Positions 1-64,000 of a stretch of 64,000 nucleotides of DNA are shown here, piece by piece. Origin of the DNA: Candidatus Bathyarchaeia archaeon (lineage in GTDB: Archaea > Thermoproteota > Bathyarchaeia > Bathyarchaeales > Bathycorpusculaceae); contig JBEKOM010000006.1 of the NCBI GenBank assembly GCA_049521795.1, forward strand, positions 1 to 64,000, given 5' to 3'. Within the stretch, counting starts at the first letter, position 1. Every line of letters starts with the position of its first letter. The notes beneath the pieces are model-generated. The model ran no database searches. It saw only the letters and a program-made list of their open reading frames with translations, and was not told the DNA's origin. The translations under genes and the position numbers were made by a program.

Positions 1-981
1 ATTGATCATGCAGAAAGTGCCTTGGCTGTTATCGGTAGAGTTCCTGAAGGCAAGAGGATCGGGAATACTGCTTGGTTCAGAGCGGAGATCGGCGATCTAC
101 CGATAATTGAGAAGGTTCTTCGAGGTTACTTGACACACGTCAGCGTCCAAGTTGATAGCGATGACGTAGAATGCAGCAAGTGTAAGCGGCCCACACGGAA
201 AGAGGGCATGCTCGTTCACCTCTGCCCAGGAGCATGGGAGATCGTCCACAAGCCGAAGGTCAGAGAACTTAGCATCGTTGCGAGCCCAGCTTATCAGAAG
301 ACCGAGTTTAAGCCCGTTGGCTTCGCAGCAGCGATGAATGAATCACAGAAGATCGAGTTTCCATGCGCTCATTGTTCCCAGTTACTGAAAAGTAACGAAG
401 ATGTGGGTTCTAAGCTAACGCTGCAAGAACCTGAAAACAAACAGATTGAAACAAAGGAGGTGAAGCCCTTGGCTGAAAATGCTCAGCAAGCGGCTTCTCC
501 ACATAAAGCACAAGGCGTCGTAAACACAGCCCCAGGCGAAACAGCGCCGAAGCAAGTTGAGTATCAGGACCTTATGGACCAACTGACTACACTGGAAAAC
601 AAGATCAAGCAAGCGCCGTCAGCCACAGACGCAGAGAATGACGCTATGACAAAACGTGTCGCAGACCTTGAAGCAGAAGTAGCCAAGAGAGCGACCAAGA
701 GAAGCCTCAGCAAGAAGATCAGCGAGCTAAGCAAGAAACTTGGTGACGAAAGCATCGGAGCTGGGGAAGATGCAAGTGAAGATGCTGAAGACGCAGGATC
801 AGACGGCAACGGCGGAAACGGCGACGGCCAAGATGGAAACGGAAGCAAGCAGTCTGAAGCGAGGCGCGCAAGCGGCCGTGGAATCGTCGCAGTTGACGAG
901 GCTAACAAAGATGTTCTGGGAAGCTATGAGTGGTTCAAAGATATCATGAAGGCTAATTCAAAGCTGAAAGGCTTGAAGTAG
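1..981 (+). CDS. Prohead maturation protease fused to a coiled-coil/acidic scaffold (5' end outside window)
   Basis: Frame open from base 1 (IDHAES...). Contains the ELSIVASPAY protease-type motif, a CSKC..HLC insert and a coiled-coil/acidic C-terminus; lies upstream of the capsid genes. Confidence 0.8.
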   Translation: MDHAESALAVIGRVPEGKRIGNTAWFRAEIGDLPIIEKVLRGYLTHVSVQVDSDDVECSKCKRPTRKEGMLVHLCPGAWEIVHKPKVRELSIVASPAYQKTEFKPVGFAAAMNESQKIEFPCAHCSQLLKSNEDVGSKLTLQEPENKQIETKEVKPLAENAQQAASPHKAQGVVNTAPGETAPKQVEYQDLMDQLTTLENKIKQAPSATDAENDAMTKRVADLEAEVAKRATKRSLSKKISELSKKLGDESIGAGEDASEDAEDAGSDGNGGNGDGQDGNGSKQSEARRASGRGIVAVDEANKDVLGSYEWFKDIMKANSKLKGLK

Positions 982-992
982 GGTGAAAAACT

Positions 993-1382
993 TTGTCCAC
1001 AACATTACCGTTAGAAGGAACGACACCGCTCATAGCCGATCGTTTCATCAACACGTTCTACGCAGGCGAAGACCTCTTAACGATAGGCGTGCTAGTCGAA
1101 GTTACGGCAGATAACACAGTCAAGAAATGCACTACTCAGAACAGCACCAAGATCGCAGGTGTAACACTGACAACAGCGAAGAACGGTCAGAAAATCTCTG
1201 TCGTCTCAAGAGGCGTCTGCAGAATAGTCCCGTACTCTTCGCTCAGCGCAGGCGACCAATTCGGCTCAGCAGCATCAGGTGGAAGCGCTATTCAGGACAA
1301 CACGAGCAAGAACGCAACGATCCTCGGCCTCTGCCTCCAAGGCGGCAATAGCTCTGGCACTGCGATCGTGGCCCTCTGGTAA
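993..1382 (+). CDS. Capsid decoration/cement protein (DUF2190-like)
   Basis: 129 aa, Gly/Ala/Thr-rich beta protein between protease and MCP; GGTGA RBS. Confidence 0.7.
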   Translation: MSTTLPLEGTTPLIADRFINTFYAGEDLLTIGVLVEVTADNTVKKCTTQNSTKIAGVTLTTAKNGQKISVVSRGVCRIVPYSSLSAGDQFGSAASGGSAIQDNTSKNATILGLCLQGGNSSGTAIVALW

Positions 1383-1396
1383 AAAAGGTGATATGA

Positions 1397-2290
1397 ATGT
1401 CTTTTGTAAGAGACGCACTATCATGGGTTGACACAGGAGCAGTTCAGTATCCGACTTTGCACAAGAAAATCATCGAGCTGACAATGCCAGCCCTTGTCGT
1501 CAAGAGGCTCCTTCCAGAGTTCCCAATAGTCGCAGGTCGCACAGCAACTTTCGTCAAGGAAAACGGCTCGAGAAGCATCGGCATCACGGAGATCGCGGAA
1601 GGCGCAGAGATCATGATGGACTTCACACCGCTTAGCACTGTGACAGTTACGCCGTATAAGAAGGGCGCAAGAGAACGCATAAGCAGAGAGAACATCGAAG
1701 ACTTGTATATCCCGGTGATCGAGCAGCAGCTGAGGCGTCTGGCAAGACGTGTCGCGTACCAGATAGACCTGGACTGCATGAACGTCATCGCAGCCGCAGC
1801 GACTTACTCATCAGCTGGCTCAGGGAAGACTTTGAGCGCTACGGGCACAGAGTTCACCATAACAGGCGGCCTCGGCTCTAAGGACATCTTGGCAGCAGAC
1901 GCATACATCGCAAGCAAAAACTTCGTCGCTGACTCACTGATCTGCAACCCGATTCAAGCTCGTGACCTGAAGTACCTGCCCCAGTTCGCCCTGGCCAGCC
2001 AGTACGGAGAGCCTGTTGTCCAGACAGGCGCTATCGGCAACATCTACGGCCTGAACCTGTACGTCAGCAACGTCTGCAGCGCAGGCACAGCTTACGTCGT
2101 AAGCACCGGACAGAACTTAAGCTCAAGCTACGCTCCGCTCGGATTCTTCGTCATAAAGAGACCACTGATGAGTGATTTGGACCCGAAGAAAGAGTTTGAC
2201 AGTGTTGACATCGAGCTAACCACGAGATACGCGCCAGTTGTGCTGAACGGAGAATGCATCGCCCAAATAACAGGACTAGCAACCACATAA
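1397..2290 (+). CDS. Major capsid protein, HK97 fold
   Basis: 297 aa. E-loop-like EIAEGAEI, KKGARERISRE strand, LICNP and GNIYGLNLYVS motifs; position in the head module. Confidence 0.88.
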   Translation: MSFVRDALSWVDTGAVQYPTLHKKIIELTMPALVVKRLLPEFPIVAGRTATFVKENGSRSIGITEIAEGAEIMMDFTPLSTVTVTPYKKGARERISRENIEDLYIPVIEQQLRRLARRVAYQIDLDCMNVIAAAATYSSAGSGKTLSATGTEFTITGGLGSKDILAADAYIASKNFVADSLICNPIQARDLKYLPQFALASQYGEPVVQTGAIGNIYGLNLYVSNVCSAGTAYVVSTGQNLSSSYAPLGFFVIKRPLMSDLDPKKEFDSVDIELTTRYAPVVLNGECIAQITGLATT

Positions 2291-2303
2291 GCTTAGTAAC
2301 TCA

Positions 2304-2362
2304 TTTTCCCCTTTCTTTCCATTTTTGTTCCAAAGCCTGTCCACATGCTGGATAGGCGGAAC
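2304..2362 (+). terminator. Pyrimidine/T-rich tract plus stem-loop after the MCP gene
   Basis: TTTTCCCCTTTCTTTCCATTTTT followed by GTTCC(aaa)GCCTGTCCA-CATGC-TGGATAGGC-GGAAC (2327-2362). Confidence 0.5.
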
Positions 2363-2424
2363 GTTGCGCACACGTTAGCTGCGCGTTTTAAATAAAAAAC
2401 CTCAATGGAGGTGAATGAAGAAAA

Positions 2425-2907
2425 ATGTCTTTGGTATTCAACTTAACAAAAGGCTTACTATACGGCATCGCTCTCGGAATACTCTTCGGCCTATCCATCT
2501 TCTTGATAGGCACAGTAGCAGCTGGCCTCGGCTTCATAACCATGTCTCCGACACTGCTTGCAGGGCTAGTCTTTGCGAACGGCATACTCGGTGGAGTGGC
2601 GATGGAGTACGGCAGATGGCTTAAGGCCCAGCATAATGGCGGCTTAATCTTCGCTTTGACAAACGGCTTCCTATCAGGTGTTGTGCTCGGAATCTACTTC
2701 GGTCTAGCGGTCTTCTTGATGGCAGGCGCTATCTTCGCTCTCGGATGGCTCATTCTGACGCCTGTCCAGATGGCCAGCCTATCGTTCGCAGTCTGCATCT
2801 TGATGTTCATAACGTACGAGTACAGCAACTGGCTTGACTCGCAAAACGCCATTCAAATGTCGAAGTCAGGCGCGCCCGGAACGCCGTCGCCTCCAGCTAC
2901 GCCGTAA
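2425..2907 (+). CDS. Four-TM viral membrane protein built from two tandem repeats
   Basis: Hydrophobic 160 aa. LVFNLTKGLLYGIALGILFGLSIFL..EYGRWL is mirrored by LIFALTNGFLSGVVLGIYFGLAVFL..EYSNWL. Confidence 0.75.
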   Translation: MSLVFNLTKGLLYGIALGILFGLSIFLIGTVAAGLGFITMSPTLLAGLVFANGILGGVAMEYGRWLKAQHNGGLIFALTNGFLSGVVLGIYFGLAVFLMAGAIFALGWLILTPVQMASLSFAVCILMFITYEYSNWLDSQNAIQMSKSGAPGTPSPPATP

Positions 2908-2988
2908 GAAAGCCTAGTAAACAAACAATCTTTCCCTTTTTTGTTATCTCAATCATCTCAGTTATCTCAATCACTTCGTGGTGAAAAC

Positions 2989-3450
2989 ATGACAGTAACC
3001 TACATTCAGGTAGCCGACGTTCAGAACCAACTTAACGCCGCGTTTGACGGAGTCCACACATACACGGTATACGGTCTCTCAATTTTGGATGCGACTATGC
3101 AAGCTCACACAGACTATGCGAATACTTACATAAACGGAATGTTAGGCAGGGACTTAGCGACTACTGACCCGCTTTATCCAATAGCAAAGCTTGCTGCGGT
3201 GAATGTTGCTTGTCTCCGCGTTCTCGTGATCTCAAGCGGAGGCGTGCTTGTCGGCGCTTTCGACTATTTCCTCGGAGACATGCGAGTAATAAGGCATGCC
3301 CCATACGCAGCTGCCCTTCAGCGAACGATTCAGGGACTCAAAGATGACCTTGTTAAAATGATGATAAACATTGCCACGCCTGTGAAAACGGGTGACGCGT
3401 CGCTGGGAAGCCAGGTACCGACTTACCGCGGAGGCTTGGCAAGTCCATGA
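2989..3450 (+). CDS. Putative head-tail connector/adaptor
   Basis: ATG at 2989 after GGTGA; helical ~153 aa starting YIQVADVQNQL; position after MCP. Confidence 0.6.
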   Translation: MTVTYIQVADVQNQLNAAFDGVHTYTVYGLSILDATMQAHTDYANTYINGMLGRDLATTDPLYPIAKLAAVNVACLRVLVISSGGVLVGAFDYFLGDMRVIRHAPYAAALQRTIQGLKDDLVKMMINIATPVKTGDASLGSQVPTYRGGLASP

Positions 3451-3653
3451 GCAGTGATATGGGGCCGACTCTCGCATCAAGCGCCGGGACAGCGGTTGAT
3501 TACAGCGTTCCATCTACGCCTTCTGGGCAGACGCTTTACACAGGGAACTATATCGTTGCGAAGGTAAACGGCTACCGACAACTGCTAACTTCCGCGCAGT
3601 ATCAGCAGCATCTTGACAACGGTGATACAGTTGAGATCGTGTCATATCCATGA
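3447..3653 (+). CDS. Small hypothetical virion-module protein
   Basis: ATGA overlaps with both neighbours. Confidence 0.6.
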   Translation: MSSDMGPTLASSAGTAVDYSVPSTPSGQTLYTGNYIVAKVNGYRQLLTSAQYQQHLDNGDTVEIVSYP

Positions 3654-4090
3654 CTGACACTGCGCAAGTTGTTAGCGCGATGCTCCAAGCAAAGTGGGGC
3701 CTCTCATCTCCGACTTCTGGCCAGATTTATTGGGCAACGACGCGCTTTCAAACGATGGATTTTCAGAAGCTTGCAAACTCTTACGCCATAGCCTGCTACA
3801 ACCCAGGCGGCCCAGTTGCTTCCGACGCCTTAGCTCGTGAAGTCTGGCAGTTTGTGGAAGACGTTGTGATCGACATAATCGTAAAGGTTGGATCTGGCAC
3901 TGTTCAGCAGGCGCTAGATGCCAGGGAAAACATGCGGCAGCAGGTTTACAGCATCATTCACGCTAACGAGTTCGCGTTCTCTGGGTGCGCTGACGTTTAC
4001 CCGATGAGAGAACACACGAAGGTTGAAAGCCCAGACCTCGCTCGCCTCGCAATCGTTGTCAAGTGCAGGAGCTTCAACGTGCAAAGCTAA
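3650..4090 (+). CDS. Putative tail terminator/completion protein
   Basis: 146 aa, alpha/beta pattern, neck-module position, ATGA-coupled. Confidence 0.55.
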   Translation: MTDTAQVVSAMLQAKWGLSSPTSGQIYWATTRFQTMDFQKLANSYAIACYNPGGPVASDALAREVWQFVEDVVIDIIVKVGSGTVQQALDARENMRQQVYSIIHANEFAFSGCADVYPMREHTKVESPDLARLAIVVKCRSFNVQS

Positions 4091-4102
4091 GAGCTGTCTT
4101 AA

Positions 4103-4342
4103 TTGTCAGATATGCGGACTGTAATTAATACAACTAATAGGATTCTGGAACTTCCAGAACATCTTCAGAAGACATACGTGGCAACAATTAGGCTTGGATT
4201 GGTCAATGCTGATGTGGTTGCTGAAGAAACAAGAAGATGCAGAGCAATAGAGTCGTCATATCTAAACCAACTTGTAACTCTTGGCTTTCTAACAAAGATG
4301 CCTAGGTCCAAGAGGATTCAGTGGTTCTCAATTTCGAGATGA
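4103..4342 (+). CDS. Small winged-helix DNA-binding protein
   Basis: LPEHLQKT...ADVVAEETRRCRAIESSYLNQLVTLGFL wHTH pattern. Confidence 0.65.
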   Translation: MSDMRTVINTTNRILELPEHLQKTYVATIRLGLVNADVVAEETRRCRAIESSYLNQLVTLGFLTKMPRSKRIQWFSISR

Positions 4343-4731
4343 TGCTTGTGAGCGCAAGGATCGAGTGCACAGTGAACTATGCTGATGAATTCTCATCCGC
4401 TCTGCAGTCAGCCTTCCCAGGGGCGCTTGACCGCAACATTATGACTGCCATCGAGACAGTTGCAAACAGAATCATAGATACTGCTCGCATCTTGGTCCCA
4501 GTTCGCACAGGTTTCTTGTTAAGCACACTCGGGTCTGAGGTCCTAGCAAGATGGGCTTTCACGCTTTATGCTCGTGCTCCATACGCCGGATACGTGGAAT
4601 GGGGCACGTTCAGGATGTATGCGCGGCTGTACATGACCCGCGCGATCGAGCAGCATCAGGGTGAGCTGCCGCAGGAAATGGCTAACGCCGTTATTCAATC
4701 AGCCGAGGAGAGTGGCATAGTCCTTGGATAA
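4321..4731 (+). CDS. HK97 gp10-like tail/neck completion protein
   Basis: PVRTGFL and YAGYVEWGT motifs typical of the HK97-gp10 family; true start probably ~4339. Confidence 0.8.
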   Translation: MVLNFEMMLVSARIECTVNYADEFSSALQSAFPGALDRNIMTAIETVANRIIDTARILVPVRTGFLLSTLGSEVLARWAFTLYARAPYAGYVEWGTFRMYARLYMTRAIEQHQGELPQEMANAVIQSAEESGIVLG

Positions 4732-5224
4732 GTGGGCGAAGCTGCACTGGCGAAAGAACTTTGTTAACTTCGCCGTGGGCATTCTCAACCGTTTAATGCC
4801 TGAGTTGAAGCCGAGTTATCCGCAGACAGAGATAATTGAACACGTCTTCCAGCAGATGAATAATGTCTATGAGACTGAGGTCATCGCTGGCCGTTTTGAT
4901 GACGTACCATTTCAAACTATCGCAGACTTGAAGGACAGGAACTTTCAGCGGTTACTGCAACTCTCTCGGAAGCTGCTTGTTTACTTCAGCGAAGACGATC
5001 GGTATTACAGGCAGTGGCTCGGGTTGGCCATGCTGTTAGTCAGAAAAGAAGTTAGTAAGTTTCTTGAGACTCTAAGCCTTGAAGAGTTCCTAGCACTTGT
5101 CTTTGCCCAATGGCACTTTGACTTGAGAGGGGCTATTCCAGAAGAACACTTTAGCGCTCATAAGGAAGATTTCTTGAACATGGTTCTCGCGAACTTCCTT
5201 ATGAATCTTGTAAAACCTGAATAG
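4724..5224 (+). CDS. Hypothetical viral protein
   Basis: 166 aa, overlaps the upstream gene in the operon. Confidence 0.7.
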   Translation: MDKWAKLHWRKNFVNFAVGILNRLMPELKPSYPQTEIIEHVFQQMNNVYETEVIAGRFDDVPFQTIADLKDRNFQRLLQLSRKLLVYFSEDDRYYRQWLGLAMLLVRKEVSKFLETLSLEEFLALVFAQWHFDLRGAIPEEHFSAHKEDFLNMVLANFLMNLVKPE

Positions 5225-5237
5225 AGGTGAAAATATC

Positions 5238-5639
5238 ATGAGCACTCCATTGATAGGTCGTAACGCCGTTGTCCAATATGTTTCAGGGGGCACAGCGACA
5301 ACTATCGGCTACGCTCAGGGGGTCACAGAGGACCTTACAGCTGACCTCATCAAAGAGTTCCAGCTTAACAGCGACCATGCAGCCATTCTCGCAGCAGGTA
5401 ACAAGCACTTCAAGATAGCGGTTGACAGAATGTACATAGATGCCTTCTTCTCCCAAGTCATGTACGGAAACCAGGTTGTGGACTTCGTTATAGGCCCAGC
5501 AGGCACAAGCGTCGGCTTGCCAAAGATAACGATCAAGAACGTCGTTCTCATAGCGCACAACATCAAAGTTGACCAGAAGGGCATAGTTGGCCAGAAGATA
5601 ACAGGCGAAGGAAGCGACCGCATAATAACCACGTTCTAA
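5238..5639 (+). CDS. Major tail tube protein
   Basis: 133 aa beta-rich protein directly upstream of chaperone and tape measure; GAGGTGA RBS. Confidence 0.7.
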   Translation: MSTPLIGRNAVVQYVSGGTATTIGYAQGVTEDLTADLIKEFQLNSDHAAILAAGNKHFKIAVDRMYIDAFFSQVMYGNQVVDFVIGPAGTSVGLPKITIKNVVLIAHNIKVDQKGIVGQKITGEGSDRIITTF

Positions 5640-5681
5640 GCATCCATCCTTTTCTTTTCTCGGCGCATTTGGCGCCAATTC

Positions 5682-6167
5682 ATGGTCTCGGAGGTAATGA
5701 ACATGAGTGAAAATGATAAGATAGACTGGGGAAAAGCGTCAGAGATGGAAGAGGCTCTTAATGCTGCTGAAGCTGAGAGGCTTGCAAGAGTCAGAATCTT
5801 CGACCCGAAAGAGATCGTGCGGAAGGCTAAAGAAGTTAGAGAAATCGTTGACGAGGACTTGGGCACGATTCGCTATGTGCTGCTGAACTACGATGAGCTT
5901 AACGAGATCATCGAGAAGTGCAAAGACAACAGGGACCGAAGCATTCAGCTTCTGTTCAAGCAGCTAGAGCCAGTTAATGAAGGCCTGAAAGTCGAGGACA
6001 TACGAAAGATGCCTTACGAAGTCGTTGTACGGCTCTTGACGAAGCTTCAGATGGAGGGCAGTTTTTTTCAGCGCCCTCAGACGCCGTCGCCGAATGGGTC
6101 GCAAACGACGGAAGAGCGCAGACCATCGGATTCATCGCGCATGAGTACGGTTACACACTTCAAATGA
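5682..6167 (+). CDS. Tail assembly chaperone (gpG-like, short product)
   Basis: Acidic helical protein between tail tube and TMP; contains the slippery site T TTT TTT at 6062-6068. Confidence 0.75.
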   Translation: MVSEVMNMSENDKIDWGKASEMEEALNAAEAERLARVRIFDPKEIVRKAKEVREIVDEDLGTIRYVLLNYDELNEIIEKCKDNRDRSIQLLFKQLEPVNEGLKVEDIRKMPYEVVVRLLTKLQMEGSFFQRPQTPSPNGSQTTEERRPSDSSRMSTVTHFK

Positions 6168-6244
6168 TCGGTGAGCTGACTCCTTTTCAAATTCAGTTTT
6201 TGAAAGAATGGGCAAGATGGTACTACGAACAGCAGAAGGGTTAA
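6068..6244 (+). CDS. -1 frameshift extension of the tail chaperone (gpT-like)
   Basis: -1 frame open for 58 codons after the slippery site (SAPSDAVAEWVAND...HEYGYTLQMIGELTPFQIQFLKEWARWYYEQQKG*), ending 6 nt before the TMP ATG. Confidence 0.75.
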   Translation, partial: SAPSDAVAEWVANDGRAQTIGFIAHEYGYTLQMIGELTPFQIQFLKEWARWYYEQQKG

Positions 6245-6250
6245 GGCTAG

Positions 6251-8602
6251 ATGAGCGAAGACGTTGAGATTCACCTGATAGCCTACGATGAGGCTTCAAA
6301 CGTGATCCAGAGCGTTGGCTCTAATCTTTCCACAACTTTTACGGACATTGAAGGAAACACGCAAGACCTTGTAACGACAACTGATAATGCGTCTTCACAG
6401 ATTGCAGACGACTATAATCAAGTCAACGACGCTGGGCAGAATCTTCAGAATAGTCAAGCAGACGTGCAGGCTAGCTGCGGCCAAAGCGTAATGGCGCTGA
6501 ATAACTTAGCACTTTCAGGTGCCACACTTGCCATGAGTTTCATGAATGTTGAGAATCGCCAGGTCGCGGTGGACCGCGCGAACCTGATGGTTCAGCGTAG
6601 CACAGAAACCCTAGAGAAGGCGCAGCTAGACTATAACACTGCTGTTGAACAGTACGGCACTAACAGTTCTCAAGCTCAAGCTGCCCTTGACAAGCTGAAC
6701 ATCGCTGAGGACGCGCACAATGTTAGTCTTGAAAGGGCAGATATGGCCCAGAGAAACCTGAGTACAAGCATGGTTATGTCGGCGCTAACGGTTATTCCAA
6801 GCCTTGTCTCGATGATTACGACTGTTTCTCATGCTACTGAGATTTGGGAAGGCATCCAGGCAACGATGAATGTCGTGTTGGACGCGAACCCGATCTTTTT
6901 GGTCATAGCTGCGATTGGCGCCCTTGTGGCTGCTCTCGCGTTTATTCCAGGTGCATGGGACGCCGTCGTCAACGCGTTTCGGACTGCTGGAAACTTCATC
7001 GTAACCGTTGCGAATGACATAGGCAACGCTTGGAACGGCTTCATCGGCCTCTTCACCGGCGGAAACAAGCAGGCTGCGGATTCGGTGCAGATGTTAGGTG
7101 CTTCTGTCAAAGACGAAGGCGACAAATTCATCTCAACATCGCAGAACATTAAGGACTTTCAAAATCAGCTTGATGCTGCGAATGCGTCAATATGGGGTGT
7201 CGACGAGGTCCTATGGAGAAATGCGACGACCCTGAACGAATACGAGGCCAAGGCTGCAGACGCCGGGGATGAGGTCAAGGTTCTCGACGGTCAAATAAGT
7301 GACCTGGCTGATGCTTACAAAAGGAGCAAGGATGAACTTGACAAGGAAATAGCGGGTCTTCAAGCGAAGATTCTAGCACTTGACTGGACTAAGCAAGCTC
7401 AGGAGAAAGATCAAGCAGCTGTCGAGACACTCACTGCGAAAGAAGATGAGTTGAAAAAGCAGCTTGACGCCACCATTCCAAGTCTCGAAAGCCAGAAGGC
7501 TGCTGTTGAAGCTGCGCAGAAAGCGGCAAGCGATGCCGCGACTTTCATAAGCGATTTGACGACGAAGTATGATGAGATGAAAGCTTCAGCGGACACGAAT
7601 CTTGGCGCTGTCAAGGCCGCTTTTGATGACGCGTTCAACGCTGGGGACTTTAACAAGGCGCTTGGAATCGTTCAAGATTTCGCGAATAAGTACGGTCTTA
7701 GTTTGTCTGATGCTGAGAAAATCATCGATAGCTTCAAGGCTGCCCAAGCGCAGATTCCGCAGACGATTGAAGAGCAGCTTATCGGAAAAGCTCAGGCTGA
7801 CCTTCAGACATTCCAAAACTGTGCAACTGGGAAGTTCGCAAGTCTTCAAGCTGATTCTTCTGCCAGTATGGAGCAGATCGTCACTGATACGAATGACTTA
7901 ATCAGCAGGGGACTCGTCGGCCAAGCTCAGGATAACATTCAAGCTTACGTGAATTGCGCGACAAGCAAGCAGGATACACTTGTCTCAAATATCGAGGCTG
8001 ACTTGGCAACGCTGCGTAAAGATTACGCGGCGGGCGCTGCGGATGTTGCCCCGATGATAAAGCAGCTGGAAGAGTGGAAGCTCGCAGCGACATGGGACAC
8101 GTCGGGAGCAACTATCCTTGACGCCATCAAACTCGCAGGTGAAACCGCCAGTCAAGTCGCTGCCCAAACAGACACAGCAACGACGCAGATCACAGGCTCT
8201 TTCCATGGCATTGCAGATGACGTAACTACAACTATGCGAATGCTTCAACATAATATCGTAGGGGGGAGCATTTGGACTGACATGCTACAGAAGATGGAGG
8301 ACACGACTGAGAAATCTGTCGCGAAGATTCGTGCCCAGTTCCAAGGGCTGCAAGCTGAAGGTCTCCCTGGTGTCGGCGGGTTCGGTATCCCAGAAGCTCT
8401 GCCAGGAGCAGGCGGAAAAGCGCCAATAGTGCTCCATATTACCGCACCTCTTGTGAATATTGAAGGGAGCGCTGATAAAGCGACAGTTGATTTGGCATCG
8501 AGGCAGGTTCTGGACAAGCTGAAGAGCATCGTTGTCGAGCCAACAGCCTCTTACTCATCTACGACTCAGAAAAGAATCAGACAAGGAGCTGTGACGTATT
8601 AA
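6251..8602 (+). CDS. Tail tape measure protein
   Basis: 783 aa, Ala/Gln-rich helical, with NPIFLVIAAIGALVAAL hydrophobic segment and C-terminal GGSIW motif; follows the chaperone. Confidence 0.88.
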   Translation: MSEDVEIHLIAYDEASNVIQSVGSNLSTTFTDIEGNTQDLVTTTDNASSQIADDYNQVNDAGQNLQNSQADVQASCGQSVMALNNLALSGATLAMSFMNVENRQVAVDRANLMVQRSTETLEKAQLDYNTAVEQYGTNSSQAQAALDKLNIAEDAHNVSLERADMAQRNLSTSMVMSALTVIPSLVSMITTVSHATEIWEGIQATMNVVLDANPIFLVIAAIGALVAALAFIPGAWDAVVNAFRTAGNFIVTVANDIGNAWNGFIGLFTGGNKQAADSVQMLGASVKDEGDKFISTSQNIKDFQNQLDAANASIWGVDEVLWRNATTLNEYEAKAADAGDEVKVLDGQISDLADAYKRSKDELDKEIAGLQAKILALDWTKQAQEKDQAAVETLTAKEDELKKQLDATIPSLESQKAAVEAAQKAASDAATFISDLTTKYDEMKASADTNLGAVKAAFDDAFNAGDFNKALGIVQDFANKYGLSLSDAEKIIDSFKAAQAQIPQTIEEQLIGKAQADLQTFQNCATGKFASLQADSSASMEQIVTDTNDLISRGLVGQAQDNIQAYVNCATSKQDTLVSNIEADLATLRKDYAAGAADVAPMIKQLEEWKLAATWDTSGATILDAIKLAGETASQVAAQTDTATTQITGSFHGIADDVTTTMRMLQHNIVGGSIWTDMLQKMEDTTEKSVAKIRAQFQGLQAEGLPGVGGFGIPEALPGAGGKAPIVLHITAPLVNIEGSADKATVDLASRQVLDKLKSIVVEPTASYSSTTQKRIRQGAVTY

Positions 8603-9612
8603 TGGCTCCGATAAGCGAACAGGAACGGTTAATAGCGCTAGACCTCGGACTGATAAGCAATTCGACGACCTATGCCTTCCCATCAACTTTAGGCACGATA
8701 CATGACTATGGCAACATAACGATACCAAACACTGGCCTCGTCATGTTCAAATTTTCAATAGATGGAGGCCTGAGCGGATTCAATTGCAGGCTGAAAGTCG
8801 GTACCATATACGTGTGGGCGTTGAGCACTAGCGTTTCATATTCTCAGACAACGTTCTTCGCTGCTGTCTGGCTTGCTGCGGGAACCTATGACGTTCTTTT
8901 CGAAGGGAATTATGTGTCTAATTCAGCGCACATATACTTCATGTACGCGGGATATACGCTGTTCAACGACATTCAAGCGGCCACATTTGCCGTCTACAGT
9001 TCGGGAATACCGTTGACGGTAGCCCGCAGAAACACGCCGCTAGGCCCGTTAAGTCAGGCAACATATGCCATTCAAGTTTATGCCGTGACGGCGAGCGCAA
9101 AGACGAACCTTGAGAACGTCGGCGATAATCTTACAAATGGCGTCAGCGTCTCAATCGACAGCGTCCAGGTTAATTGGACTGAAAGGCTCTCGCCTGATAA
9201 CACGAACGGGTTTGGTGTATCGGGAAGAGTTTTCTTACCGTATTCTGTGGGCACGGCGCATACGATAACCTTCAGCCTGCGGAACTCAAACACGAATGTT
9301 TACGTCAGCGTTGTCGCTTGTCCATGGATTCTAGGCCCGGTGAATCATTCTCCCCTAAATCTTACGTTCAGCCAGCTTTCCACTATTAACGTCATTCTGA
9401 ATCCGCTCTGGAACGACCCAACGAAGTTCATTGGCGTCGGCATTCAGAGAGGCATCTCATTCGGAACTGCAACTGACTATTACAACAGCGCAAGCGGAAC
9501 CGGACTCATGAACTACTCGTACATGATCGACACGCCAGACATTTCGCAAGTTAACCTTTTTGTCAACGGCTGGGGCGGGTGCATCGAAGTCATAGGAGTC
9601 GATTTGAGATGA
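8602..9612 (+). CDS. Putative tail tip / receptor-binding beta-sandwich protein
   Basis: 336 aa, Ser/Thr/Gly/Tyr-rich beta protein, TAATG-coupled to the TMP. Confidence 0.55.
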   Translation: MAPISEQERLIALDLGLISNSTTYAFPSTLGTIHDYGNITIPNTGLVMFKFSIDGGLSGFNCRLKVGTIYVWALSTSVSYSQTTFFAAVWLAAGTYDVLFEGNYVSNSAHIYFMYAGYTLFNDIQAATFAVYSSGIPLTVARRNTPLGPLSQATYAIQVYAVTASAKTNLENVGDNLTNGVSVSIDSVQVNWTERLSPDNTNGFGVSGRVFLPYSVGTAHTITFSLRNSNTNVYVSVVACPWILGPVNHSPLNLTFSQLSTINVILNPLWNDPTKFIGVGIQRGISFGTATDYYNSASGTGLMNYSYMIDTPDISQVNLFVNGWGGCIEVIGVDLR

Positions 9613-9902
9613 CCGTGAAGATTACACAGGTCACGACGACAAGCGGGCAGATTATGCTGACCATCATATACGATAACCCGAAAGGCAGTGGGACACTCTA
9701 CACTTTTCAGCTAAGTTACCAAAGCCTCGTCGAAAGGCTCGTTCAGGTTTCGGCGCTTCTCGGGCGGAATCTCACGTTAACGGATGCTCAGCAGGCTCTT
9801 GTCGAGATAGTCAACGAAGTCCGCAAGAATCAGGCAGGCATCCCGCAGAATTTTGACTTCACGCCTTACATCGGCACGGAGCTGGAAACATTACCGGCGT
9901 AA
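9609..9902 (+). CDS. Hypothetical tail-module protein
   Basis: ATGA-coupled start at 9609 (MTVKITQV...). Confidence 0.65.
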   Translation: MTVKITQVTTTSGQIMLTIIYDNPKGSGTLYTFQLSYQSLVERLVQVSALLGRNLTLTDAQQALVEIVNEVRKNQAGIPQNFDFTPYIGTELETLPA

Positions 9903-10258
9903 GTCTCGGCGGTAAGACGCTCAGCTGCACGCAGATCACTGAAGGCTTCTCGCTAATTCCAGGCACGCAATGGCAAGGTTGGAGCGCTGGAACTGCTGGA
10001 CTGAGAATGTACGTCGCAGGCCTGGTTCGTAACTGGACTTTGAAGTGTTTGGAGCAAAACGTGAATTATCCTGGGTGCTCTGAAGACTCTTTGCGGAATA
10101 GCGCTTCAGCAGGAACGGCTTTATCACTAGTTATCGATCTCGGAAACTTGTACTATGTTTCAGCAAGTGTGAAAATCGACGGCATAGACGTAAGCCTTGA
10201 CCCGTTGGGCACGCAGAACATCAGACATTTCACTGTAAGAGTTCATGAAACGATATAG
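9890..10258 (+). CDS. Putative distal-tail-like protein with a non-canonical (ATT) or mutated start
   Basis: Frame is open from 9857 and protein-like sequence ITGVSLGGKTLSCTQITEGF... begins at ATT 9890; the first ATG is only at 10007. Confidence 0.55.
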   Translation: MTGVSLGGKTLSCTQITEGFSLIPGTQWQGWSAGTAGLRMYVAGLVRNWTLKCLEQNVNYPGCSEDSLRNSASAGTALSLVIDLGNLYYVSASVKIDGIDVSLDPLGTQNIRHFTVRVHETI

Positions 10259-10349
10259 GTGCGAAAGATGAGCCAATGGGGCGGCGAAAACTCGCCTCTT
10301 TCAGCCGGAGTTGCCAGGGGTGACGGATTGACGAGTTTTTCAGGGTGAT

Positions 10350-10748
10350 TTGAGAAATATGAAGAACAGTTTGAAGAAGCAGCTTGAAGGCTTAAGCCTC
10401 GGCGATCTAGTACGCGTGCAATGGTGTGACGCCAGCATAGGTAAGAGTCTCAGCAGCGGCATCGACATCGACGTGTCTGTTGAAAGCTGGGGCGTGTACC
10501 TAGGCATTCTCGGGGAGAAGGCGAAGCACATCATTCTGGCCCAGAACAATTTCCGCTACGCGGACGGCTTCTACGATTTGGACTACACGGCTATTCCGGT
10601 CCAATGGAGCATCAGCGTCACCGTCCTAGCGAAAAACCACGTGCCTGGCACCGAGGCTAAGCAGATGCTTAACAGTTTTCTCCTGGGCGGCCGCAGGGCA
10701 CTTCCGCGGAAGAAGCGTCAGCAAGCTATCAGGAATCATGATGACTGA
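10350..10748 (+). CDS. Hypothetical viral protein (possible SH3/Sm-like barrel)
   Basis: GDLVRVQWCDAS...WGVYLG pattern; GGGTGA RBS. Confidence 0.65.
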   Translation: MRNMKNSLKKQLEGLSLGDLVRVQWCDASIGKSLSSGIDIDVSVESWGVYLGILGEKAKHIILAQNNFRYADGFYDLDYTAIPVQWSISVTVLAKNHVPGTEAKQMLNSFLLGGRRALPRKKRQQAIRNHDD

Positions 10749-10995
10749 TTGGATCAGACGGGCCCTTACTCGCAAGCGGGTCAAGAAGGGCCCCAGGGGA
10801 GCCGTCCTCGTCGAGGAGCCGAACGAAAAGCTTGTCTACACGGTGAGATTTGTCCTGGGCATGACCGGCTGCTTATCAGCAATAGAAGTTGCAAGCATGG
10901 CCTTCCTGCACGCTTGGAACAGTGAGGTCTTCGCTGCAATCACCGGCTTAATCGGCACGGTCGCAGGCGTTCTAATCGGACAAAGCGCGCGCTAA
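10738..10995 (+). CDS. Small two-TM membrane protein (holin-like candidate)
   Basis: Basic N-terminus plus two hydrophobic helices at the end of the structural operon. Confidence 0.55.
   Translation: MMTDWIRRALTRKRVKKGPRGAVLVEEPNEKLVYTVRFVLGMTGCLSAIEVASMAFLHAWNSEVFAAITGLIGTVAGVLIGQSAR
10985..10992. repeat. (GC)n palindromic boundary motif GCGCGCGC
   Basis: First of a dispersed family; marks the end of the virion operon and the start of the cargo block. Confidence 0.7.
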
Positions 10996-11069
10996 GATCA
11001 CGGGGCTAGGCAAGACTAACCCCATGCAAGCTTAATTCATTGAAACGATTCTTGCATCAATCTTCACGC

Positions 11070-11933
11070 CTAGGCCTGATAGATCTTGTCAATTACCTTC
11101 TCTATTTCAGAAATGAAACCTCGTTGTTCTTCCAAATAGCTCTTGATAATTGCTTTGGACTCTGCTTCTCCGAAAGCTATTTTTTTAAAGGTGCCGTATT
11201 CGCCAGCAATCTTGCTGCCAACTATCCAAGCGCCTTGGTTGAAACCAATCGGAGAACATCCCGCTTGTTTGCAGAGATCTACAAGGGTTTTTTGCTTCTC
11301 TTCAAGAGTAGCTCGTTTTTCTGGTTTCATTAGGATGGAATATGTTTGGTCCAGCCATGTATCCAAAGGCTGCAAGTAGAACTGATCCTTTATTTGACTC
11401 TCATCTAAATCTCCCAAGTATGCAATGTCGCGAATGTAGAAAGAAGCTATCTTGGTGCCAATCCCACGAATATCGTCAATAAACGTGTGAGCCGTTTTCG
11501 TGTTTCCATCTTTTATTAGGACCCTTACATGATTTGCGATATTCGAGATCTTTTGCCTTGCCATTGCTGTCAAAACACCATAGTCGCTGTTCATTGGATT
11601 GCGTAATGGATTGGTTTTTAAACCGTTATAATCTCGGGGTGCGATCTCCGAGTAAATTGCCCATGCCTTAGTGGACTGGTCAGAATTAACTGTCTCCAGT
11701 CTACCTTGGAATACCTTTTCAATAGTTTGCCTTGCAATTACAGGATAAGCTTGCGCGCTTCCTTGGCGCTCGTAAGCATAGTTCTCTAAAAAGCATTCTA
11801 ATGCGATGTAATTGTTTTCAAACTGCCTCTTAAAATATACATCACTAATGTACGCATTTTGATAGACTGAGGCAAAGGCAGCCAGTCTCTTGGCAACCTG
11901 AATTTGGCTTGACTCGAAATCCAAATTGATCAA
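11070..11933 (-). CDS. HhH-superfamily DNA glycosylase-like protein
   Basis: Helix-hairpin-helix IRGIGTKIASFYIRD followed by QPLDTW (Asp at the GPD-like position). Confidence 0.65.
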   Translation of the reverse strand: MINLDFESSQIQVAKRLAAFASVYQNAYISDVYFKRQFENNYIALECFLENYAYERQGSAQAYPVIARQTIEKVFQGRLETVNSDQSTKAWAIYSEIAPRDYNGLKTNPLRNPMNSDYGVLTAMARQKISNIANHVRVLIKDGNTKTAHTFIDDIRGIGTKIASFYIRDIAYLGDLDESQIKDQFYLQPLDTWLDQTYSILMKPEKRATLEEKQKTLVDLCKQAGCSPIGFNQGAWIVGSKIAGEYGTFKKIAFGEAESKAIIKSYLEEQRGFISEIEKVIDKIYQA

Positions 11934-12138
11934 CTCCTGTATGATTCAATTCGTACGCTTTTAGGATTTCTAGAAGCGCGCGTCTCATTAATCAATAGGC
12001 AGGAAAGTGCGCGCACGTTGACTATTCATTATTTCGAAGGTTTGAGTCGCCTCCTTGGTTAACGTGGGCACGTCTTCACCCATACAAGCCCCGAAGAGTT
12101 TTTTCTTGACAAACTTAACTTTGGAGTCAGTGGATACC

Positions 12139-13566
12139 ATGCACAGACACGAGTTCTTCCACATCAGAAAGGTCCGCAGGACTTACGACAGGACCCGGAA
12201 CACGTTTTCCTTCAACATTTCGTACAACACAGCGGTAGCCTTAACGCCCAGAACATCAGCTGTGGCTGAGGCTTTTGGACTCGGCGTCGACGAAGAGCAC
12301 AGGTTCACCGTCCTGGATGCAGAATTGAAAATAAACCCCACAGACATCGTGTACATAACCGGCGACTCTGGCAGCGGAAAGAGCGTCCTCCTACGCGCCA
12401 TCAAGAAGGACCTCGGAGACATTGCAGTCGACGTCGCAGATATCCAGGTTCCTCATGATAAGCCGCTGATCGAGACTGTCGGCAAGACGGTTGAAGAGGG
12501 CCTTGAGCTACTGGCTAAGGTGGGCCTGGGCGACGCTTTCCTCTTCTTGCGATCCTACGACCAGCTCAGCGACGGACAAAAATACAGGTATCGTCTGGCC
12601 AAGCTTGTTGAAAGCGATAAGCAGTGGTGGATCCTAGACGAGTTTGCCGCTTCCTTGGACCGAGACACCGCGAAGATCGTGGCTTTTAACCTTCAGAAGC
12701 TTGCACGTCAACAGGGCAAGGCAGTGTTAGCAGCGACTACACACCTGGACCTGTTTGAAGACTTGCATCCCAGTGTTCACGTTCACAAAAGGTTTGGGAA
12801 AGAGATCACCATCAGATATTTCCCAAACGGGCCTGCCGGAGAGTGCAGCTTAGTCAAGGAGATGCGTGTTGAAGAGGGTTCTACGGAAGATTGGCGGACC
12901 TTGGCGAGTTTTCATTATCGCAGTCACCGAATAAGTGCGCCGCGTAGGATTTTCTGTTTGAAGCGTGGCGATGAGCTTTGCGGGGTGATCGTGTACTGTT
13001 ATCCGCCGTCTGCAAGCTTTGGGCGAAGGCTTGTTCTTCCGAGGATGAGCATGCGGGAGCTGAATGAGAAGCTGAGTGTCATCAGTAGGGTTGTTGTCCA
13101 TCCAAAGTATAGAACAGTGGGCTTAGGCGTTAGACTTGTCAGGGAGACGTTAGCCCTTGCTGGAACAGACTATGTTGAAATGTCAGCTGTGATGGCAAAG
13201 TATAACCCGTTTGCGGAAAAGGCCGGAATGAAGAGAATAGTGGAACAGCACCCGCCAAAAGAAGCTGAGAGGATCATGGATGTTCTCGAGGGCCTCGGGT
13301 TTAACACTCAGCTGCTCGGTAGCACAAACTACGTGCTGAAGACGCTTCAAATGCTGAATGAAGAAGGAGTAGCGAAAATAAGAGAAGCCTTAGCCAAGCA
13401 GAGGCATCCGCGTTTTCTGAAAAGCTTCTCGAATGACCTTCCCTTTGGCACAAGAGATGCTTATCAGAAAGAAATAGCAAACGCAAACCTAGAGAAGCTT
13501 GCAAGCCTCATAAAGATCTGCAGTTTCTTGATACAAACAAAGGCTTACCTTTTCTGGAAAAAATAG
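12139..13566 (+). CDS. Soluble ABC-family ATPase fused to a GNAT (Mom-like) acetyltransferase
   Basis: Walker A GDSGSGKS, signature LSDGQ, Walker B WILDEF, H-loop TTH; GNAT motif A RVVVHPKYRTVGLG. Frame is open from 12055. Confidence 0.85.
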   Translation: MHRHEFFHIRKVRRTYDRTRNTFSFNISYNTAVALTPRTSAVAEAFGLGVDEEHRFTVLDAELKINPTDIVYITGDSGSGKSVLLRAIKKDLGDIAVDVADIQVPHDKPLIETVGKTVEEGLELLAKVGLGDAFLFLRSYDQLSDGQKYRYRLAKLVESDKQWWILDEFAASLDRDTAKIVAFNLQKLARQQGKAVLAATTHLDLFEDLHPSVHVHKRFGKEITIRYFPNGPAGECSLVKEMRVEEGSTEDWRTLASFHYRSHRISAPRRIFCLKRGDELCGVIVYCYPPSASFGRRLVLPRMSMRELNEKLSVISRVVVHPKYRTVGLGVRLVRETLALAGTDYVEMSAVMAKYNPFAEKAGMKRIVEQHPPKEAERIMDVLEGLGFNTQLLGSTNYVLKTLQMLNEEGVAKIREALAKQRHPRFLKSFSNDLPFGTRDAYQKEIANANLEKLASLIKICSFLIQTKAYLFWKK

Positions 13567-13648
13567 CGTTTGCTGCAAAACTTTTCAAGGCGCGCTTTTT
13601 CTATATTCTATCCACAATTTCGGAACAGAGAAATAGCGGGATGAGGTC

Positions 13649-14725
13649 ATGGATAGCGAATATTGCGTCAATATTTCAGAGCTTTTCTCTCTGAATTGGA
13701 ACAAGGATCCTTGTATCGATAACAAAGTACTATCTTGCCGTCACCCAAATTTCCATTCTAAGCCCTGCCCAGTTGGAGTTGATTTCTTTCGATTCCCAAG
13801 CGGAGAATTGCGTCTGGATTTTGCATATTGCAACTTAATGTGTTTGCCATGTTGGGCAAAACAATGTCCTCATGAGGAGCATTTCAACTGTTACCAAAAC
13901 GGTTACGGGTTCAAAGCAAGTTTCTCGCCTGAAGAAATAGTGGACAGAATGATTTGCAGGGCCAAGAAATTGAACCAATACGTGGATGCTCAAGAAACAT
14001 TCCAGATTAGAATTACAGGAGGAGAACCCCTTCTTTCTAAACATAGGTGGAATCATGTTGCCGAAATATTGAACATTCTTGACGACAGATTGGACCCTGA
14101 AGAACCGCATTATAGCAAGACGCTCGATAATAGGCTGCATGGTTATGGTAAAAGAAACGGCCCTAAAAAGAAAAGGCTAGTTATTCAAACAAACGGTATC
14201 TCGCTGGGAAAAGTGATCTCCGCAAACGATTTCATGCAGACTGTGAAAAGTCTGACGCAGCTCAATATATTAGTTCATCATTCAATGAAAGGCTGTAAAC
14301 CAGTTGAATTTCATCTCCTTACGGGTGCAGATGAAACTCTGTTCAATCGTCAAATCGAATCGATAGGCGAATTCGAATATCTCAGCAAGTCAATTGACAA
14401 TTTCGATTTTCAAATTGTTCTTGGCTTCTTTCACAGTCAGAAGTACATATTATGGAACCCGGAAGAAAAGGAACCTATGCTGACGGAGCCTGATTCCTCA
14501 TTTCTTGGAGAAGTTAAGAGAAATTGGGAGAGAACATTTGCAGAACCTCTTGATTTTCGTTCAAGAATGATAAACAATGCTCGAACTACAGAAAGATGCT
14601 TCGAGAAAGGCATCGTGAAGGAAAGAAGTCAGCTCAAAAAGAGTACGATATCTGAACTAGAACCCCTTCCATGTCCAGGCAAAAAAACCATGATAAATGG
14701 GACGTTTTGGCGAAAACTGACATAG
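13649..14725 (+). CDS. Radical SAM protein
   Basis: CNLMCLPC (CxxxCxxC), ITGGEP and IQTNG motifs. Confidence 0.85.
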   Translation: MDSEYCVNISELFSLNWNKDPCIDNKVLSCRHPNFHSKPCPVGVDFFRFPSGELRLDFAYCNLMCLPCWAKQCPHEEHFNCYQNGYGFKASFSPEEIVDRMICRAKKLNQYVDAQETFQIRITGGEPLLSKHRWNHVAEILNILDDRLDPEEPHYSKTLDNRLHGYGKRNGPKKKRLVIQTNGISLGKVISANDFMQTVKSLTQLNILVHHSMKGCKPVEFHLLTGADETLFNRQIESIGEFEYLSKSIDNFDFQIVLGFFHSQKYILWNPEEKEPMLTEPDSSFLGEVKRNWERTFAEPLDFRSRMINNARTTERCFEKGIVKERSQLKKSTISELEPLPCPGKKTMINGTFWRKLT

Positions 14726-14839
14726 GTCGCGCTTGAAAGTAACTTCCTCCTCCGTGGAAAACTGAGAGAGTAATTCTCATTACTGAAAAAGCCTATAGGG
14801 ATAGGGAATACTTTAGTCCTACGCGCTGAGGCGACGAGA

Positions 14840-15202
14840 ATGTCAGGTCAGTCATTTGAAGAGAAGAATTTGAGGGAATATGCGTTAGGTCATTTAGATA
14901 TTATTGAAGTTGGCTTGTCGCTGGCACAATATAATGAAGCGCGCGCGGCTATCGAGGTTGGGTTCGGCAAGATTATAGAGAAATTCCTTCCGGCCTACAG
15001 AGATCTTGACCTGCAGTTTACTGAGTGCAGGCCTCTTTACGATCCTATAGATGTTTTGGTTTTCAGTGGGTTGTTGAACAGGAAAGTTGACAGCATCACT
15101 TTCTTGGAGATAAAGTCTGGAAATGCCAAGCTGAATAACCATCAGAAGATGATAAGAGACGCTGTACTGGACAAGAACGTCGACATGAGGGTTCTCAAAT
15201 GA
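14840..15202 (+). pseudogene. Chimeric/N-truncated Holliday-junction-resolvase-like endonuclease (Endonuc_Holl type)
   Basis: C-terminal GKIIEKFLP..DPIDVLVFSGL..FLEIKSG motif; the first 33 codons look unrelated and join at GCGCGCGCG 14939-14947. Confidence 0.65.
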
Positions 15203-15705
15203 CGGAACTGATCGACGTCTTCCAAACGTTCAGAAAGATTCTTTGCGTGTGCCCATGCCGCAATCAGATCGTAAGGTTGAGTGACCTTCATCTCAAATAC
15301 GGTGGCAGAGCACCTAAGACCTGGCTTGACAAGCATGAGCTTCAACTCTTAAGGCTGCAGGAAAGAGTGGCAGCTTTTGAAGAAAAAGAAAAGGAATTGC
15401 GCGAGCAATCTGTGGACCGCGGCAGAAAGAAAGTGCCTTCAATAGTGAGAAAATGCTTATGCTCTGAATTCAGCAAACTAGAGTACGACCCATATGACAT
15501 TAAGGCAGTCATGGATCCTGTAGATTTCGTCGTGTTCGACGGACTCAACGAAGGAGAAGAGGTAAGGAGAATAACGTTTCTAACTCGAAAACCTAGCCCA
15601 AACATGAGAACGGTCACTGAATCCATGGGAAAAACGGTGAAGCAAGGCAGCTACGACTGGAAAGTGGCACGCATAAACACATCGGGAAAAGTAAGTCTCG
15701 AATGA
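15199..15705 (+). CDS. Holliday-junction-resolvase-like protein (second gene of the pair)
   Basis: N-terminal CVCPC, coiled coil, DPVDFVVFDGL motif; ATGA-coupled. Confidence 0.75.
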   Translation: MTELIDVFQTFRKILCVCPCRNQIVRLSDLHLKYGGRAPKTWLDKHELQLLRLQERVAAFEEKEKELREQSVDRGRKKVPSIVRKCLCSEFSKLEYDPYDIKAVMDPVDFVVFDGLNEGEEVRRITFLTRKPSPNMRTVTESMGKTVKQGSYDWKVARINTSGKVSLE

Positions 15706-15879
15706 GCGCGCGCTCCTATGCGGAGGGCTCTCACCGATTGGCCAACACTTTGACGATCTAGTCTTAGCCACAGTCTCATCAGAGTTACCTACATTGAAAT
15801 CTGTATACGGTACAGTGACGAAGATCCAACAGTTGCTCATCTTAGACAGACCTTCGCAGCCGTTGGATACATAAACGGC

Positions 15880-16542
15880 TTACGTTTGCTGTTTATATTT
15901 GCATAAGCTTGCTAGAGGGCAATCTATGCATAATGGTTTCTTCAGTCTACAATATGCTGCTGCTATGTCAAGTAGACCTAGACTAACATGCTTAGAGTTC
16001 TCTGGAGATGATTGAAGAATATTCGAAACAAGACTCCAGAGCGATTTGTCCGAATAGGCACGTCTGCCCTCGCGTCTTCCAAGTATTCGGCAAAGCAGCC
16101 TACCAACTGCTCCATCAACCATCGGAAACGGGCGTTCAAAAGCAACGCAGTCGACCGCGTTTGCGATGTATTGACCAACTCCCTTGAATTTTCGAAGAGA
16201 TTGACCTGACTCTATGATTGCTTTGTTACTTCGCAAAGCTCGGGCAATGTCAGATAGCTGCGAACCCCTTGTTGACAGACCTAAAGGTCCTATTATTGCA
16301 CACACTTCTGTAGGATCAGCTTCGGCCAATGCTTCAAAATTGGGATATGATTGGATAAGTTTAAGGAACACCGGCAATACTCTGAAGGTTTGAGTCTTTC
16401 TCAGTAAGAACTCAGCCAACAAAACCGTGTATGGATCCTTGGTCTCACGCCAAGGATAACGCCGACCACGGGTCCTATAGTACTCAGAACAAATTCCGGA
16501 TATTTCATTTAGGCTTGCGAACCTTTCACCTGTCCTTTTTTT
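15880..16542 (-). CDS. HhH-GPD [4Fe-4S] glycosylase, MutY/Mig (T:G mismatch) type; 5' end lacks an in-frame start
   Basis: RRYPWRETKDPY, KGVGQYIA, PMVDG and CRLKKPLCIDCPLASLC (FCL motif); the open frame extends to 16542 but the first TTG is at 16422. Confidence 0.8.
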   Translation of the reverse strand, partial: KKRTGERFASLNEISGICSEYYRTRGRRYPWRETKDPYTVLLAEFLLRKTQTFRVLPVFLKLIQSYPNFEALAEADPTEVCAIIGPLGLSTRGSQLSDIARALRSNKAIIESGQSLRKFKGVGQYIANAVDCVAFERPFPMVDGAVGRLLCRILGRREGRRAYSDKSLWSLVSNILQSSPENSKHVSLGLLDIAAAYCRLKKPLCIDCPLASLCKYKQQT

Positions 16543-16553
16543 TCAAATAGAGA

Positions 16554-17891
16554 TCAACTGGTTTTCGAAAGTAGTTCCTTTAGAGCCTGGAGCCATGTTT
16601 CTGTTGGTTCGTCTATAGGAGCCATCAAAGGCCTGCGTAAAGCAAGGCTCTCGGCATAGGCGACTAGCCAAAGCTTTGCTAACTTCTCTCTTTCAGTAGT
16701 CTTGAAGCGGCTAGCTTGTAGTGTCACCCACTCTTGCAGGCGCAAGATGACTATTTTCACTTCGAATTCCTCCTGCAGTTCGGTCATCTTGTCAGTTACA
16801 TCATCGCGCAGATCCGGCTTTGTCTCAGTCACGAAGCCAACAATTCGCAGTTCAGGAAACTGCTCCTGAGAAAGTTTGTCATGCAATTCTAGCAATTCGT
16901 CGTACAGGTATGGTTTTCCGTATTTTGCGTCCCATGCTTCAGCGATCGCGTCTGCTTGGGTTAGTTCTATGTCTGCAATATTGCCGGCCTTCTTGTTCGC
17001 TTGCCTCATTTGAGAGAGGGTTCTTAATTCCAATGCTCCCAAGCCACCCAATGTCTTAATAGCTTGCATCAACGAGTGCATCCCGACCTCAAGCAAGCGT
17101 GCTGCAGGCAGACCGGGGTTCGCCATGTGTTTGATAAGTAATGTCAAAACTTGTTCAAGGTTCTTGACTGCGGCTGATTTCTTTCTAGCCAAGTCGACTA
17201 CTTCGGTAGCAAGGTCCTGAAATTGTTTGGACCTCTTAATCAGAAGGCATAAGGAATATTCAAGAGCTGTTTTTGCGTCGATCTTATTGGCTTCCAGAAG
17301 ATCGACAAGCTCTGTCCATTCTCTTTTGGCACCGCGTATAGCTGCTTTGTAGAATTTCGTATAGGGATAGTTTTCCGCTAGACTGCGTGTCATCATTACT
17401 CCATATTTGTTTACCTTGAGTAAATTCTCTTTTCGCAGAAATGGAGTAACGAATCCTGAGTCTAAAACCCTCATAGGGACTCCTTCCGCCCAAGAAAAGC
17501 TCCCTCGACCGGATTTGTGAAGCCTTACGCTCTGTTTTGGTTCAATCGCTTTTGTAGCCATCTGGAGGATTGCCAAACCAACAATGGCTCTTCCCACTTC
17601 GCTTGTTATGGCATCCACGAGCTTTTTCAACATCTCTTTGTGGTCATCACTAATTCTTTCGAAATCGACTTTGCCTTCCTTGCAACGCTTGATAACTGAG
17701 TCGAGAAAACCTTCAGTAAACCTCTTTCGAATGTAATCTGCACGTTTTTGGGCTTCTCTTGTCTGACTTCCTTCTCGGAAGACTTGAAGTCTTCTGCCGT
17801 CTTTTTCGTACAAGATTGAGCGATCGTCGTATATTCTTAAATGGGGGAGAGTGGGATCTTCGTCCGAGTCTATATTTACCTGCTTCGTCAA
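16554..17891 (-). CDS. Putative type II restriction endonuclease (PD-(D/E)xK)
   Basis: Coupled to the C5-MTase; GNIADIEL...AWDAK nuclease-like motif. Confidence 0.6.
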   Translation of the reverse strand: MTKQVNIDSDEDPTLPHLRIYDDRSILYEKDGRRLQVFREGSQTREAQKRADYIRKRFTEGFLDSVIKRCKEGKVDFERISDDHKEMLKKLVDAITSEVGRAIVGLAILQMATKAIEPKQSVRLHKSGRGSFSWAEGVPMRVLDSGFVTPFLRKENLLKVNKYGVMMTRSLAENYPYTKFYKAAIRGAKREWTELVDLLEANKIDAKTALEYSLCLLIKRSKQFQDLATEVVDLARKKSAAVKNLEQVLTLLIKHMANPGLPAARLLEVGMHSLMQAIKTLGGLGALELRTLSQMRQANKKAGNIADIELTQADAIAEAWDAKYGKPYLYDELLELHDKLSQEQFPELRIVGFVTETKPDLRDDVTDKMTELQEEFEVKIVILRLQEWVTLQASRFKTTEREKLAKLWLVAYAESLALRRPLMAPIDEPTETWLQALKELLSKTS

Positions 17892-19891
17892 GAGAGATCT
17901 ACCTCTAGGTGTTTTCTCAACTGCACGCTATTAGGATTGAGTGTAGGGAATGAGTATGGAACAAGGTAATGACCTTGTGGTATGTTCAAGTTTGTGCTTT
18001 GCCCCCGGACCTCATATCCCAATTTGCGCAGCTGCTTCAGCCCATGCCGGACTTGTTCTTGGGATACTCGAAACAAGCTAGCTAGTGCTTCAAGGGAAAG
18101 AATCCGTCTAATCGCGACTCCTTCCACGACTTTTCTTACCAACTGCCAATTCTCTCCGTCTTCAATGGACATCTTCACGGCAAAGTGAGGTAAGTATTGA
18201 TAGTATCCGCAGAGCTGGACTAGATCTGCTTTAAGGTTGGTCTCAACCAAGAATTGCTCAAAAGCCTTCCACAAGCCCGTAAACACCTTAGGACGTAAAG
18301 GTGAACCTACTAGTCTAACGCTTTGTAATGGAATGTCCCAGCCAGCTCTTGAAGGCCCAACCGTCATAACGCAACCACCTAAGGAATCTGACTCATTACC
18401 TAGTTCTCTGCTGTGGACTTCAACCGACAACAAGCTGCTGGACAATTTTGCAGTCACGAACAACTCTGACTCTCGTTCTGGGCAAACTCTCCACGTAAAG
18501 TCATCCATGTTCATCTTTGCATAATAGGCCGTGGAGAAGTCTAAAGGTAGTTTTTCGGTTTTTCTAGTGGGCAAGGCAGTAAGTAGTTTTATCGCTTTTG
18601 TAGCCTTGGTTTGGTAGATCTTTGTCAGTTCTCTTTTGCGCCTCCTGAATGAAAGTGGTTCATATGGAGCAAGCAACTTGATATCTGCTGTTATTTGAGC
18701 CTTCCAAACCTGCTTCAGCAGACTTAGCGCTAACATGCGAGCCAGCTGCGGAGGCACGGAATTTCCTATTTGTGTTATGGCAGTTTGTTTATTGCCTACG
18801 ATGATGTATTCATCAGGAATTGTGTGTAGCCGCTTAAGTTCAGCCACAGAAAAAGGCCGATTTTCCCAGTGAAAAGGACCTGTGTATAACCCGCCAGTTG
18901 CTTTCAGCGTCCTGATGGGCTCTTTAGGGTCGGCTTTGTACAGAAAATCGGAGAACTTCGAACGCCAGGCGAAAATTGGCCTAGGATGGCCCATTCTGGA
19001 AGTGTAGAAAGAGTAATTCAGTCCAGGCGGCACGTCCTTTAGCAGATATCCCCATCGCCCTCCAATCGGCCCTGGTTTCTCTTCCTCACATAGATCACGG
19101 AGTGCCTCTTCAGCGACATAATAAGGATGCTGGTCGGGTGAGTCGGGACCATGAGTAGGCTTGGGGAACAAGAACTGCATGCCTTGCACTCCAACAGCGA
19201 TAAGCCTTTCCCTATGTTGAGGAACACCATAATCTGCAGCATCAAGTATTCTGTGGGTCACGGTGTAACCCAGCTCTGCAAAATCAGATAAAACCGCTTT
19301 CCATGTGTCACCGTTTTGCACCCCGGTCAAGCCATACACGTTCTCAAAGAGAAAGGCAGTCGGACGAACTGACTCAATTACTTCTATGAACTGTTTGTAC
19401 AACTCTCCTCGAGCATCCAACAGTCCTGGGGCGCCTGCTGCTCTTCGACCTGCAGCTGAAAAGGATTGGCAAGGAGGTCCACCTAGTACAAGATCAATTT
19501 TGCTTGCGCTTGGAGGTTCGTAATCACCTATGTCTTTACATAAAATCTTGGAATTCCTGAAGTATGTTCCCTTGTTCTTATTTGCTTCTAGGGTTTCGGC
19601 AAAAGTCTCGTCGATCTCAACCATTTCGACATTCTCGAAGCATGCATCATCGAACCCAATGTCCAATCCGCCTCCACCAGTGAATAGGCTAATAGTCTTA
19701 AGGGGGAATTCCAGAGCCTTTATCCGTAAGCGCAACGCTTTGCCAAAGGCATTAGGCCATCCGGGTTCTTCAGACACACCAAGCGATTTAAGCAGTGTAT
19801 CAAGATAACCTGGCTCCGCTTCGGCACCTGGCAGTTTCGCTAACTTCAATTGTGAACTGCGACTTACTCTCTGTTCAGCCAGGTATGTCAC
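17888..19891 (-). CDS. DNA (cytosine-5)-methyltransferase with C-terminal extension
   Basis: FTGGGG (I), GGPPCQSFS (IV), ENV (VI), QHRER (VIII), IGNSVPP (X). Confidence 0.93.
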   Translation of the reverse strand: MTYLAEQRVSRSSQLKLAKLPGAEAEPGYLDTLLKSLGVSEEPGWPNAFGKALRLRIKALEFPLKTISLFTGGGGLDIGFDDACFENVEMVEIDETFAETLEANKNKGTYFRNSKILCKDIGDYEPPSASKIDLVLGGPPCQSFSAAGRRAAGAPGLLDARGELYKQFIEVIESVRPTAFLFENVYGLTGVQNGDTWKAVLSDFAELGYTVTHRILDAADYGVPQHRERLIAVGVQGMQFLFPKPTHGPDSPDQHPYYVAEEALRDLCEEEKPGPIGGRWGYLLKDVPPGLNYSFYTSRMGHPRPIFAWRSKFSDFLYKADPKEPIRTLKATGGLYTGPFHWENRPFSVAELKRLHTIPDEYIIVGNKQTAITQIGNSVPPQLARMLALSLLKQVWKAQITADIKLLAPYEPLSFRRRKRELTKIYQTKATKAIKLLTALPTRKTEKLPLDFSTAYYAKMNMDDFTWRVCPERESELFVTAKLSSSLLSVEVHSRELGNESDSLGGCVMTVGPSRAGWDIPLQSVRLVGSPLRPKVFTGLWKAFEQFLVETNLKADLVQLCGYYQYLPHFAVKMSIEDGENWQLVRKVVEGVAIRRILSLEALASLFRVSQEQVRHGLKQLRKLGYEVRGQSTNLNIPQGHYLVPYSFPTLNPNSVQLRKHLEVDLS

Positions 19892-20001
19892 ACTCCCATT
19901 TACTATTCTATGAGGAGATATTAATCTCTTAATTTTTCTCTAGCAATCATTGAGGTCGTATTTTTGAGGAACTTCGTTACTATCCACAGCGCGCGCTTTC
20001 A

Positions 20002-20334
20002 CTATCGTGTGTTAGTTATATCGTGCTTTTTTCTTGCTTTCTTGGGTTTGCGGTCGGGCAACTTCTTTTCACGCAGCCAAGTCAACCTAAAGCGTATTGC
20101 ATCTTCTATGAACTCTTCCTTGGTAGCATAGCCCAATTGCGAATTGCCTTTTATGAAGCTTTCAGCCTGTTCAAGAAGATCTCGAGACAGTGTCACCGAC
20201 CTGCTTAACAATGCCTCCACAGCATCAGAGTAGGTCTTCATCTGACCCGTCTCTGCCATAAGCCTTCCAACAACCGAAGTCAATTTTGCATGAGTCTCAT
20301 CAGAAATTTTCAGCGTCTTCAAGGCAAATCCCAA
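20002..20334 (-). CDS. Small ribbon-helix-helix-type DNA-binding protein
   Basis: KTLKISDETHAKL and second TKEEFIEDAIR RHH-like segments. Confidence 0.6.
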   Translation of the reverse strand: MGFALKTLKISDETHAKLTSVVGRLMAETGQMKTYSDAVEALLSRSVTLSRDLLEQAESFIKGNSQLGYATKEEFIEDAIRFRLTWLREKKLPDRKPKKARKKHDITNTR

Positions 20335-20418
20335 TTTCTACATTATCAGTTTCAGAAGATAATCCTTCGCACAGGAAAGCGTGCGTCACTTTAACTCTAC
20401 TCTCTCTATAGCCTGGTA

Positions 20419-20718
20419 ATGTCGTTGGAACGCTGTCCTTTTAACGGTTCTAATCAAAGCGAAGAGAAGGAGAAAGAAGTTATGCAGCGGAAGAGGCTAG
20501 CTGTCTTTCAAAGGGTCGACGATAAGAAGTTTGATGATGACATGTTTGTTGACTTAACAATCTACGATGTTCCAGCAGGCCTGCTCAGAGAGTTCGGCGA
20601 GAAGGTAGTTCACTCCAACTACCCAAGCGGAGTCAACGAAGCAATCAAGGACCTACTGCGAAAAGCCATAATGGACCAACAGTCATCCCGCAATGAGACA
20701 AGTGTTCCAGCCCTGTAG
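20419..20718 (+). CDS. Small hypothetical (RHH-like) protein
   Basis: GVNEAIKDLLRKAI helix; probable start 20482. Confidence 0.5.
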   Translation: MSLERCPFNGSNQSEEKEKEVMQRKRLAVFQRVDDKKFDDDMFVDLTIYDVPAGLLREFGEKVVHSNYPSGVNEAIKDLLRKAIMDQQSSRNETSVPAL

Positions 20719-20736
20719 AATTAGACGTAGGAGTTT

Positions 20737-20991
20737 TTGCATAATTTGGTTCGAATCCAGCGCAGAGTCTCAAAGAAACACTACCTGAAGGCGAAACGCA
20801 CCTACGAGTACGAGCGCATGACTCTAGACTTACCCAAGAAGTTCCACGAGACTCTCAAGCCATTTCTGGAGAAGGAACTCAACATTGACGTTAAGCTGCA
20901 AAACGATGTCGCAGTCATCTCTTTGTCCCCCGTGAAAACGTTTCGGCACGCAGAAAACACCCCCGACAAAACACCTTCAGAAACCAGCTAG
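20737..20991 (+). CDS. Small AbrB/SpoVT-like hypothetical protein
   Basis: YERMTLDLPKKF...ELNIDVKL pattern; GGAG RBS. Confidence 0.5.
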   Translation: MHNLVRIQRRVSKKHYLKAKRTYEYERMTLDLPKKFHETLKPFLEKELNIDVKLQNDVAVISLSPVKTFRHAENTPDKTPSETS

Positions 20992-21092
20992 GACACGCTC
21001 TTACAACATCAAGATACAGATTCTGTTTATATATCTGCCCGCCGAAACATTTCTCCCCTAGCAGATTTCTGCCTGCAGAAACGTTTTCCCCC
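20930..21092. repeat. Three ~25-bp repeats: one inverted and two direct copies around an AT-rich spot
   Basis: 21034-21058 TCTGCCCGCCGAAACATTTCTCCCC; 21068-21092 TCTGCCTGCAGAAACGTTTTCCCCC; reverse complement of 20930-20954 TCTGCGTGCCGAAACGTTTTCACGG. The first and third each match the 21068 copy at 20/25. Confidence 0.75.
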
Positions 21093-21184
21093 AGACCTGT
21101 GAACACAAAAATGTGTAAATTAACGTGAAAAGGACCTTCCGCACATAGTTCTGATTTTACCGACAGTGCCGGTCAGCGAATGAA

Positions 21185-21607
21185 GTGCCCAAACCCAAAA
21201 ACACAAGGCTATCCGTATTCAAAGGCAGAGAAGCCAAACTCAATCGTGCCATTTTTCAAGTTCTCGCCTTCAAAGGCCCACAGACTATCTACGGCATACA
21301 CGCCCAGGTGAAGACACTACGAAGTCTGAGGAATATGAGATACGCAAATGTCAACGTACGAGTGAGGAAGCTTCAGGAGTCAGGTTACTTGAACATAACA
21401 GGTGCTAGGAAAACAAAGGCTGGTTTTGAAGCATCAATATATGACCTGGCAGCTAAGGCCTATTCTGCACTCTTCCTCAACGCAATTAGCTTAGAAGAGC
21501 TACTTTCTTGGCTAAACGAAGGAACTGCATACCGGCTCATTGGAGATATCATCGAGATCATGGGAAATCATCAGGCTCACAAGGAGGCTAGTTCACATCG
21601 GTCTTAA
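21185..21607 (+). CDS. Winged-helix transcriptional regulator
   Basis: GPQTIYGIH...YANVNVRVRKLQESGYL wHTH pattern. Confidence 0.7.
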   Translation: MPKPKNTRLSVFKGREAKLNRAIFQVLAFKGPQTIYGIHAQVKTLRSLRNMRYANVNVRVRKLQESGYLNITGARKTKAGFEASIYDLAAKAYSALFLNAISLEELLSWLNEGTAYRLIGDIIEIMGNHQAHKEASSHRS

Positions 21608-21831
21608 CTCGACGACTCTCCAAAAGTAGAAAACTGTTACGTACTTAAGGACGAACCAGAGGGATACAATTCATTAATGGAGACTTGAACTCCAGAGTCT
21701 CAAGGTTCATAGCGAAATCGACTAGAATGAAATCAATGCACGCGCTCTGGCCATTGTTCGTCCAGAGAAAAACTGAAACGAACAAGGATGCTCTCTTGCT
21801 TAGAAAACACTTATTATTTGATCAGACATAG

Positions 21832-23772
21832 ATGCTACTGAATCAGATGTCAATAAAGTTCGTTAGTTCGATAAGAGATCCTGTATATGGAACAATTCCG
21901 ATCACTGAATGTGAGCAAGATGTCCTCAATTTACCTATCCTGAATCGCCTGAGGGGAATAAAGCAACTTGGCCTTGCGTATCTCGCTTTCCCAGGAGCAA
22001 ACCACACGAGGTTTGAGCATTCATTAGGCACCATGCACGTTGCTTCTTTGATGTGTCAGAGCCTAGATATCGATGAACATAATACCCAACTAATAAGGTT
22101 GGCAGCCTTACTGCACGACGTGGGGCACTCTCCATTCTCACATACACTGGAATTGGCTTTTAACATGTTCAGAGGCGAGTTTGAGGGAGTGCCTGTAGAT
22201 AGTCTATCTCATGAAAATTGGACTTATCGCAAGATAATGAAAGATAAAGATCTTGCGGAGGCAATTAAGAACCATCTGGGGGTTGCGCATAATAAAGACA
22301 TTGCAAAGCTCGCAGTAGGCAAATACGGAAATAGGATTTTTGATTCGGTCTTGCAGAGCCCTATTGATGCGGACAAGACAGACTATATTCTAAGGGACAA
22401 CCTGCATTGTGGCTTTCCTGTCGCTTTGGACATAAATACCATTAGTGAGATTCTTGCCAAGGATGAAGACTTCGGTTTTATAGTAAAAGCAGAAGGAATT
22501 TCCTTTGTGGAGCAACTTTTAATTGGGAGATATCATTTGATCACGAAGATTCATCATAATAAGAAGAACAGAACAGGCAACTATCTGATGGCATTGAGCC
22601 TGAGAGATGCTATCAAAATCATAGAAAGAGAGGAGCTTCCGAAGGAAATCAACCGAATTTTCGAAATGAACGATTATGAACTGTATTATTTCCTAAAGGA
22701 TAAACTAGGTGAGAAGTTCAAGCCTCTTAATGATTTCCTCATGGGCAAAGAAACATTGAGAGAGCTGTATAATTTTGACTATTCTATCCTGACACCGATG
22801 GCTAGGTTCAATGCTTCAATAGTTTCAGCAAGGAAGCATCTTCTTCCTGAAATATCCAAACAGCTGCAGACCAAGACTCACTCCAAAGACATATTTGTTG
22901 ATATCAATCAAGCAAAACTACCGGACTTAGACCTTTGGGTGTATGATCCATCTGGGCAAAAGATTCCTATTTTAGAGACTCCCATGGTCCATGGAATTGT
23001 TAAGACTTCCTTATCTTGGTTACAAATAGCTTTGTATGCTTTCAAAGAGAACGGAAATGGCCCGGACATTAAGGAAGTCAAGAGGTTATATCGGGAGCTG
23101 GATGAAAAGGTCGATGAGAAATTCGAGCAGAATTTGAAGAATTTTGCTGATGAAAAAACCTATGGCACGTTTCTTTTGGTTGACCTACTTTTGAATAAGA
23201 TGACGAAGTCTCTTCACAAGACTGAAGTGACAGGAGAAGACATTCTGATAATCGTATTCAAAGCAATCTATCAGCTATTGGCCAATGAATTCAAAGGTTC
23301 TCACTTGTTCATAGATGGGGCTTCAAACTTTGTTGCTTTGGTAAATATCATACAAGAGAAGGAATCGATATTCTCTCCCATGAAAGAGAGAGTCATATTG
23401 AAGAAATACGACTTGCAAGGCAGAACACCAGAAAAGTTGCCCTCAGACATTTTCGTTGACATCGAGAAACTCGTGAATTTCGGCATGCTCTACAGAAAAG
23501 AGGAGGTAGTGAAGTTCCGGAAGTTCTACAACAAGAAGCAACAGATCCGACTTTCAGGTTGGGGTCGCAGTTATCACGAGAAAAACTTGGAAAAGAACAA
23601 GGAAATCGCAAAACTCTGCGACAGAGTGTATCAATGCTTGCTGAAGTACGTGGAAAAGGATAGAGAGCAAATTGCGAAATATATCCAAACCTCGGAAGTT
23701 CCAAAGGACGACAAGATAAAGAAGGAAAGAGAAAATATCAGAGCAAAGACCTTTTTCAGAATAACAAGATAG
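21832..23772 (+). CDS. HD-domain dNTP triphosphohydrolase-like protein (SAMHD1/dGTPase family) with a long C-terminal extension
   Basis: IRDPVYG, RLRGIKQLG, HTRFEHSLG, LLHDVGHSPFSH and DADKTDYILRD motifs. Confidence 0.88.
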   Translation: MLLNQMSIKFVSSIRDPVYGTIPITECEQDVLNLPILNRLRGIKQLGLAYLAFPGANHTRFEHSLGTMHVASLMCQSLDIDEHNTQLIRLAALLHDVGHSPFSHTLELAFNMFRGEFEGVPVDSLSHENWTYRKIMKDKDLAEAIKNHLGVAHNKDIAKLAVGKYGNRIFDSVLQSPIDADKTDYILRDNLHCGFPVALDINTISEILAKDEDFGFIVKAEGISFVEQLLIGRYHLITKIHHNKKNRTGNYLMALSLRDAIKIIEREELPKEINRIFEMNDYELYYFLKDKLGEKFKPLNDFLMGKETLRELYNFDYSILTPMARFNASIVSARKHLLPEISKQLQTKTHSKDIFVDINQAKLPDLDLWVYDPSGQKIPILETPMVHGIVKTSLSWLQIALYAFKENGNGPDIKEVKRLYRELDEKVDEKFEQNLKNFADEKTYGTFLLVDLLLNKMTKSLHKTEVTGEDILIIVFKAIYQLLANEFKGSHLFIDGASNFVALVNIIQEKESIFSPMKERVILKKYDLQGRTPEKLPSDIFVDIEKLVNFGMLYRKEEVVKFRKFYNKKQQIRLSGWGRSYHEKNLEKNKEIAKLCDRVYQCLLKYVEKDREQIAKYIQTSEVPKDDKIKKERENIRAKTFFRITR

Positions 23773-23983
23773 ATTTGTTCTACTTTTCAATGTTGCTGCA
23801 GCGAGAGCGGAAACAAAACTTATATGTCAGAATGTCCTTAGTATAACATGCTATTTCTGTTATCCTGGTACATACGTCGTAAATATAATTTTCATGCGGG
23901 TTTTTGCAAGGAATTTGCATGCCAACATTATGAGCAAAAATAGCGTTTTGATATTAAGTCAACAGGGGTAAATAACTTTTGTG

Positions 23984-24195
23984 GAACAGTGTTCTATATG
24001 TTCAATCATTTTACTGTTGGTTTTATCTTATCTCTAAAAATGGGACCTCTGAGGATTACTCTCCCATAGCCGTATTTCTTGACTTGCACTGTTCATTTCT
24101 TGTGCGCCCAAGATATGTCCGCTCATAGATACTGTTCTTAAACACGCTCAGCAAAGAACACTATTCTTTGGGAACCAGTCCAAAGAACACTGTCT
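23984..24195. promoter_or_regulatory. Array of five GAACA-n-TGTTC-like palindromic operators
   Basis: 23984-94 GAACAGTGTTC, 24084-94 TTGCACTGTTC, 24127-37 AGATACTGTTC, 24156-66 GAACACTATTC, 24185-95 GAACACTGTCT; upstream of a CTTAAA TATA-like box (~24216). Confidence 0.6.
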
Positions 24196-24255
24196 TTTGA
24201 AGACATCAGAATTCCCTTAAACTCTTGCGGCAACGTAGTCTAAGGTGAAACAGGT

Positions 24256-24501
24256 TTGGTGAACATTATCGACGAATGGGAAGATTTCGCAAAATATGCA
24301 CATGACAAGGTAGGTTTCTACCAGATACTGGGTGTCGACAAAAACATTGAAGTCAGAGTGTCAGCCGGAAAGGCAGGCTTCATCAAAGAATTCGAAAACG
24401 CCATAGACCCGCTGCTCACAAAAATCTTGGAATTCTGCGAAAAAGAAAGGAGCTTCCTGAGGGTAGGCGAAACCGTCAGAGACGAAGTCTTCTTCAAATA
24501 A
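24256..24501 (+). CDS. Hypothetical protein
   Basis: 81 aa with AGGTGA RBS; first gene of the integrase operon. Confidence 0.65.
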   Translation: MVNIIDEWEDFAKYAHDKVGFYQILGVDKNIEVRVSAGKAGFIKEFENAIDPLLTKILEFCEKERSFLRVGETVRDEVFFK

Positions 24502-24544
24502 ACGAGGCCGAGCGAGCTATCCATGCTGACTACAAAGAGCATTC

Positions 24545-25078
24545 TTGGCTAAGGTTGAGAGCTTGAAGATCTACACAGATGACCGTCTGGTGCCGTACAA
24601 GAATACGACAATCGATCCGTTGAGTACGAAGGCTGAAATTGACGGCTTGCTGGCTCGATGGGGTATCCGCCAAGTTTTCTGGGACTGGAACCCCGAAAAG
24701 AGCAGCGTTGTGCTTCTTTTCAAGCTGCCTGAAACTTTCGGCAACATTCAGCCAAGCGTTCGATTGGAGCCTCCGCGCATATGGACAAAAGGCAACAGAA
24801 AACGGAACGAAGAGATCAACTGGGCCGTTTCAATGCGCGTGCTGTTCTGGTTTCTCAAAAGCTTCCTGGAAGCTGCCTACCTTATGCAGTTTGACAAAAC
24901 CACTGCTTTTCTGCCTTGGATCGTTGGCTCAGACGGAAAGACGCAGCTGAAGGACGTCATTATTCCTAGGCTCGGCCGAATCAGCGATTTCCAAGCACTG
25001 CCTACCGAAGACCAGGTGCGAGAAGAAGAAAAATGGATGGCCAAAAAGATCGTCGACATGCCGAGACCAAACGAATAA
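24545..25078 (+). CDS. Hypothetical mobile-element protein
   Basis: 177 aa, YKNTTIDPLSTKAEIDGLLARWG start; co-oriented with the integrase. Confidence 0.7.
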   Translation: MAKVESLKIYTDDRLVPYKNTTIDPLSTKAEIDGLLARWGIRQVFWDWNPEKSSVVLLFKLPETFGNIQPSVRLEPPRIWTKGNRKRNEEINWAVSMRVLFWFLKSFLEAAYLMQFDKTTAFLPWIVGSDGKTQLKDVIIPRLGRISDFQALPTEDQVREEEKWMAKKIVDMPRPNE

Positions 25079-25101
25079 TGATTTTGCATTGTTGGGAGAG
25101 A

Positions 25102-26424
25102 ATGGCTGACTTTCACATCGAACCGCAGAGTAACGGTCACGTACTTGGCAAAGCCAGTTCTAAAGGCGGAAAGTCGGGTGTGTTTGCTGCATCCGCTGGC
25201 GTCAGCCCTCTATGCCCCGAATGCGGGTCTCAGAAAGTATGGCGGGATGGCCTGCGGAATTCTCTGTTCGGGCACAAGATCCAAAGGTGGCTTTGTCGCA
25301 ACTGTGGCTTCCGGTTTTCTGACTCTGAAAACGTTCAGAGGAGTTTCAGCACGTTTGAGCGCGTTGAGAGAGTTGGTAGGGACTCATTAAAAGCCAGATT
25401 TGGCATAGTTAGTGATAGCCAAATACGCGTTACGAAGGCAGAAGGAACGAAAAATTTGGCCTCAGCAACAGAAACTCAGACTGTTGCTGGAGATAGAAAA
25501 CTGGACAAGGCAACCGCAAAAGGGCTCCTGCTGCAGTATTCACTCTACCTTCAGAAGGAAGGCTACGGAGAAAACTGCAGTTACGTGAACTGCATACGAA
25601 CGCTGATAAACTCAGAAGGCTGCAACATCTACGACCCTGAGAACGTCAAAGAAGTCATTGGAAAGAAGAAATGGAAAGACGGGACAAAAATGATGACTTG
25701 CTACGCCTACGATGCGTTCACAAGAATGGCCGGTCTAAGCTGGGCCATGCCCACCTACCGACAGGAAGAGTATCTCTTCTTCCTACCTGAAGAAAACGAA
25801 CTTGACACTCTCATCAACGCCTCGAGAAGCGCCAGAATGAGAACATACCTACAATGTCTCAAAGAAACTTTCGGCGACCCAAGTGAAGTTCTAGGCATAC
25901 GCTGGGAAGACGTAGACGCACACCGAAGCGTCATAGCCATAAACCATCCGGTGAAAGGCCACAACGCCGGAGAGCTAGAGGTTAGCCCCCGTCTTTTACA
26001 CATGCTCGACGCGTTACCCAAGACCTCAAAACTCATCTTTCCCACCACCTACAGAAACATGCTAGCAACATACGTGAAACTACGAAAAAGACTAGCTCAC
26101 AACCTTCAAAACCCAAGAATGCTGAGCATCAGCTTCGTCAGTTTCAGACATTGGGCAGGAACACAATTGGCATGGCTCTTCAACGGCAACATGCTCATAG
26201 TGAAAGAAAAGCTAAGACACAAGGACATCAATAGCACAATGAAATACGTTAGAAGAATAAAGCTCACACTACCTGAAGACTTTGACGTCTTTACCGCGAG
26301 CACTGATGAAGAAATCAAGAAGATGGGCATCCTGGGAGCCCAGAAATACGATGAACGCACAATTGGGGCGACAACTATCAGCTACTACAGGAGACCCAAA
26401 AGGTTCGGAAGCATCAAAGTATGA
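25102..26424 (+). CDS. Tyrosine recombinase/integrase with N-terminal zinc ribbon
   Basis: CPECG..CRNCG ribbon; ETFGDPSE (box I), VKG, SFRHW and LRHKDINSTMKY (box II Tyr). Frame open from 25033; start at 25102 after GGGAGAG. Confidence 0.88.
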   Translation: MADFHIEPQSNGHVLGKASSKGGKSGVFAASAGVSPLCPECGSQKVWRDGLRNSLFGHKIQRWLCRNCGFRFSDSENVQRSFSTFERVERVGRDSLKARFGIVSDSQIRVTKAEGTKNLASATETQTVAGDRKLDKATAKGLLLQYSLYLQKEGYGENCSYVNCIRTLINSEGCNIYDPENVKEVIGKKKWKDGTKMMTCYAYDAFTRMAGLSWAMPTYRQEEYLFFLPEENELDTLINASRSARMRTYLQCLKETFGDPSEVLGIRWEDVDAHRSVIAINHPVKGHNAGELEVSPRLLHMLDALPKTSKLIFPTTYRNMLATYVKLRKRLAHNLQNPRMLSISFVSFRHWAGTQLAWLFNGNMLIVKEKLRHKDINSTMKYVRRIKLTLPEDFDVFTASTDEEIKKMGILGAQKYDERTIGATTISYYRRPKRFGSIKV

Positions 26425-26513
26425 CGTTTAAAGCCCGAACACATACCTCTACGCCTTTAAACCCTTACTCCTAAATAATACGCTTACGGTTTCCAAGGGT
26501 TGGAGAGAAAAGG

Positions 26514-28724
26514 TTGTCTGTTCCCCAACGGGTCCGCGGGGTCAGGATACTGAAGGCTGTCTCCTCACCTTTGAGGCTGCAGATCTTAAACCTGCTTTTT
26601 GACGAGGGCCCGCTCTCCTACACCGAACTGATGGGTTCCCTCAAGATGAACCCCAGCAGGGATGCCGGAAGGTTTGCGTACCACCTGAAATTCCTGCTCA
26701 AGGCGGACCTGATTGAAGCGGACGTCGAGGCAAGGAAATACTGCCTAACCGAACTTGGGAAGATGGTCATTGATGTTGCGGACAAGATTGACAAAAAAGC
26801 CTTCAAGCCCAGAAGCGCACTTGTTCGCACGAGCCGTCCTGCACTTGAAGAGTTTGACGCTAACAAGATCGCGAGTTCCTTGACAAGAGAAGCGAAGATG
26901 CCTGCCGAGCTTGCGCAAAGGGTGGCCAAAGAAGCAGAGAAACAGCTGATTCGGTCAAGAACGAAGTATTTGACTGCTCCACTCGTGAGAGAGGTCGTGA
27001 ACGCGATCTTGATAGAGAAAGGCTTGGAAGAGTACCGACACAAGCTCACACGGGTGGGGATACCTGTTCACGACGTAACCAGTCTGTTAGAATCGAGGAA
27101 CAGAAATCTTTACGAAACGGTCTCAGCCCAGGAATCAGCCGGTGAAACAGTCTTCAAGGAGTACACGCTGCTAAACGTTCTCCCAAGAGACATTTCAGAT
27201 GCTCACTTGTCAGGTTCCCTGCACATCAACGGCCTAAGCTCATGGATCCTGAAGCCCAGCGAAATATTGCACGACCTCAGATTCTTCTTAGGAAACGGTT
27301 TAGACCTAGAGAGAATTAACCCGCTGCAACAAGGCCAATCAGCACCTCGAGACTTGCAGGCCGCGCTGTCTTTGACCTTCAACGCTCTTCTGCACAGCGG
27401 TAAAGAAGTCGACACGTCGCAGACACTCGACTACTTTAACGTGTTCCTAGCCCCGTTCGCTAAGGATGCTGAACCCTCTAAGGTCAAAGAAGCTTTGCGG
27501 TTGTTCACTGCAAGCCTGGCTCAGCACACGCGTGTTTCGCTAGGCCTAGAGCTGACTGTTCCAGACTTCTTGGCCGAGAAGCAAGCGGTGGGACCGGATG
27601 GAAAGCACGTCGGCACCTACGCAGAATTCACCGAGCAGGTCCAGCTTTTGGCATCTCTCTTGCTTGACGTCTTCGCTGAAGAAGGCGGCTGTAAACCGCT
27701 GACGAACCCAGAGCTCATCCTGAAAATACGCGCAGAAACCACCTCGAATGAGAGAGCAAGGGCGTTGCTGCTGAAAGCTCACAGCTTGGCTTCAGAAAGA
27801 GGCGTTCTATACTTTGCTAACGCGTTCAAGAAGGAGAGGAAACGTTCTGTTTTTTCTTCATCAGGGCTTCTGCTCGACGCAGATTTGAACGGCGACTGGG
27901 AAACTGATACGTTACGCACCGGGTGTCTCGGAGTTGTAACGATCAATGTTCCGCGGATTGCGCTTGAATCGTGTGGAGACCAGACGAAATTCCTTGAATT
28001 TCTGAAGGAAAGGATTGAGATGGCAAACAGGGCCCTAGAAATCAAACATCGGGCCCTGACCCATCGCGGCGAGAATCTGCTGCCGTTTATCATGCAAGGC
28101 GGCAATGGTGACCAGTACTTCAGACTTGAAAGCTGTTCTCGCATAGTAAACTTGGCGGGGTTGAAACAGGGTGCTGAAATGTTCTGCGGAAAGAATGCTG
28201 AAGACGCAAAAACATTGAACTTCTCCGAGGAAATCGCACGAGACGTTTCAGATTACGTTCAGAAGATCGGCAGAAGACGCGGAAAACGCTTATCCACCGC
28301 GATGCTTCCCAACCGCGAAGCTTCTGAGAGACTAGCCCAATTGGACATCGAAAGGTATGGAGTTGCGAAAGTGAAATTTTCAGGCCTGAGAGAGAAGCCT
28401 TTCTACTCCACTGTCAACCGAATACCGATTATCGACGGACGGGTCGCAGAAGAAGCGTTGACGTTTGAAGACAAGCTGGCCGGAGCGCATGTTGGTGGAA
28501 GCCTAACGGTCGTCGACCTTGGCGAGAGCAAGCACGAACCTGAAGAGCTTATGACAATTACGAAACAGCTCACCGAAAGTCACAACGTAGACGTCTTCAC
28601 TTATGACCGCAAACTCACCTACTGCGTCAACTGCAAGAAAAGCTGTTTCGGCCTACTGCACAAGTGCCCCTCATGCGGAGCAGTCGGTACGTTGGCCTTC
28701 CTTGACAGGTTCATGGGCACCTGA
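26514..28724 (+). CDS. ArsR-type HTH + ATP-cone + class III ribonucleotide-reductase (NrdD)-like fusion, probably catalytically inactive
   Basis: SSPLRLQILNLL..FAYHL HTH; ATP cone EEFDANKI..APLVREVV; NrdD-like HDLRFF, TINVPRIA, C-terminal CxxC..CPSCG. Confidence 0.85.
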   Translation: MSVPQRVRGVRILKAVSSPLRLQILNLLFDEGPLSYTELMGSLKMNPSRDAGRFAYHLKFLLKADLIEADVEARKYCLTELGKMVIDVADKIDKKAFKPRSALVRTSRPALEEFDANKIASSLTREAKMPAELAQRVAKEAEKQLIRSRTKYLTAPLVREVVNAILIEKGLEEYRHKLTRVGIPVHDVTSLLESRNRNLYETVSAQESAGETVFKEYTLLNVLPRDISDAHLSGSLHINGLSSWILKPSEILHDLRFFLGNGLDLERINPLQQGQSAPRDLQAALSLTFNALLHSGKEVDTSQTLDYFNVFLAPFAKDAEPSKVKEALRLFTASLAQHTRVSLGLELTVPDFLAEKQAVGPDGKHVGTYAEFTEQVQLLASLLLDVFAEEGGCKPLTNPELILKIRAETTSNERARALLLKAHSLASERGVLYFANAFKKERKRSVFSSSGLLLDADLNGDWETDTLRTGCLGVVTINVPRIALESCGDQTKFLEFLKERIEMANRALEIKHRALTHRGENLLPFIMQGGNGDQYFRLESCSRIVNLAGLKQGAEMFCGKNAEDAKTLNFSEEIARDVSDYVQKIGRRRGKRLSTAMLPNREASERLAQLDIERYGVAKVKFSGLREKPFYSTVNRIPIIDGRVAEEALTFEDKLAGAHVGGSLTVVDLGESKHEPEELMTITKQLTESHNVDVFTYDRKLTYCVNCKKSCFGLLHKCPSCGAVGTLAFLDRFMGT

Positions 28725-28747
28725 TCCGTGAACGAGAAAGCAGTTTG

Positions 28748-29695
<948 letters not shown>

Positions 29696-29772
29696 CTACT
29701 AGATAAGAATTTGTAGCATCGCTTTTCAAGAGAAGAGCTGCTTAAGGGCAGTTGAGGATCAGCTTTGTTTGC

Positions 29773-30240
29773 TTACATTCTTGTTAAAGATTTTTCGTAG
29801 TCAACAACGATGCATTTCTTGCCTTTCCGAATCACCTTGTGTCCCTCTTTCTCCAATAGCTTTCTTTGTCCTTCAACTCCCCCTGGATACTTCTCGTTTA
29901 TCACTCCGCCAACTTTCAAAGTGCGCCAGTAAGGCGTAATTTCCTTGCCCTTTACAGCTTGTTCTTCTGCAGCCCCAGCTGCGATGCGAGCAAAGATGCC
30001 CGTCGTGATGGGACAACCGATTGAAGCACTGTGTTTCCTCGCTAATGCTTCGCGAATCTCATTTATCGTAGTAACTTTACCTTCGGGCACCTTCCTCATG
30101 ATTTCATCAACTTCCTTCGGTGCCGGGATGACCACTGTGCCTGTGCCCCACCTCTTTTTCATCTTAGCAGTGATCTTCTCAACTCTTGGCAAACCCTTAC
30201 CGTCCTCGAGCTTTTCAGACCAACTCTTTTTCCCTGGCAC
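29773..30240 (-). CDS. Alkyltransferase-like (MGMT DNA-binding domain) protein
   Basis: VPEGKVTT and TPYWRTL (no PCHR cysteine). Confidence 0.8.
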   Translation of the reverse strand: MPGKKSWSEKLEDGKGLPRVEKITAKMKKRWGTGTVVIPAPKEVDEIMRKVPEGKVTTINEIREALARKHSASIGCPITTGIFARIAAGAAEEQAVKGKEITPYWRTLKVGGVINEKYPGGVEGQRKLLEKEGHKVIRKGKKCIVVDYEKSLTRM

Positions 30241-30458
30241 GTTATCCCCGAATCCAGTTTTCAGCCATTCCTAATAAGCCTTGAGACTCGTTCACAGCAC
30301 AAATCGACACGCTCACTTCATCTTGCGACTTCAGAAAACCCCTAAAGAATCTGGCGGTCTCAATTCTATTCACAATTGGAAAAGCCTCACTCCCCCAGAG
30401 ATTAAAGTCTTTTATCTGCGGTTGTGGTATTACCGTTTTCTTGGAAGGGGGTTTCGAA

Positions 30459-30929
30459 ATGACCGAGACTGAGTTGCGGGTTTCAAAGATCAAGGATGGC
30501 ACGGTTATCGATCACATAACGAGAGGACACGCGTTGGACGTTGTCAAGATTCTGGGCATCACAGGAAACGACAAGGGCCCTATCACGATCGCCATTAATG
30601 TTCCGAGTAAGCGGTTAAAGACGAAGGACATCGTCAAGATAGAGGGCAGGGAGTTGAAGCCACAGGAGGTTCACAAGATAGCCTTGATCGCGCCGCATGC
30701 TAGCATCAACATCGTTCGCGACTACAAAGTCATAAGAAAGGAAGAGGTGAAGCTGCCAAGCGTCATTGACAACATTATCAAGTGTGCTAACCCAGCTTGC
30801 ATAAGCAACAGCAATGAGCCTGTCAAGGCCAGGTTCTACGTTGAATGCGAGGAACCGCTGTCATTGAAGTGCCACTACTGCGGCTACATTGTCGAGAAGA
30901 AAGATGTGTTGCAACAGTTTTGGTATTAG
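30459..30929 (+). CDS. pyrI: Aspartate carbamoyltransferase regulatory subunit
   Basis: IKDGTVIDHI, KDIVKIE, CANPACIS and CHYC zinc site. Confidence 0.97.
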   Translation: MTETELRVSKIKDGTVIDHITRGHALDVVKILGITGNDKGPITIAINVPSKRLKTKDIVKIEGRELKPQEVHKIALIAPHASINIVRDYKVIRKEEVKLPSVIDNIIKCANPACISNSNEPVKARFYVECEEPLSLKCHYCGYIVEKKDVLQQFWY

Positions 30930-31049
30930 TGTTGAACAATCAGACTGGCGAAACGTTTATATCGTAAGATAGCATATTCTATAACTAGATATGTCCGCTC
31001 CTGGACATATTGTATCCGTGCAGAACAGAAATACACGTGGTGAAAAAAC

Positions 31050-31388
31050 ATGATTGAAACCTTCACGTCCAACCTGTGGATAGTCGCGCCCAGCTTGTGG
31101 GCGTGTTTCATAATCTATGTAGTATGGTACTCTGCAAAAGCGAAGGATTACGCGCCCATTTCGCCTACGGAAGCCAGACAACTCTGGGTCATTCATCAGC
31201 AAGACTCCCACTGCAGCAGCAAGAAGTGGCGGCAACTGAGAAAACGAGGCACAACGGTAGGATTTGAATGCGGCTGCGGCCACAAGTACACGCAGCTACG
31301 CCCGATCGTGGCCCACCTACCCTCAACAGGAGTTCAGCTGCGGACCAGCGCGTTCAACAATGCCGAGGCTCGAAACAGAACCTCGTAA
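31050..31388 (+). CDS. Membrane-anchored small Zn-ribbon hypothetical protein
   Basis: N-terminal TM helix; H...C and ECGCG ligands. Confidence 0.6.
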   Translation: MIETFTSNLWIVAPSLWACFIIYVVWYSAKAKDYAPISPTEARQLWVIHQQDSHCSSKKWRQLRKRGTTVGFECGCGHKYTQLRPIVAHLPSTGVQLRTSAFNNAEARNRTS

Positions 31389-31410
31389 GAACCTGATCGG
31401 CAACCATGAT

Positions 31411-31863
31411 TCACTCGATTTGATTACAGGCTAGCCGGAATAGCTGTTCGAAGTAGACCCTTCCCAGCAACTTGCCTCTGCCCATTCCTGGACATTCCTT
31501 CGTGGAAGAGAAAACGAGCCTCCCGCTTCCCAGTGTTCTTAATTCGAACGGATAGTACCGGCAGACGAGCGGTCTCGAAGCGTATATCGTACATGTGTCC
31601 TCTTCAAGAAACAGACACCTACCGCTTGTGCTCTTCCTCATCTCATAGACATAGGGTTCGTAACCTTCCGTTCTGCACGCGAAATCTTCAACGGGCCTTG
31701 AGGCCGTTTCAGAGATGCTCTCCGCTTCTTTTTTCAACAAGAGAATGTGCCTGGCCCTCGCTTCTGTATCGCCGCAGCACAGCGCACATCTCGTGCATTG
31801 AAACCGGACATTCTTCGGGTACGCGAAGTTCGTACGAGTTCTAGACATCAACCAATGATGCAC
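31411..31863 (-). CDS. YkgJ/FliB-family cysteine-cluster protein
   Basis: CTRCALCC, CLFL, CTIY..RPLVCRYYPF motifs. Confidence 0.88.
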   Translation of the reverse strand: MHHWLMSRTRTNFAYPKNVRFQCTRCALCCGDTEARARHILLLKKEAESISETASRPVEDFACRTEGYEPYVYEMRKSTSGRCLFLEEDTCTIYASRPLVCRYYPFELRTLGSGRLVFSSTKECPGMGRGKLLGRVYFEQLFRLACNQIE

Positions 31864-32136
31864 GAAGCCAAGGGTAAAAACTGTTGCGCTTTATGCTTTG
31901 ATTCTCGGTTCCAACATTTCGCATTCAGAGCTTTTTCGAACCCAGAGTTCCTTTCCTCAGAGTGCACTTCTACCGTGGCTAATTCTGGACTAATGATCCT
32001 CAAAGTCTCTTCTTTCTTTATGCCGTCTCTGACGAGAAGCTTTCCGGCCTCTTTTGCGTCATTTCCAATTCATATGTTCGGGTCGCCTATACCTCAAGTG
32101 TTATTTACCTTTTCAGCTGATTAGAATTCTCAGGAT

Positions 32137-32631
32137 GTGAGCTATGTGGATTTAAAGACTCTTATGGAATACAGCCACGCGCTCAGGAATCGATACGTGG
32201 AACAGCTTGACACACTTCCTTGGGAGGAGGTTGTGAAGAGCCGTGGAGCCAGCTTTGATTCCTTGAGGAATATTCTTTTGCACGCGCTTGACGCTGAAGA
32301 TAGGATGGTTAACTACGTCATCCCCGGTCGTGTGAAAGACTGGGTTTCACGGAGCCCAGACGATTTTCAGAACATAGCTTCAATCCGAAAGCGCGCCAAG
32401 GAAGTTGAATCAAAGACTAACCTCTATGTCGCAAAGATAACTCCTGCCGAACTTGAAAGAAAAGTGCAATACTCGAGGCCCGGAATGCCGCCTCTAACAG
32501 TACGAGTGGAGGACATTCTGATCCACGTTGTTCTTGAAAACGTACACCACTTCGGCGAGCTGATCGCGCTCCTGTGGCAAATCGACGTAGAACCACCTCA
32601 CATGGGTTGGATAGCCTACCTGCAGAGATAG
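32137..32631 (+). CDS. DinB-family protein
   Basis: SLRNILLH..AE and HVVLENVHHFGEL motifs. Confidence 0.85.
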   Translation: MSYVDLKTLMEYSHALRNRYVEQLDTLPWEEVVKSRGASFDSLRNILLHALDAEDRMVNYVIPGRVKDWVSRSPDDFQNIASIRKRAKEVESKTNLYVAKITPAELERKVQYSRPGMPPLTVRVEDILIHVVLENVHHFGELIALLWQIDVEPPHMGWIAYLQR

Positions 32632-32781
32632 CCTCTTCACAGCTCGATGAATTAGCAGATTTCGCGCGGGCTAGTCGAGCTTCTTAGGATCAGTTAAACC
32701 AATCACTGAAAACGTGTTGGTTTGAACGAGGCTCAGAGAGTACGAGTCACCAGGAGCTGTACCACGCTTAGGATGCTGATG

Positions 32782-33963
32782 TTAGATCTTGTTGAAGGCC
32801 TGCTCCAGATCGGCGATTATGTCTTCTGGGTCTTCTATTCCCAGGGCCAGCCTTATGAGCTGATCCGTTATCCCTGCTTTTTTTCGGTCTTCAACGCTGA
32901 CGAAGTAGTGCGACGCCGTGACGGGCTGGGTGACCAGCGTTTCGGTTCCTCCGAGGCTGGAGGCTAAAGAACAGAGCTTCAGGTTTTCCACGAACTTGAC
33001 TGTCGTCTCAAAGTCTCTGTCGATTTCGAAGCTGACGACTCCGCCGAAGCCCGTCATCTGCTGCTTGGCAATTGCGTGTTGCGGGTGGCTTTCGAGGCCT
33101 GGGTAGTGCACGGTTTTGACTTTTGGATGTCTCTCAAGATACGTTGCCATCTTCATGCCGTTGGAGTTGTGTCTCTCCATTCGCAAGCCGAGAGTCTTCA
33201 GTCCACGTAGCAGTAGCCAAGCGGCTAGCGGGTCAAGAGTTCCGCCTAGGCTTTTGCGTGTTTTTTTCAGTTCTTGCACAAACCTTTCTGAACCGCATAC
33301 GACTCCAGCGGTCACGTCGTTGTGCCCACACAGGTATTTTGTGGCGCTGTGGACGACGATGTCGACGCCCAGGTCCGTAGGCTTCGTGTTGTATGGAGAA
33401 GCGAAGGTGCTGTCAACAACGACCGTGGCTCCTTTCTCTTTTCCGATCTTGGCGACTGCGGATAAGTCTACAACCTTGAGCGTAGGGTTCGTCGGGGTTT
33501 CGGCGTAGATGACCTTTGTGTTGCTTCTAGTAGCAGACCGTATTTCATCCAGGTCTGTTGCCTCCACTAGAGTCGTTTCCACGCCGAATTTCGGCAAGAC
33601 CTTGTTGAAGAATTCCAACGTTCCACCGTACAAGTCCCTGGTTGAGACAACGTGGTCACCTGATGAAACAAGCGTGAAAAAGGTTGTCGCAATGGCCGCC
33701 ATGCCGGATGAGAAAACCGCTGCGTCTTCACTCTGTTCAAGCTCAGCCATCTTGTTCTCAACACTTCTAGTCGTTGGATTCCCATACCTGGTGTAAACAT
33801 ACCCTTCGGCTTTTTCGCCCACAACGTCAACTAGTTGCTTTGTACTGGAAAATGCGAAAACGGATGTCTCATAGATCGGCTCGACAACAGGTCCCGTGAA
33901 AGAACCCCGCCTATTCCCTGCATGAACCGCTTTGGTTGAAAAACCCTTATCTCTTGAAACCAA
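32782..33963 (-). CDS. PLP-dependent Cys/Met metabolism enzyme (cystathionine gamma-synthase / methionine gamma-lyase family)
   Basis: YTRYGNPT, SSGMAA, ETPTNP, HSATKYLCGH and SLGG motifs. Confidence 0.93.
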   Translation of the reverse strand: MVSRDKGFSTKAVHAGNRRGSFTGPVVEPIYETSVFAFSSTKQLVDVVGEKAEGYVYTRYGNPTTRSVENKMAELEQSEDAAVFSSGMAAIATTFFTLVSSGDHVVSTRDLYGGTLEFFNKVLPKFGVETTLVEATDLDEIRSATRSNTKVIYAETPTNPTLKVVDLSAVAKIGKEKGATVVVDSTFASPYNTKPTDLGVDIVVHSATKYLCGHNDVTAGVVCGSERFVQELKKTRKSLGGTLDPLAAWLLLRGLKTLGLRMERHNSNGMKMATYLERHPKVKTVHYPGLESHPQHAIAKQQMTGFGGVVSFEIDRDFETTVKFVENLKLCSLASSLGGTETLVTQPVTASHYFVSVEDRKKAGITDQLIRLALGIEDPEDIIADLEQAFNKI

Positions 33964-34312
33964 CTTGTCACCCGCTCAATCAATAACGGAGGAAACAATT
34001 TTACTTTTCCCCACTGTGCAGGTGAATAGAGAAACGTTAAGGGCTCGTTCACGTGAAGAGTTTCGGCACTTCGTCGTCTTTTCACTTTGCAACAATGGCC
34101 TTAGTGCGATGGCTTGTCCCAGAATTCGCAAAAAACACGAATCTCAAAGCATATACATTTTGCATATACACTTTGCATATACAGTTGGCAAGCATTGTTA
34201 AAAACGCTGAGAGTGTTCAGGTCGGGATGCGGAGCTGTGCGGGCTGTTCAAGTGCGCACGCACAACAAAGGGACTGGGCAGCGCGTTTCCCATATAACCC
34301 TGTTAAGCAGAT

Positions 34313-35059
34313 TTGAAGAGGAAGAGCGGTGAGAAGATACGGATTAAGAATGTTCTGTTTGATTTCGGCGATACGTTGGTGCAGGCGTCCCCTCAGTACG
34401 GTCTCGACTCTTGCTTGTCGTGTCTTCTGAAGAGTCTGGCACGCAACGGCATCATGGTTTCCCTTGAGGACTTCAAGGGAGCTTATGAGATGACTTATGA
34501 GAGAATCCTTGCCGGCAACTCTTTTCGAGAAGTGCCGTTCAGCGTGGTGGTTTCCCGAACACTCGGTCTGTGCGGCGTTTCTTTGAAGCCAGCGGATGAG
34601 GCGGTCGTGGAAGCGACGAAAGCTTTCATGAAGTGCTGGGTCCAAGCGAGAACGATGGAGAGAAGCGTCCCCTCAGTGTTTCGGACGTTAAGAAAGAGGT
34701 ACAGGTTGGGCGTCGTCTCTAACCTGGCGTATTCGCCTGCGGTCAGTAGGACTCTGATGCGGTTCGGTGTGGCTGAGCTTTTCGACGTGATTGTCGTGTC
34801 GGCTGATGTTGGATGGCGAAAGCCAAGCTCGAGGATTTTCTGGAAGGCTTTGCAGCTCATGCGAATATCGGCTTCGGAGACGGTGTACGTGGGAGACGAG
34901 CTGGACCATGACGTTGAAAGCGCCCAGAAAGTGGGATTGCACACCATATTGCTGAAGAGACCGTCAACCAACATGGCTGCAAGCAACGCTAAACCTGACA
35001 TAATAATTCGTGAATGGAGAGAACTACCCAATGCTGTCAAAGCCCTAGAGAGACTTTGA
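34313..35059 (+). CDS. HAD-superfamily hydrolase
   Basis: LFDFGDTL, VVSN, RKP and YVGDELDHDV motifs. Confidence 0.9.
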   Translation: MKRKSGEKIRIKNVLFDFGDTLVQASPQYGLDSCLSCLLKSLARNGIMVSLEDFKGAYEMTYERILAGNSFREVPFSVVVSRTLGLCGVSLKPADEAVVEATKAFMKCWVQARTMERSVPSVFRTLRKRYRLGVVSNLAYSPAVSRTLMRFGVAELFDVIVVSADVGWRKPSSRIFWKALQLMRISASETVYVGDELDHDVESAQKVGLHTILLKRPSTNMAASNAKPDIIIREWRELPNAVKALERL

Positions 35060-35360
35060 ACCGCTTGCGAAAAAGCTCACTGTCAGCGCGGCACCAGGGT
35101 CCAACTCTTATCCCCGGCTTCCGAGCGTAAACCCATAGACTCACTCTTCCTGGCAAACCCTGGACCTACCCCTCCTAGGTTTCAACGTACCATGGATATT
35201 TGGATCCAAATATTTCAGGGCGTGGACGCCGGCGATCGCCAAGTTCATGGGTTATAGCAACAAACCTTGCTTGACGTTTTCCATCCAGTACGCGAAGATT
35301 TCCTTCAAAGGCTAAATGAACAAACGCCTTTTTAGCGCGCGCTTTAAGTAGCGCGTCAAT

Positions 35361-36347
35361 TCAATGCTCTTTAGCGGGTGCTTTCAAAGTTTCTAAGGCC
35401 TTTTCTGCCCAATTCGGGTCCTTCCAGAGTGCTCTGCCCACGGCCACCAAGTCAACTTTGCCGTCTCGAACCAGTCTGTCAGCTTGCTCGGCCTCGGTGA
35501 TTCCTCCTACGCCTATGATTGGAGCGTTGACGACCTTCTTTATCTCGTAGGCCTGAGGAATGAAGTAACCCTTGACGTTTCGAAGCTGCTTGGGTTCGCT
35601 TCCACAAAGGCCGCCTGAAACGTCGATAATGTCGACGCCACTTTGCTCAAGCTTCAAGGCAAAGGCAGCCGAATCCTCTACGCGCGTTCCTTTCGGGGCA
35701 AGGTCGTCCGCGCCCAAACGGTAGAGCAGAAGTTTGTCTCTAATTGTTTCTCGAACCGCGTTAGCGACCATGAGGGGAAAACGTATCCTGTTCTCCAAGG
35801 AACCCCCGTACTCGTCTCTACGTCTGTTCATCAGGGGCGAGAAGAACTGGTTAAGCAGGAAACCGTGCGCCCCATGAAGTTCTACCCCGTCAAAACCGGC
35901 TCTGACCGCGCGATCGGCGGCCACGGCGAACTCTTCTACCAAAGCCTCAATCTCATTTCTTGTCAGTTCGCGGCTTTTGTCCGTTGCAGAGGGGCCCGTA
36001 GGCTCTGCGCCGATTATTTTCTCGTTCGCGATACCCCCCGCATGGGTAATCTGTAGAATGACAGGAGTGTCGACCGCGTGTATGGCGCCCGTAAGCCTCT
36101 CTAACCCGTAGATCAACTCGTCATCGTATATGCCTAGCTGCTTTGGACTCAACTTTCCACTTGCAGAAACGTAAGAGTGTTCCACTATGAGCAGGCCTAG
36201 AGCCGCTGAACGCCTAACGTAGAAGTTGATGAGCCTGTCAGTGACGGCGCCCTTAACCGTGGCTCGACCCGTCTGCATGGGAGGCATGACTATCCGGTTC
36301 CTGAATATCAGATCCTTCACTTTCAGAGGATCAAGAAGCCCCGCCAA
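35361..36347 (-). CDS. NADH:flavin oxidoreductase (Old Yellow Enzyme family)
   Basis: NRIVMPPM, GFDGVELHGAHGFLLNQF and DEYGGSLENR motifs. Confidence 0.93.
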   Translation of the reverse strand: MAGLLDPLKVKDLIFRNRIVMPPMQTGRATVKGAVTDRLINFYVRRSAALGLLIVEHSYVSASGKLSPKQLGIYDDELIYGLERLTGAIHAVDTPVILQITHAGGIANEKIIGAEPTGPSATDKSRELTRNEIEALVEEFAVAADRAVRAGFDGVELHGAHGFLLNQFFSPLMNRRRDEYGGSLENRIRFPLMVANAVRETIRDKLLLYRLGADDLAPKGTRVEDSAAFALKLEQSGVDIIDVSGGLCGSEPKQLRNVKGYFIPQAYEIKKVVNAPIIGVGGITEAEQADRLVRDGKVDLVAVGRALWKDPNWAEKALETLKAPAKEH

Positions 36348-36467
36348 CTGCCAACACCAAGCAGACTACAGACTGGTCCACGTCTATAAGAGCATATCAC
36401 AAATGCGATACGAAGATAGCCACAAAAACTTTCAGGGATCCCATTAATCTCGGTTAACTAGCATTGT

Positions 36468-36998
36468 CTAAGGGCTTTGCTCGAGTGAATGGTAGAAGAC
36501 GTATTCTTTTGCTCCTTTCAAGTATCCTCCTTCTTTGTATCCATGTTCTCGAAATGCAGCCAGTGCTGCAGGATGATCAGCATAGAACACGAGGTCAGCA
36601 TAGCCTTTGCTTTTCATGAAGGTTTCAAAGAAATCTAGGAACTCGTTCCCGTAACCCTTTCCCCTATATTTCTCGATCAACCACCATTCATGAAGCTCAA
36701 CAAAGTCTTTCTTATTGCCAAGAAGCTTCCTCAATGCTTCTCTGTCTTCCTTGTTTCTGGGATCACCTTTTCTGTGTTCTTCAGTATTGCTTTCATGCCA
36801 GACTGCGTGACCCACGATCTTGTTCTTCTCTCTCCAAACGATGAGCTGAGATGGATGCTTGATCACAACGTTCATCATGTAGTCGAGATTTTCATCATAG
36901 CCATCAGTGAGTCCACCTAACTTCATACGTTCGTAAATGTCACTGTTCCTGTAGTATCTCCTGAACTCGTCCAAATCACAGCCAACCTCAAATCTCAA
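36468..36998 (-). CDS. GNAT N-acetyltransferase
   Basis: KYRGKGYG acetyl-CoA motif A. Confidence 0.8.
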   Translation of the reverse strand: MRFEVGCDLDEFRRYYRNSDIYERMKLGGLTDGYDENLDYMMNVVIKHPSQLIVWREKNKIVGHAVWHESNTEEHRKGDPRNKEDREALRKLLGNKKDFVELHEWWLIEKYRGKGYGNEFLDFFETFMKSKGYADLVFYADHPAALAAFREHGYKEGGYLKGAKEYVFYHSLEQSP

Positions 36999-37552
36999 GG
37001 ACTAGCTACCCCCTCACCTTTGATCGTTGAAGTTTCTGTTCTCTTTTCTTCATTTTACTAGAACCTCATCAGTTCTTATGACTTGTGCCGGTCCGACAAT
37101 TTAACATCGAAAATCATGTCCAGCCACTGTCAATGTCAATAATGGCATGTAAAGTGGAGCACTTACGATTAAAAAAGTCTGCCTTCAGAGTTTGATCTTT
37201 GCTTTCTAGAAGTGGAAAATCCAAATATCTAACTGTGGCAGTGTTTCAAACGGTCCTAGCAATTGGAAAAGAAACACACAAAGCAAATAGAATGCATCTC
37301 TCGTGAAGACAGAAAGAGAGAAGCAAACAAACCTTTGTACCTTGCTAGGTATGAATGAATACAATCCTTTCTTACTAATTGAACATATTACACATCCACA
37401 CATGCATAGGCACAATGACGCACTCCAATACAAACTAGTTTCATTGAAGAGACGAATCCTAGATTCCAAATGCATTGTGGAAGCCATTGACTTAATTGGC
37501 CTAGAAACCAATGACCTAAACAACCCTGATTTGGGTTCTATTTCGGATAATG

Positions 37553-37629
37553 TGGCGCCGCCGATAGGACTTGAACCTATGACCGACTGGTTAACAGCCA
37601 GCCGCTCTACCTAGCTGAGCTACGGCGGC
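37553..37629 (-). tRNA. tRNA-Asn(GTT), intronless, CCA encoded
   Basis: GCCGCCG acceptor stem, anticodon loop CT-GTT-AA, GGTTCAAGTCC T-loop, ends GCCA. Confidence 0.97.
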
Positions 37630-37665
37630 ATTTTTGGAGGATTACAAGTTTTGGGTTTGCAGCGG

Positions 37666-37673
37666 TATTTAAG
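37666..37673 (-). promoter_or_regulatory. TATA box of tRNA-Asn
   Basis: CTTAAATA on the minus strand, about 37 nt upstream of the mature 5' end. Confidence 0.6.
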
Positions 37674-37682
37674 GTTAGTTGT

Positions 37683-39161
37683 CTACGACTTTATGTTGAT
37701 GCCTGCCTGTTTAGCCTTGTACTTCGCTATGAGCATGAAGACCTTGTAGAATGGTCTGACGGCGTAGCCTTTCCAGCCTTCGGAAAAAGATATGCCGATC
37801 AGGTCGTCAATCCAGTGGAAGTCGTGCTGAACACACTTCGTCAGGAGCTGTTCATGCATTTTTGTCATCTTCGTTTCTCTGAACCAGTCCTCGTCTTTGA
37901 GTCTGCCCATCGGCACAAAGAACAGTGGCACGATGAGGCTTCTACAGTCTCTCACGTCGTCGAGCAGTTCCATTGTTTTGATGAGGTCGTCTTCGGTCTC
38001 CTCTGGAACGCCGACGATGAGTGTGCACGCTGGAACCAGCATGTTGTCATGCATCAACCCCATGCCTGTGCGGGCGACTTCTGGCCATTCTTGAGGCTTG
38101 AAAGGGTGAGCCTTCGCGGGCATGACCTTGGTTGCAAGTTCTGCTGACCCTGTTTCAAGCCCTATTTCAACTCCCCACCAGCGCTGCTTCTGCCTCACCA
38201 TTTCGGCTACCTGTGAGAAAAGCTTCGGCTTTGCTGCTACGGCCGCGAGTGAACAGTGGCTCCAAGCTATTCCGTCACATTTTTGGAGGACTGCTTCGTG
38301 CAGTTTGAGGAGTTTCTCATCGTTTGGCAGAGCGGTTTTTGAACCGTAGAGCATGACATCGTCCTCGTGGAGGATGACTCCCCTGTTTCCAGCGTTCAGG
38401 TTGATGTCTACTTCTTCGAGTATTTTCTCGATCGGGAACCACCTCAACGGTCTCAGTGTCACGCTGCAGAACTTGCAGCCTCTGCAGCATCCGCGACCGA
38501 TCTCCACTAATCCGTTGATTGAAGCGTTGACGATGTTCGGTATCTCTTCGAGGCGCGGCGTCTCTCCTACGCTGACCTCATAATTCGCTGGGAGGGTCTC
38601 ACCGTTCATGGCGGTCCTGAAGATCTTTCCAACAACGTTCTCAGCTTCTCCCTCGATTATGCAGTCTATACCGTATTTCTCGACGAACTTCGGCCTGTAG
38701 TTGAGCTGCCAGACGCCCGGACCGCCCACGATGATTTTCAAGCCGCGCTTCTTGGCTTCCCTGACTTCGGGAAGTTCAAAAAGATGGCGGAAATACTGTG
38801 CCAGAAACGGCTCCTTCTTAAGAACGGACGCAAGAGTGCTCGAGGCTGGACCCAGACCGAAAGGGTCCATAACATGTATCCCAAGGACCTTCGCCCTGTG
38901 AATCCACGCGCCGAGATGGTCCGGCGTGACGGTTATCACTTTAAAGCCTTCCTTCAAGAGCTGGGCCTCAATTTTCCTCAGCCCATACGGCGCTGACACT
39001 GGCCTGCCACTCTCCGTCTTGATTGGCGGAAAGAACAGTCGCCGATAGATGAAGTCTGGAATAAAGTTTGGTGGAGCACAGGTTCCGAAACCTAGAAATT
39101 CGTTCTCACGGTAATCGCTCATCAACGTACTATCAGCGGTTAATAGCACTGTGTCCTCCAA
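37683..39161 (-). CDS. B12-binding-domain-like radical SAM protein
   Basis: APYGLRKIEA, IIVGGPG, GEAE and GRGCCRGCKFC motifs. Confidence 0.88.
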   Translation of the reverse strand: MEDTVLLTADSTLMSDYRENEFLGFGTCAPPNFIPDFIYRRLFFPPIKTESGRPVSAPYGLRKIEAQLLKEGFKVITVTPDHLGAWIHRAKVLGIHVMDPFGLGPASSTLASVLKKEPFLAQYFRHLFELPEVREAKKRGLKIIVGGPGVWQLNYRPKFVEKYGIDCIIEGEAENVVGKIFRTAMNGETLPANYEVSVGETPRLEEIPNIVNASINGLVEIGRGCCRGCKFCSVTLRPLRWFPIEKILEEVDINLNAGNRGVILHEDDVMLYGSKTALPNDEKLLKLHEAVLQKCDGIAWSHCSLAAVAAKPKLFSQVAEMVRQKQRWWGVEIGLETGSAELATKVMPAKAHPFKPQEWPEVARTGMGLMHDNMLVPACTLIVGVPEETEDDLIKTMELLDDVRDCRSLIVPLFFVPMGRLKDEDWFRETKMTKMHEQLLTKCVQHDFHWIDDLIGISFSEGWKGYAVRPFYKVFMLIAKYKAKQAGINIKS

Positions 39162-39293
39162 ACGTGTCCCTCTCCAAAGTTCTCGTTACGCTTTTACTAA
39201 GATGTCTGCTAGACCTTTAATTCTTCCGTTCCTGCCTAGAAAAGTGTATATGTTCCGTGATGCAACTAGGCTGAAAGACCATCGGAGAGAAAG

Positions 39294-39860
39294 ATGTTGC
39301 AGAAACTCTTGGAAGTCAGATGGCACGGCAGAGGCGGCCAAGGAGCATGGACAGCAAGTGAACTCTTCGCCAGAGCAGCCATCGCTGAAGGAAAGTACAT
39401 TCAATCCTTCCCGGAGTTCGGCCCTGAAAGAATGGGCGCACCCGTGACGGCCTTCACAAGAATAAGCACTGAACCGATAAGGCTGCATTGCGCAGTCTAC
39501 AACCCGGACGTTGTAGCCGTTTTAGACCCGACGTTGCTCAAGACGGTTAAGGTTGCAGAAGGACTGAGCGACGAAGGCGGAAACATCATAGTCAACTCAA
39601 AGGAAACTCCATCCAACGTGAGAAAGGCGTTGAACACAGACAGGGGAAAGGTCTGGACTGTTCCAGCATCGGAGATTTCGATGAAAATCCTAGGCTTGCC
39701 CATAACCAACACTGCGATGCTCGGAGCCGTGGCACGCGTAACCGGGATAGTCAACCTGGAAACCGTTGAGAAAATGATCAGAGAACGTTTCAGACCAGAC
39801 GTTGCCGAGAAAAACTTCGCCGTCGTAAAGCAGGCTTACCAGGAGGTAAAATCTGAATGA
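39294..39860 (+). CDS. porG: Pyruvate/2-oxoacid:ferredoxin oxidoreductase gamma subunit
   Basis: WHGRGGQG and FPEFGPERMGAPV motifs. Confidence 0.93.
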   Translation: MLQKLLEVRWHGRGGQGAWTASELFARAAIAEGKYIQSFPEFGPERMGAPVTAFTRISTEPIRLHCAVYNPDVVAVLDPTLLKTVKVAEGLSDEGGNIIVNSKETPSNVRKALNTDRGKVWTVPASEISMKILGLPITNTAMLGAVARVTGIVNLETVEKMIRERFRPDVAEKNFAVVKQAYQEVKSE

Positions 39861-40135
39861 GTTCAAAAGAAAAAACGTGGAAGGAAGTTTCGCCCGCAGG
39901 GGTCTGCTGGAAGAGCAGCTTAACATACTTAACCGGAGACTGGAAGTCTTTCACTCCGATCAGAGACATTAAGAAGTGTACCAAGTGCTTGTTGTGCACA
40001 CTTTATTGCCCAGACGGCGCGATACACTGGAAACCCGAAAAAGGCGACATCGAATTTGACCTTAACTTTTGCAAGGGTTGCGGCATATGCGCTAACGAAT
40101 GCCCAACCAAAGCGATCGCGATGAAGATGGAATAG
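39857..40135 (+). CDS. porD: Pyruvate/2-oxoacid:ferredoxin oxidoreductase delta subunit (2x4Fe-4S)
   Basis: TGDW, CTKCLLC..CP and CKGCGICANECP motifs. Confidence 0.93.
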   Translation: MSSKEKTWKEVSPAGVCWKSSLTYLTGDWKSFTPIRDIKKCTKCLLCTLYCPDGAIHWKPEKGDIEFDLNFCKGCGICANECPTKAIAMKME

Positions 40136-40141
40136 GAGGAT

Positions 40142-41380
40142 ATGACGGTGAAGAGTGCTGTTAAACAGGAAACTCAGGGCCTGAACGGAGACGAAGCCGT
40201 TGCGTTAGCGGTGAAACAGGCAGACGTTGACGTGGTGGCTGCTTACCCGATAACTCCTCAGACGATAATCGTCGAGAAGTTGAGCGAATACGTGGCCAAC
40301 GGCGAAGTTGAAACAGAGTACGTGTGCACAGAATCAGAACACAGCGCGATGGCCGCGTGCCTCGCAGCGTCAACAACAGGCGCCAGAGTCTTCACGGCCT
40401 CAGCATCCGCAGGCTTAGCGTTGATGCACGAAATGCTGTTCGTGACCTCAGGATGCCGTGCGCCAGTCGTTATGGCAATCGCGAACCGAGCGTTGTCAGC
40501 GCCACTGAACATTCACGGTGACCATTCCGACGCCATGGCCGAACGGGACAGCGGCTGGATACAGATCTACACTGAAAACGCGCAGGAAGTCTACGACTCA
40601 GTGCTCCAAGCCTTCAGGATCGCTGAACACTTGGACGTTCAACTGCCCGTGATCGTGGGCCTAGACGGGTTCACGTTGAGCCACACGCTCGAGAACGTGC
40701 TGACCTTCCCAGACGAGACCGTCAAAGGATTCGTCAAAACTCGCCAGTTTCCAGTCGTGCTCACGCATGAAGGAAAAACCGTCCCCTTCAAGCTTGACCC
40801 AGAAACCCCCATGACCATGGGACCCATAGCAATGCCGAACTACTACTTTGAGTTTAAACGGCAACAGGAAGAAGCCATGAAAAACGCGAAACGAGTGATC
40901 CAAGAGGTGCATGAAGAGTACGCCCAGCTTAGCGGCCGATCATACGGCGACGGCCTGCTCGAGCAATACAGGCTTCAAGATGCTGAAGTAGCTCTCGTTT
41001 GCTTAGGCTCAACAGCCGGCACCATTAAGACCGTAGTGGACGAGCTCAGAGGAAAAGGCGTCAAAGCTGGGCTGCTCAGAATCCGAACTTTCAGACCGTT
41101 TCCGGTTGAAGAGATCGCTGAGACACTCGGAACTGTGAAGGCAGTTGCCGTCATGGACAGGAGCATGAGTTTCGGCGGAAGCGGCGGAGCAGTTTTCCAT
41201 GAAGTCCGCCATGCACTCTACGACGGCTCAGACCGACCTTACGTTGTCAACTACATCTACGGATTAGGCGGGAGAGACACGAGCCCCGCTCAGATACGCG
41301 CGATTTTCGAGGACTTGCAGAAGATGATTCAAACCAAACGCGTAGGAGACCTAGTGCGATACGTAGGATTGAGGGAGTGA
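40142..41380 (+). CDS. porA: Pyruvate/2-oxoacid:ferredoxin oxidoreductase alpha subunit
   Basis: AYPITPQT, ESEHSA, NRALSAPLNI and GLGGRD motifs. Confidence 0.94.
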   Translation: MTVKSAVKQETQGLNGDEAVALAVKQADVDVVAAYPITPQTIIVEKLSEYVANGEVETEYVCTESEHSAMAACLAASTTGARVFTASASAGLALMHEMLFVTSGCRAPVVMAIANRALSAPLNIHGDHSDAMAERDSGWIQIYTENAQEVYDSVLQAFRIAEHLDVQLPVIVGLDGFTLSHTLENVLTFPDETVKGFVKTRQFPVVLTHEGKTVPFKLDPETPMTMGPIAMPNYYFEFKRQQEEAMKNAKRVIQEVHEEYAQLSGRSYGDGLLEQYRLQDAEVALVCLGSTAGTIKTVVDELRGKGVKAGLLRIRTFRPFPVEEIAETLGTVKAVAVMDRSMSFGGSGGAVFHEVRHALYDGSDRPYVVNYIYGLGGRDTSPAQIRAIFEDLQKMIQTKRVGDLVRYVGLRE

Positions 41381-41395
41381 AAAGGAGAAGGAAGA

Positions 41396-42379
41396 ATGGA
41401 AATATCCGAAGGAAAATTCACTGCAAAAGACATCGCTGAAAAACCCGAATTGTTCCTGTCAGGACACAGAGCGTGCGCAGGATGTGCTCCGGCAACGGTG
41501 CTGAGGCTCATCATGAAAGCGACAAGAGGACCGACCATCGTTACGAATGCTACTGGATGCATGGAAGTTGCTTCAACTATCTACCCGTACTCATCTTGGG
41601 CGGTGCCGTGGCTGCACACGGCTTTTGAGACGGCAGCTGCAAACGCTTCAGGAATCGAGGTAGCGCTGAAGATTCTCAGAAAGAAGGGAAGGATCAAGAA
41701 CGAACAGATAGACATCGTCGCCCTAGCAGGGGACGGTGGAACCTATGACATAGGCATACAGGCACTGTCAGGAGCCGTTGAAAGGGGACACGACTTTCTG
41801 TTCGTGCTCTATGACAACGAAGCTTACATGAACACCGGCATCCAGAGGAGCGGAGGCACACCTTACGGAGCATCAACGACCACTTCGCAGGCTGGCTCAG
41901 TCGTGCCTGGGAAGCTGGAGCAGAAGAAGCCCATAGCCGACATCATGGTCGCACACGACATGCCCTACGTGGCAACGGCTTCACCATACTACTGGAAAGA
42001 CCTGATTCAGAAGACCAGAAAGGGTATCGAAGTGAACGGCCCTGCCTTTCTGCACGTGTTCGCACCCTGTCCGAGAGGATGGCGAAGCGAATCTTCAAAG
42101 TCGATAGAACTTTCGAAACTGGCAGTGGAGACGTGCATTTTCCCACTATGGGAAGCAGTGAACGGCGATTACCAACTCTCAATTCCGAGCAAACTCTTCG
42201 CACTTGCCCCCCAGAAGAAGAAGCCCGTGAAGGAATACCTGCAGGTTCAAGGACGCTTCAGACACCTGTTCACACCGAAAAACGAAAAGGTGCTCGACGA
42301 AATTCAACACGTCACAGACCTGAAATGGAACCGACTGCTGAAGAAATGCGGAATCACACAGCCTGCGCAAGCTAAATGA
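41396..42379 (+). CDS. porB: Pyruvate/2-oxoacid:ferredoxin oxidoreductase beta subunit (TPP-binding)
   Basis: GHRACAGC, GDGG..DNEAYMNTG and PCPRGW motifs. Confidence 0.94.
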   Translation: MEISEGKFTAKDIAEKPELFLSGHRACAGCAPATVLRLIMKATRGPTIVTNATGCMEVASTIYPYSSWAVPWLHTAFETAAANASGIEVALKILRKKGRIKNEQIDIVALAGDGGTYDIGIQALSGAVERGHDFLFVLYDNEAYMNTGIQRSGGTPYGASTTTSQAGSVVPGKLEQKKPIADIMVAHDMPYVATASPYYWKDLIQKTRKGIEVNGPAFLHVFAPCPRGWRSESSKSIELSKLAVETCIFPLWEAVNGDYQLSIPSKLFALAPQKKKPVKEYLQVQGRFRHLFTPKNEKVLDEIQHVTDLKWNRLLKKCGITQPAQAK

Positions 42380-43203
42380 AACGCAAGGACTACTTTCCTT
42401 TTCTTGTGAGGAACGAGAAGGAAACCATGCGAATAGCCTCCATACGAGACGGTTTCGAAAACGCTTTCTGGAACCATGTTAACCAAGACCCACTGCACTA
42501 CTATTTCTTCATTCTCGACTGGAAGGAACGCCCAGAACAGACGAAAATCTTCTTGGCAATGGAAGGAAAGAAGATCCAAGGATTGATGCTGGTGTACGTA
42601 GACGCCATTGTTCAACTGCGAGGAAACCGAGAAGCCGTGGAAAAACTGCTCGATTCTGTCAGCTTGGAAAAGGTTGAGCTGCAAGCTCCTCTGGACTGCG
42701 AAGACATCGTCACCAGAAAGTACAGTCCTCAGATCAAGTACGAGCTGATGTTGATGACCTTGAAGAAGGGAGAAGAAAACATACAGGTCAGAACCGACCC
42801 TGAGAGACTTGGACCTGAAGATGCAGAAAAAGTTGCAGAGATAATGAGAAAGGCGGACCCTGAATGGTGGGGCGACATAGCGGTTGAGAACAGGAGAGAG
42901 TCGCTGGAAAAGACGTATTGGCTTGGAATAAAACGTGACGCTAAGATCGTTTCGGTTGGCAACGCTTGTTTCGCAGATGTTGGAAGCAACATCGGGGTCA
43001 TAGCCACGGATGAACATTACAGGAACATGGGCTACGCAACTTCAATCGTGTCAGCGTTGGTTCAAGAAATCCTCAAGAGGTCTCCACCCGCGCTGATTCA
43101 CGTGCTCAGAGACAACGCGCCTGCCCTACGAGTGTACTCGAAAGTCGGCTACAAGCCTTACAGACACTATCTTCTAATTCGGGCAGAAAGAATCAAGAAT
43201 TGA
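42376..43203 (+). CDS. GNAT acetyltransferase (FR47-like C-terminal domain)
   Basis: ATDEHYRNMGYA and NAPALRVYSKVGY; start may be 42427. Confidence 0.82.
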   Translation: MKRKDYFPFLVRNEKETMRIASIRDGFENAFWNHVNQDPLHYYFFILDWKERPEQTKIFLAMEGKKIQGLMLVYVDAIVQLRGNREAVEKLLDSVSLEKVELQAPLDCEDIVTRKYSPQIKYELMLMTLKKGEENIQVRTDPERLGPEDAEKVAEIMRKADPEWWGDIAVENRRESLEKTYWLGIKRDAKIVSVGNACFADVGSNIGVIATDEHYRNMGYATSIVSALVQEILKRSPPALIHVLRDNAPALRVYSKVGYKPYRHYLLIRAERIKN

Positions 43204-43235
43204 AGAAGGCAACGTTCAGAACACTCGCAAGTTTC

Positions 43236-45113
43236 TTACGTTGTCCTGCTCAGATATTTTTCCACTTCGCGTTCAGCGTTATCTGCTCTTATGAAAATCG
43301 GCACGTTTTCCATCCCTGTTGCTATGTAGCTTGAGAGCAGCCATTCTCCTGGAGCGAATTCCAGCGTTTTCTCGAGGATCCCTTTGTCTATCATGAACGT
43401 TTCGCTAATGAGTTGGCGATCGTACGGCCGTGGCAGAGTTCCTACGAAGTACGTGTGAACCTGCTGCAGCGCGTTCGTGTTCAGATAGGCGATGCGCTGC
43501 GTGGCGATGCACACGCCGATGCCGTATTTTCTGCCCTGTCTCAGCAGGGTTTCAACGTGGGCCGAACACTTGGCGTCTATGCCGCTGGCGGTGCTGGAGA
43601 TGAACTCCTGCGCCTCGTCGAACACGATGAGGATGTGCGGTTTCACTTGGAATCGCCGTTTTCTACGGGCGAGCAGTGCTTGAGTCAGGTTTATGGCGAG
43701 GTCTTTTATGGCGTACGGGTCGGAGATTGAAATGCAGACGAGCCTCGTCGTCTTGTCTTCCAGCAGTTCGCGGATTTTTTCAACCGTTAATCCGCCTTTT
43801 ATGTCGTCTTCTCTGGTCTGTCGCTTCCTGATCAGATCGCTGAGTGAAGACCTGGTCGTTGCCCACGCGTATAGCCCGCTCTTGTCGCTGACCTTGAACT
43901 CCTCAACTGCTGCAGCCGCAACTTGGCTTATGTGTTCCACGAATTCTTCGTCCACTTCTTGATTTTCACTTAGCCCGTGCTCTTCGACATACTCCGACGC
44001 GGCTGAACTTATCCTGTCTATCGCGTTCATGTAGTGAGGCCTTTCAACAGATGACCTTCTCTGGTCACCGAGTTCGCTCATAAACTGACCGTACGTTGGA
44101 ATCTGTTGTCTGGGCTTCACGTAATGGGCCAGCCTGCCCTTGTCGATTATGCGCTGGAGACCAGACTTGGTTCGCTCATCGGTCTCGAACTCTCTTGGTT
44201 TCACGACCGAGTTGAAGAACTGTTCAAGCGAGTCAGTTCTGTATTCCAGGATTACCTTCGACGAAACGTTCGGGTCGGCCAGCATGTCCAACAGGAGGAA
44301 CACGTACTCGCAGCTTATGTCAAAGATCACGACCTTTGCGTCGCTGTTGTGCAGCAGGAGCCTTCGCAGGATGTTCGACATCAGGTTGCTCTTTCCACCG
44401 CCCGTGAAAGCAAAAACACCGAAGTGGTACCGAACCAGCTTCTCAAAATCCACGTATATCGGTATACTGGTCTTGCTTGCCTCAAACATTTTGATCAGAC
44501 CCAGTCTGGGGTCCGTTCGCGCGTCTTCCACGGTCTTCGACGTGTCCACGCGGAGCCTTTCAGCGATTTTTTGGTTGTAGATGCGATTTATCATTTCACT
44601 GTTCAGCACGTAGGATGGGCAGCCTACAACCGGGTAGGAGAAGCCTTTCACAAATGTGAAATCACACTTACTGTCCAAGACCAGGTCGTAGTTTATGGGT
44701 ATGGCGTCTATCTGAATCATCATCGTGGTCTTGTCGTTCGTCTGCCAATCGTCTTCAGACTGTTCGATGATCTCAAACTGCATCGGGTAATAGCCGTGGT
44801 CGGAGAGGCCGCGCAGACCGAAGTGTTCGGGCCAGACTCGGCTGAGCTCCATTAGAGTGTACCTTTCCAAGCCTTTTTCAGTCTGTTTGAAGTTCCTGAC
44901 GGCTAGAAGCATGCCCTCTTCCAAGAGTGCCATGAGGTCTTTCTGGTACTCAACCTTGACTCGGCACTGGTACCGTGCGCTCGTGCCGGCAAGCTTCGTG
45001 TCCTCCGTCGTGGCGAAAAACCTTGGGATGACGGCGGCAAGCCTACCGTTGAACCTACCGTCAAAGTCTGTGAAACACGCCTCGTTAAGTCTACTCTCTT
45101 CTTGCGGCTTCAA
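43236..45113 (-). CDS. herA: HerA/FtsK-superfamily ATPase
   Basis: HFGVFAFTGGGKS Walker A, IFD, VFDEAQEF Walker B, RQGRKYG and ATQR motifs. Confidence 0.85.
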   Translation of the reverse strand: MKPQEESRLNEACFTDFDGRFNGRLAAVIPRFFATTEDTKLAGTSARYQCRVKVEYQKDLMALLEEGMLLAVRNFKQTEKGLERYTLMELSRVWPEHFGLRGLSDHGYYPMQFEIIEQSEDDWQTNDKTTMMIQIDAIPINYDLVLDSKCDFTFVKGFSYPVVGCPSYVLNSEMINRIYNQKIAERLRVDTSKTVEDARTDPRLGLIKMFEASKTSIPIYVDFEKLVRYHFGVFAFTGGGKSNLMSNILRRLLLHNSDAKVVIFDISCEYVFLLLDMLADPNVSSKVILEYRTDSLEQFFNSVVKPREFETDERTKSGLQRIIDKGRLAHYVKPRQQIPTYGQFMSELGDQRRSSVERPHYMNAIDRISSAASEYVEEHGLSENQEVDEEFVEHISQVAAAAVEEFKVSDKSGLYAWATTRSSLSDLIRKRQTREDDIKGGLTVEKIRELLEDKTTRLVCISISDPYAIKDLAINLTQALLARRKRRFQVKPHILIVFDEAQEFISSTASGIDAKCSAHVETLLRQGRKYGIGVCIATQRIAYLNTNALQQVHTYFVGTLPRPYDRQLISETFMIDKGILEKTLEFAPGEWLLSSYIATGMENVPIFIRADNAEREVEKYLSRTT

Positions 45114-47049
45114 TAGAAGCCCTCCTTTCCCTGAAAGTGCTCATGTAGAATATGAACTTTCTCAGTCGGTGATTGTTGAGTATCCAGGTAGCCGTGGTGT
45201 CCACGATGAGCCTGAACTGGCCGTAGTTCCATTTTGCAATCTTGTCTGCAATGAAGAGAGGCTTGTTGTGTCCGAATGCTTCTGGAATGCTGGAAGGAGC
45301 CATCGCCGTCAACATGATCATGATCATGTCTTGAAGCCTGTTTGCGGCATCCTTGTCCTTGAAAAGAACAACCTCAACGGGCTCCTTGGCGCCTCCATAC
45401 TCGTTCCAAAACGCCGTGATGTTTTGGGGTTTGCAGTCGTACTCTGGATAGACTAGCCGGTCAATCAGCAAGACGTTGCTGCGAAGCAGCGAGTCCGTCT
45501 TCGCCTGGCTCAGTTGAATGTACGTCTTGACAAAAACCTTCTCCAAGCCTATTCTGTTCTTTATAGCTCCTGAGACGAAGCCTTTTCGGTTCAGATGGTC
45601 CGGAACCATCGTTCGGAAGGCCGAGTCGTACTCTATCAGGCTCCAAGGCGGCTTGATTTCAGTCGGGTTCAGCATGCTCGTTGACTGTAGTATCATGCGG
45701 TCAGTGTTCGGCAGTTTTTCAAAATCCACTTTTGAGACGTTGGTTTTGAGAAGACCTTCATTGTGCATTATAGGGACCAGCTGCCGCTTGAAGTCTCTTG
45801 CCGCCGTGTCCTTCGTTATGCCGATGAGCAGGACGCGTCTTTTCCAGCACTCTTCCATGATCATGTGAAGAGTGAAAAGCGTGAGGAAAGCGATGTCGAC
45901 GGTTGTGAGCCACTGTTCTTCACCGTCCTTCAAGACTTTCATGAGGCTTGACGTCTTGGTCGCTGATGTTTCGGTGAAGAAGAATCTGTCGCCCAGGCTG
46001 ATGACCAGCTTTTTGACGCGTTGAAGAACCGTGCTGTACTTTGGGTCCAAACTGTAAGTCTCGTCCTTCTTGGCCAGAACATGCTCGTCGACAGAGCGCT
46101 TCAAATGCCGAGCAACCCTCTTGGCCCTTTTTTCGTCGCTTATGCCCAGTTCGACTAGAATCTGCTTCTCAGCTAAGGGCCCCTTCTGTCTGATCAACTC
46201 GATTATCGCATGGCTCAAGTAGTCGCCTCTTGGAGGAGGCAAGCCTAAAGCTTCGTTGCAGACGCACTGTCTTGCGATCGTCAAATCGTTGATGTCAAGC
46301 GGCTCATCATCGCCGTTTCTGTAGCCGATCAGGCTGCACCTCGTCTTCCACAGATCTCGTTTCGCCGTGTCGTAGACGAGGCTTGCCCGCTCAGTCGATA
46401 GGCTTCTGTCCAAGAAGATTATGCGAATCTGTTGGCTGGGGTCTGCTACAAGCTTGTAAGTCAAGTAGTATTCTGCGAAGGTCATTATCCAGTTTGCGAT
46501 CGTTGCGTTGTTTATGATCGACTGGTCGGTGAGCGGTTTGTTCGGGTTGACCTCGCCGGACTCTTCGGCCTCAAAGAAGGCTTGGTCCACCTCTGGGATT
46601 TCGTTGACGTAGACCGGCACGACGCTTGATATTCCCGCGGCCTGTTGAATCGTTTTCGTGTCATACTTCACCCGCGGAGCTTCTTTCTCAAGAAAAGTTA
46701 TGGTGCCCGTCGACGCGTAAGCTCCTCCGAAGAAGATCACCAAGTCAAACAGAGGTCGCGAGTACATCGTACCGTCTATGCCCGCAAAGCGGACGCTGGA
46801 AGCGCCGAAGAAATCTTTCGCAGTTTCATACGCGTTTCCGGAGTCAAACTGCATTCTCACAAAGTTTGAGAGCAGATCATCGTAAAGGTTTCTCAACGAT
46901 GAAAAACGCTGCTCATAATCCGAAACCTGTGATGAAGCTCCCAGCCTCAGTGCTTCACTCGTCCGTTTTATTGCACCGCTTAACGACGACATCCCGTCAG
47001 TTCTCTCCAGCATCACATGATGATCATCTAATGGTAAAAGCGTTGTCAA
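45091..47049 (-). CDS. nurA: NurA-like nuclease with an inserted winged-helix segment
   Basis: AGIDGT, FAEY, FLDRS, IGITKD and GHNKPLFIADK motifs; overlaps herA. Confidence 0.75.
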   Translation of the reverse strand: MTTLLPLDDHHVMLERTDGMSSLSGAIKRTSEALRLGASSQVSDYEQRFSSLRNLYDDLLSNFVRMQFDSGNAYETAKDFFGASSVRFAGIDGTMYSRPLFDLVIFFGGAYASTGTITFLEKEAPRVKYDTKTIQQAAGISSVVPVYVNEIPEVDQAFFEAEESGEVNPNKPLTDQSIINNATIANWIMTFAEYYLTYKLVADPSQQIRIIFLDRSLSTERASLVYDTAKRDLWKTRCSLIGYRNGDDEPLDINDLTIARQCVCNEALGLPPPRGDYLSHAIIELIRQKGPLAEKQILVELGISDEKRAKRVARHLKRSVDEHVLAKKDETYSLDPKYSTVLQRVKKLVISLGDRFFFTETSATKTSSLMKVLKDGEEQWLTTVDIAFLTLFTLHMIMEECWKRRVLLIGITKDTAARDFKRQLVPIMHNEGLLKTNVSKVDFEKLPNTDRMILQSTSMLNPTEIKPPWSLIEYDSAFRTMVPDHLNRKGFVSGAIKNRIGLEKVFVKTYIQLSQAKTDSLLRSNVLLIDRLVYPEYDCKPQNITAFWNEYGGAKEPVEVVLFKDKDAANRLQDMIMIMLTAMAPSSIPEAFGHNKPLFIADKIAKWNYGQFRLIVDTTATWILNNHRLRKFIFYMSTFRERRASIEAARRE

Positions 47050-47063
47050 CTAGCGCGCGCTAG
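47050..47063. repeat. Perfect 14-bp palindrome CTAGCGCGCGCTAG ((GC)n boundary motif)
   Basis: Lies between the divergent nurA-like and permease genes. Confidence 0.75.
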
Positions 47064-47099
47064 GGTTTTGGAATGTTTTATATTTGCTCATTATTCTAG

Positions 47100-48569
47100 A
47101 TGATCGTCATGCCTAAAATTGAACTCAGATCCAAGCTCACTCTCTTTGACGTGACGAACCTAGTAGTGGGAGCAATCATAGGCGCAGATATTTATGTAGC
47201 CTCATCGCTTGGAGCGGCTCTTCTAGGCCCATTTTCACTGGTAGTGTGGGTGATTGCAGGGATCTTTGCCATCGTCATTGCTTTGTGCTTCGCTGAGTGC
47301 GCTGCTATGGTCCCAAAAGTCGGAGGACCATACGCGTATGCAAGAGAAGCTTGGGGACCGTTCGCTGGATTCACTGTCGGCTGGTCGCTGTGGCTAGCAG
47401 AATGGATCTCACTCGCAGTTTTTCCAGTGGCCTTCACCCAATACTGCGTGTTCTTCCTTCCGGGCATGGATATTTTTTCTCAGACAGCCGTAAAAGTGTT
47501 GTTCATAATCTTCTTGATAGCCACAAACATCTTTGGTGTCAAAGCTGCGGGAAGAACAAACGACGCTCTGACCTTGGCCAAACTTGCCCCGTTGATCTTC
47601 TTTTCCGCAGTCGGCATTATTTATGTAGTTTCAAACACGGGAACGGCAGCCAGCAACTTCTCGCCGTTTTCTCCCTTCGGCTTGGGAAACTTCGGCCCCG
47701 CCCTCATTCTCATATTCTGGGCATACGCGGGCTTTGAGATTTCAACCATACCGGCAGGAGAGATCGACAACCCTCGCCGAACCATTCCAAAGGCAATACT
47801 GCTAGGGATTTCAATCGTCACCGTATTCTACTTGACGACGAACTTTGTACTTCTGGGCGTAACAAATTGGAGTCAACTGTCAAGGAATGCGCCACTTGCC
47901 ACGGCCACAAGCACTGCGCTCGGGTCAATACCGACGCTGGCGTTGGCGGGTGCGTACATAGTTGGAATTGGAGCTCTGATTTCTATAGCTGGGTCAGACG
48001 AGTCTGGAATGATAGGGACCTCTAGACTCGGCTACGCGTTGGCTGCGGACGGCCTTTTTCCCCGCGCGTTTGCTCGAATTCACCCGAAGTTCAAGACACC
48101 CTATCTGGGCATCATCATACAATCGGTCACTGCGTTGGTGGCAGCGATTGTGGGGGGACTGCAAATGCTCATAGCCACTTCCGTGTTCTTCATGTCAGTT
48201 GCCTACGCAGCAACCAGCGCGTCCGTCTTCTGGCTACATCGGAAGAGCGGAGAATCTCAAGGCCACCTCGGGGGCCGCGTAATTCTCCCAAGCCTCGGAG
48301 TGATCTTCTCCGTCTACCTGATCTCACAGTGCACGCCGACACAGATCGCGATTGGGCTAGCTCTACTCCTCGTAGGAGTTCCCATATACATCAAATACTC
48401 TCCGAAGAAGGAAATAGCAGAACTGAAAGAAACATTGATTTCAAGAGAAGCTATATTGAAAAGAGCCTATGAACAAGAGCACACATTCTTGGCTCATGCC
48501 CTCCGGCACATCAAGAAATACTACAGAAGGGTGACTGGCAAAAAACAAACCTGGGACGAAGCAAAATGA
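47100..48569 (+). CDS. APC-family amino acid permease
   Basis: GAIIGADI, GGPYAY, WAYAGFE and ~12 TM helices. Confidence 0.93.
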   Translation: MIVMPKIELRSKLTLFDVTNLVVGAIIGADIYVASSLGAALLGPFSLVVWVIAGIFAIVIALCFAECAAMVPKVGGPYAYAREAWGPFAGFTVGWSLWLAEWISLAVFPVAFTQYCVFFLPGMDIFSQTAVKVLFIIFLIATNIFGVKAAGRTNDALTLAKLAPLIFFSAVGIIYVVSNTGTAASNFSPFSPFGLGNFGPALILIFWAYAGFEISTIPAGEIDNPRRTIPKAILLGISIVTVFYLTTNFVLLGVTNWSQLSRNAPLATATSTALGSIPTLALAGAYIVGIGALISIAGSDESGMIGTSRLGYALAADGLFPRAFARIHPKFKTPYLGIIIQSVTALVAAIVGGLQMLIATSVFFMSVAYAATSASVFWLHRKSGESQGHLGGRVILPSLGVIFSVYLISQCTPTQIAIGLALLLVGVPIYIKYSPKKEIAELKETLISREAILKRAYEQEHTFLAHALRHIKKYYRRVTGKKQTWDEAK

Positions 48570-48754
48570 GCCAATCTTGTTGTGGGGTCCAGTGCATCTG
48601 AAAAGTGTTATCTCGCAGGCACAAGATGAAGCAAAGAGCCTAAACTTGACGGAGAAAAAGCGCTTGTGAAAGCGCGTGCATCTCAGGTCGTCTGCTCTTT
48701 AGACTTCTTAAAATATACGGAGATTCATATGGTCTAGTACAGGACAGGACGGCC

Positions 48755-49657
48755 ATGTCCATGAAGGAACTTGACCTTCTTCTGACTTACAAGTGCAACA
48801 TGGAGTGTGATCACTGCTTCGTCTTTGGGAGTCCAGACGCAAAAGGAGTGATGAAGATTTCCGATGTGCGAGAAATATTAAGCGAAGCAGAAAAGGTCAG
48901 AACTATCGAGTGGATCTGTTTTGAAGGCGGTGAACCGGTTCTCTACTACCCCATACTCCTGTGGGGACTGCGCGAAGCAAAGAAGTTAGGGTTCAAGACA
49001 GCGTTCATCACGAACGCTTATTGGGCCACCTCGGTTGAAGATGCAAAAGAATGGCTGAAACCCATCTCAGAAATAGGCGTATCCGATGCGGTGATCAGCG
49101 AAGATGAATTCCACTATGGCAAAGAAGAAGAGAATCTCGCAAAATACGCTCTTCAAGCGGCCAAGGACCTTGGGTTACCCGTGAGCAGCATCAGCATAGA
49201 GCAACCCAAGAAAGACCTGACTGGAAGAAACTGGAAAGGAGAGCCCGTGAGAGAAGGCGCTGTCCTCTTCAAAGGAAGACCTGCCGAAAAACTGACTGAA
49301 GGTTTGCCTAGAAGACCATGGCAAGAACTTGACAAGTGCCTAGACGAAGACTTCTCGAACCAAAAGCGGGTACACATCGACCCGTTCGGGTACGTCCACG
49401 TGTGCCAAGGCATAACCATAGGCAACATGAAAAAGACAGCACTGCACCTGTTATTCGAACAGTTTGACCCGTACAAACACCCAGTTTGCGGACCGATTCT
49501 GAAGGGCGGCCCAGCTGAACTGGTCAGAAGATATCATGTTGATCATGAAGAAGGCTATGTGGACGAGTGCCACCTCTGCTATTCTGCCCGCGTGAAGCTG
49601 AGAAAGATGTTTCCAGAGATTCTCGCACCGGATCAAATGTATGGGCTCCACACTTGA
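48755..49657 (+). CDS. Radical SAM protein with a SPASM-like C-terminus
   Basis: CNMECDHC, EGGEP and HIDPFGYVHVC motifs. Confidence 0.88.
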   Translation: MSMKELDLLLTYKCNMECDHCFVFGSPDAKGVMKISDVREILSEAEKVRTIEWICFEGGEPVLYYPILLWGLREAKKLGFKTAFITNAYWATSVEDAKEWLKPISEIGVSDAVISEDEFHYGKEEENLAKYALQAAKDLGLPVSSISIEQPKKDLTGRNWKGEPVREGAVLFKGRPAEKLTEGLPRRPWQELDKCLDEDFSNQKRVHIDPFGYVHVCQGITIGNMKKTALHLLFEQFDPYKHPVCGPILKGGPAELVRRYHVDHEEGYVDECHLCYSARVKLRKMFPEILAPDQMYGLHT

Positions 49658-49918
49658 AACAAGGATCTAGGGTGTTTTGATTCACCCTGAATCTTAGGGG
49701 AAACACTGCATTCAATGAACATGATGTGCTCGTTGAAAATGTTTGGGTATGCCAAGAAGAACAGTCCCAATCAACATTGAGGAAAATGAAGTCAACGCTT
49801 GGGGCTGGGACCGCGTAATCGAAATGAGAAAATAATAGTCAGACATCAATTTTGATCCTTCCCATTACGGAATGAAGATCTGAATATAGAACGACGAATG
49901 TTTACAAAAGAGCGTAGC

Positions 49919-50560
49919 TTAATGGCCCTGCACGTTTTCGAGAGGGCAAGCTGAATCTTCCACAACGTGGAAAGCCCCTTTTCTTCCAACTCTCAGTTGC
50001 TTTTCGCCTCTGAACGTGGATATGCTTCCGTTTTCAATTTGAACAGTGTCTCCTGTAGACAGAGAGCTTATCTGTTCGTTCCACAAGCACAGCTTGATCC
50101 TTCCAGTTTCGTCTGATATCAAGGCGTTAGCCACGCTGGCGTAGTTGCCGAACCTTGTAAATACGAGGTTAGGCTTCGCAATTTCTAGGACCTTAGCCTT
50201 CAAGTTTACCTTCTTCATACCGGCCTTCAAATCTCTGATTTGAAACGATTGGGGTCCATTGTTCTTGTTGATCAGACGCCTTCGGAACATGCTGGTATCG
50301 CTGAGGTCTTTGATTGACTTGTTTTGTTCGAAGAGAAACTCTTTAGAAACAGGAAATTGAGCGACGACCTTTGCACCGTTCGTTATCAGCAGAACCACCT
50401 TGTTCCGGTGTGTTCCACGGCTTTCGATCGAGAGGGTGCCACACGTGGATTCGCCGCTTTCTGCCGCTGATGTCAAAGCTTCGAAAAATCTGCTGGGACC
50501 GACGTCATACTTTGCTGAAAGAAATGCCAAGTATTCGCCGGCTGACACTTTGTTCCGCAT
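49919..50560 (-). CDS. OB-fold single-stranded DNA-binding (SSB/RPA-like) protein with N-terminal extension
   Basis: IRDLKAGMKKVNLKAKV..ISDETGRIKLCLWNE OB motif; frame open from 50632. Confidence 0.82.
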   Translation of the reverse strand: MRNKVSAGEYLAFLSAKYDVGPSRFFEALTSAAESGESTCGTLSIESRGTHRNKVVLLITNGAKVVAQFPVSKEFLFEQNKSIKDLSDTSMFRRRLINKNNGPQSFQIRDLKAGMKKVNLKAKVLEIAKPNLVFTRFGNYASVANALISDETGRIKLCLWNEQISSLSTGDTVQIENGSISTFRGEKQLRVGRKGAFHVVEDSACPLENVQGH

Positions 50561-50929
50561 TGAGTTTTCTCCACAGTAAGCGTCGTCTCTCAGGTTGAGA
50601 GAATGGCGCTTCTCGCCTTCTCCCGATGGCATCCCCTGTCAACGATAGAAGGACACTGCAAGATAACTGCACGCTCCCTTATAAGGACAATCCAAGACTG
50701 ATGACAAAAAGGCGAAACGCGCTCAAAAGACCTGGTGACCGCATCTTTCCTTCAGAATCGCCTGGAATTTCAAGGGATATTGTGTTGGGAGCAATGCGAG
50801 AATCGGCAATTTGTGGTCGGCAGGACAGATGTTTGAGCTACTTGTTTCGCGATCAGAGCAACTATTGGAAAAGGCATAATTGCATCGTTGCTGAGTGTAT
50901 GACAAGAAGTCGATGCGGTAAGTGCCTGA

Positions 50930-51508
50930 TTGGCAAGCCAAAATAGTGTAACTATTCCAATTCACAAGCCCAGAGTCCAGGAGAAACTGTTCTTTCTGAT
51001 TTCAGGTATGATAGTGAGCATTCCTTTGACGTTGTTTGTCACCACGTTCACAGACTACCTGCTGTCCATCGGTACGTCAACAGTCTACGCTGGCGTTCTG
51101 TCGACCGTGCTTTTTGCACCATTAGTCGAAGAATTCTCTAAGGCGTATCCACTTTTTTATCGTCACGCCGAGACGGAACGATCCATCTTCACACTCGGGT
51201 TTCTAGTTGGTTTAGGATTCGGCATCGTAGAATTGATAGAGTACGTAGTGATTGTTGGCCAACCATTGCTGCTTAGGTTACCGTTAGTGTTCTTCCATGC
51301 ATCGGCCACTTCAATTACTGCTTTCGGAATTGCGAAAAAGCGAATTCTCCCCTTCTATCTAGTCGCTGTGGGTTTGCACTTGTTTAACAACCTGTTTGCG
51401 GTACTGGGACCCGTTTGGGATGTAGGAGGCCCCGCCTTCATAGGAGCAGCCTACTTTCTATCTTGGTTTCTCTACGGAAAAACTCAGGAATACATGATCC
51501 CTTTCTAG
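50930..51508 (+). CDS. PrsW-family intramembrane metalloprotease
   Basis: APLVEEFSK, GLGFGIVE, FHA and HLFNN motifs. Confidence 0.85.
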   Translation: MASQNSVTIPIHKPRVQEKLFFLISGMIVSIPLTLFVTTFTDYLLSIGTSTVYAGVLSTVLFAPLVEEFSKAYPLFYRHAETERSIFTLGFLVGLGFGIVELIEYVVIVGQPLLLRLPLVFFHASATSITAFGIAKKRILPFYLVAVGLHLFNNLFAVLGPVWDVGGPAFIGAAYFLSWFLYGKTQEYMIPF

Positions 51509-51705
51509 TCAAAGATCAATTGAAAAGACATTGAGCGAGAACGGATTAGCAGGCCCAACCAAACGCGAAACACTCTCGTCCATGAACACAGATCGATGCA
51601 CCCAGAATGTTGTTTGCTCCCTCAAGGTCGAACAAGTCGCCTGCTGCTGTGCTGCTTTCGAGCTACCTTAACATCCAAGTCGATGACTCATGCAGATTGT
51701 AGGAT

Positions 51706-51849
51706 CTACTTCACGAACTTCATCGGGTGTCTCTTGAACCTCTTCTTGCAGCTCACGCTGCAAAAGTGATAGGTTTCACCGTCAAACGTGATCTTAAACT
51801 TGGATGTTTTGTCGTCCAGAACCGTGCCGCAAACTGGATCCTTAGGCAT
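51706..51849 (-). CDS. YHS-domain small protein (not in the ORF track)
   Basis: MPKDPVCGTVLDDKTSKFKITFDGETYHFCSVSCKKRFKRHPMKFVK* (DPVCG, YHFCS..C..F). Confidence 0.88.
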   Translation of the reverse strand: MPKDPVCGTVLDDKTSKFKITFDGETYHFCSVSCKKRFKRHPMKFVK

Positions 51850-51979
51850 TACCCTGATCTTAACCTCAGTGGAAAGTACACCTTCGGCTTATTATCATTA
51901 GTGGTGAGAAAAGCTGTAAACAAAAAAAGTGATAGGGAAAAAAAGGTGTAAAACGAAGATGATATGTTAGCTAATGAGC

Positions 51980-52117
51980 TTAATATCTTCGTGGCGGTCT
52001 TCGTTTAGAATAACACTCTTGGCAGTATACTGGTCTGCTTCCGTCTGGTTTGAAGGGAACTTCGCATTCCTTTCCGCAATCAGCACAAACTGCCTTATGC
52101 ATCTCTTTTCTATACAT
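51980..52117 (-). CDS. CxxC-x17-CxxC zinc-finger small protein (not in the ORF track)
   Basis: MYRKEMHKAVCADCGKECEVPFKPDGSRPVYCQECYSKRRPPRRY*. Confidence 0.9.
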   Translation of the reverse strand: MYRKEMHKAVCADCGKECEVPFKPDGSRPVYCQECYSKRRPPRRY

Positions 52118-52257
52118 CTGCTCTTTCAACTCCTTCTGCTGTTTAGCGCAAAAAATTCTTTTTGCACAAATTCTTGATGTGTGTACGCCTTTTTAACCTT
52201 ATCCATTTGTCAGGGTCATTTTCACGGTTGTTTCATGAACTGATAGTGTTAGATGTC

Positions 52258-53424
52258 TTATACGAATTCTTGAATTGGAGAATCAGCTGAAGAGTCAGCT
52301 AGTTTTTCTATTGTGGTTTTGGTCAGGGCCTTTATGTTGTTGAAGTCTGACATCTCTCCATAGCTTACAAGCGTTATGGCTGTTCCTTCGCCTCCCACCC
52401 TGGCTGTTCTGCCGATTCTGTGGAAGTAGACCAATGCGTCCAACGGTACATCGTAGTTTATTATGTGAGTTATTCCCTGAATGTCTAGGCCTCTCGCTGC
52501 AACGTCGGTAGCGATGAGCAGTTTCAGTTTTCTATTCCTGAACAGGTTGATGACAAAGTCCCTTTGGGATTGGGTGAAGCCTGCGTGTAACGGTTTTGCA
52601 TCAAATCCTCTGTTTCGCAACGTTTCTGCCAGCATGCTCGTCTCTGTCCGGGTTCTGCAGAATATTATGGCTCGGCCTATGTGGTTCTCGTCCAAGATTT
52701 TGCATAGAGTCTTGAGCTTGTCATGAGAGTTCACGATCGTGTAATACTGGTTCATCTGTGTGAGGGCTATCTCGTCTTTGCTTACGAGTATTTTTTGCGG
52801 GTTCTTCATGTATCTGTTGCACACGTTCATGACCGTTTGGTCTATCGTCGCTGAGAAAAGGCTCGTCTGCCTGTTTGACGGTACTCTCGAAAGTATGAAT
52901 TCAATATCCTCTATGAACCCCATGTCGAGCATTCTGTCGGCCTCGTCTAGAACGACGATCTTCACTGATGCCAGATTTAGGATGTGTCTCTCAAGCAAGT
53001 CGATTATGCGGCCTGGCGTGCCGACGACTATTTGGACGCCGCTTCGCAATGCACGCATCTGCTTCTCAATCGACTCTCCACCGTAGACCGGCAACACTCT
53101 CAACCTTGCGTATTTTGCAAGTTGGTCGATGTGCTGTGCAACCTGAACGGCAAGTTCCCGGGTTGGCACTAGAACTAGACCTTGAACATTGTTGATTCCT
53201 GAGTTGACTCGTTCAATCATCGGAATTCCGAAAGCCGCGGTCTTACCGGTTCCGGTTTGTGCTTGTCCGATGACATCCCTGCCTTCAAGAAGCGGGGTTA
53301 TGGCTTGAGCCTGTATCGGAAAAAGGTTACTGAACCCAAGCTCTTCTATGCTTTTCAAGACCTGCGAACTTATTGGCAGGTCCTTAAAGTACTCCATTTG
53401 CATATGTTTCATTTCTCCTGCCAC
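52258..53424 (-). CDS. DEAD-box RNA helicase
   Basis: Q motif, AQTGTGKT, PTRELA, TPGR, DEAD, SAT, ARGLD and HRIGRTAR motifs. Confidence 0.96.
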   Translation of the reverse strand: MAGEMKHMQMEYFKDLPISSQVLKSIEELGFSNLFPIQAQAITPLLEGRDVIGQAQTGTGKTAAFGIPMIERVNSGINNVQGLVLVPTRELAVQVAQHIDQLAKYARLRVLPVYGGESIEKQMRALRSGVQIVVGTPGRIIDLLERHILNLASVKIVVLDEADRMLDMGFIEDIEFILSRVPSNRQTSLFSATIDQTVMNVCNRYMKNPQKILVSKDEIALTQMNQYYTIVNSHDKLKTLCKILDENHIGRAIIFCRTRTETSMLAETLRNRGFDAKPLHAGFTQSQRDFVINLFRNRKLKLLIATDVAARGLDIQGITHIINYDVPLDALVYFHRIGRTARVGGEGTAITLVSYGEMSDFNNIKALTKTTIEKLADSSADSPIQEFV

Positions 53425-53805
53425 AAAACTTTACATGCATTTCCAAAAGCTTTCAGAAGCTTCGTTAATTACATGAATTAATGTGACAAGCTCAGTAGAC
53501 ACTGATTCTCATATAAAAAGGTTTAGCATCCATAGGAAAGAAAAGAACCAGACAAGACTCATGAACAATGAAGAAAACCTCAACAAGCCAGTCAAAACCC
53601 GATTTCAAGTACATTGCCAGAAGAATGTATTGTACTTTGGTCCGAGTTCAGTGTTTGAACCTATCAAAACTTAACTTCGTTGTTGCCTTTTCTTACTCTG
53701 GCCAACCCTTTGAGTTTCACCGATAAACTTTCCAGCTCTTGCAAACTAGATTTAAGAAGTGTATGGATGCACTTGTCGAGTCCCACTTCAAATCGCGCAA
53801 ACTAG

Positions 53806-54471
53806 TTACAATGCGTCTTCGTAGACCGAGTCAGGCATGGGTTTCCGCCATGCATCCGGATTCTCGTACCTAAAAATGGGCGCCGTGTCCACTTTCTTCG
53901 CCTGCTGCCCAGCAACAAACTTTTTCATCTTCGCCAAGAGCTCTTGGTGAGTCTCCTCATCCTTTATGATCGTCTCGAAAACATCCTTCAAATCTTCTAA
54001 ATCCACGTTATACCTTTCTCGGATCAACCCGGTCATTTGCTGGAGGGTCTTCATCCGAACAAGTGTATAATACTCCTCACCCATGGCACTCTCTAACAGC
54101 GAAAGCTTCTTCGTTAAGGAAGGCAGACTATCCACCAGCGTCTTCTTTTCATTGGCAATTTCATATGAAACGTCATCAATCACCTTCCAAGATTTGCTTA
54201 GCCTCTTCTCACAATCCTTTGCCTTCAGCCTCGACCCTCCGAGGCTCTGACTTATGCCGTTAAGAATCGCCGAGTGCTTCTGAGAATCATAAGCTATGTG
54301 AAGCAAAAGAGACTTGATAAACGGAAGATCCACTCTATCAGCCAGATTCTTGTAAAGCAGATAAGTCCTCTTCTCGAAAACACTGTCACACCACAGAGAA
54401 TCCGTAATGTTATCCCTCTTATCCTTCTTCAAGCTACCCACCTGTGAATAATAGCAAGAGGGCAAGCTCAT
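53806..54471 (-). CDS. Ferritin-like diiron four-helix protein
   Basis: DSQKH and DEETH repeated E/DxxH motifs; start uncertain. Confidence 0.7.
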   Translation of the reverse strand: MSLPSCYYSQVGSLKKDKRDNITDSLWCDSVFEKRTYLLYKNLADRVDLPFIKSLLLHIAYDSQKHSAILNGISQSLGGSRLKAKDCEKRLSKSWKVIDDVSYEIANEKKTLVDSLPSLTKKLSLLESAMGEEYYTLVRMKTLQQMTGLIRERYNVDLEDLKDVFETIIKDEETHQELLAKMKKFVAGQQAKKVDTAPIFRYENPDAWRKPMPDSVYEDAL

Positions 54472-54693
54472 AAACGGTTTATGAATCCACGATCCACGTT
54501 TATTCGCTCAATGAGGGAACCTCCAAACGATTCCGCTAGAGTGGAAAAAGTGCGAGCAAGGTCGCCTTCAACTGGGATCCGGGCAAGGATGAACATATGA
54601 TGCCCTTCGATCGGTCGAAACTAGACCAAATCGTTAACGACATTTGCGAACTCCCACAGACTTGAAGAAATGCTAGACGACTAGTAGCAAGCT

Positions 54694-55233
54694 TCAGCCG
54701 AGGTGCTTTCCGAATTCGTCATAACTTACAATCTGGTCTAGTTTCTTTCTCTCGTGAAGCAAATGCACAAGCTTCCGTGTCTGATCAAGTTGTTCCCGTG
54801 GATATCCCAATGCCAAGAGCGCGACAACCATGTAGTCTTCAGGGATTTTCAGCAATTTTTTCACCTTGTCTTGTTCGAAGCTTCCAACCCAACAAGTGCC
54901 GAAGCGTTCGCTTGTTGCTGCCAGCACAATGTGTTCCAGCGCTATCGTAACGTCAACCATGTACCATCTTGGCGAGACTTTCTGGTCACCGCAGCCGACG
55001 ACGACAACGGGAGATTCAGCAAGAAAACCCGCATATCTGCCTTCTGAGAGCTTATTGCGCTTATCTTTGTCTGTTACGAAAATAAATTGCCAAGGCTGAA
55101 TGTTGCTGGCCGAAGGCGCAAGCTGGGCGGCTTCTGCGATCTTGAGTAATAGTTCATTCGGAACCGGCTTTGGGCTATATGCGCGAACAGACTTTCTGTT
55201 CTTGATGGCTTCGAAAACGTCCATAACTACCAA
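54694..55233 (-). CDS. Nitroreductase family protein
   Basis: RKSVRAY, APSASNIQPW, GTCWVG and LGYP motifs. Confidence 0.92.
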   Translation of the reverse strand: MVVMDVFEAIKNRKSVRAYSPKPVPNELLLKIAEAAQLAPSASNIQPWQFIFVTDKDKRNKLSEGRYAGFLAESPVVVVGCGDQKVSPRWYMVDVTIALEHIVLAATSERFGTCWVGSFEQDKVKKLLKIPEDYMVVALLALGYPREQLDQTRKLVHLLHERKKLDQIVSYDEFGKHLG

Positions 55234-55400
55234 ACCCTTTGGGTGGACTGCCTCGAGCTAAGATATATTGCTTGCCATAATGATTCGCCTCGAAACCTCC
55301 AATCCCACTTTTTCTATCCAAATCAGCAAGAAATTTCTCTGATGGCTCGCGAGCTCGGAAAGCGGCTTGAACCCTGCTGACGTGCGCGCGCACATTCAGA

Positions 55401-55529
55401 ATGAACTCTGACGACAAGTTCTACGTGAGAGTGACGGAAACCCCAGAAGAGATTAAAATGTTATTAGAAACGGGGTTTGAATACGTATGCCAGAAAGACT
55501 ACAAGGTGTTCCTGAGAAAACGGAAATAA
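55401..55529 (+). pseudogene. C-terminal remnant of an archaeal tyrosine integrase
   Basis: MNSDDKFYVRVTETPEEIKMLLETGFEYVCQKDYKVFLRKRK* resembles the GFEYV..RKRK tail of bathyarchaeal integrases (recalled, not searched). It parallels EDFDVFTASTDEEIKKM..YYRRPK of the 26.4 kb integrase. Confidence 0.72.
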
Positions 55530-55563
55530 GCATCAAGAACCTATCAAGTCAGCCAGAAACAGG

Positions 55564-55652
55564 GCGGGGTTGCCCTAGCCTGGTAGGGGGCAGGCCTGCT
55601 AAGTCTGTGGCTGGAAACGGCCGCGTGGGTTCAAATCCCACACCCCGCGCCA
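55564..55652 (+). tRNA. tRNA-Ser(GCT), long variable arm, CCA encoded
   Basis: GCGGGGT/ACCCCGC acceptor, CAGGC-CTGCTAA-GTCTG anticodon arm, GTGGCTG-GAAA-CGGCCGC variable arm, GGTTCAAATCC, G73. Confidence 0.95.
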
Positions 55653-55823
55653 ATAGACCACTAGACGAAGCTTTGCGTTTTGAAGAGATATTTGAATTAT
55701 CTTGAAGAATTGACGAGATTTCTGCTTTTAGCCCATTCTGAGAACTCATTCATTCTCATCCTCGATTTAAACCAGTCCTTCTCGTAAAAGCGCGCGCGCA
55801 AACCCTACAGTGGAGGCAGATTC

Positions 55824-56114
55824 ATGCGAGACAGCGTGAGTATTGCGAACATTTGGTTAGCAGAGATCAAAGGAGATGATGTCTCAAAGTTGAGACATCT
55901 CTATCAGAGTGCCGTTGACTTCTTACCAGTTTTAGGTCGAATTATCAGAATGACACAAGAGAAGAATGAGATCAGAGCTAGTGAGGTTATTCACAGAGGT
56001 ACAGAGCTTACTCTGCAAGTGGCTGGAAAACACACAAGCATCCTGAAGTATTTTGGAGTAGAGATTGATGAAAGACAAGGTGGAATAACCTTCAAAACAG
56101 AGTCTAGAGCCTAG
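55824..56114 (+). CDS. Hypothetical protein
   Basis: 96 aa, GGAGG RBS, bracketed by (GC)n runs at 55790 and 56228. Confidence 0.6.
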   Translation: MRDSVSIANIWLAEIKGDDVSKLRHLYQSAVDFLPVLGRIIRMTQEKNEIRASEVIHRGTELTLQVAGKHTSILKYFGVEIDERQGGITFKTESRA

Positions 56115-56362
56115 TGCTCAATTCATTTTTCTTTGGAAAATTCCTTATGTAAAAAATAAATAAGAAAAAGACCAAAGAAAAATCCGTGGGTACATCATAA
56201 CAGAAACTAGAATTTTCTTCCTAAGGTCGCGCGCGCTGGACACCATCCCTATCTAGACGCTGCTAGTAGTTTTAATTTTCACGTGCTTTCTCGGGTTCAG
56301 TTGATCGCCTGCCACGCAATCTGCGTTAAAAGCAAAAGTAGCGCGCGCCGAAGAAGCTTGAA

Positions 56363-57808
56363 CTATTCGATTTTCATGTAGGCAAGGAGCAACTTCGTCA
56401 GATCCACTACATCAAGAATGCAATGCATTTTCTTGGCCCGATCACATTGATTTGTGAATTTCTCTCGTGGTTCGTCCAAAAGAATTCCCGTGTAAACGAG
56501 AAAAACCACTTGCACTGGCAAATCTACCGCTTTGACAAGATTTGAAGCAATATCCTTCAGGGTGATCTTCGGATAGCCCTTTCCCTTGATAATGATAGCG
56601 GCATCTCTCAGATCATTTTCATTGTTGACATACAATTTGTGCAGGTACAGGTCCGCTTTTTCCGCAGGACTATGAGAAGTGATATTTTGATCATGCAATA
56701 TTTGTCTCAATCTCTTCCCTATCTCGTTCTCTGACATTTGTTTTGTGCTCTGCAATTGATCATGTGTGACATCTGAGATTTCACGCGTTTTTCTAAATGA
56801 ATACACATCATAAACGGTTATTTTTCCGACCCTTCCAGTTGGAGTAATAAAGACTTCATTCTCAAGGTCGAATATCTTTTGCACTTCGGTGGAATTGATT
56901 TCCTCAAATGGCATCAACAGATGTTCATTTCCGGACTTGTCGAGAAATCGTGCAAAGTAGAGATTGTCATTGTAAAACTTGTCAAACTCAAATTTGAAAT
57001 GGTTCAGATCAAAGAAAATAGGCACTGCGGCCTTAACCAGCACATCATAAACCATGGTATAGTTGACCACAAGCTGGTTCCCGTTGTCAATGCCTCTACA
57101 GATCTTCTTCAAATGCGCTATGAACAAGTCTAGTCTCTTGTCTAGCAGAGAAGAGACTATCCTGCCTTTGAATTTGTGTTCTGACCGTCTTGAGTTCTCG
57201 TACAAAACGAGCATGCCAGAGGCTGTATCTTTTGATTTCTCAAGTCTTCCATTGATATACAGTAGTTCGCAGGCAACTGTAGCCTTCTCAATAGTGGATA
57301 CGTTGACATTGGATGCCACGGTTTCATGTAGATCCAAGGCCAAACTGCCCTCAATCGGAATGAAGTCGAAGGTGAGCGGATCCTCGATGTGGACCAGCTT
57401 CAGCAGGTCAGCTGCCATCGCGATTTTCTCCGGCGTGATAACACATATTTTCTTGAACGCGTAGCAAAGAACTAACACGTTGCCTAATACTGATTCCTTG
57501 CCGATTTCGACTGTTTCTTTGAAGGACCATGACTTCAGTTCTGAATACGCAAAGTCAACTATTTCCTTTCTGAATTCGGCTGTGGAGAAGACGAATACTG
57601 AGCTTATCCTGTTTAAGAGACTTCTAATTACCTCAAGATTCTTCTCCCTGATTGCACGACTAATCAATTTCCTGCAAAATTCAAGATCTCTGAAATCATT
57701 TTCATTAGCCATTGACAGAAGAATATCCAAAGATAATCCGAAATCACTGAACTCCAGGACCAAAGTCCTCCAATCCCAATTGCTTTGCGCCAGTCCTTTG
57801 AGACGCAA
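56363..57808 (-). CDS. Protein with a C-terminal PD-(D/E)xK-like nuclease domain
   Basis: HSPAEKADL...AAIIIKG motif after a helical N-terminus; start may be 57712. Confidence 0.55.
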   Translation of the reverse strand: MRLKGLAQSNWDWRTLVLEFSDFGLSLDILLSMANENDFRDLEFCRKLISRAIREKNLEVIRSLLNRISSVFVFSTAEFRKEIVDFAYSELKSWSFKETVEIGKESVLGNVLVLCYAFKKICVITPEKIAMAADLLKLVHIEDPLTFDFIPIEGSLALDLHETVASNVNVSTIEKATVACELLYINGRLEKSKDTASGMLVLYENSRRSEHKFKGRIVSSLLDKRLDLFIAHLKKICRGIDNGNQLVVNYTMVYDVLVKAAVPIFFDLNHFKFEFDKFYNDNLYFARFLDKSGNEHLLMPFEEINSTEVQKIFDLENEVFITPTGRVGKITVYDVYSFRKTREISDVTHDQLQSTKQMSENEIGKRLRQILHDQNITSHSPAEKADLYLHKLYVNNENDLRDAAIIIKGKGYPKITLKDIASNLVKAVDLPVQVVFLVYTGILLDEPREKFTNQCDRAKKMHCILDVVDLTKLLLAYMKIE

Positions 57809-58721
57809 TCCTCTTGTATAATTCTTCTGCTATGTCAAACGCTGTCTGGTTCTTTCCTATAATGCCATCAGGTATAAAGAAGGTAATTCTTCCAGTCGAC
57901 GATACTCTTGTGGTGATTGTGATTCCTCCACCAAACGCCAACCTTCCCTCTAGTTCAAGCAGAGCAATCTTTCCCTCGCCAATCAAATCCAACACAACAG
58001 GGGCAGCAACAACACGATACCCTGCGAATTTCGCACGCACAAAATATTGGAGAATCTCCTTCATTTCTCCTTTGATCTTCTGTTTGGCGATTTTCTTCAG
58101 TTTCTCGCTTTCGCCAGGCGAAAGAGAAACATATTGAATGTCATCACCGAATTTTGTACGTATTACATCCATTTCTTCTTTTGAGAAGCCTGTTTCATAT
58201 GTTCTAAATCCTCCTTTTACGCTTCCTCTAATGCAATAGTTCGCGAATCTTAGTGCAGTAGCAGATATCTTGTCGTCTCCGCCAAAGAGGACAATCTTTG
58301 CTTTAGTGCTTGTCAAATACATGTTGATTACAACCCTGTAGGAAGGATTGACTGCTCGCAGCCGCCTCGTAGAGATTTTTAGATCGCCTTTCTCAAAATC
58401 AAGTCTTGTAGGCGTCTCCCTAGCATAGATGGATTTGATCGTATTCTCAAAGAAATCGAAATCAAGAAAGCCTTCTCTGTACCGTCTTTTCTCCTTTCTC
58501 CTGAAACCATAATCTTCCAAGAGCTTTCGTCTTATACTATCAGCAGTCTCGTTGAGGTTTGCTTGCTCGTCAAACTCGGTTTCCGAGACAAGAACTGTGA
58601 CTGGCATTATGGTAGGAGTCCGAACTTCCTCTTCTTCAACAACGAGATCATCCAGCGAAAAATCGTCTTCCATAGAGTATCCAGTTCTATGAGTGATAAT
58701 GAAACCTATATGACTTGCCAT
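57744..58721 (-). CDS. Hypothetical protein
   Basis: ~310-325 aa open frame directly upstream of the nuclease-like gene. Confidence 0.7.
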   Translation of the reverse strand: MASHIGFIITHRTGYSMEDDFSLDDLVVEEEEVRTPTIMPVTVLVSETEFDEQANLNETADSIRRKLLEDYGFRRKEKRRYREGFLDFDFFENTIKSIYARETPTRLDFEKGDLKISTRRLRAVNPSYRVVINMYLTSTKAKIVLFGGDDKISATALRFANYCIRGSVKGGFRTYETGFSKEEMDVIRTKFGDDIQYVSLSPGESEKLKKIAKQKIKGEMKEILQYFVRAKFAGYRVVAAPVVLDLIGEGKIALLELEGRLAFGGGITITTRVSSTGRITFFIPDGIIGKNQTAFDIAEELYKRIASQRTGAKQLGLEDFGPGVQ

Positions 58722-58872
58722 TGAACCCTAGGATGTGCTAATCTTACTCCACTCTTAAGCGTCTTTCTAGTCTTCCTGTTCTTTTCAGTCTCTCAACCTC
58801 CACAGGTCTAGTGCTTCAAAAATCGCGTCTGAACGGTTCAGACTACAGACCTTTTAATAATTTGGTGGTTGA

Positions 58873-59340
58873 TTGATTCTCTGTTTGCTCAACGGAGGTG
58901 AAAACGTGGTTGAAAAGCCAAATCCGACAGACGTTGAGGTTGTCACAGAAAAACTGAAGAACGGAAAGCTGAAAGTAGTCGGCTCAAACCCCAAGTCCAA
59001 ACCGAAGGCTAAAGAGGCAACTGGCGACATGAAGCCAATGCTGAAGAAGCAGAACCCAGAATCGAAGCACAAGACAGCAGTGAGTGATCAGCAACATCAA
59101 CAACGACCGCTGGTTGAGCTGAATGAAGAGAATTTTCTGAAGGCCATGCGAGAGCTCGGAGGCAAGAACGTCACCACATCGCAGTTGTGGCCGTACTTCA
59201 TCTCTGCAGACACGAAGCCACAGCAGAGGTTTCCAGTCATGCATCGGTTCGCGCGGAAGATGGAGAAGGCAGGCAAGATAACGATAACAACGAACCCCGA
59301 GAGAAAGCGTTTGCAGTACATGTACACCTTGACAGACTAG
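58873..59340 (+). CDS. Lys-rich protein with a C-terminal winged-helix domain
   Basis: FLKAMRELGG..TTSQL..MHRFARKMEKAGKI; probable start 58906 after GGAGGTGA. Confidence 0.6.
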   Translation: MILCLLNGGENVVEKPNPTDVEVVTEKLKNGKLKVVGSNPKSKPKAKEATGDMKPMLKKQNPESKHKTAVSDQQHQQRPLVELNEENFLKAMRELGGKNVTTSQLWPYFISADTKPQQRFPVMHRFARKMEKAGKITITTNPERKRLQYMYTLTD

Positions 59341-59409
59341 ACGTGACATCCAGATAGCGATTCAGGAGATCACTGGAATAGGCGCGTGCGCAGTCTTTGC
59401 CTTAATGGT

Positions 59410-60582
59410 TTACTGTACCTTGATGACCATGTCGCCGTCTATGAGTCTTCTTTCAAGCACGTTTTTTGCCTCCGATTTTTCTTCGTCTGCAATAGCTAGA
59501 GTACATCGGATTTCTTTGGGATTGAAGAGTATGCTAACGGCGTCCGGTGGGTACACTTTTCGAAAGACAGAGTGTCTTCGCCAAACCTGAATGTTATCGG
59601 ATAACACAAGTAGATACAATGTCGGCGTTTTCTCCAGAGGAATTTGGTAGTCGTGAAGGATGGGATCATTCACCAAATTGTGAAGTGATATCACAGCTGC
59701 GGCGTCAACGACCTCTCCATCAAACCACTGTCTACCCCAATCTATGAACTCGTAAGATCCGTTTTTCTCTTCTGTTTCTTCCGAAAGATAAAGCAAGTTC
59801 TTAGGATTATGCTCTGCATAAAGAGCGTCAATGAGGTTAAGAACAATCAGGGCGCTCAGAATCCCGTGATCAACGAAACCTTCTTTCACTTTCTTGTAAA
59901 AGTATTGCTTAAGATCAATGTCAAAGCCATACTCGGCAACTCTGTGCTCAATTAGCTTAAATGAATTGTCACCGCGATACAAGGTTTCCAAATTTTCGAA
60001 CCATGTTTCAGAACCGCTAGACTTCAAGTGTTTTCCGCGTTTGAGCAAATTCGCAAAACGTAGTCGGGACGAATCAGGCTTTTTTGGAAGGTGATCTTGC
60101 TTGAATGTGTCAATTTTCTGGAAGAACCTCTCCATTTGCCCGTACAGTATTTCAACGGGATAGCCAACGTCGTGCAGAAGTGAAGACAATTTCCAAACTA
60201 ATGGGTCAATATGTCGCATGTGACCTTCTATTCTTTCCACCTTACACATGAAATACAAACCAAGCAAGTAGGTATTGAAGGAATGCACAAGATGATCCCT
60301 CAAATGCTCATCGAAGAATTGCGCACCTGTCTCGATTCTTTCCAGAAAATCCAGCAGTTCTACAAACATTGGAGCCTTGCCATGTTCTGCTAGTATTTTG
60401 CTCGTCATTTCTACGGATAGATCCTTTCTTTCTCTAAGTGCTTCATTGTTTTCTTTGTTCTCATCGTAGGCAAGGAATCTTCGTAGCTGCTCTTTTATCT
60501 TTTTGAGACCGTATCTCCTCAAGCTAGGATTGTCTTTTTCAAGAACTGAATATATGTCCTTTTCAATGCCTAACAGACTCAT
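59410..60582 (-). CDS. HD-superfamily metal-dependent phosphohydrolase
   Basis: RDHLVHSFNTYLLG, LLHDVGYP, DHG, SLH and LSDNIQ motifs. Confidence 0.78.
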   Translation of the reverse strand: MSLLGIEKDIYSVLEKDNPSLRRYGLKKIKEQLRRFLAYDENKENNEALRERKDLSVEMTSKILAEHGKAPMFVELLDFLERIETGAQFFDEHLRDHLVHSFNTYLLGLYFMCKVERIEGHMRHIDPLVWKLSSLLHDVGYPVEILYGQMERFFQKIDTFKQDHLPKKPDSSRLRFANLLKRGKHLKSSGSETWFENLETLYRGDNSFKLIEHRVAEYGFDIDLKQYFYKKVKEGFVDHGILSALIVLNLIDALYAEHNPKNLLYLSEETEEKNGSYEFIDWGRQWFDGEVVDAAAVISLHNLVNDPILHDYQIPLEKTPTLYLLVLSDNIQVWRRHSVFRKVYPPDAVSILFNPKEIRCTLAIADEEKSEAKNVLERRLIDGDMVIKVQ

Positions 60583-60858
60583 GATTATCCGCCTAATACA
60601 CTATGGTTGGTGACAACGACGCGCGCTTATTGTACCCAATACACTCGGTATTCATCCGTGCTGCCTTCATATTTCTCGTATCCAATCTTTAGTAGGCCTG
60701 TTTTTTTTGAGATGGTTAGAAGGAAAGATGTTGCCAAAACTTGCCTGTCCCTGTGTTTTGCCCTTGAACAATCTGGGAAATCTATCTATCATTTCCTTCG
60801 CTAATCCCCATGAGTCGAATACATTTGCTTTTTCCTGACGCTTCTCTTTTTAGCCGAT

Positions 60859-61332
60859 TCATGGGCCTCCTAGATGCGCTTTCAAGATTGTTGAACCAAT
60901 TTCTATCAGGAACAAGATGTAGTCTTTGTTTGACTTAATCGCGTCTTTTATTTTCTGTAGTCGGGACTTTTCGTTTTGGTTTCTGACTTCACTAAGTAGA
61001 TTATTGATTGTTGTATCCTTAATACCCTCTCTGGCTAGCATATAGTCTGTTTTCAGCTTCATTCTCCTCGTCAAATACATATCTTCGGTGAGTTTGCCTC
61101 GATTGTGTTCCTCTCGCAACTCTTCAAGCTCAGAGAGAGCTACTTTCATTTCGACAAGTTGCCGCCTTAGAGGCTTAAGTCGGTCTTCTAGGTCAGGTCT
61201 TTTCACGATAAGTTCTTTTATCTGTTCAGAAGCTTGGTCTAAATCTGCGATTGAAGGCTCTTCTAGCGGGCACATTTTCATTCTGTTCCTTTGTCTTGAA
61301 TGCCAACTAAATCTTCTATTTCTTTGGAACAT
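60859..61332 (-). CDS. Small coiled-coil hypothetical protein
   Basis: Heptad-rich; GKLTEDMY motif; probable start ~61281. Confidence 0.65.
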   Translation of the reverse strand: MFQRNRRFSWHSRQRNRMKMCPLEEPSIADLDQASEQIKELIVKRPDLEDRLKPLRRQLVEMKVALSELEELREEHNRGKLTEDMYLTRRMKLKTDYMLAREGIKDTTINNLLSEVRNQNEKSRLQKIKDAIKSNKDYILFLIEIGSTILKAHLGGP

Positions 61333-62474
61333 GTCTTCTTCAAAGTCTTCTGAAGGTCGATTAGTTTTGTTTTGATAAGCCCCATTGCTTTAAGTGTCTT
61401 AACTCGATAAGTGCGATAGACATCTTCCGTGATTTCCTTTTTGACAAATTCTTCTTCATATCTTGCTAATTCTGTTTCCTGTACTTCATAATCCACTTTT
61501 AGCGAAGTGAACTCCTTTTGTATTTCTTCAAGATTGGCTCTATATCGTTCTTTGCGCTTTGCTTTTTCTGAATTAGCTCTTGCTTTAAGATTTTCGACTT
61601 TGCCAAATAGCTCAATTAGAGTATGCTCAATTCCCAGTTGAGCCATTATATCGACTTTCGGTTCAGTTTCCGCCTTTTCCAGTTCCTCCGATATTCCTAT
61701 GATTTCTTTATCAACCAACGTTAAACCTGTTTCGGCACCTATGATTTTTGGAATAATCTTGACTTTCTTCAAAACATAATTAAATACATCGTCTTCTGAT
61801 CTAAACTCCTCGGCATTGCCACGCTCTTTTATTGAATAGAATATCTCTTTTCTAGAATCTATATCTGGTTCTATCTTATGTGCTTCTTCGTCAGTTATCA
61901 GGTAATAAGAGTCTTTGGTTATTTTTTCTTTGATTTCGTTGGGGGTTCTTAAATACGACTCGTACATCGTGAAATCAATTAATCCTGTCTCTTGTCTTGC
62001 TTTGCTTATTCCTTTCTTGAAAATGGGTGAAAGAGGGCTTTTTTCTTTATCGACTAGAATCACTTTCAGCAAGTAATCTCGTACGCTGGAGTGTTTCCCA
62101 CCGATTTTGCCAATGTGCCTGAAAACATCAATGTCAAAACTTGGGTTGCCGACAATCTCAGCAGTTTCCTTGTTTACCTCCAACTTAAGCGATAAACGGA
62201 AATAATAGTCGGATGGGTCAGCATGCTCCGAGATTCTAGTGTTGAGATAAGCGTATATTTCGCTAATGACTTCAGAGATTTTCTGTTTGTTCTTGCGACC
62301 AATTGCAGAATTATAGAATGTTTTTTTCCTAGCTGCATACTCTTCGTCTGAAGGATACCTATAATGTCCAACTGCGCCTGCAACGGATGCGTATGTTCTG
62401 TGACTAATTGCTTCAAAACTCAGAATGCGGGTGATTGGTTCGAGTATTATGGTCTCGATTTTTTTCCTTGGCAT
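61278..62474 (-). CDS. Hypothetical protein with a C-terminal coiled coil
   Basis: 398 aa; EITEDVY motif; overlaps the downstream gene. Confidence 0.75.
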   Translation of the reverse strand: MPRKKIETIILEPITRILSFEAISHRTYASVAGAVGHYRYPSDEEYAARKKTFYNSAIGRKNKQKISEVISEIYAYLNTRISEHADPSDYYFRLSLKLEVNKETAEIVGNPSFDIDVFRHIGKIGGKHSSVRDYLLKVILVDKEKSPLSPIFKKGISKARQETGLIDFTMYESYLRTPNEIKEKITKDSYYLITDEEAHKIEPDIDSRKEIFYSIKERGNAEEFRSEDDVFNYVLKKVKIIPKIIGAETGLTLVDKEIIGISEELEKAETEPKVDIMAQLGIEHTLIELFGKVENLKARANSEKAKRKERYRANLEEIQKEFTSLKVDYEVQETELARYEEEFVKKEITEDVYRTYRVKTLKAMGLIKTKLIDLQKTLKKTCSKEIEDLVGIQDKGTE

Positions 62475-62606
62475 TTTCTGTCTACCTTGGTATATATTTG
62501 AAGTTGACTCTTAAATTTATCCAACATTTATCAATATGCTTGATCGAGTAGGCTAACCTACTGATGAACTTTCGAGTTTCTGACTTTCCAAAAGAAAAGA
62601 AAAAAG

Positions 62607-63620
62607 ATGAAGTTTCCAAGATTTTCTTTGATTTATAAAGTTGAAAATAGAAACCTTGATACGGTGAAAGAAATGAGTGTTCGCCAGCAAGATATGGAAA
62701 GAATGCTCGAGCACACGAAGAAAACCGCGGATTGGACAAGCAAACTCGTTTCTGCAAACAACCTGTTCCATCAAGGTCCTTCACAATATAGTGCTGCTGT
62801 AAATCAGTTTGGGAAGATAATCGAAATTCTGCTCAGACATCTATTTCAGGAAATCTCTATCATTTTGCCTCCAAAAGACAGGACTGACTTTCTTCGTTTT
62901 GAAGGACAGGTTGGCAAAGGAAGACCTTTTGGAAATTTCGGTTTAGGTCAAATGATAGATTTCTTTTCCAAGGCAGGAATCTTCGTGCTATTGAACGGCT
63001 TCTTGAAAGAAAGTGTTTTGGTATCAGCAGATCTCAACACCATCAATGATTTCAGGGTTGGCCAGACCCACTTCGACGAAAAAATAGAGAGAGGGAAAGT
63101 TGATAAAATTCGAGAAGACACGACGAATATCTTGCTCAAACTGGGATTGACAGAGAAAGACCCGGAGACCATTGAGGTTGCGAAAGCAAAAGTTCAAGAA
63201 GACAAGAAAATCCAGAATGAAATGCTGGAAGGTCTGAAGCGTATTCTCACCAAGATTCGTTGTGGATTGCTTGAGAATGCGACGGTTGAATTTTGGTCTC
63301 CTTTGGACAGAGGAGATGGTTGGTCTTCAGTTGTGGAGGCAAAGGCCGAGATAGCAGGTATCTACATAGATAAGAATAAGCTTTTTACGGTTATCGTTCG
63401 GGTTCTTGAAGTTCAGACTCCTCTCGATGAGGAGGAGCAGGCATACCAAGATCTTAGTTCAAAAGTGAGAGAAATTATCGTTAGGATTGCCCCTGAGGTG
63501 AAAGAGAAATTGAAGATTCTATTCTTTGCAGAATATGAAGGACAGATTATTGAGGGGTCTGGGCTAGAAGGATCAGCAGAAGTTTGTTCAAATGAAAAAG
63601 GCAGTTTAACTTTCAAGTAG
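62607..63620 (+). CDS. HEPN-like domain protein
   Basis: YSAAVNQFGKIIEILL helix, LGQMI and NDFRVGQTH (Rx4H). Confidence 0.55.
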   Translation: MKFPRFSLIYKVENRNLDTVKEMSVRQQDMERMLEHTKKTADWTSKLVSANNLFHQGPSQYSAAVNQFGKIIEILLRHLFQEISIILPPKDRTDFLRFEGQVGKGRPFGNFGLGQMIDFFSKAGIFVLLNGFLKESVLVSADLNTINDFRVGQTHFDEKIERGKVDKIREDTTNILLKLGLTEKDPETIEVAKAKVQEDKKIQNEMLEGLKRILTKIRCGLLENATVEFWSPLDRGDGWSSVVEAKAEIAGIYIDKNKLFTVIVRVLEVQTPLDEEEQAYQDLSSKVREIIVRIAPEVKEKLKILFFAEYEGQIIEGSGLEGSAEVCSNEKGSLTFK

Positions 63621-63729
63621 AATCGGGTCTAGCGGGTATTATCGCTCGCGCTCATAGAAACACATAGTATCTACACATTCTTGTTATCTAAACTGCATAA
63701 CCAGCACCAGAGATCGAGGTCTCACACAC

Positions 63730-64000
63730 ATGGACAAACAACACTCTATTGCAGATTTCGTTTTCAAATCGATGGAAAAGGTCTATTCAAATATTAGAGC
63801 ACTAATCGATGATGCAGTCCTTCTATACAAGAAGAGCCAATTTCCGCGCGCTTCATTCTGCGCCATGACTGCAATTGAAGAGACCGGCAAACTTTGGATC
63901 TTGTCTCTTCAACACATGAAAGCAACTACCAACGGCAACTACAAACCTGATTCACAAAAACTGACAAAGATACTAACCGATCACACAGGTAAAGCGCTCC
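63730..64000 (+). CDS. AbiV-family (HEPN) abortive-infection protein, 5' part (not in the ORF track)
   Basis: MDKQHS...NIRALIDDAVLLYKKSQFPRASFCAMTAIEETGK...LTDHTGK matches the AbiV N..L..DA..L..RA...A.EE.GK and H..K pattern. Confidence 0.78.
   Translation, partial: MDKQHSIADFVFKSMEKVYSNIRALIDDAVLLYKKSQFPRASFCAMTAIEETGKLWILSLQHMKATTNGNYKPDSQKLTKILTDHTGKAL

Follow-up and report, generated by a model that had tools for sequence, protein, structure and literature searches.

The genome of a Bathyarchaeia archaeon contains short palindromic runs of alternating G and C, (GC)4-5, which arise where relatives have none, sit exactly at homology breakpoints and replace lost DNA. We give about an even chance to the reading that these palindromes are products of DNA rearrangement and not the sites where it is catalysed. 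The original prediction, made from a 64-kb stretch of one contig (the window), regarded the runs as an integron-like recombination core used to shuffle gene cassettes. As a whole, that interpretation is partly supported: the association of the runs with borders and truncation junctions extends to the genome, whereas the alleles of related species contradict integron-like exchange.

Alternating G/C runs in the window and the genome

The source is a peat archaeon, represented by a Bathyarchaeia MAG. Ten alternating G/C runs of at least 8 bases are present in the window, against about one expected, and all ten lie where they had been predicted. The octamer GCGCGCGC has 11 overlapping matches there; 100 dinucleotide-preserving shuffles gave a mean of 1.01, in agreement with the earlier estimate of about one octamer by chance in 64 kb, and a maximum of 4, with 0/100 reaching 11. 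The density of 1.7 per 10 kb equals that of the whole 2.44-Mb assembly, and the window is thus average for its genome. Among 13 shorter or degenerate sites proposed previously, five were recovered no more than 2 bases off, at 11976 (7 bases), 12009 (6), 13590 (6), 32663 (6) and 60620 (7). The site given as 63647 may correspond to a 7-base run at 63845, and the remaining ones (14728, 14821, 20379, 21736, 35351, 48672 and 59382) are all shorter than 6 bases. Further 6-base runs were found at 864, 2870, 4639, 6575, 11753, 28824, 32391, 35681, 35907, 41297, 44518, 48063 and 59250. As predicted, no run of at least 8 bases occurs in 1-10984 (virion genes) or 39294-43203 (por genes), although 6-mers do. 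Eight of the ten long runs are intergenic according to our own crude ORF caller, from which all gene placements are taken.

Several runs in the window mark recognizable junctions. The run at 10985-10992 (GCGCGCGC) overlaps the last bases of ORF 10738-10995 and forms the left junction of an inserted segment of ~1.1 kb, so that insertion seams carry runs too. This segment extends from 10993 to about 12100 and carries ORF 11070-11933 on the minus strand. Paralogous or orthologous copies in G000 (C7 78000-77800) and G001 (2075350-2075550) are continuous and run-free at this site; homology to them ends at GGACAAA, at the exact start of the run, and picks up again only at about 12100-12115. The segment is a patchwork of pieces and contains GCGCGCG (11976-11982) and GCGCGC (12009-12014) separated by a 26-bp spacer. 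GCGCGCGCG at 14939-14947 is the truncation point of a resolvase-like gene within ORF 14840-15202: the Pfam PF10107 match begins at 14948, the first base past the run, and is limited to positions 74-158 of the 159-position profile, with the N-terminal portion of the domain missing. Another GCGCGCGC (15706-15713) lies directly 3' of the stop codon of a second PF10107 gene (15199-15705), and the one at 19989-19996 is located between a C5 cytosine methylase gene (17888-19891, minus strand) and ORF 20002-20334 (minus strand), in a block without DNA match in the 10 congeners searched.

The run at 35335-35342 (GCGCGCGC) has a HAD hydrolase gene (34313-35059) on one side and, on the other, an old-yellow-enzyme-type oxidoreductase gene (35361-36347, minus strand). 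It belongs to a lineage-specific segment (34013-37550) abutting the 3' end of tRNA-Asn (37553-37629, minus strand). In place of this segment, the sister genome has ~250 bp with CGCGCGCGC 27 bp from the tRNA end. At 47053-47060, GCGCGCGC is exactly at a homology breakpoint: alignment with both L001 and L003/G041 breaks off at 47052, L001 shows 77 additional bases and CGCGCG at the place of the run, and 47053-49748, containing an amino-acid permease gene and the next gene, is missing from G041. Beyond 54605 there was no syntenic match in the G041 DNA compared. In this part, the gene-poor stretch 55.2-56.4 kb contains GCGCGCGC at 55384-55391, upstream of tRNA-Ser (55564-55652), and (GC)5 at 55790-55799, downstream of it. 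CGCGCGCGC at 56228-56236 is followed, 104 bp away, by GCGCGCGC at 56341-56348, 14 bp before the end of ORF 56363-57808 (minus strand).

Throughout the 2.44-Mb assembly, GCGCGCGC has 417 copies and is the most over-represented octamer (14-fold; 816 observed vs 58.6 expected on both strands under an order-1 Markov model). The consensus is tA-(GC)4-Ta with a length of 8-10 bases and a sharp cut-off beyond 10. In 188 aligned 8-base runs, the flanking bases were A in 123/188 and T in 137/188, positions beyond +/-2 were at background, and nothing was conserved past ~12 bp. Intergenic runs of 7, 8, 9, 10, 11, 12 and 13 bases numbered 118, 181, 88, 48, 1, 1 and 1, respectively, whereas counts of the other five dinucleotide alternations fell monotonically with length. 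Because of this characteristic size, the length profile is not that of slippage. With regard to placement, 312/372 runs (84%) are intergenic and 52/372 lie in ORFs. In the 30 bp before start codons there were fewer runs than expected (19 vs ~36), and 0-5 bp after stop codons there were mildly more (20 vs 7.6); their distance to gene starts or ends is not fixed. The glycosylation island C13 (43.5 kb) has 46 GCGCGCGC matches in ~42 separate runs, situated between almost every gene. Gene-poor mosaics of short fragments split by runs were also observed (C2 5.8-12 kb with 20 runs and C9 0-4 kb with 12 runs), whose flanking genes, read by eye, are glycosyltransferase-like and P-loop ATPase-like.

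Homology breakpoints and indel alleles

We examined the conservation of the runs by comparison with two sister species. The three compared genomes are ~91% identical, which implies that the events are old and that intermediate states are possible. Runs are ~5-fold depleted in intergenic DNA alignable to the two sister species. For G041 (1.2 Mb, 206 intergenic runs), 19 runs were alignable, 34 were no more than 10 bp from where a block ends and 153 (74%) were lineage-specific, compared with 46%, 3.8% and 50%, respectively, of 4000 random intergenic octamers. Expressed by length, the sister genome has 19 runs in ~120 kb of intergenic DNA that can be aligned and 153 in ~125 kb that is lineage-specific, and the runs are thus not equally frequent in conserved intergenic regions. 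Inside aligned blocks, only 8/27 were conserved. By this sequence comparison, the runs appear not to be conserved regulatory sites.

For 82/474 block ends, one or more of the genomes had a run no further than 12 bp away, vs ~12 for ends shifted outward by 40-150 bp. BLAST block ends are accurate to a few bases only. A sharp peak was observed, 110/1192 block-end-by-genome cases having a run placed between -9 and +3, vs ~1 per base further out; breakpoints between species therefore do not avoid the runs. In small gaps (4-40 bp) within aligned blocks, clean run insertions accounted for only 1-2/201. The earlier claim that runs mark borders of accessory DNA and truncation junctions was borne out by this genome-wide tie to lineage-specific DNA, its borders and gene-truncation junctions, and none of the three refuting conditions set for the original prediction told against it.

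The short allele carried a run of at least 8 bases at the junction in 12/78 clean indels, where shifted windows predict 0.1, and a run of 6-7 bases in 6 more; the other 60/78 had no run. The corresponding long alleles of the 12 had runs at both ends in no case, at one end in three and at neither end in nine, and long alleles often hold intact genes. In 11/18 run-bearing events, an ORF of at least 100 codons in the long allele spans a breakpoint. As this ORF is whole in one genome and cut in the other, the run appeared where none existed; in the remaining 7/18 events, the run may be either the new or the old state. A clear example is G042/G002, in which (GC)n closes each of three adjacent deletions (4019, ~1035 and ~1480 bp); at these places the genes of G000 are intact and without run, and the long form of the largest deletion (4019 bp) is also present in G009, G008 and G005. 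In ~6/18 run-bearing events, the long allele already had a shorter or equal run at one end, which would likewise be compatible with a break or recombination at a run already present. GCGC seeds were not enriched at breakpoints (7/18 run-bearing events vs 18/60 others).

Proposed joining scars and rival explanations

The absence of run-flanked long alleles (0/12), together with the intact genes that they hold, contradicts integron-like exchange and fits de novo insertion of the palindrome at junctions of illegitimate joining. Accordingly named, the runs would be scars: unrelated DNA ends would be joined after deletion, insertion or replacement, and a self-complementary A-(GC)4-T of 8-10 bases would be put de novo at the seam. 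The palindromes would be produced as the ends are joined, for instance by the addition of the same alternating G/C tail to both 3' ends; such a tail is its own complement, so that any two ends could pair and be ligated. Against this reading, the A/T flank preference is unexplained, and most clean indels (60/78) lack a run. In the examples read, the flanking A was often ancestral and not added.

Another point against joining scars is that no enzyme was found for the joining step. Ku/LigD, the resolvase-like pair, PolX, PrimPol, reverse transcriptase, Vsr, C5-methylase and transposons showed no association with the motif. Genes for LigD_Prim-Pol, Ku, and ligase with 3'-phosphoesterase are located at 41155-44209 of contig C5, and the operon is complete in the genus. 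However, among 301 Bathyarchaeia genomes, Ku was detected in 6/27 motif-rich vs 67/274 other genomes, which implies that classical NHEJ is neither necessary nor sufficient, and G016 and G040 have both Ku and PolDom, yet 1 and 0 copies of the 10-mer. Ku/LigD is not supported as the source of filler: its domains are present in the genome, but the pathway does not track the motif.

Site-specific recombination was the mechanism originally proposed, with the run as the crossover core at which tyrosine integrases would insert, excise or invert gene cassettes in an integron-like manner. This would agree with the single genes of either orientation bracketed by runs in the window, the placement of runs between the genes of C13, the run-bounded blocks of 313-841 bp (94-98% identity) that occur in different contexts in two species, and the one-end runs of some long alleles. 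At 9/474 block ends, moreover, both genomes have a run of at least 8 bases at the same junction with unrelated DNA beyond, and the window contains one tyrosine integrase (Phage_integrase family; 25033-26424), although it is separated from the closest run by more than 5 kb and adjoins no run array. Nevertheless, we consider this mechanism unlikely, because reciprocal site-specific exchange predicts run-X-run alleles, none of which was seen among the 12 long alleles. Furthermore, breakpoints cut intact ORFs, the ends of extra DNA carry runs at only about chance level where the short allele is run-free (5/60), there is no conserved arm or hairpin past ~12 bp, and a conservative recombinase does not explain runs at new positions. 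It is also improbable, in our view, that the run is a functional intergenic signal, such as a binding site for an abundant chromatin or other DNA-binding protein, an insulator or a label of acquired genes, kept by selection with fast turnover and travelling with transferred genes. The occurrence of the same motif in different families, its defined length, a palindromic symmetry that would suit a protein binding as a dimer, and the intergenic placement with depletion upstream of starts and mild enrichment after stops are in line with a signal, but the ~5-fold depletion in conserved intergenic DNA, the small number of conserved aligned runs and the variable distance to gene starts and ends are not. 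A binding site also predicts neither the exact position at which homology stops nor runs that replace deleted genes.

Excision footprints of a TA-targeting cut-and-paste transposon or MITE with GCGC ends, leaving 4 bases per end between duplicated TA (TA-GCGC|GCGC-TA), would account for the t-A-(GC)4-T-a consensus and the fixed size, and a mobile element would fit the patchy spread over the class. This is a quite improbable origin: in G000, a search for repeats of 300 bp or longer with an identity of 85% or above gave just 11 pairs and no multi-copy element, and TnpB-type genes were not found; simple alleles of +8 to +12 bp are as rare as 1-2/201 small gaps; no long allele resembles an element with GCGC ends; and runs stand in for kilobases of ordinary genes. 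Very improbable is a HIP1-like palindrome raised in place through point substitutions by a methyltransferase and biased mismatch repair. The hyper-abundant octamer, the C5 methylase in the window and some aligned runs that differ from the other genome by single substitutions speak for it, whereas the paucity of runs in ORFs, their lack of conservation and the near-expected count of GCGC (9217 copies vs ~8500 estimated from base composition; the tetramer is not over-represented) speak against it. In addition, Vsr was found in 0/5 genomes and the C5 methylase (PF00145) in G000 only of 5, PF00145 was not found in motif-rich G127 (85% complete) or G125 (90% complete), and the window methylase has no DNA match in congeners. 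Finally, an assembly or amplification artefact joining fragments at low-complexity G/C had to be considered, as most genomes involved are short-read MAGs. It can be practically dismissed: an 8-10-base word is far shorter than assembly k-mers, and the closed single-contig chromosome G041/G001 has the motif at the same density (464 copies). Contigs of independent samples and studies also bridge the runs, with 0 differences, at 47053 (contig X3, record 9, 46269-47317) and at 56228 and 56341 (contig X4, record 21, 55934-56466), which argues against junctions made by assembly.

Known systems and distribution across Bathyarchaeia

Integron attC sites are imperfect palindromes of 57-141 bp recombined by IntI, with inner and outer core sites. 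The (GC)4 runs are similar in being palindromic and bordering single accessory genes, with mostly co-oriented gene arrays between sites in C13, but they are 8-12-bp sites without arms, in which only A-(GC)4-T is conserved, and alleles with a site-cassette-site structure facing a single site were 0/12. Filler DNA and N/P nucleotides are known from NHEJ, by Ku/LigD in bacteria and Methanocella and by TdT in V(D)J joining, and there the filler is short, variable or a copy of neighbouring sequence. As in these fillers, the extra bases of the runs are absent from both parents and lie exactly at the joint of unrelated ends, in a genus with a full LigD-Pol/Ku/ligase-PE operon; unlike them, they form one defined self-complementary word of 8-10 bases, with no tracking of the motif by Ku over the 301 genomes. 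Excision of Tc1/mariner/IS630 elements leaves a small palindromic insert with T-A on either side. The runs are also small palindromes flanked by T-A, but no parent element was found in the genome, kilobases of host genes are replaced and clean small insertions are rare. REP/RAYT systems involve palindromes of 20-40 nt with conserved sequence and a Y1 transposase (RAYT), compared with only 8-12 bp here. DNA uptake sequences are likewise over-represented, lineage-restricted words, but occur mainly in shared homologous DNA, whereas 74% of the intergenic runs are in lineage-specific DNA.

HIP1 (GCGATCGC) of cyanobacteria is reported to be an octamer palindrome and top over-represented word (15-300-fold), lineage-restricted, tied to two methyltransferases and of long unclear function (PMC4390886, PMC5861425), and it is described as conserved between genomes, both within and between ORFs (PMC5861425). 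The (GC)4 octamer is also a palindrome strongly over-represented genome-wide; in contrast to HIP1, its excess is 14-fold, 84% of runs are intergenic, their position is not conserved, they lie at rearrangement seams and no C5 methylase is shared. GC clusters of yeast mitochondria (e.g. GC42) are described as GC-rich intergenic palindromes that are dynamic between strains and linked to indels and recombination; they are stem-loop elements of ~42 nt with their own sequence families and an AG target, whose spread mechanism is still unsettled (PMC4478555). The runs resemble them as GC-rich palindromes of intergenic DNA tied to indels, but reside in an archaeal chromosome, have 8-10 bases and show neither loop nor family structure.

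If the runs are scars of DNA joining, selection would remove them within needed genes, and they would gather in dispensable DNA, such as pseudogene remnants, island borders, glycosylation gene clusters and the downstream flanks of tRNA genes, and later decay through point mutation. Such a build-up in dispensable DNA would give them the look of borders of accessory "cassettes". The motif was present in 10/10 congeners searched and patchy over the class, with high counts in 27/301 Bathyarchaeia genomes, and G132, which belongs to another family, has the same signature as the source genome. This patchy distribution suggests that the determinant of the motif has been gained and lost within Bathyarchaeia.

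Abundance, shape and spread of the G/C runs

All ten alternating G/C runs, (GC)n, of at least eight bases listed in the original prediction were found at their coordinates in the window. Its estimate of about one octamer by chance also held: 100 dinucleotide-preserving shuffles gave 1.01 matches on average and never more than 4, versus 11 matches of GCGCGCGC in the window (overlaps counted). The virion genes (1-10984) and the por genes (39294-43203) are indeed free of runs of eight bases or more, with 6-mers present in both. The 13 sites that had been called degenerate fared unevenly: five were 6-7-base runs, seven were shorter than six bases, and one coordinate was apparently mistyped.

The window is contig 6 of an assembly of 2.44 Mb in 69 contigs, which contains 417 copies of GCGCGCGC (1.7 per 10 kb). 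This density equals that of the window, which is not special within its genome in this respect. From the octamer ranking onward, contigs shorter than 10 kb (52 of the 69, several with foreign G+C) were dropped from the genome-wide run and gene statistics; about 20 small contigs, which probably do not belong in the bin, have a G+C content of 0.58-0.65, compared with 0.49 elsewhere in the assembly. On both strands of the 17 contigs of at least 10 kb, GCGCGCGC was the top over-represented octamer (816 observed versus 58.6 expected, order-1 Markov model), and the next-ranked octamers were its A/T-flanked neighbours. GTATATGC/GCATATAC were likewise among the most over-represented octamers. Internal GCATATAC repeats occur in a dispersed repeat of about 180-200 bp at 34095-34288 of the window. 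The 1.2 Mb of sister DNA examined contains five copies of this element (71-80% identity), and several are present in a second species (G042) and in contigs C1 and C2 of the genome studied here (G000); it may represent a family of small non-coding elements.

Genes were predicted with our own crude ORF caller (longest ORF plus codon log-odds, greedy), which gave 2122 genes and 82.6% coding sequence. By these models, 312 of the 372 runs of at least eight bases were intergenic, 52 lay within ORFs and 8 straddled an ORF end. Intergenic runs were found between tandem forward (105), convergent (69), tandem reverse (65) and divergent (63) genes, and their distance to starts or stops showed no fixed value of the kind related to promoters or terminators; they were mildly in excess just after stop codons and scarcer within 30 bp upstream of starts. 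Among 188 isolated GCGCGCGC runs, A preceded 123 and T followed 137; T and A were less strongly preferred at the next positions outward, and composition was at background farther out. The counts of intergenic runs of 5 to 13 bases were 410, 211, 118, 181, 88, 48, 1, 1 and 1. The distribution thus peaks at 8 and breaks off abruptly beyond 10, whereas the five other dinucleotide alternations fell monotonically to 8-23 at length 8. The runs are a defined object and not the product of microsatellite slippage. With regard to the DNA between runs, 91 of 237 segments match elsewhere in the genome, mostly over short and weak stretches, and a few short modules of 77-135 bp are repeated with 91-96% identity.

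The 10-mer AGCGCGCGCT, present in 92 copies in G000, occurred in all ten congeners searched (7-114 copies each) and in 0-9 copies in 30 genomes from other genera of the order; its reversed control gave 0-4 copies. Using this 10-mer as a proxy, we scanned 301 Bathyarchaeia genomes sampled evenly across the class and scored a genome as motif-rich if it held 10 or more copies and these reached five times the control or more; 27 genomes from at least seven families qualified. One of them, G132, belongs to a different family, and a 400-kb sample of it has the same run signature, with 11, 17, 8 and 1 intergenic runs of 7, 8, 9 and 10 bases and A..T flanks in 10 of 15 runs. The observation made on the window extends to its whole genome and to several Bathyarchaeia lineages.

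Runs and the breakpoints of homology

G000 was set against parts of two other genomes, 1.2 Mb of a closed sister chromosome (G041 = G001) and 392 kb of the second species (G042 = G002). Blocks shared with the sister were mostly 90-93% identical, and the second species, at about 91% identity to G000, is no closer, so that the comparison does not reach very recent events. Among 206 intergenic runs of the sister chromosome, 19 lay in alignable DNA, 34 within 10 bp of a block end and 153 in lineage-specific DNA, versus 46%, 3.8% and 50% of random intergenic octamers in the same classes. Inside aligned blocks, 8 of 27 runs were conserved. Of 474 block ends, which BLAST places accurately to a few bases only, 82 had a run no more than 12 bp away in one or both genomes, compared with about 12 for ends moved outward by 40-150 bp, and 61 of these 82 carried the run in one genome only. 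The offset of runs from block ends had a sharp peak, with 110 of 1192 end-by-genome cases at -9 to +3 and about one run per base farther out.

In the window, none of the ten runs falls within the four blocks shared with the sister chromosome (26446-29718, 30296-34012, 37551-47052 and 49749-54605), and the run at 47053 begins exactly at the end of the third. At 10985, the run forms the left joint of a 1.1-kb insert; two further copies of the region, one on contig C7 of the same genome and one in the sister, lack this insert and are otherwise continuous. In a truncated PF10107 gene, the domain match starts directly after the run at 14939. The predicted tie of the runs to accessory-gene borders and truncation points is real. 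An assembly artefact is countered by the closed sister chromosome, which holds 464 copies of the motif, and by contigs from independent samples that span the runs at 47053, 56228 and 56341 without differences. Most of the window is present in three or more independent samples. Data from four independent sequencing runs over 44000-63900 of the window showed no joints at (GC)n runs, a result that is uninformative either way.

Several other features of the window were observed. Positions 1-26445 form a lineage-specific block, missing at the same place in the sister genome, that contains virion-like genes and a cargo of ABC-GNAT, radical SAM, the PF10107 pair, an HD protein and a C5 methylase with a 445-aa partner; a tyrosine integrase (25033-26424) lies at its right end, beside the conserved nrdD. 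A second, diverged and partial copy of the block is located on C7, where window positions 1-791 match C7 90232-89445 at 89%, and 9000-10288 and 12115-13561 match at 80% and 90%, respectively. The two adjacent PF10107 genes (14840-15705), related to Holliday-resolvase endonucleases and with the first copy N-terminally truncated at the run at 14939, recur as a pair in several Bathyarchaeia genomes (G125 C364 1409-2215; G220, G250, G147, G188, G140 and others). A conserved pair of minus-strand genes (43236-47049), encoding an ATPase of the HerA/DUF87 type (625 aa) and a protein of 652 aa that matches no Pfam family, ends at the run at 47053; a second HerA-like gene (711 aa; C9 4087-6222) abuts the run-dense 0-4 kb of C9. 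Summed contig depth was very high (up to about 800) in four unrelated metagenomes at 55288-55951, 51968-52631 and 53296-53959, which is expected since tRNA-Ser (55564-55652) and conserved parts of a DEAD-box helicase gene (52258-53424) are shared with other organisms.

Allele structure at indels and the origin of the runs

Clean indels were defined as collinear junctions at which one genome has a gap of at most 30 bp and the other of at least 60 bp, and 78 were found among 179 junctions. The short allele carried a run of at least eight bases at the joint in 12 of the 78 and a 6-7-base run in 6 more, compared with a chance expectation of 0.1 (windows moved by 60-400 bp). Among the 12 corresponding long alleles, 9 had no run at either end, 3 had one at a single end and none had runs at both. 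When the 18 junctions were read, about 12 long alleles had no run and about 6 had a shorter or equal run at one end. At least one long-allele breakpoint lay within an open frame of at least 100 codons in 11 of these 18 events, so the short allele is a deletion that cut a gene; polarity was inferred in these 11 and confirmed by further genomes for one. In G042 214342-215099, three neighbouring deletions (4019, about 1035 and about 1480 bp) relative to G000 C1 574200-566937 are each sealed by (GC)n, whereas G000 has intact genes and no runs at the same six breakpoints; the long form of the 4019-bp deletion is also present in G009, G008 and G005. Replacements had a run at one or more of their four ends in 36 of 91 cases (a raw count with no control). 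Pure insertion of a run with no other change was rare (1-2 of 201 small gaps).

The original prediction regarded the runs as recombination cores of an integron-like cassette-shuffling system, with the resident tyrosine integrases as candidate enzymes. This mechanism is unsupported, as none of the 12 long alleles had runs at both ends; the observations are better explained by palindromes that arise de novo at illegitimate joints than by runs that serve as crossover sites. Repeated DNA is nearly nil in G000 (11 pairs with length ≥300 bp and identity ≥85%), which counts against transposon footprints, and TnpB was not found in this genome. A GCGC seed was suspected at breakpoints and was rejected on comparison with the control (7/18 versus 18/60). 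The best reading, to which we give about an even chance, is that the runs are a sequence-defined scar of non-homologous joining. It explains the runs that adjoin variable DNA downstream of tRNA genes, the PF10107 truncation, the gene-poor mosaics of short fragments between runs (C2 5.8-12 kb with 20 runs; C9 0-4 kb with 12) and the runs of contig C13, which lie between nearly all of its genes (46 GCGCGCGC matches, about 42 separate runs).

C13 (43.5 kb) is a glycosylation or polysaccharide island in which runs are denser than anywhere else in the genome (10.6 per 10 kb); by eye, its translations include GT2/GT4-like, epimerase, aminotransferase, asparagine-synthase-like and flippase-like proteins. 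On C2, a glycosyltransferase-like gene of 416 aa (4556-5806), duplicated at C4 122647-123897 (DNA 87% identical), stops 6 bp before the (GC)5 run that opens the 6-kb mosaic. This run is followed by a tRNA-like 3' fragment (GGGTTCAAGTCCC), an inverted copy of which is found at the other end of the mosaic.

For the scar reading, we infer that the run is made during joining itself. An alternating G/C tail might be placed on both DNA ends and, being self-complementary, the same tail would let any two ends pair; 8-10 bases is possibly the length at which the duplex grows stable enough for sealing. About one third of the events begin from an existing run, with a short-allele run of equal or greater length, and this pattern suggests that existing runs may also be re-broken. 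A more specific and rather unlikely version is an undescribed process in some Bathyarchaeia that joins broken DNA with the shared G/C tail as a universal sticky end. Every illegitimate joint would then be stamped with an A-(GC)4-5-T bar-code, and past deletions and gene captures would stay readable in the genome. As its enzyme, one would expect a polymerase or ligase-linker system, transferable between lineages, that synthesises a fixed dinucleotide repeat with no nucleic-acid template.

Candidate enzymes and comparison with known systems

A complete end-joining operon is present in G000 (C5 41155-44209), encoding a LigD primase-polymerase (288 aa), Ku (281 aa) and an ATP-ligase fused to a 3'-phosphoesterase (464 aa), and is followed by DUF72 and a glyoxalase/bleomycin-resistance-like gene. 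Ku and the LigD polymerase appeared genus-specific among 41 relatives. In the sample of 301 genomes, Ku was found in 73, namely 6 of 27 motif-rich and 67 of 274 other genomes; with no association between the two, NHEJ was rejected as necessary or sufficient. The PF10107 pair was likewise set aside (20 of 301 genomes; 3/27 motif-rich versus 17/274 others). Reverse transcriptase was found in none of 41 genomes and PolX, Prim-Pol and Vsr in none of five each; the C5 methylase was present in G000 alone among five.

Known systems resemble the runs in part. End-joining filler also places extra bases at a joint, and we know of no defined word in it. Integron arrays are similar in layout only. The GC clusters of yeast mitochondria are also GC-rich, palindromic, intergenic and dynamic, but are described as families of 42-nt stem-loops, unlike the run (PMC4478555). 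Cyanobacterial HIP1 is equally abundant and also palindromic, and it is described as conserved within and between ORFs and linked to methylases (PMC4390886, PMC5861425). The (GC)n motif behaves in the opposite way: it is not conserved, lies at seams and is located outside genes. The main text of Elhai's HIP1 paper mentions neither archaea nor GCGCGC. Literature searches at the level of titles and abstract openings, covering GCGCGCGC in archaea, intergenic palindromes of Bathyarchaeota and archaeal joining filler, gave nothing on this motif.

Even under another mechanism, a word with the abundance of HIP1, the opposite behaviour and a patchy presence across several families needs explaining. 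Double-strand-break repair in archaea is poorly understood beyond a few model species. If the runs are scars, they would be the first sequence-defined junction mark that we know of in a prokaryote. They would likewise indicate an activity that joins DNA by making or inserting a linker of fixed, self-complementary sequence, which would be relevant to archaeal double-strand-break repair and could serve as a tool. Each deletion or capture would then be tagged, and gene loss and gain in uncultured archaea would become countable and datable from sequence.

Follow-up and report, generated by a model that had tools for sequence, protein, structure and literature searches.

The locus examined here raises the question of whether a gene annotated as an anaerobic ribonucleotide reductase (RNR) still encodes an enzyme or now encodes something else built from one. 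The gene lies on the forward strand of the window, the whole 64,000-nucleotide stretch of Bathyarchaeia DNA that was analysed. The active-enzyme label is the usual database annotation of its family, and the names in public records are inconsistent ("anaerobic ribonucleoside-triphosphate reductase", "(formate)", and "ArsR family regulator"). No description of this protein was found in the literature text that was searched. The domain order is ArsR/SmtB-type winged helix, variant ATP-cone, NrdD barrel, and four-cysteine zinc ribbon. A sequence-only reading of the DNA had already proposed an ArsR-type winged helix-turn-helix followed by an ATP-cone and an NrdD-like barrel with a zinc ribbon, and this architecture is borne out by Pfam and fold matches. 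The features of the locus are as follows.

26454..26464, + strand: core promoter CCTTTAAACCC, a TATA-like box approximately 55 nt 5' of the start
26514..28724, + strand: whole gene for the winged helix/ATP-cone/pseudo-NrdD protein, 736 aa, stop included
26514..26804, + strand: ArsR/SmtB-type winged helix-turn-helix, residues 1-97, with alpha1-alpha5 and a beta wing
26814..27101, + strand: variant ATP-cone and linker helix, residues 101-196, from the Pfam ATP-cone match
27111..28613, + strand: NrdD-type alpha/beta barrel without catalytic residues, residues 200-700, from alignments and fold match
28623..28676, + strand: zinc ribbon (C704, C707, C718, and C721), aligned to the zinc-site cysteines of the T. 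maritima and P. copri NrdDs
28677..28721, + strand: what is left of the glycyl-radical domain, cut short after DRFMGT, one residue past the glycine column
28748..29695, - strand: pyrB, aspartate carbamoyltransferase catalytic chain (Pfam OTCace_N and OTCace), convergent with the gene
30441..30929, + strand: pyrI, aspartate carbamoyltransferase regulatory chain (Pfam PyrI and PyrI_C), which recurs in the neighbourhoods of other genomes

The start codon of the open reading frame is TTG, and its position is kept as TTG or GTG in 11 of 11 close orthologues. A (C/G)TTTAAAC block is found at an equal distance 5' of the orthologues throughout the order, and homology between the window genome (G000) and its relatives begins approximately 75 nt upstream of the gene start. 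A psi-type match was obtained in 39 of 41 related genomes, a strong match in approximately 137 of 201 sampled genomes of the class, and the N-terminal module in 189 of 301 genomes of the phylum. The source names of the members include Nitrososphaerales and Thaumarchaeota. Some members appear to stem from lineages with cultured representatives. A 1668-aa frame at locus L054, in which a P-type ATPase is joined to a family member, was treated as read-through by the open reading frame caller and not as a fusion.

The relationship of the barrel to the 10-stranded alpha/beta barrel of NrdD is evident from profile and structure comparisons. Residues 202-734 match Pfam NRDD (PF13597) with 209.6 bits against a cut-off of 26.2. 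The score against the NCBIfam NrdD equivalog TIGR02487 is 231.9 bits, under its cut-off of 326.35, and the remaining NCBIfam NrdD equivalogs give 30-129 bits against cut-offs of 545-764. In the AlphaFold2 model the pLDDT is 71.7 for the whole protein and 80-95 for the barrel blocks. In the Foldseek ranking, class III RNRs occupy the head of the list (9d3x, 8p2s, 4coj, and 1h79, with E values of 1e-24 to 1e-17), ahead of other glycyl-radical enzymes.

The catalytic columns were set by BLASTP against the active NrdD of the same genome, by MAFFT, and by alignment of the family profile with PDB chains, and residues were counted over 31 close and 55 diverse or distant family members. The first of the two cysteines, which is the second catalytic cysteine and follows the HxHD strand, lies in AYCVGWD of the active NrdD; this segment aligns with KPSEILHD and places Glu250 at the cysteine column. 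Cysteine is found there in 0 of 31 close and 0 of 55 distant members. The thiyl-radical cysteine is located at the tip of the finger loop and is Cys416 in the P. copri NrdD, as given in the available portion of PMC11226230. SMCCRL of the active NrdD aligns with FSSSGL (residues 447-452), with serine in place of the thiyl cysteine. In the profile-PDB alignments the finger-loop cysteine of the enzymes of known structure is assigned to insert columns; the finger-loop columns of the family hold cysteine in 0-2 of 55 members each, and none is conserved. The absence of both catalytic cysteines, suspected from the letters of the DNA, is thus confirmed by the alignments to the active NrdD and to PDB chains. 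Cys471, in RTGCLG, was considered as a cryptic radical cysteine, and its occurrence at the radical-accepting position, together with demonstrated reductase activity, had been named beforehand as grounds for giving up the pseudo-enzyme reading. It aligns instead with the beta-strand residue Asn435 of the P. copri NrdD and not with the finger-loop thiyl cysteine, and its column is cysteine in 11 of 55 members.

The substrate-binding elements of NrdD, as described in the available text of PMC11226230, include the HxHD motif for triphosphate binding and an NxN flap over the substrate. The MHIHD segment of the active enzyme aligns with LHING (HING at residues 237-240), and HxHD occurs in 0 of 31 close and 0 of 55 distant members. 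The NxN flap, KENANLQ in the active NrdDs adjoining family members, is missing from the window protein, and the glutamate of the PAE motif is lost too. The replacement residues vary, and no polar residue is conserved at the former active-site columns; N478, R606, and D611 are conserved.

The C-terminus presents the same picture. All four ribbon cysteines are found in 55 of 55 members. In place of an R-x-x-G-Y motif with a burying C-terminal tail, the protein ends in RFMGT-stop, one residue beyond the radical glycine column, as the sequence-only reading had noted. This column is glycine in 8 of 31 close and 15 of 55 distant members, a glycine followed by tyrosine or phenylalanine is found in 0 of 31 and 1 of 55, respectively, and the tail past the column is a single residue in 30 of 31 close members. 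Compared with class III NrdD, with which it shares the barrel fold, the order of cone, linker, barrel, and zinc ribbon, and the cone variant of the active archaeal enzymes, the window protein lacks the thiyl cysteine, the second cysteine, HxHD, the NxN flap, the RxxGY motif, and the tail. It differs further in the extra N-terminal winged helix, in scoring under the equivalog cut-off, and in having no adjacent activase. Judged by sequence and fold, which establish the pseudo-enzyme status proposed earlier, the protein has lost all that radical chemistry and substrate binding require and has kept the fold of NrdD, its zinc ribbon, and a cone in variant form.

The N-terminal winged helix matches Pfam HTH_5 (28.1 bits, cut-off 22) and DUF7347 (30.1 bits, cut-off 27.6). 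The N-terminal model has a pLDDT of 89-93 across this domain, with helices at residues 5-15, 19-31, 36-42, 51-63, and 80-96 and a wing at residues 67-78, and the H-L-x-x-L recognition-helix motif is present. The best structural matches are HlyU, CzrA, SmtB, CadC, BigR, and NolR, with target TM values of 0.7-0.79. The alpha1-alpha5 winged-helix topology is common to the window protein and the ArsR/SmtB metalloregulators HlyU, CzrA, SmtB, CadC, and BigR. Regulators of the ArsR/SmtB type are stand-alone dimers of approximately 100 aa that sense metals or redox state, whereas the winged helix here is fused to a 640-aa remnant of a nucleotide enzyme. A two-copy structure prediction of residues 1-204 gave a score of 0.01, which is no answer and counts neither way on dimerisation. 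From comparison with three close orthologues, the dN/dS is 0.01-0.02 in the winged helix, the most constrained part of the protein, 0.06-0.12 in the cone, and 0.17-0.23 in the barrel. Invariant residues across sequences of 24-90% identity are concentrated in the winged helix and the cone.

The Pfam ATP-cone match covers residues 104-174 (28.9 bits, cut-off 25.8), and the model of this domain contains a hairpin at residues 103-113 and helices at residues 116-126, 131-147, 155-168, and 172-178. The N-terminal model also matches the NrdR structures 9fvr, 9fxk, 9gex, and 9a6n over the cone. Six residues (V104, R105, F114, I119, R175, and R180) do not vary in any of the 55 members. The phosphate contacts of the canonical cone hairpin are given in the available text of PMC12662201 as Lys9/Arg10 in E. 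coli RNR and Lys19/Arg20 in the S. thermophilus NrdD. In the window protein the hairpin reads V-R-T-S-R in place of V-x-K-R-D-G, and the Lys-Arg columns are occupied by Thr106 and Ser107 (Thr in 47 of 55 and Ser in 52 of 55 members), so that binding of nucleotides cannot be taken for granted in this cone. These positions are flanked by Arg105, present in 55 of 55 members, and Arg108, present in 32 of 55. The Lys-Ile pair of helix 1 and the hairpin glutamate (Lys21, Ile22, and Glu15 in E. coli) are kept: K118 is lysine or arginine in 55 of 55 members, I119 is found in 55 of 55, and E112 is found in 52 of 55. A domain of the form VRTS[RK]..F..F..KI...L[ST]APLIRE...TR[LV]G.P..D[AV] also heads the active archaeal NrdDs that adjoin family members, and by this signature the cone is inherited from the active enzymes.

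A quick maximum-likelihood tree (65 rows, LG+G4, unrooted) places the active NrdDs on one side of a starred branch and the winged-helix proteins, with longer branches, on the other. The tree fits an old single split and proves no order of events. A recent tandem duplication of the adjoining nrdD was considered as the origin of the gene and is not supported as stated by this unrooted tree.

The genome encodes other RNRs. A complete nrdR-nrdD-nrdG operon is found on contig C2 and a class II-type RNR elsewhere, so the second, catalytically complete nrdD that the sequence-only reading had recommended looking for exists, and the locus is not the sole RNR of the genome, an outcome that would have told against that reading. 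No radical-SAM activase was found among the neighbouring genes of the window locus, in agreement with the earlier observation; the sole activase found is the nrdG beside the other nrdD on contig C2. The zinc ribbon of NrdR (PF22811) is encoded by a separate gene at C2:165445, and a genuine NrdR gene lies next to nrdD in the window genome and in 23 of 24 sampled genomes of its family. Among the control genomes NrdR was found in bacteria only.

The gene and pyrB are convergent, as first noted from the DNA, with a gap of 23 nt. A convergent pyrB occupies the +1 position in 67 of 75 close loci with a downstream open reading frame (79 were fetched); this synteny is conserved, and pyrB may be a target. 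The window gene adjoins no RNR gene in its own genome. Of 48 Bathyarchaeia loci, 23 have an RNR gene as the next gene downstream in the same orientation (21 nrdD and 2 class I/II-type); 17 of these 23 had been picked with knowledge of a second match in the vicinity, and related genomes share synteny by descent. The same arrangement is found in 4 of 20 blindly picked loci of other classes, where all four RNRs are class I/II-type with an ATP-cone. Over the 51 loci picked blind to neighbours, an RNR gene is directly downstream on the same strand in 10, and pyrB or pyrI lies at most three genes downstream in 23. Genes for dCTP or dCMP deaminase are found near a family member in 3 loci.

Operators were sought in the upstream regions of the gene from 18 genomes, in the stretch between the gene and a downstream nrdD or nrdJ, and in the G000 promoters of nrdR, the class II-type RNR, pyrB, and pyrI. 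No inverted repeat or shared word common to the gene's own promoter and the RNR or pyr promoters was found. An AT-rich block of approximately 40 nt, TACAnnATTTTATAC...TCTAAAAAATT, is conserved 5' of nrdD in one order and is most simply read as a core promoter (TATA and proximal AT-rich element).

Several explanations of the gene were weighed. That it is a decaying pseudogene, or an artefact of annotation or assembly, has next to no probability. Internal stops, split frames, or fragments occur in a few metagenome-assembled genomes (G021, G008, G070, and G191), but the frame is intact and full-length in the great majority of genomes across the phylum, the start position and promoter are conserved, and the overall dN/dS against the three close orthologues is 0.13-0.17. 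By these substitution ratios the gene is not decaying and is under purifying selection. An unrecognised activity that uses neither a glycyl radical nor the two cysteines, in an enzyme merely tethered to DNA, is very improbable. The barrel has been kept over great evolutionary distance with a dN/dS of about 0.2, and the conservation of N478, R606, and D611 would suit such an activity; against it stand the loss of HxHD, the NxN flap, both cysteines, the PAE glutamate, and the glycine, the variable replacements, and former active-site columns without conserved polar residues.

The sequence-only reading had offered, as its own alternative, a regulatory partner of the active NrdD. Such a non-catalytic partner of class III RNR would form a heterodimer with NrdD or occupy NrdG and so tune activity, with the winged helix secondary. 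The retained barrel and zinc ribbon are in its favour, as is the gene's place immediately before an active-looking nrdD at 21 of the 48 Bathyarchaeia loci, but the family member is the sole NRDD-family match in 8 of the 10 genomes (96-100% complete) that were tested, which argues against this role. In G045 and G051, two of these eight genomes, the neighbour is a class I/II-type RNR without the NrdD dimer interface, and the same holds for 4 of 4 f39 loci examined (three from tested genomes); the most constrained part of the protein is, moreover, the winged helix. A partner role is accordingly regarded as improbable. A winged-helix regulator that acts mainly on pyrimidine biosynthesis genes (pyrBI) or on others, and not on RNR, with an effector bound in the barrel at the former specificity site and not in the cone, is less remote though still unlikely. 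It draws on the greater frequency of pyrB/pyrI over RNR adjacency in the blind loci, on the close loci with convergent pyrB, on pyrB being all that is left beside the gene in the family of the window genome, and on the purifying selection still acting on the barrel. The pyr genes are, however, convergent or on the opposite strand, so this link may be inherited synteny, and the co-directional downstream slot is held by RNR genes of two classes. The barrel is also much less conserved than the cone: f39 sequences score 55-76 bits against Pfam NRDD and give an E value of about 1e-47 for the N-terminal module.

On balance, the gene encodes a dead descendant of an archaeal class III RNR that acquired an N-terminal ArsR/SmtB-type winged helix, and this protein is probably a transcription regulator of RNR and pyrimidine genes that senses nucleotides and arose independently of NrdR. 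Its predicted targets are genes of nucleotide supply: those for RNR and probably pyrBI. Promoter binding would be the task of the winged helices, and the former enzyme body would act as sensor and oligomerisation scaffold. The ligands of the conserved cone would most likely be adenine nucleotides (ATP/dATP), with dNTPs as possible ligands of the former specificity site. Nucleotide binding would alter the conformation or oligomeric state and hence DNA binding, as in NrdR. In the window lineage, the RNR gene that ancestrally followed the gene would have been lost, leaving the convergent pyrB, with nrdD in the separate nrdR-nrdD-nrdG operon. The transcription-regulator reading, already put forward from the DNA, receives indirect support from the very strong purifying selection on the winged helix, the likeness of the N-terminal model to ArsR/SmtB proteins and NrdR, and the recurrent RNR and pyrBI adjacency elsewhere, but the operator search came up empty. 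The replaced Lys-Arg pair of the cone hairpin, the distance of the gene from every RNR gene of its own genome, and the genuine NrdR gene already placed before nrdD there also count against it. Of the proposed reuse of RNR allosteric sites, at most the cone, the best conserved part, stands, the substrate site being dismantled.

The closest functional parallel is NrdR, the repressor of bacterial RNR operons composed of a zinc ribbon and an ATP-cone. In both proteins a DNA-binding domain precedes an ATP-cone, both adjoin RNR genes in many genomes (for the window family in a partly biased sample of loci, and not in the window genome), and the same logic of nucleotide-dependent DNA binding is proposed, by analogy, for the window family. 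The window protein differs in carrying an ArsR-type winged helix instead of the NrdR zinc ribbon (no match to PF22811), a dead RNR body of approximately 540 aa, and a cone hairpin without Lys-Arg; no NrdR-box-like repeats were identified. The description as an archaeal NrdR analogue calls for qualification, since a true NrdR also occurs in this genome and in nearly all sampled members of its family. Transcription factors with enzyme-derived sensor domains include MocR/GabR (a helix-turn-helix with an aminotransferase fold), ROK, and BirA. The concept of a DNA-binding domain joined to an enzyme fold as ligand sensor is shared with these proteins, and the enzyme fold is different. Use of an RNR catalytic subunit as the sensor of a transcription factor is not reported in the literature text searched.

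A wider proposal is offered tentatively, as a little short of an even prospect. The family may be an archaeal master regulator of DNA-precursor supply that originated separately from bacterial NrdR, when a whole RNR catalytic subunit was turned into an allosteric sensor and joined to a winged helix. Its cone would gauge the ATP/dATP ratio, the old specificity site might in addition respond to dNTPs, and the output would be transcriptional control of pyrBI and of whichever RNR class is used. Such a system would extend over Bathyarchaeia, Baldrarchaeota, and Nitrososphaeria, the last with members labelled Nitrososphaerales and Thaumarchaeota, some of them from marine samples. Most archaea are without NrdR, and the family is a testable candidate for the control of dNTP synthesis in many of them. 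If the regulator reading is true, the family would clearly exemplify the conversion of a complete radical enzyme into the sensing part of a transcription factor. The enzyme label would mislead about anaerobic dNTP synthesis wherever no NrdD-like gene other than the family member is present, which is the case in 8 of the 10 genomes tested.

The gene under study and its promoter element are the following.

26514..28724, + strand: wHTH/ATP-cone/pseudo-NrdD gene, 736 aa, TTG start
about 55 nt upstream of the gene start: TATA-like box CCTTTAAAC, conserved across the order

The position of the start codon (TTG or GTG) is the same in all 11 close orthologues examined. The 736-aa protein scores above the Pfam gathering thresholds for HTH_5 (28.1 bits), DUF7347 (30.1), ATP-cone (28.9), and NRDD (209.6). 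Its score against the NCBIfam NrdD equivalog TIGR02487 is 231.9 bits, below the cut-off of 326.35, and the scores against the remaining NCBIfam NrdD equivalogs lie far below their cut-offs. A full-length AlphaFold2 model was built from 31 family sequences (mean pLDDT 71.7; barrel 80-95). Its top structural matches are the class III RNRs 9d3x, 8p2s, 4coj, and 1h79 (E 1e-24 to 1e-17), followed by pyruvate formate-lyase-type enzymes. Residues 1-204 were modelled separately from 58 sequences (pLDDT 80.7 overall; winged helix 89-93). The best matches of this model are the ArsR/SmtB repressors HlyU, CzrA, SmtB, CadC, BigR, and NolR (target TM 0.7-0.79), and its second half matches NrdR structures; the Foldseek E-values are modest (4e-3 to 3e-2) because the query comprises two domains. 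Profiles and both models thus agree with the domain order proposed in the sequence-only reading, an ArsR-type wHTH followed by an ATP cone and an NrdD-like barrel.

That reading also called for a search for a second, catalytically complete nrdD. One was found on contig C2 of the window's genome, G000 (2.44 Mb, 69 contigs, 98.75% complete, 4.37% contamination), where a further NRDD match scores 651 bits.

L001 (G000:C2:164745-169469), 701-3950: nrdR (Zn_ribbon_NrdR + ATP-cone), nrdD (710 aa), radical-SAM activase

The NrdD encoded at this locus (ATP-cone + NRDD) was used as the reference for catalytic residues; the query aligns to it with 23% identity (BLASTP, E 7e-31). The segment AYCVGWD of the active paralogue pairs with KPSEILHD of the query, and the position of the first cysteine is therefore Glu250. 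SMCCRL pairs with FSSSGL and MHIHD with LHING. Past the zinc ribbon, the active paralogue continues with SRVVGYLRPV and 38 further residues, whereas the query ends at RFMGT. The proposed absence of both catalytic cysteines and the reduction of the glycyl-radical loop to RFMGT-stop are therefore upheld.

The same losses appear when 55 diverse members are combined into a profile and matched to NrdDs of known structure. In S. thermophilus and P. copri NrdD, the catalytic cysteines fall in insert columns absent from the family, and the radical glycine pairs with Ala/Ser of the family consensus. Cysteine occupies the first-Cys column in none of 31 close and 55 diverse members, and each finger-loop column in 0-2 of the 55. 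HxHD occurs in 0/55; the radical column is Gly in 15/55 and G[YF] in 1/55; all four zinc cysteines are kept in 55/55. In PMC11226230, HxHD is described as binding the substrate triphosphate of NrdD and an NxN flap as closing on the substrate. The aligned active archaeal NrdDs have this flap motif as KENANLQ, and the family lacks it. Every catalytic element has been lost in the wHTH/pseudo-NrdD family. Cys471 (RTGCLG), which the sequence-only reading had named as a possible radical cysteine, was rejected; its counterpart in P. copri NrdD is Asn435, which lies on a barrel strand, and just 11/55 members have Cys at this position.

Six more NrdD-like proteins without catalytic cysteines have no winged helix (P0183, P0189, P0190, P0246, P0256, and P0265). 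A Pfam scan of three of them returned two ATP-cone stretches in P0183 and P0246 and none in P0189. In a quick tree, five nest among active NrdDs, which suggests independent losses of activity, and P0189 is placed next to the active clade but not within it.

The cone hairpin of the query is V104-R105-T106-S107-R108, where canonical cones have V-x-K-R-D-G; in this register, the canonical Lys-Arg pair is replaced by Thr-Ser. PMC12662201 assigns the phosphate contacts to E. coli Lys9/Arg10 and S. thermophilus Lys19/Arg20; it also names Glu15, Lys21, and Ile22 of E. coli, the latter two corresponding to Lys31 and Ile32 of S. thermophilus. The equivalents of Glu, Lys, and Ile are retained in the family (E112 in 52/55, K118 as K or R in 55/55, I119 in 55/55). 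The VRTSK/R variant also heads active NrdDs encoded beside family members and is therefore read, on this alignment, as a lineage trait inherited from the working enzyme and not as decay specific to the pseudo-enzyme.

Relative to three orthologues of ~90% identity, dN/dS (Nei-Gojobori) is 0.13-0.17 overall, with regional values of 0.01-0.02 (winged helix), 0.06-0.12 (cone and linker), and 0.17-0.23 (barrel). Among members at 24-90% identity, invariant residues concentrate in the winged helix and cone/linker. In three genomes of the family f39, the barrel reaches just 55-76 bits against Pfam NRDD and the N-terminal module about 1e-47. The winged helix and cone are under strong constraint.

A word-indexed protein search returned at least 120 matches from Bathyarchaeia with 63-92% identity and the same Pfam architecture, named 'anaerobic ribonucleoside-triphosphate reductase' or 'ArsR family transcriptional regulator' at source. 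In an exhaustive search of 50%-identity representatives, 1801 proteins reached E <= 1e-3, of which 336 also passed E <= 1e-30. Many of the matches listed have a ~90-residue N-terminal extension and no catalytic motifs, and their clusters carry names such as Baldrarchaeota, Nitrososphaerales, and Ca. Terraquivivens. With a Nitrososphaerales member as the query, at least 4643 of 8000 scored proteins matched at E <= 1e-30; Thaumarchaeota and Methylarchaceae are among the names of these proteins, some of which derive from Tara samples. The gene is present in 39/41 related genomes, the two negatives being 64-65% complete. Across the class sample, 177/201 genomes have a match, which is strong (E <= 1e-80) in 137 by hand tally and weak, as is typical of active NrdD, in the other 40. 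The cone of an active neighbouring NrdD reaches just 5.5e-17 against residues 1-200, and a threshold of 1e-25 therefore separates the family from active NrdD. At this threshold, residues 1-200 match in 189/301 phylum genomes sampled, including 43/43 of f39, many of them closed; no match was obtained in f48 (0/20), f40 (0/13), f54 (0/10), or f56 (0/10). At L054 (9059-14065, - strand), a P-type cation ATPase and a family member (NRDD 1124-1665) share one 1668-aa open frame, either as two in-frame genes without a stop between them or as a genuine fusion.

In the window, the gene is preceded by a tyrosine-recombinase ORF and followed by convergent pyrB, as noted from the sequence, then by an MGMT-like DNA_binding_1 gene and pyrI. 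The MGMT-like ORF (29773-30240, - strand, 155 aa) lies between pyrB and pyrI in the direction of pyrB and, of O6-methylguanine methyltransferase, has the DNA-binding domain alone (PF01035, 29 bits). Among 48 Bathyarchaeia loci, an RNR gene lies directly downstream on the same strand in 23: 21 are nrdD with the motifs RPFCQ[ED][HW]D, QCC, and TGYYQ, often preceded by a small glutaredoxin or thioredoxin gene, and 2 are of class I/II type (PF02867). In 12 of the 23, pyrB immediately follows the RNR gene. Of the others, pyrB comes first in 14, and 11 show neither pyrB nor an RNR gene. The set is not neutral, because 17 of the 23 were picked knowing of a nearby second match (8 from the search of relatives, 7 from the class sample, and 2 from the scan for class I/II-type RNR). 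The 31 loci picked without such knowledge have a downstream RNR gene in 6 and pyrB/pyrI within three genes downstream in 17. Outside this class, 20 loci of the phylum were selected by family alone; an 880-889-aa PF02867 RNR with an ATP-cone is directly downstream in 4 (all f39), pyrB/pyrI within three genes downstream in 6, a dCTP deaminase at +1 in 1, a carbamoyltransferase at -1 in 2, and no such neighbour in 7. The 79 closest public Bathyarchaeia loci, selected on similarity alone, have convergent pyrB at +1 in 67 and within +3 in 2; 4 have no downstream sequence, 2 differ, and 4 have a short NrdD-like ORF ahead of pyrB that is probably the detached C-terminal portion of the family gene itself. 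The ancestral layout of the class therefore appears to be the regulator-like gene, (grx/trx) nrdD, convergent pyrB, and pyrI, of which the window's family appears to have lost the middle gene, nrdD.

A small redoxin gene accompanies active nrdD beside family members, as glutaredoxin before nrdD at five loci (L019-L022, L060) and as a thioredoxin-like gene after it at three (L026, L033, L042). These NrdDs have the Cys-Cys finger-loop motif QCCRL or QCCAY, a combination that we take to fit the redoxin-dependent rather than the formate-dependent type.

Two further features lie upstream of the gene.

21832-23772, + strand: HD-domain protein, 646 aa, where GC in the window is lowest (0.396), in the putative insert
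25033-26424, + strand: tyrosine-recombinase ORF (Phage_integrase + InsA-like zinc ribbon), ending 89 nt before the family gene start

Homology with relatives starts only ~75 nt upstream of the family gene. On the opposite strand, ~110 nt upstream of the family gene, relatives carry a tRNA gene (Rfam 51.7 bits); the matching sequence in G000 is on another contig (C16:10670-10706). From 14 to 24 kb, the GC content of the window drops to 0.40-0.45, and the integrase is present in 0/79 close public loci. The recombinase ORF and about 14000-24000 resemble either an element that has integrated or a rearrangement at the tRNA.

The suggestion that the family protein is a regulatory partner of active NrdD fails in genomes without NrdD. 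Active NRDD matches accompany the pseudo-enzyme in G042 and G238, but it is the sole Pfam NRDD match in 8 of the 10 genomes tested (G045, G051, G061, G066, G232, G242, G263, and G247). A class I/II-type RNR is carried by all four genomes tested (G045, G051, G042, G061) and by G000. Alternatively, the main role may be at pyrBI, which could coexist with RNR regulation. NrdR (PF22811) occurs in 26/41 relatives (G000, 23/24 other genomes of its family, G027, and G036) and adjoins a separately placed nrdD wherever coordinates are comparable. It was not found in genomes with nrdD directly after the pseudo-enzyme gene, nor in five genomes from f39, f45, and f52; among 14 control genomes, it occurs in bacteria only. 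The nrdR-nrdD-nrdG locus on C2 is a bacterial-style operon in an archaeon, with NrdR concentrated in the window's family, and may have arrived by horizontal transfer as a cassette and displaced the native nrdD.

No operator was found in upstream regions, in the stretches from the gene to nrdD/nrdJ, or in G000 promoters. Conserved AT-rich blocks after TATA boxes look like core-promoter elements and indicate no more than a separate promoter for the downstream nrdD. In several families of one order, a conserved ~40-nt AT-rich block (TACAnnATTTTATAC, 7-9 nt, TCTAAAAAATT) lies upstream of the grx-nrdD unit, in the first 40-200 nt past the family gene stop (L015-L022, L025, L060). Its outer arms, AATTTT/AAAATT, form an imperfect inverted repeat ~17 nt apart. 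The block is read here as a TATA box plus proximal promoter element, and could conceivably be an operator.

No description of the wHTH-pseudo-NrdD fusion came up in full-text searches of the open literature; supplementary tables of RNR phylogenies could list such sequences. By term search of the text of two RNR-family surveys, PMC9531940 and PMC9669993, 'helix-turn-helix' and 'inactive' are absent from both, 'winged' and 'DNA-binding' from PMC9669993, and 'non-functional' from PMC9531940.

The loss of catalysis, the constraint on the wHTH and cone, and the placement before RNR genes of two classes and next to pyrBI or deaminase genes, recurrent in a partly biased sample, together make the family a candidate nucleotide-responsive transcription regulator of nucleotide-supply genes. 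The protein would presumably work in the same mode as NrdR but is built differently.
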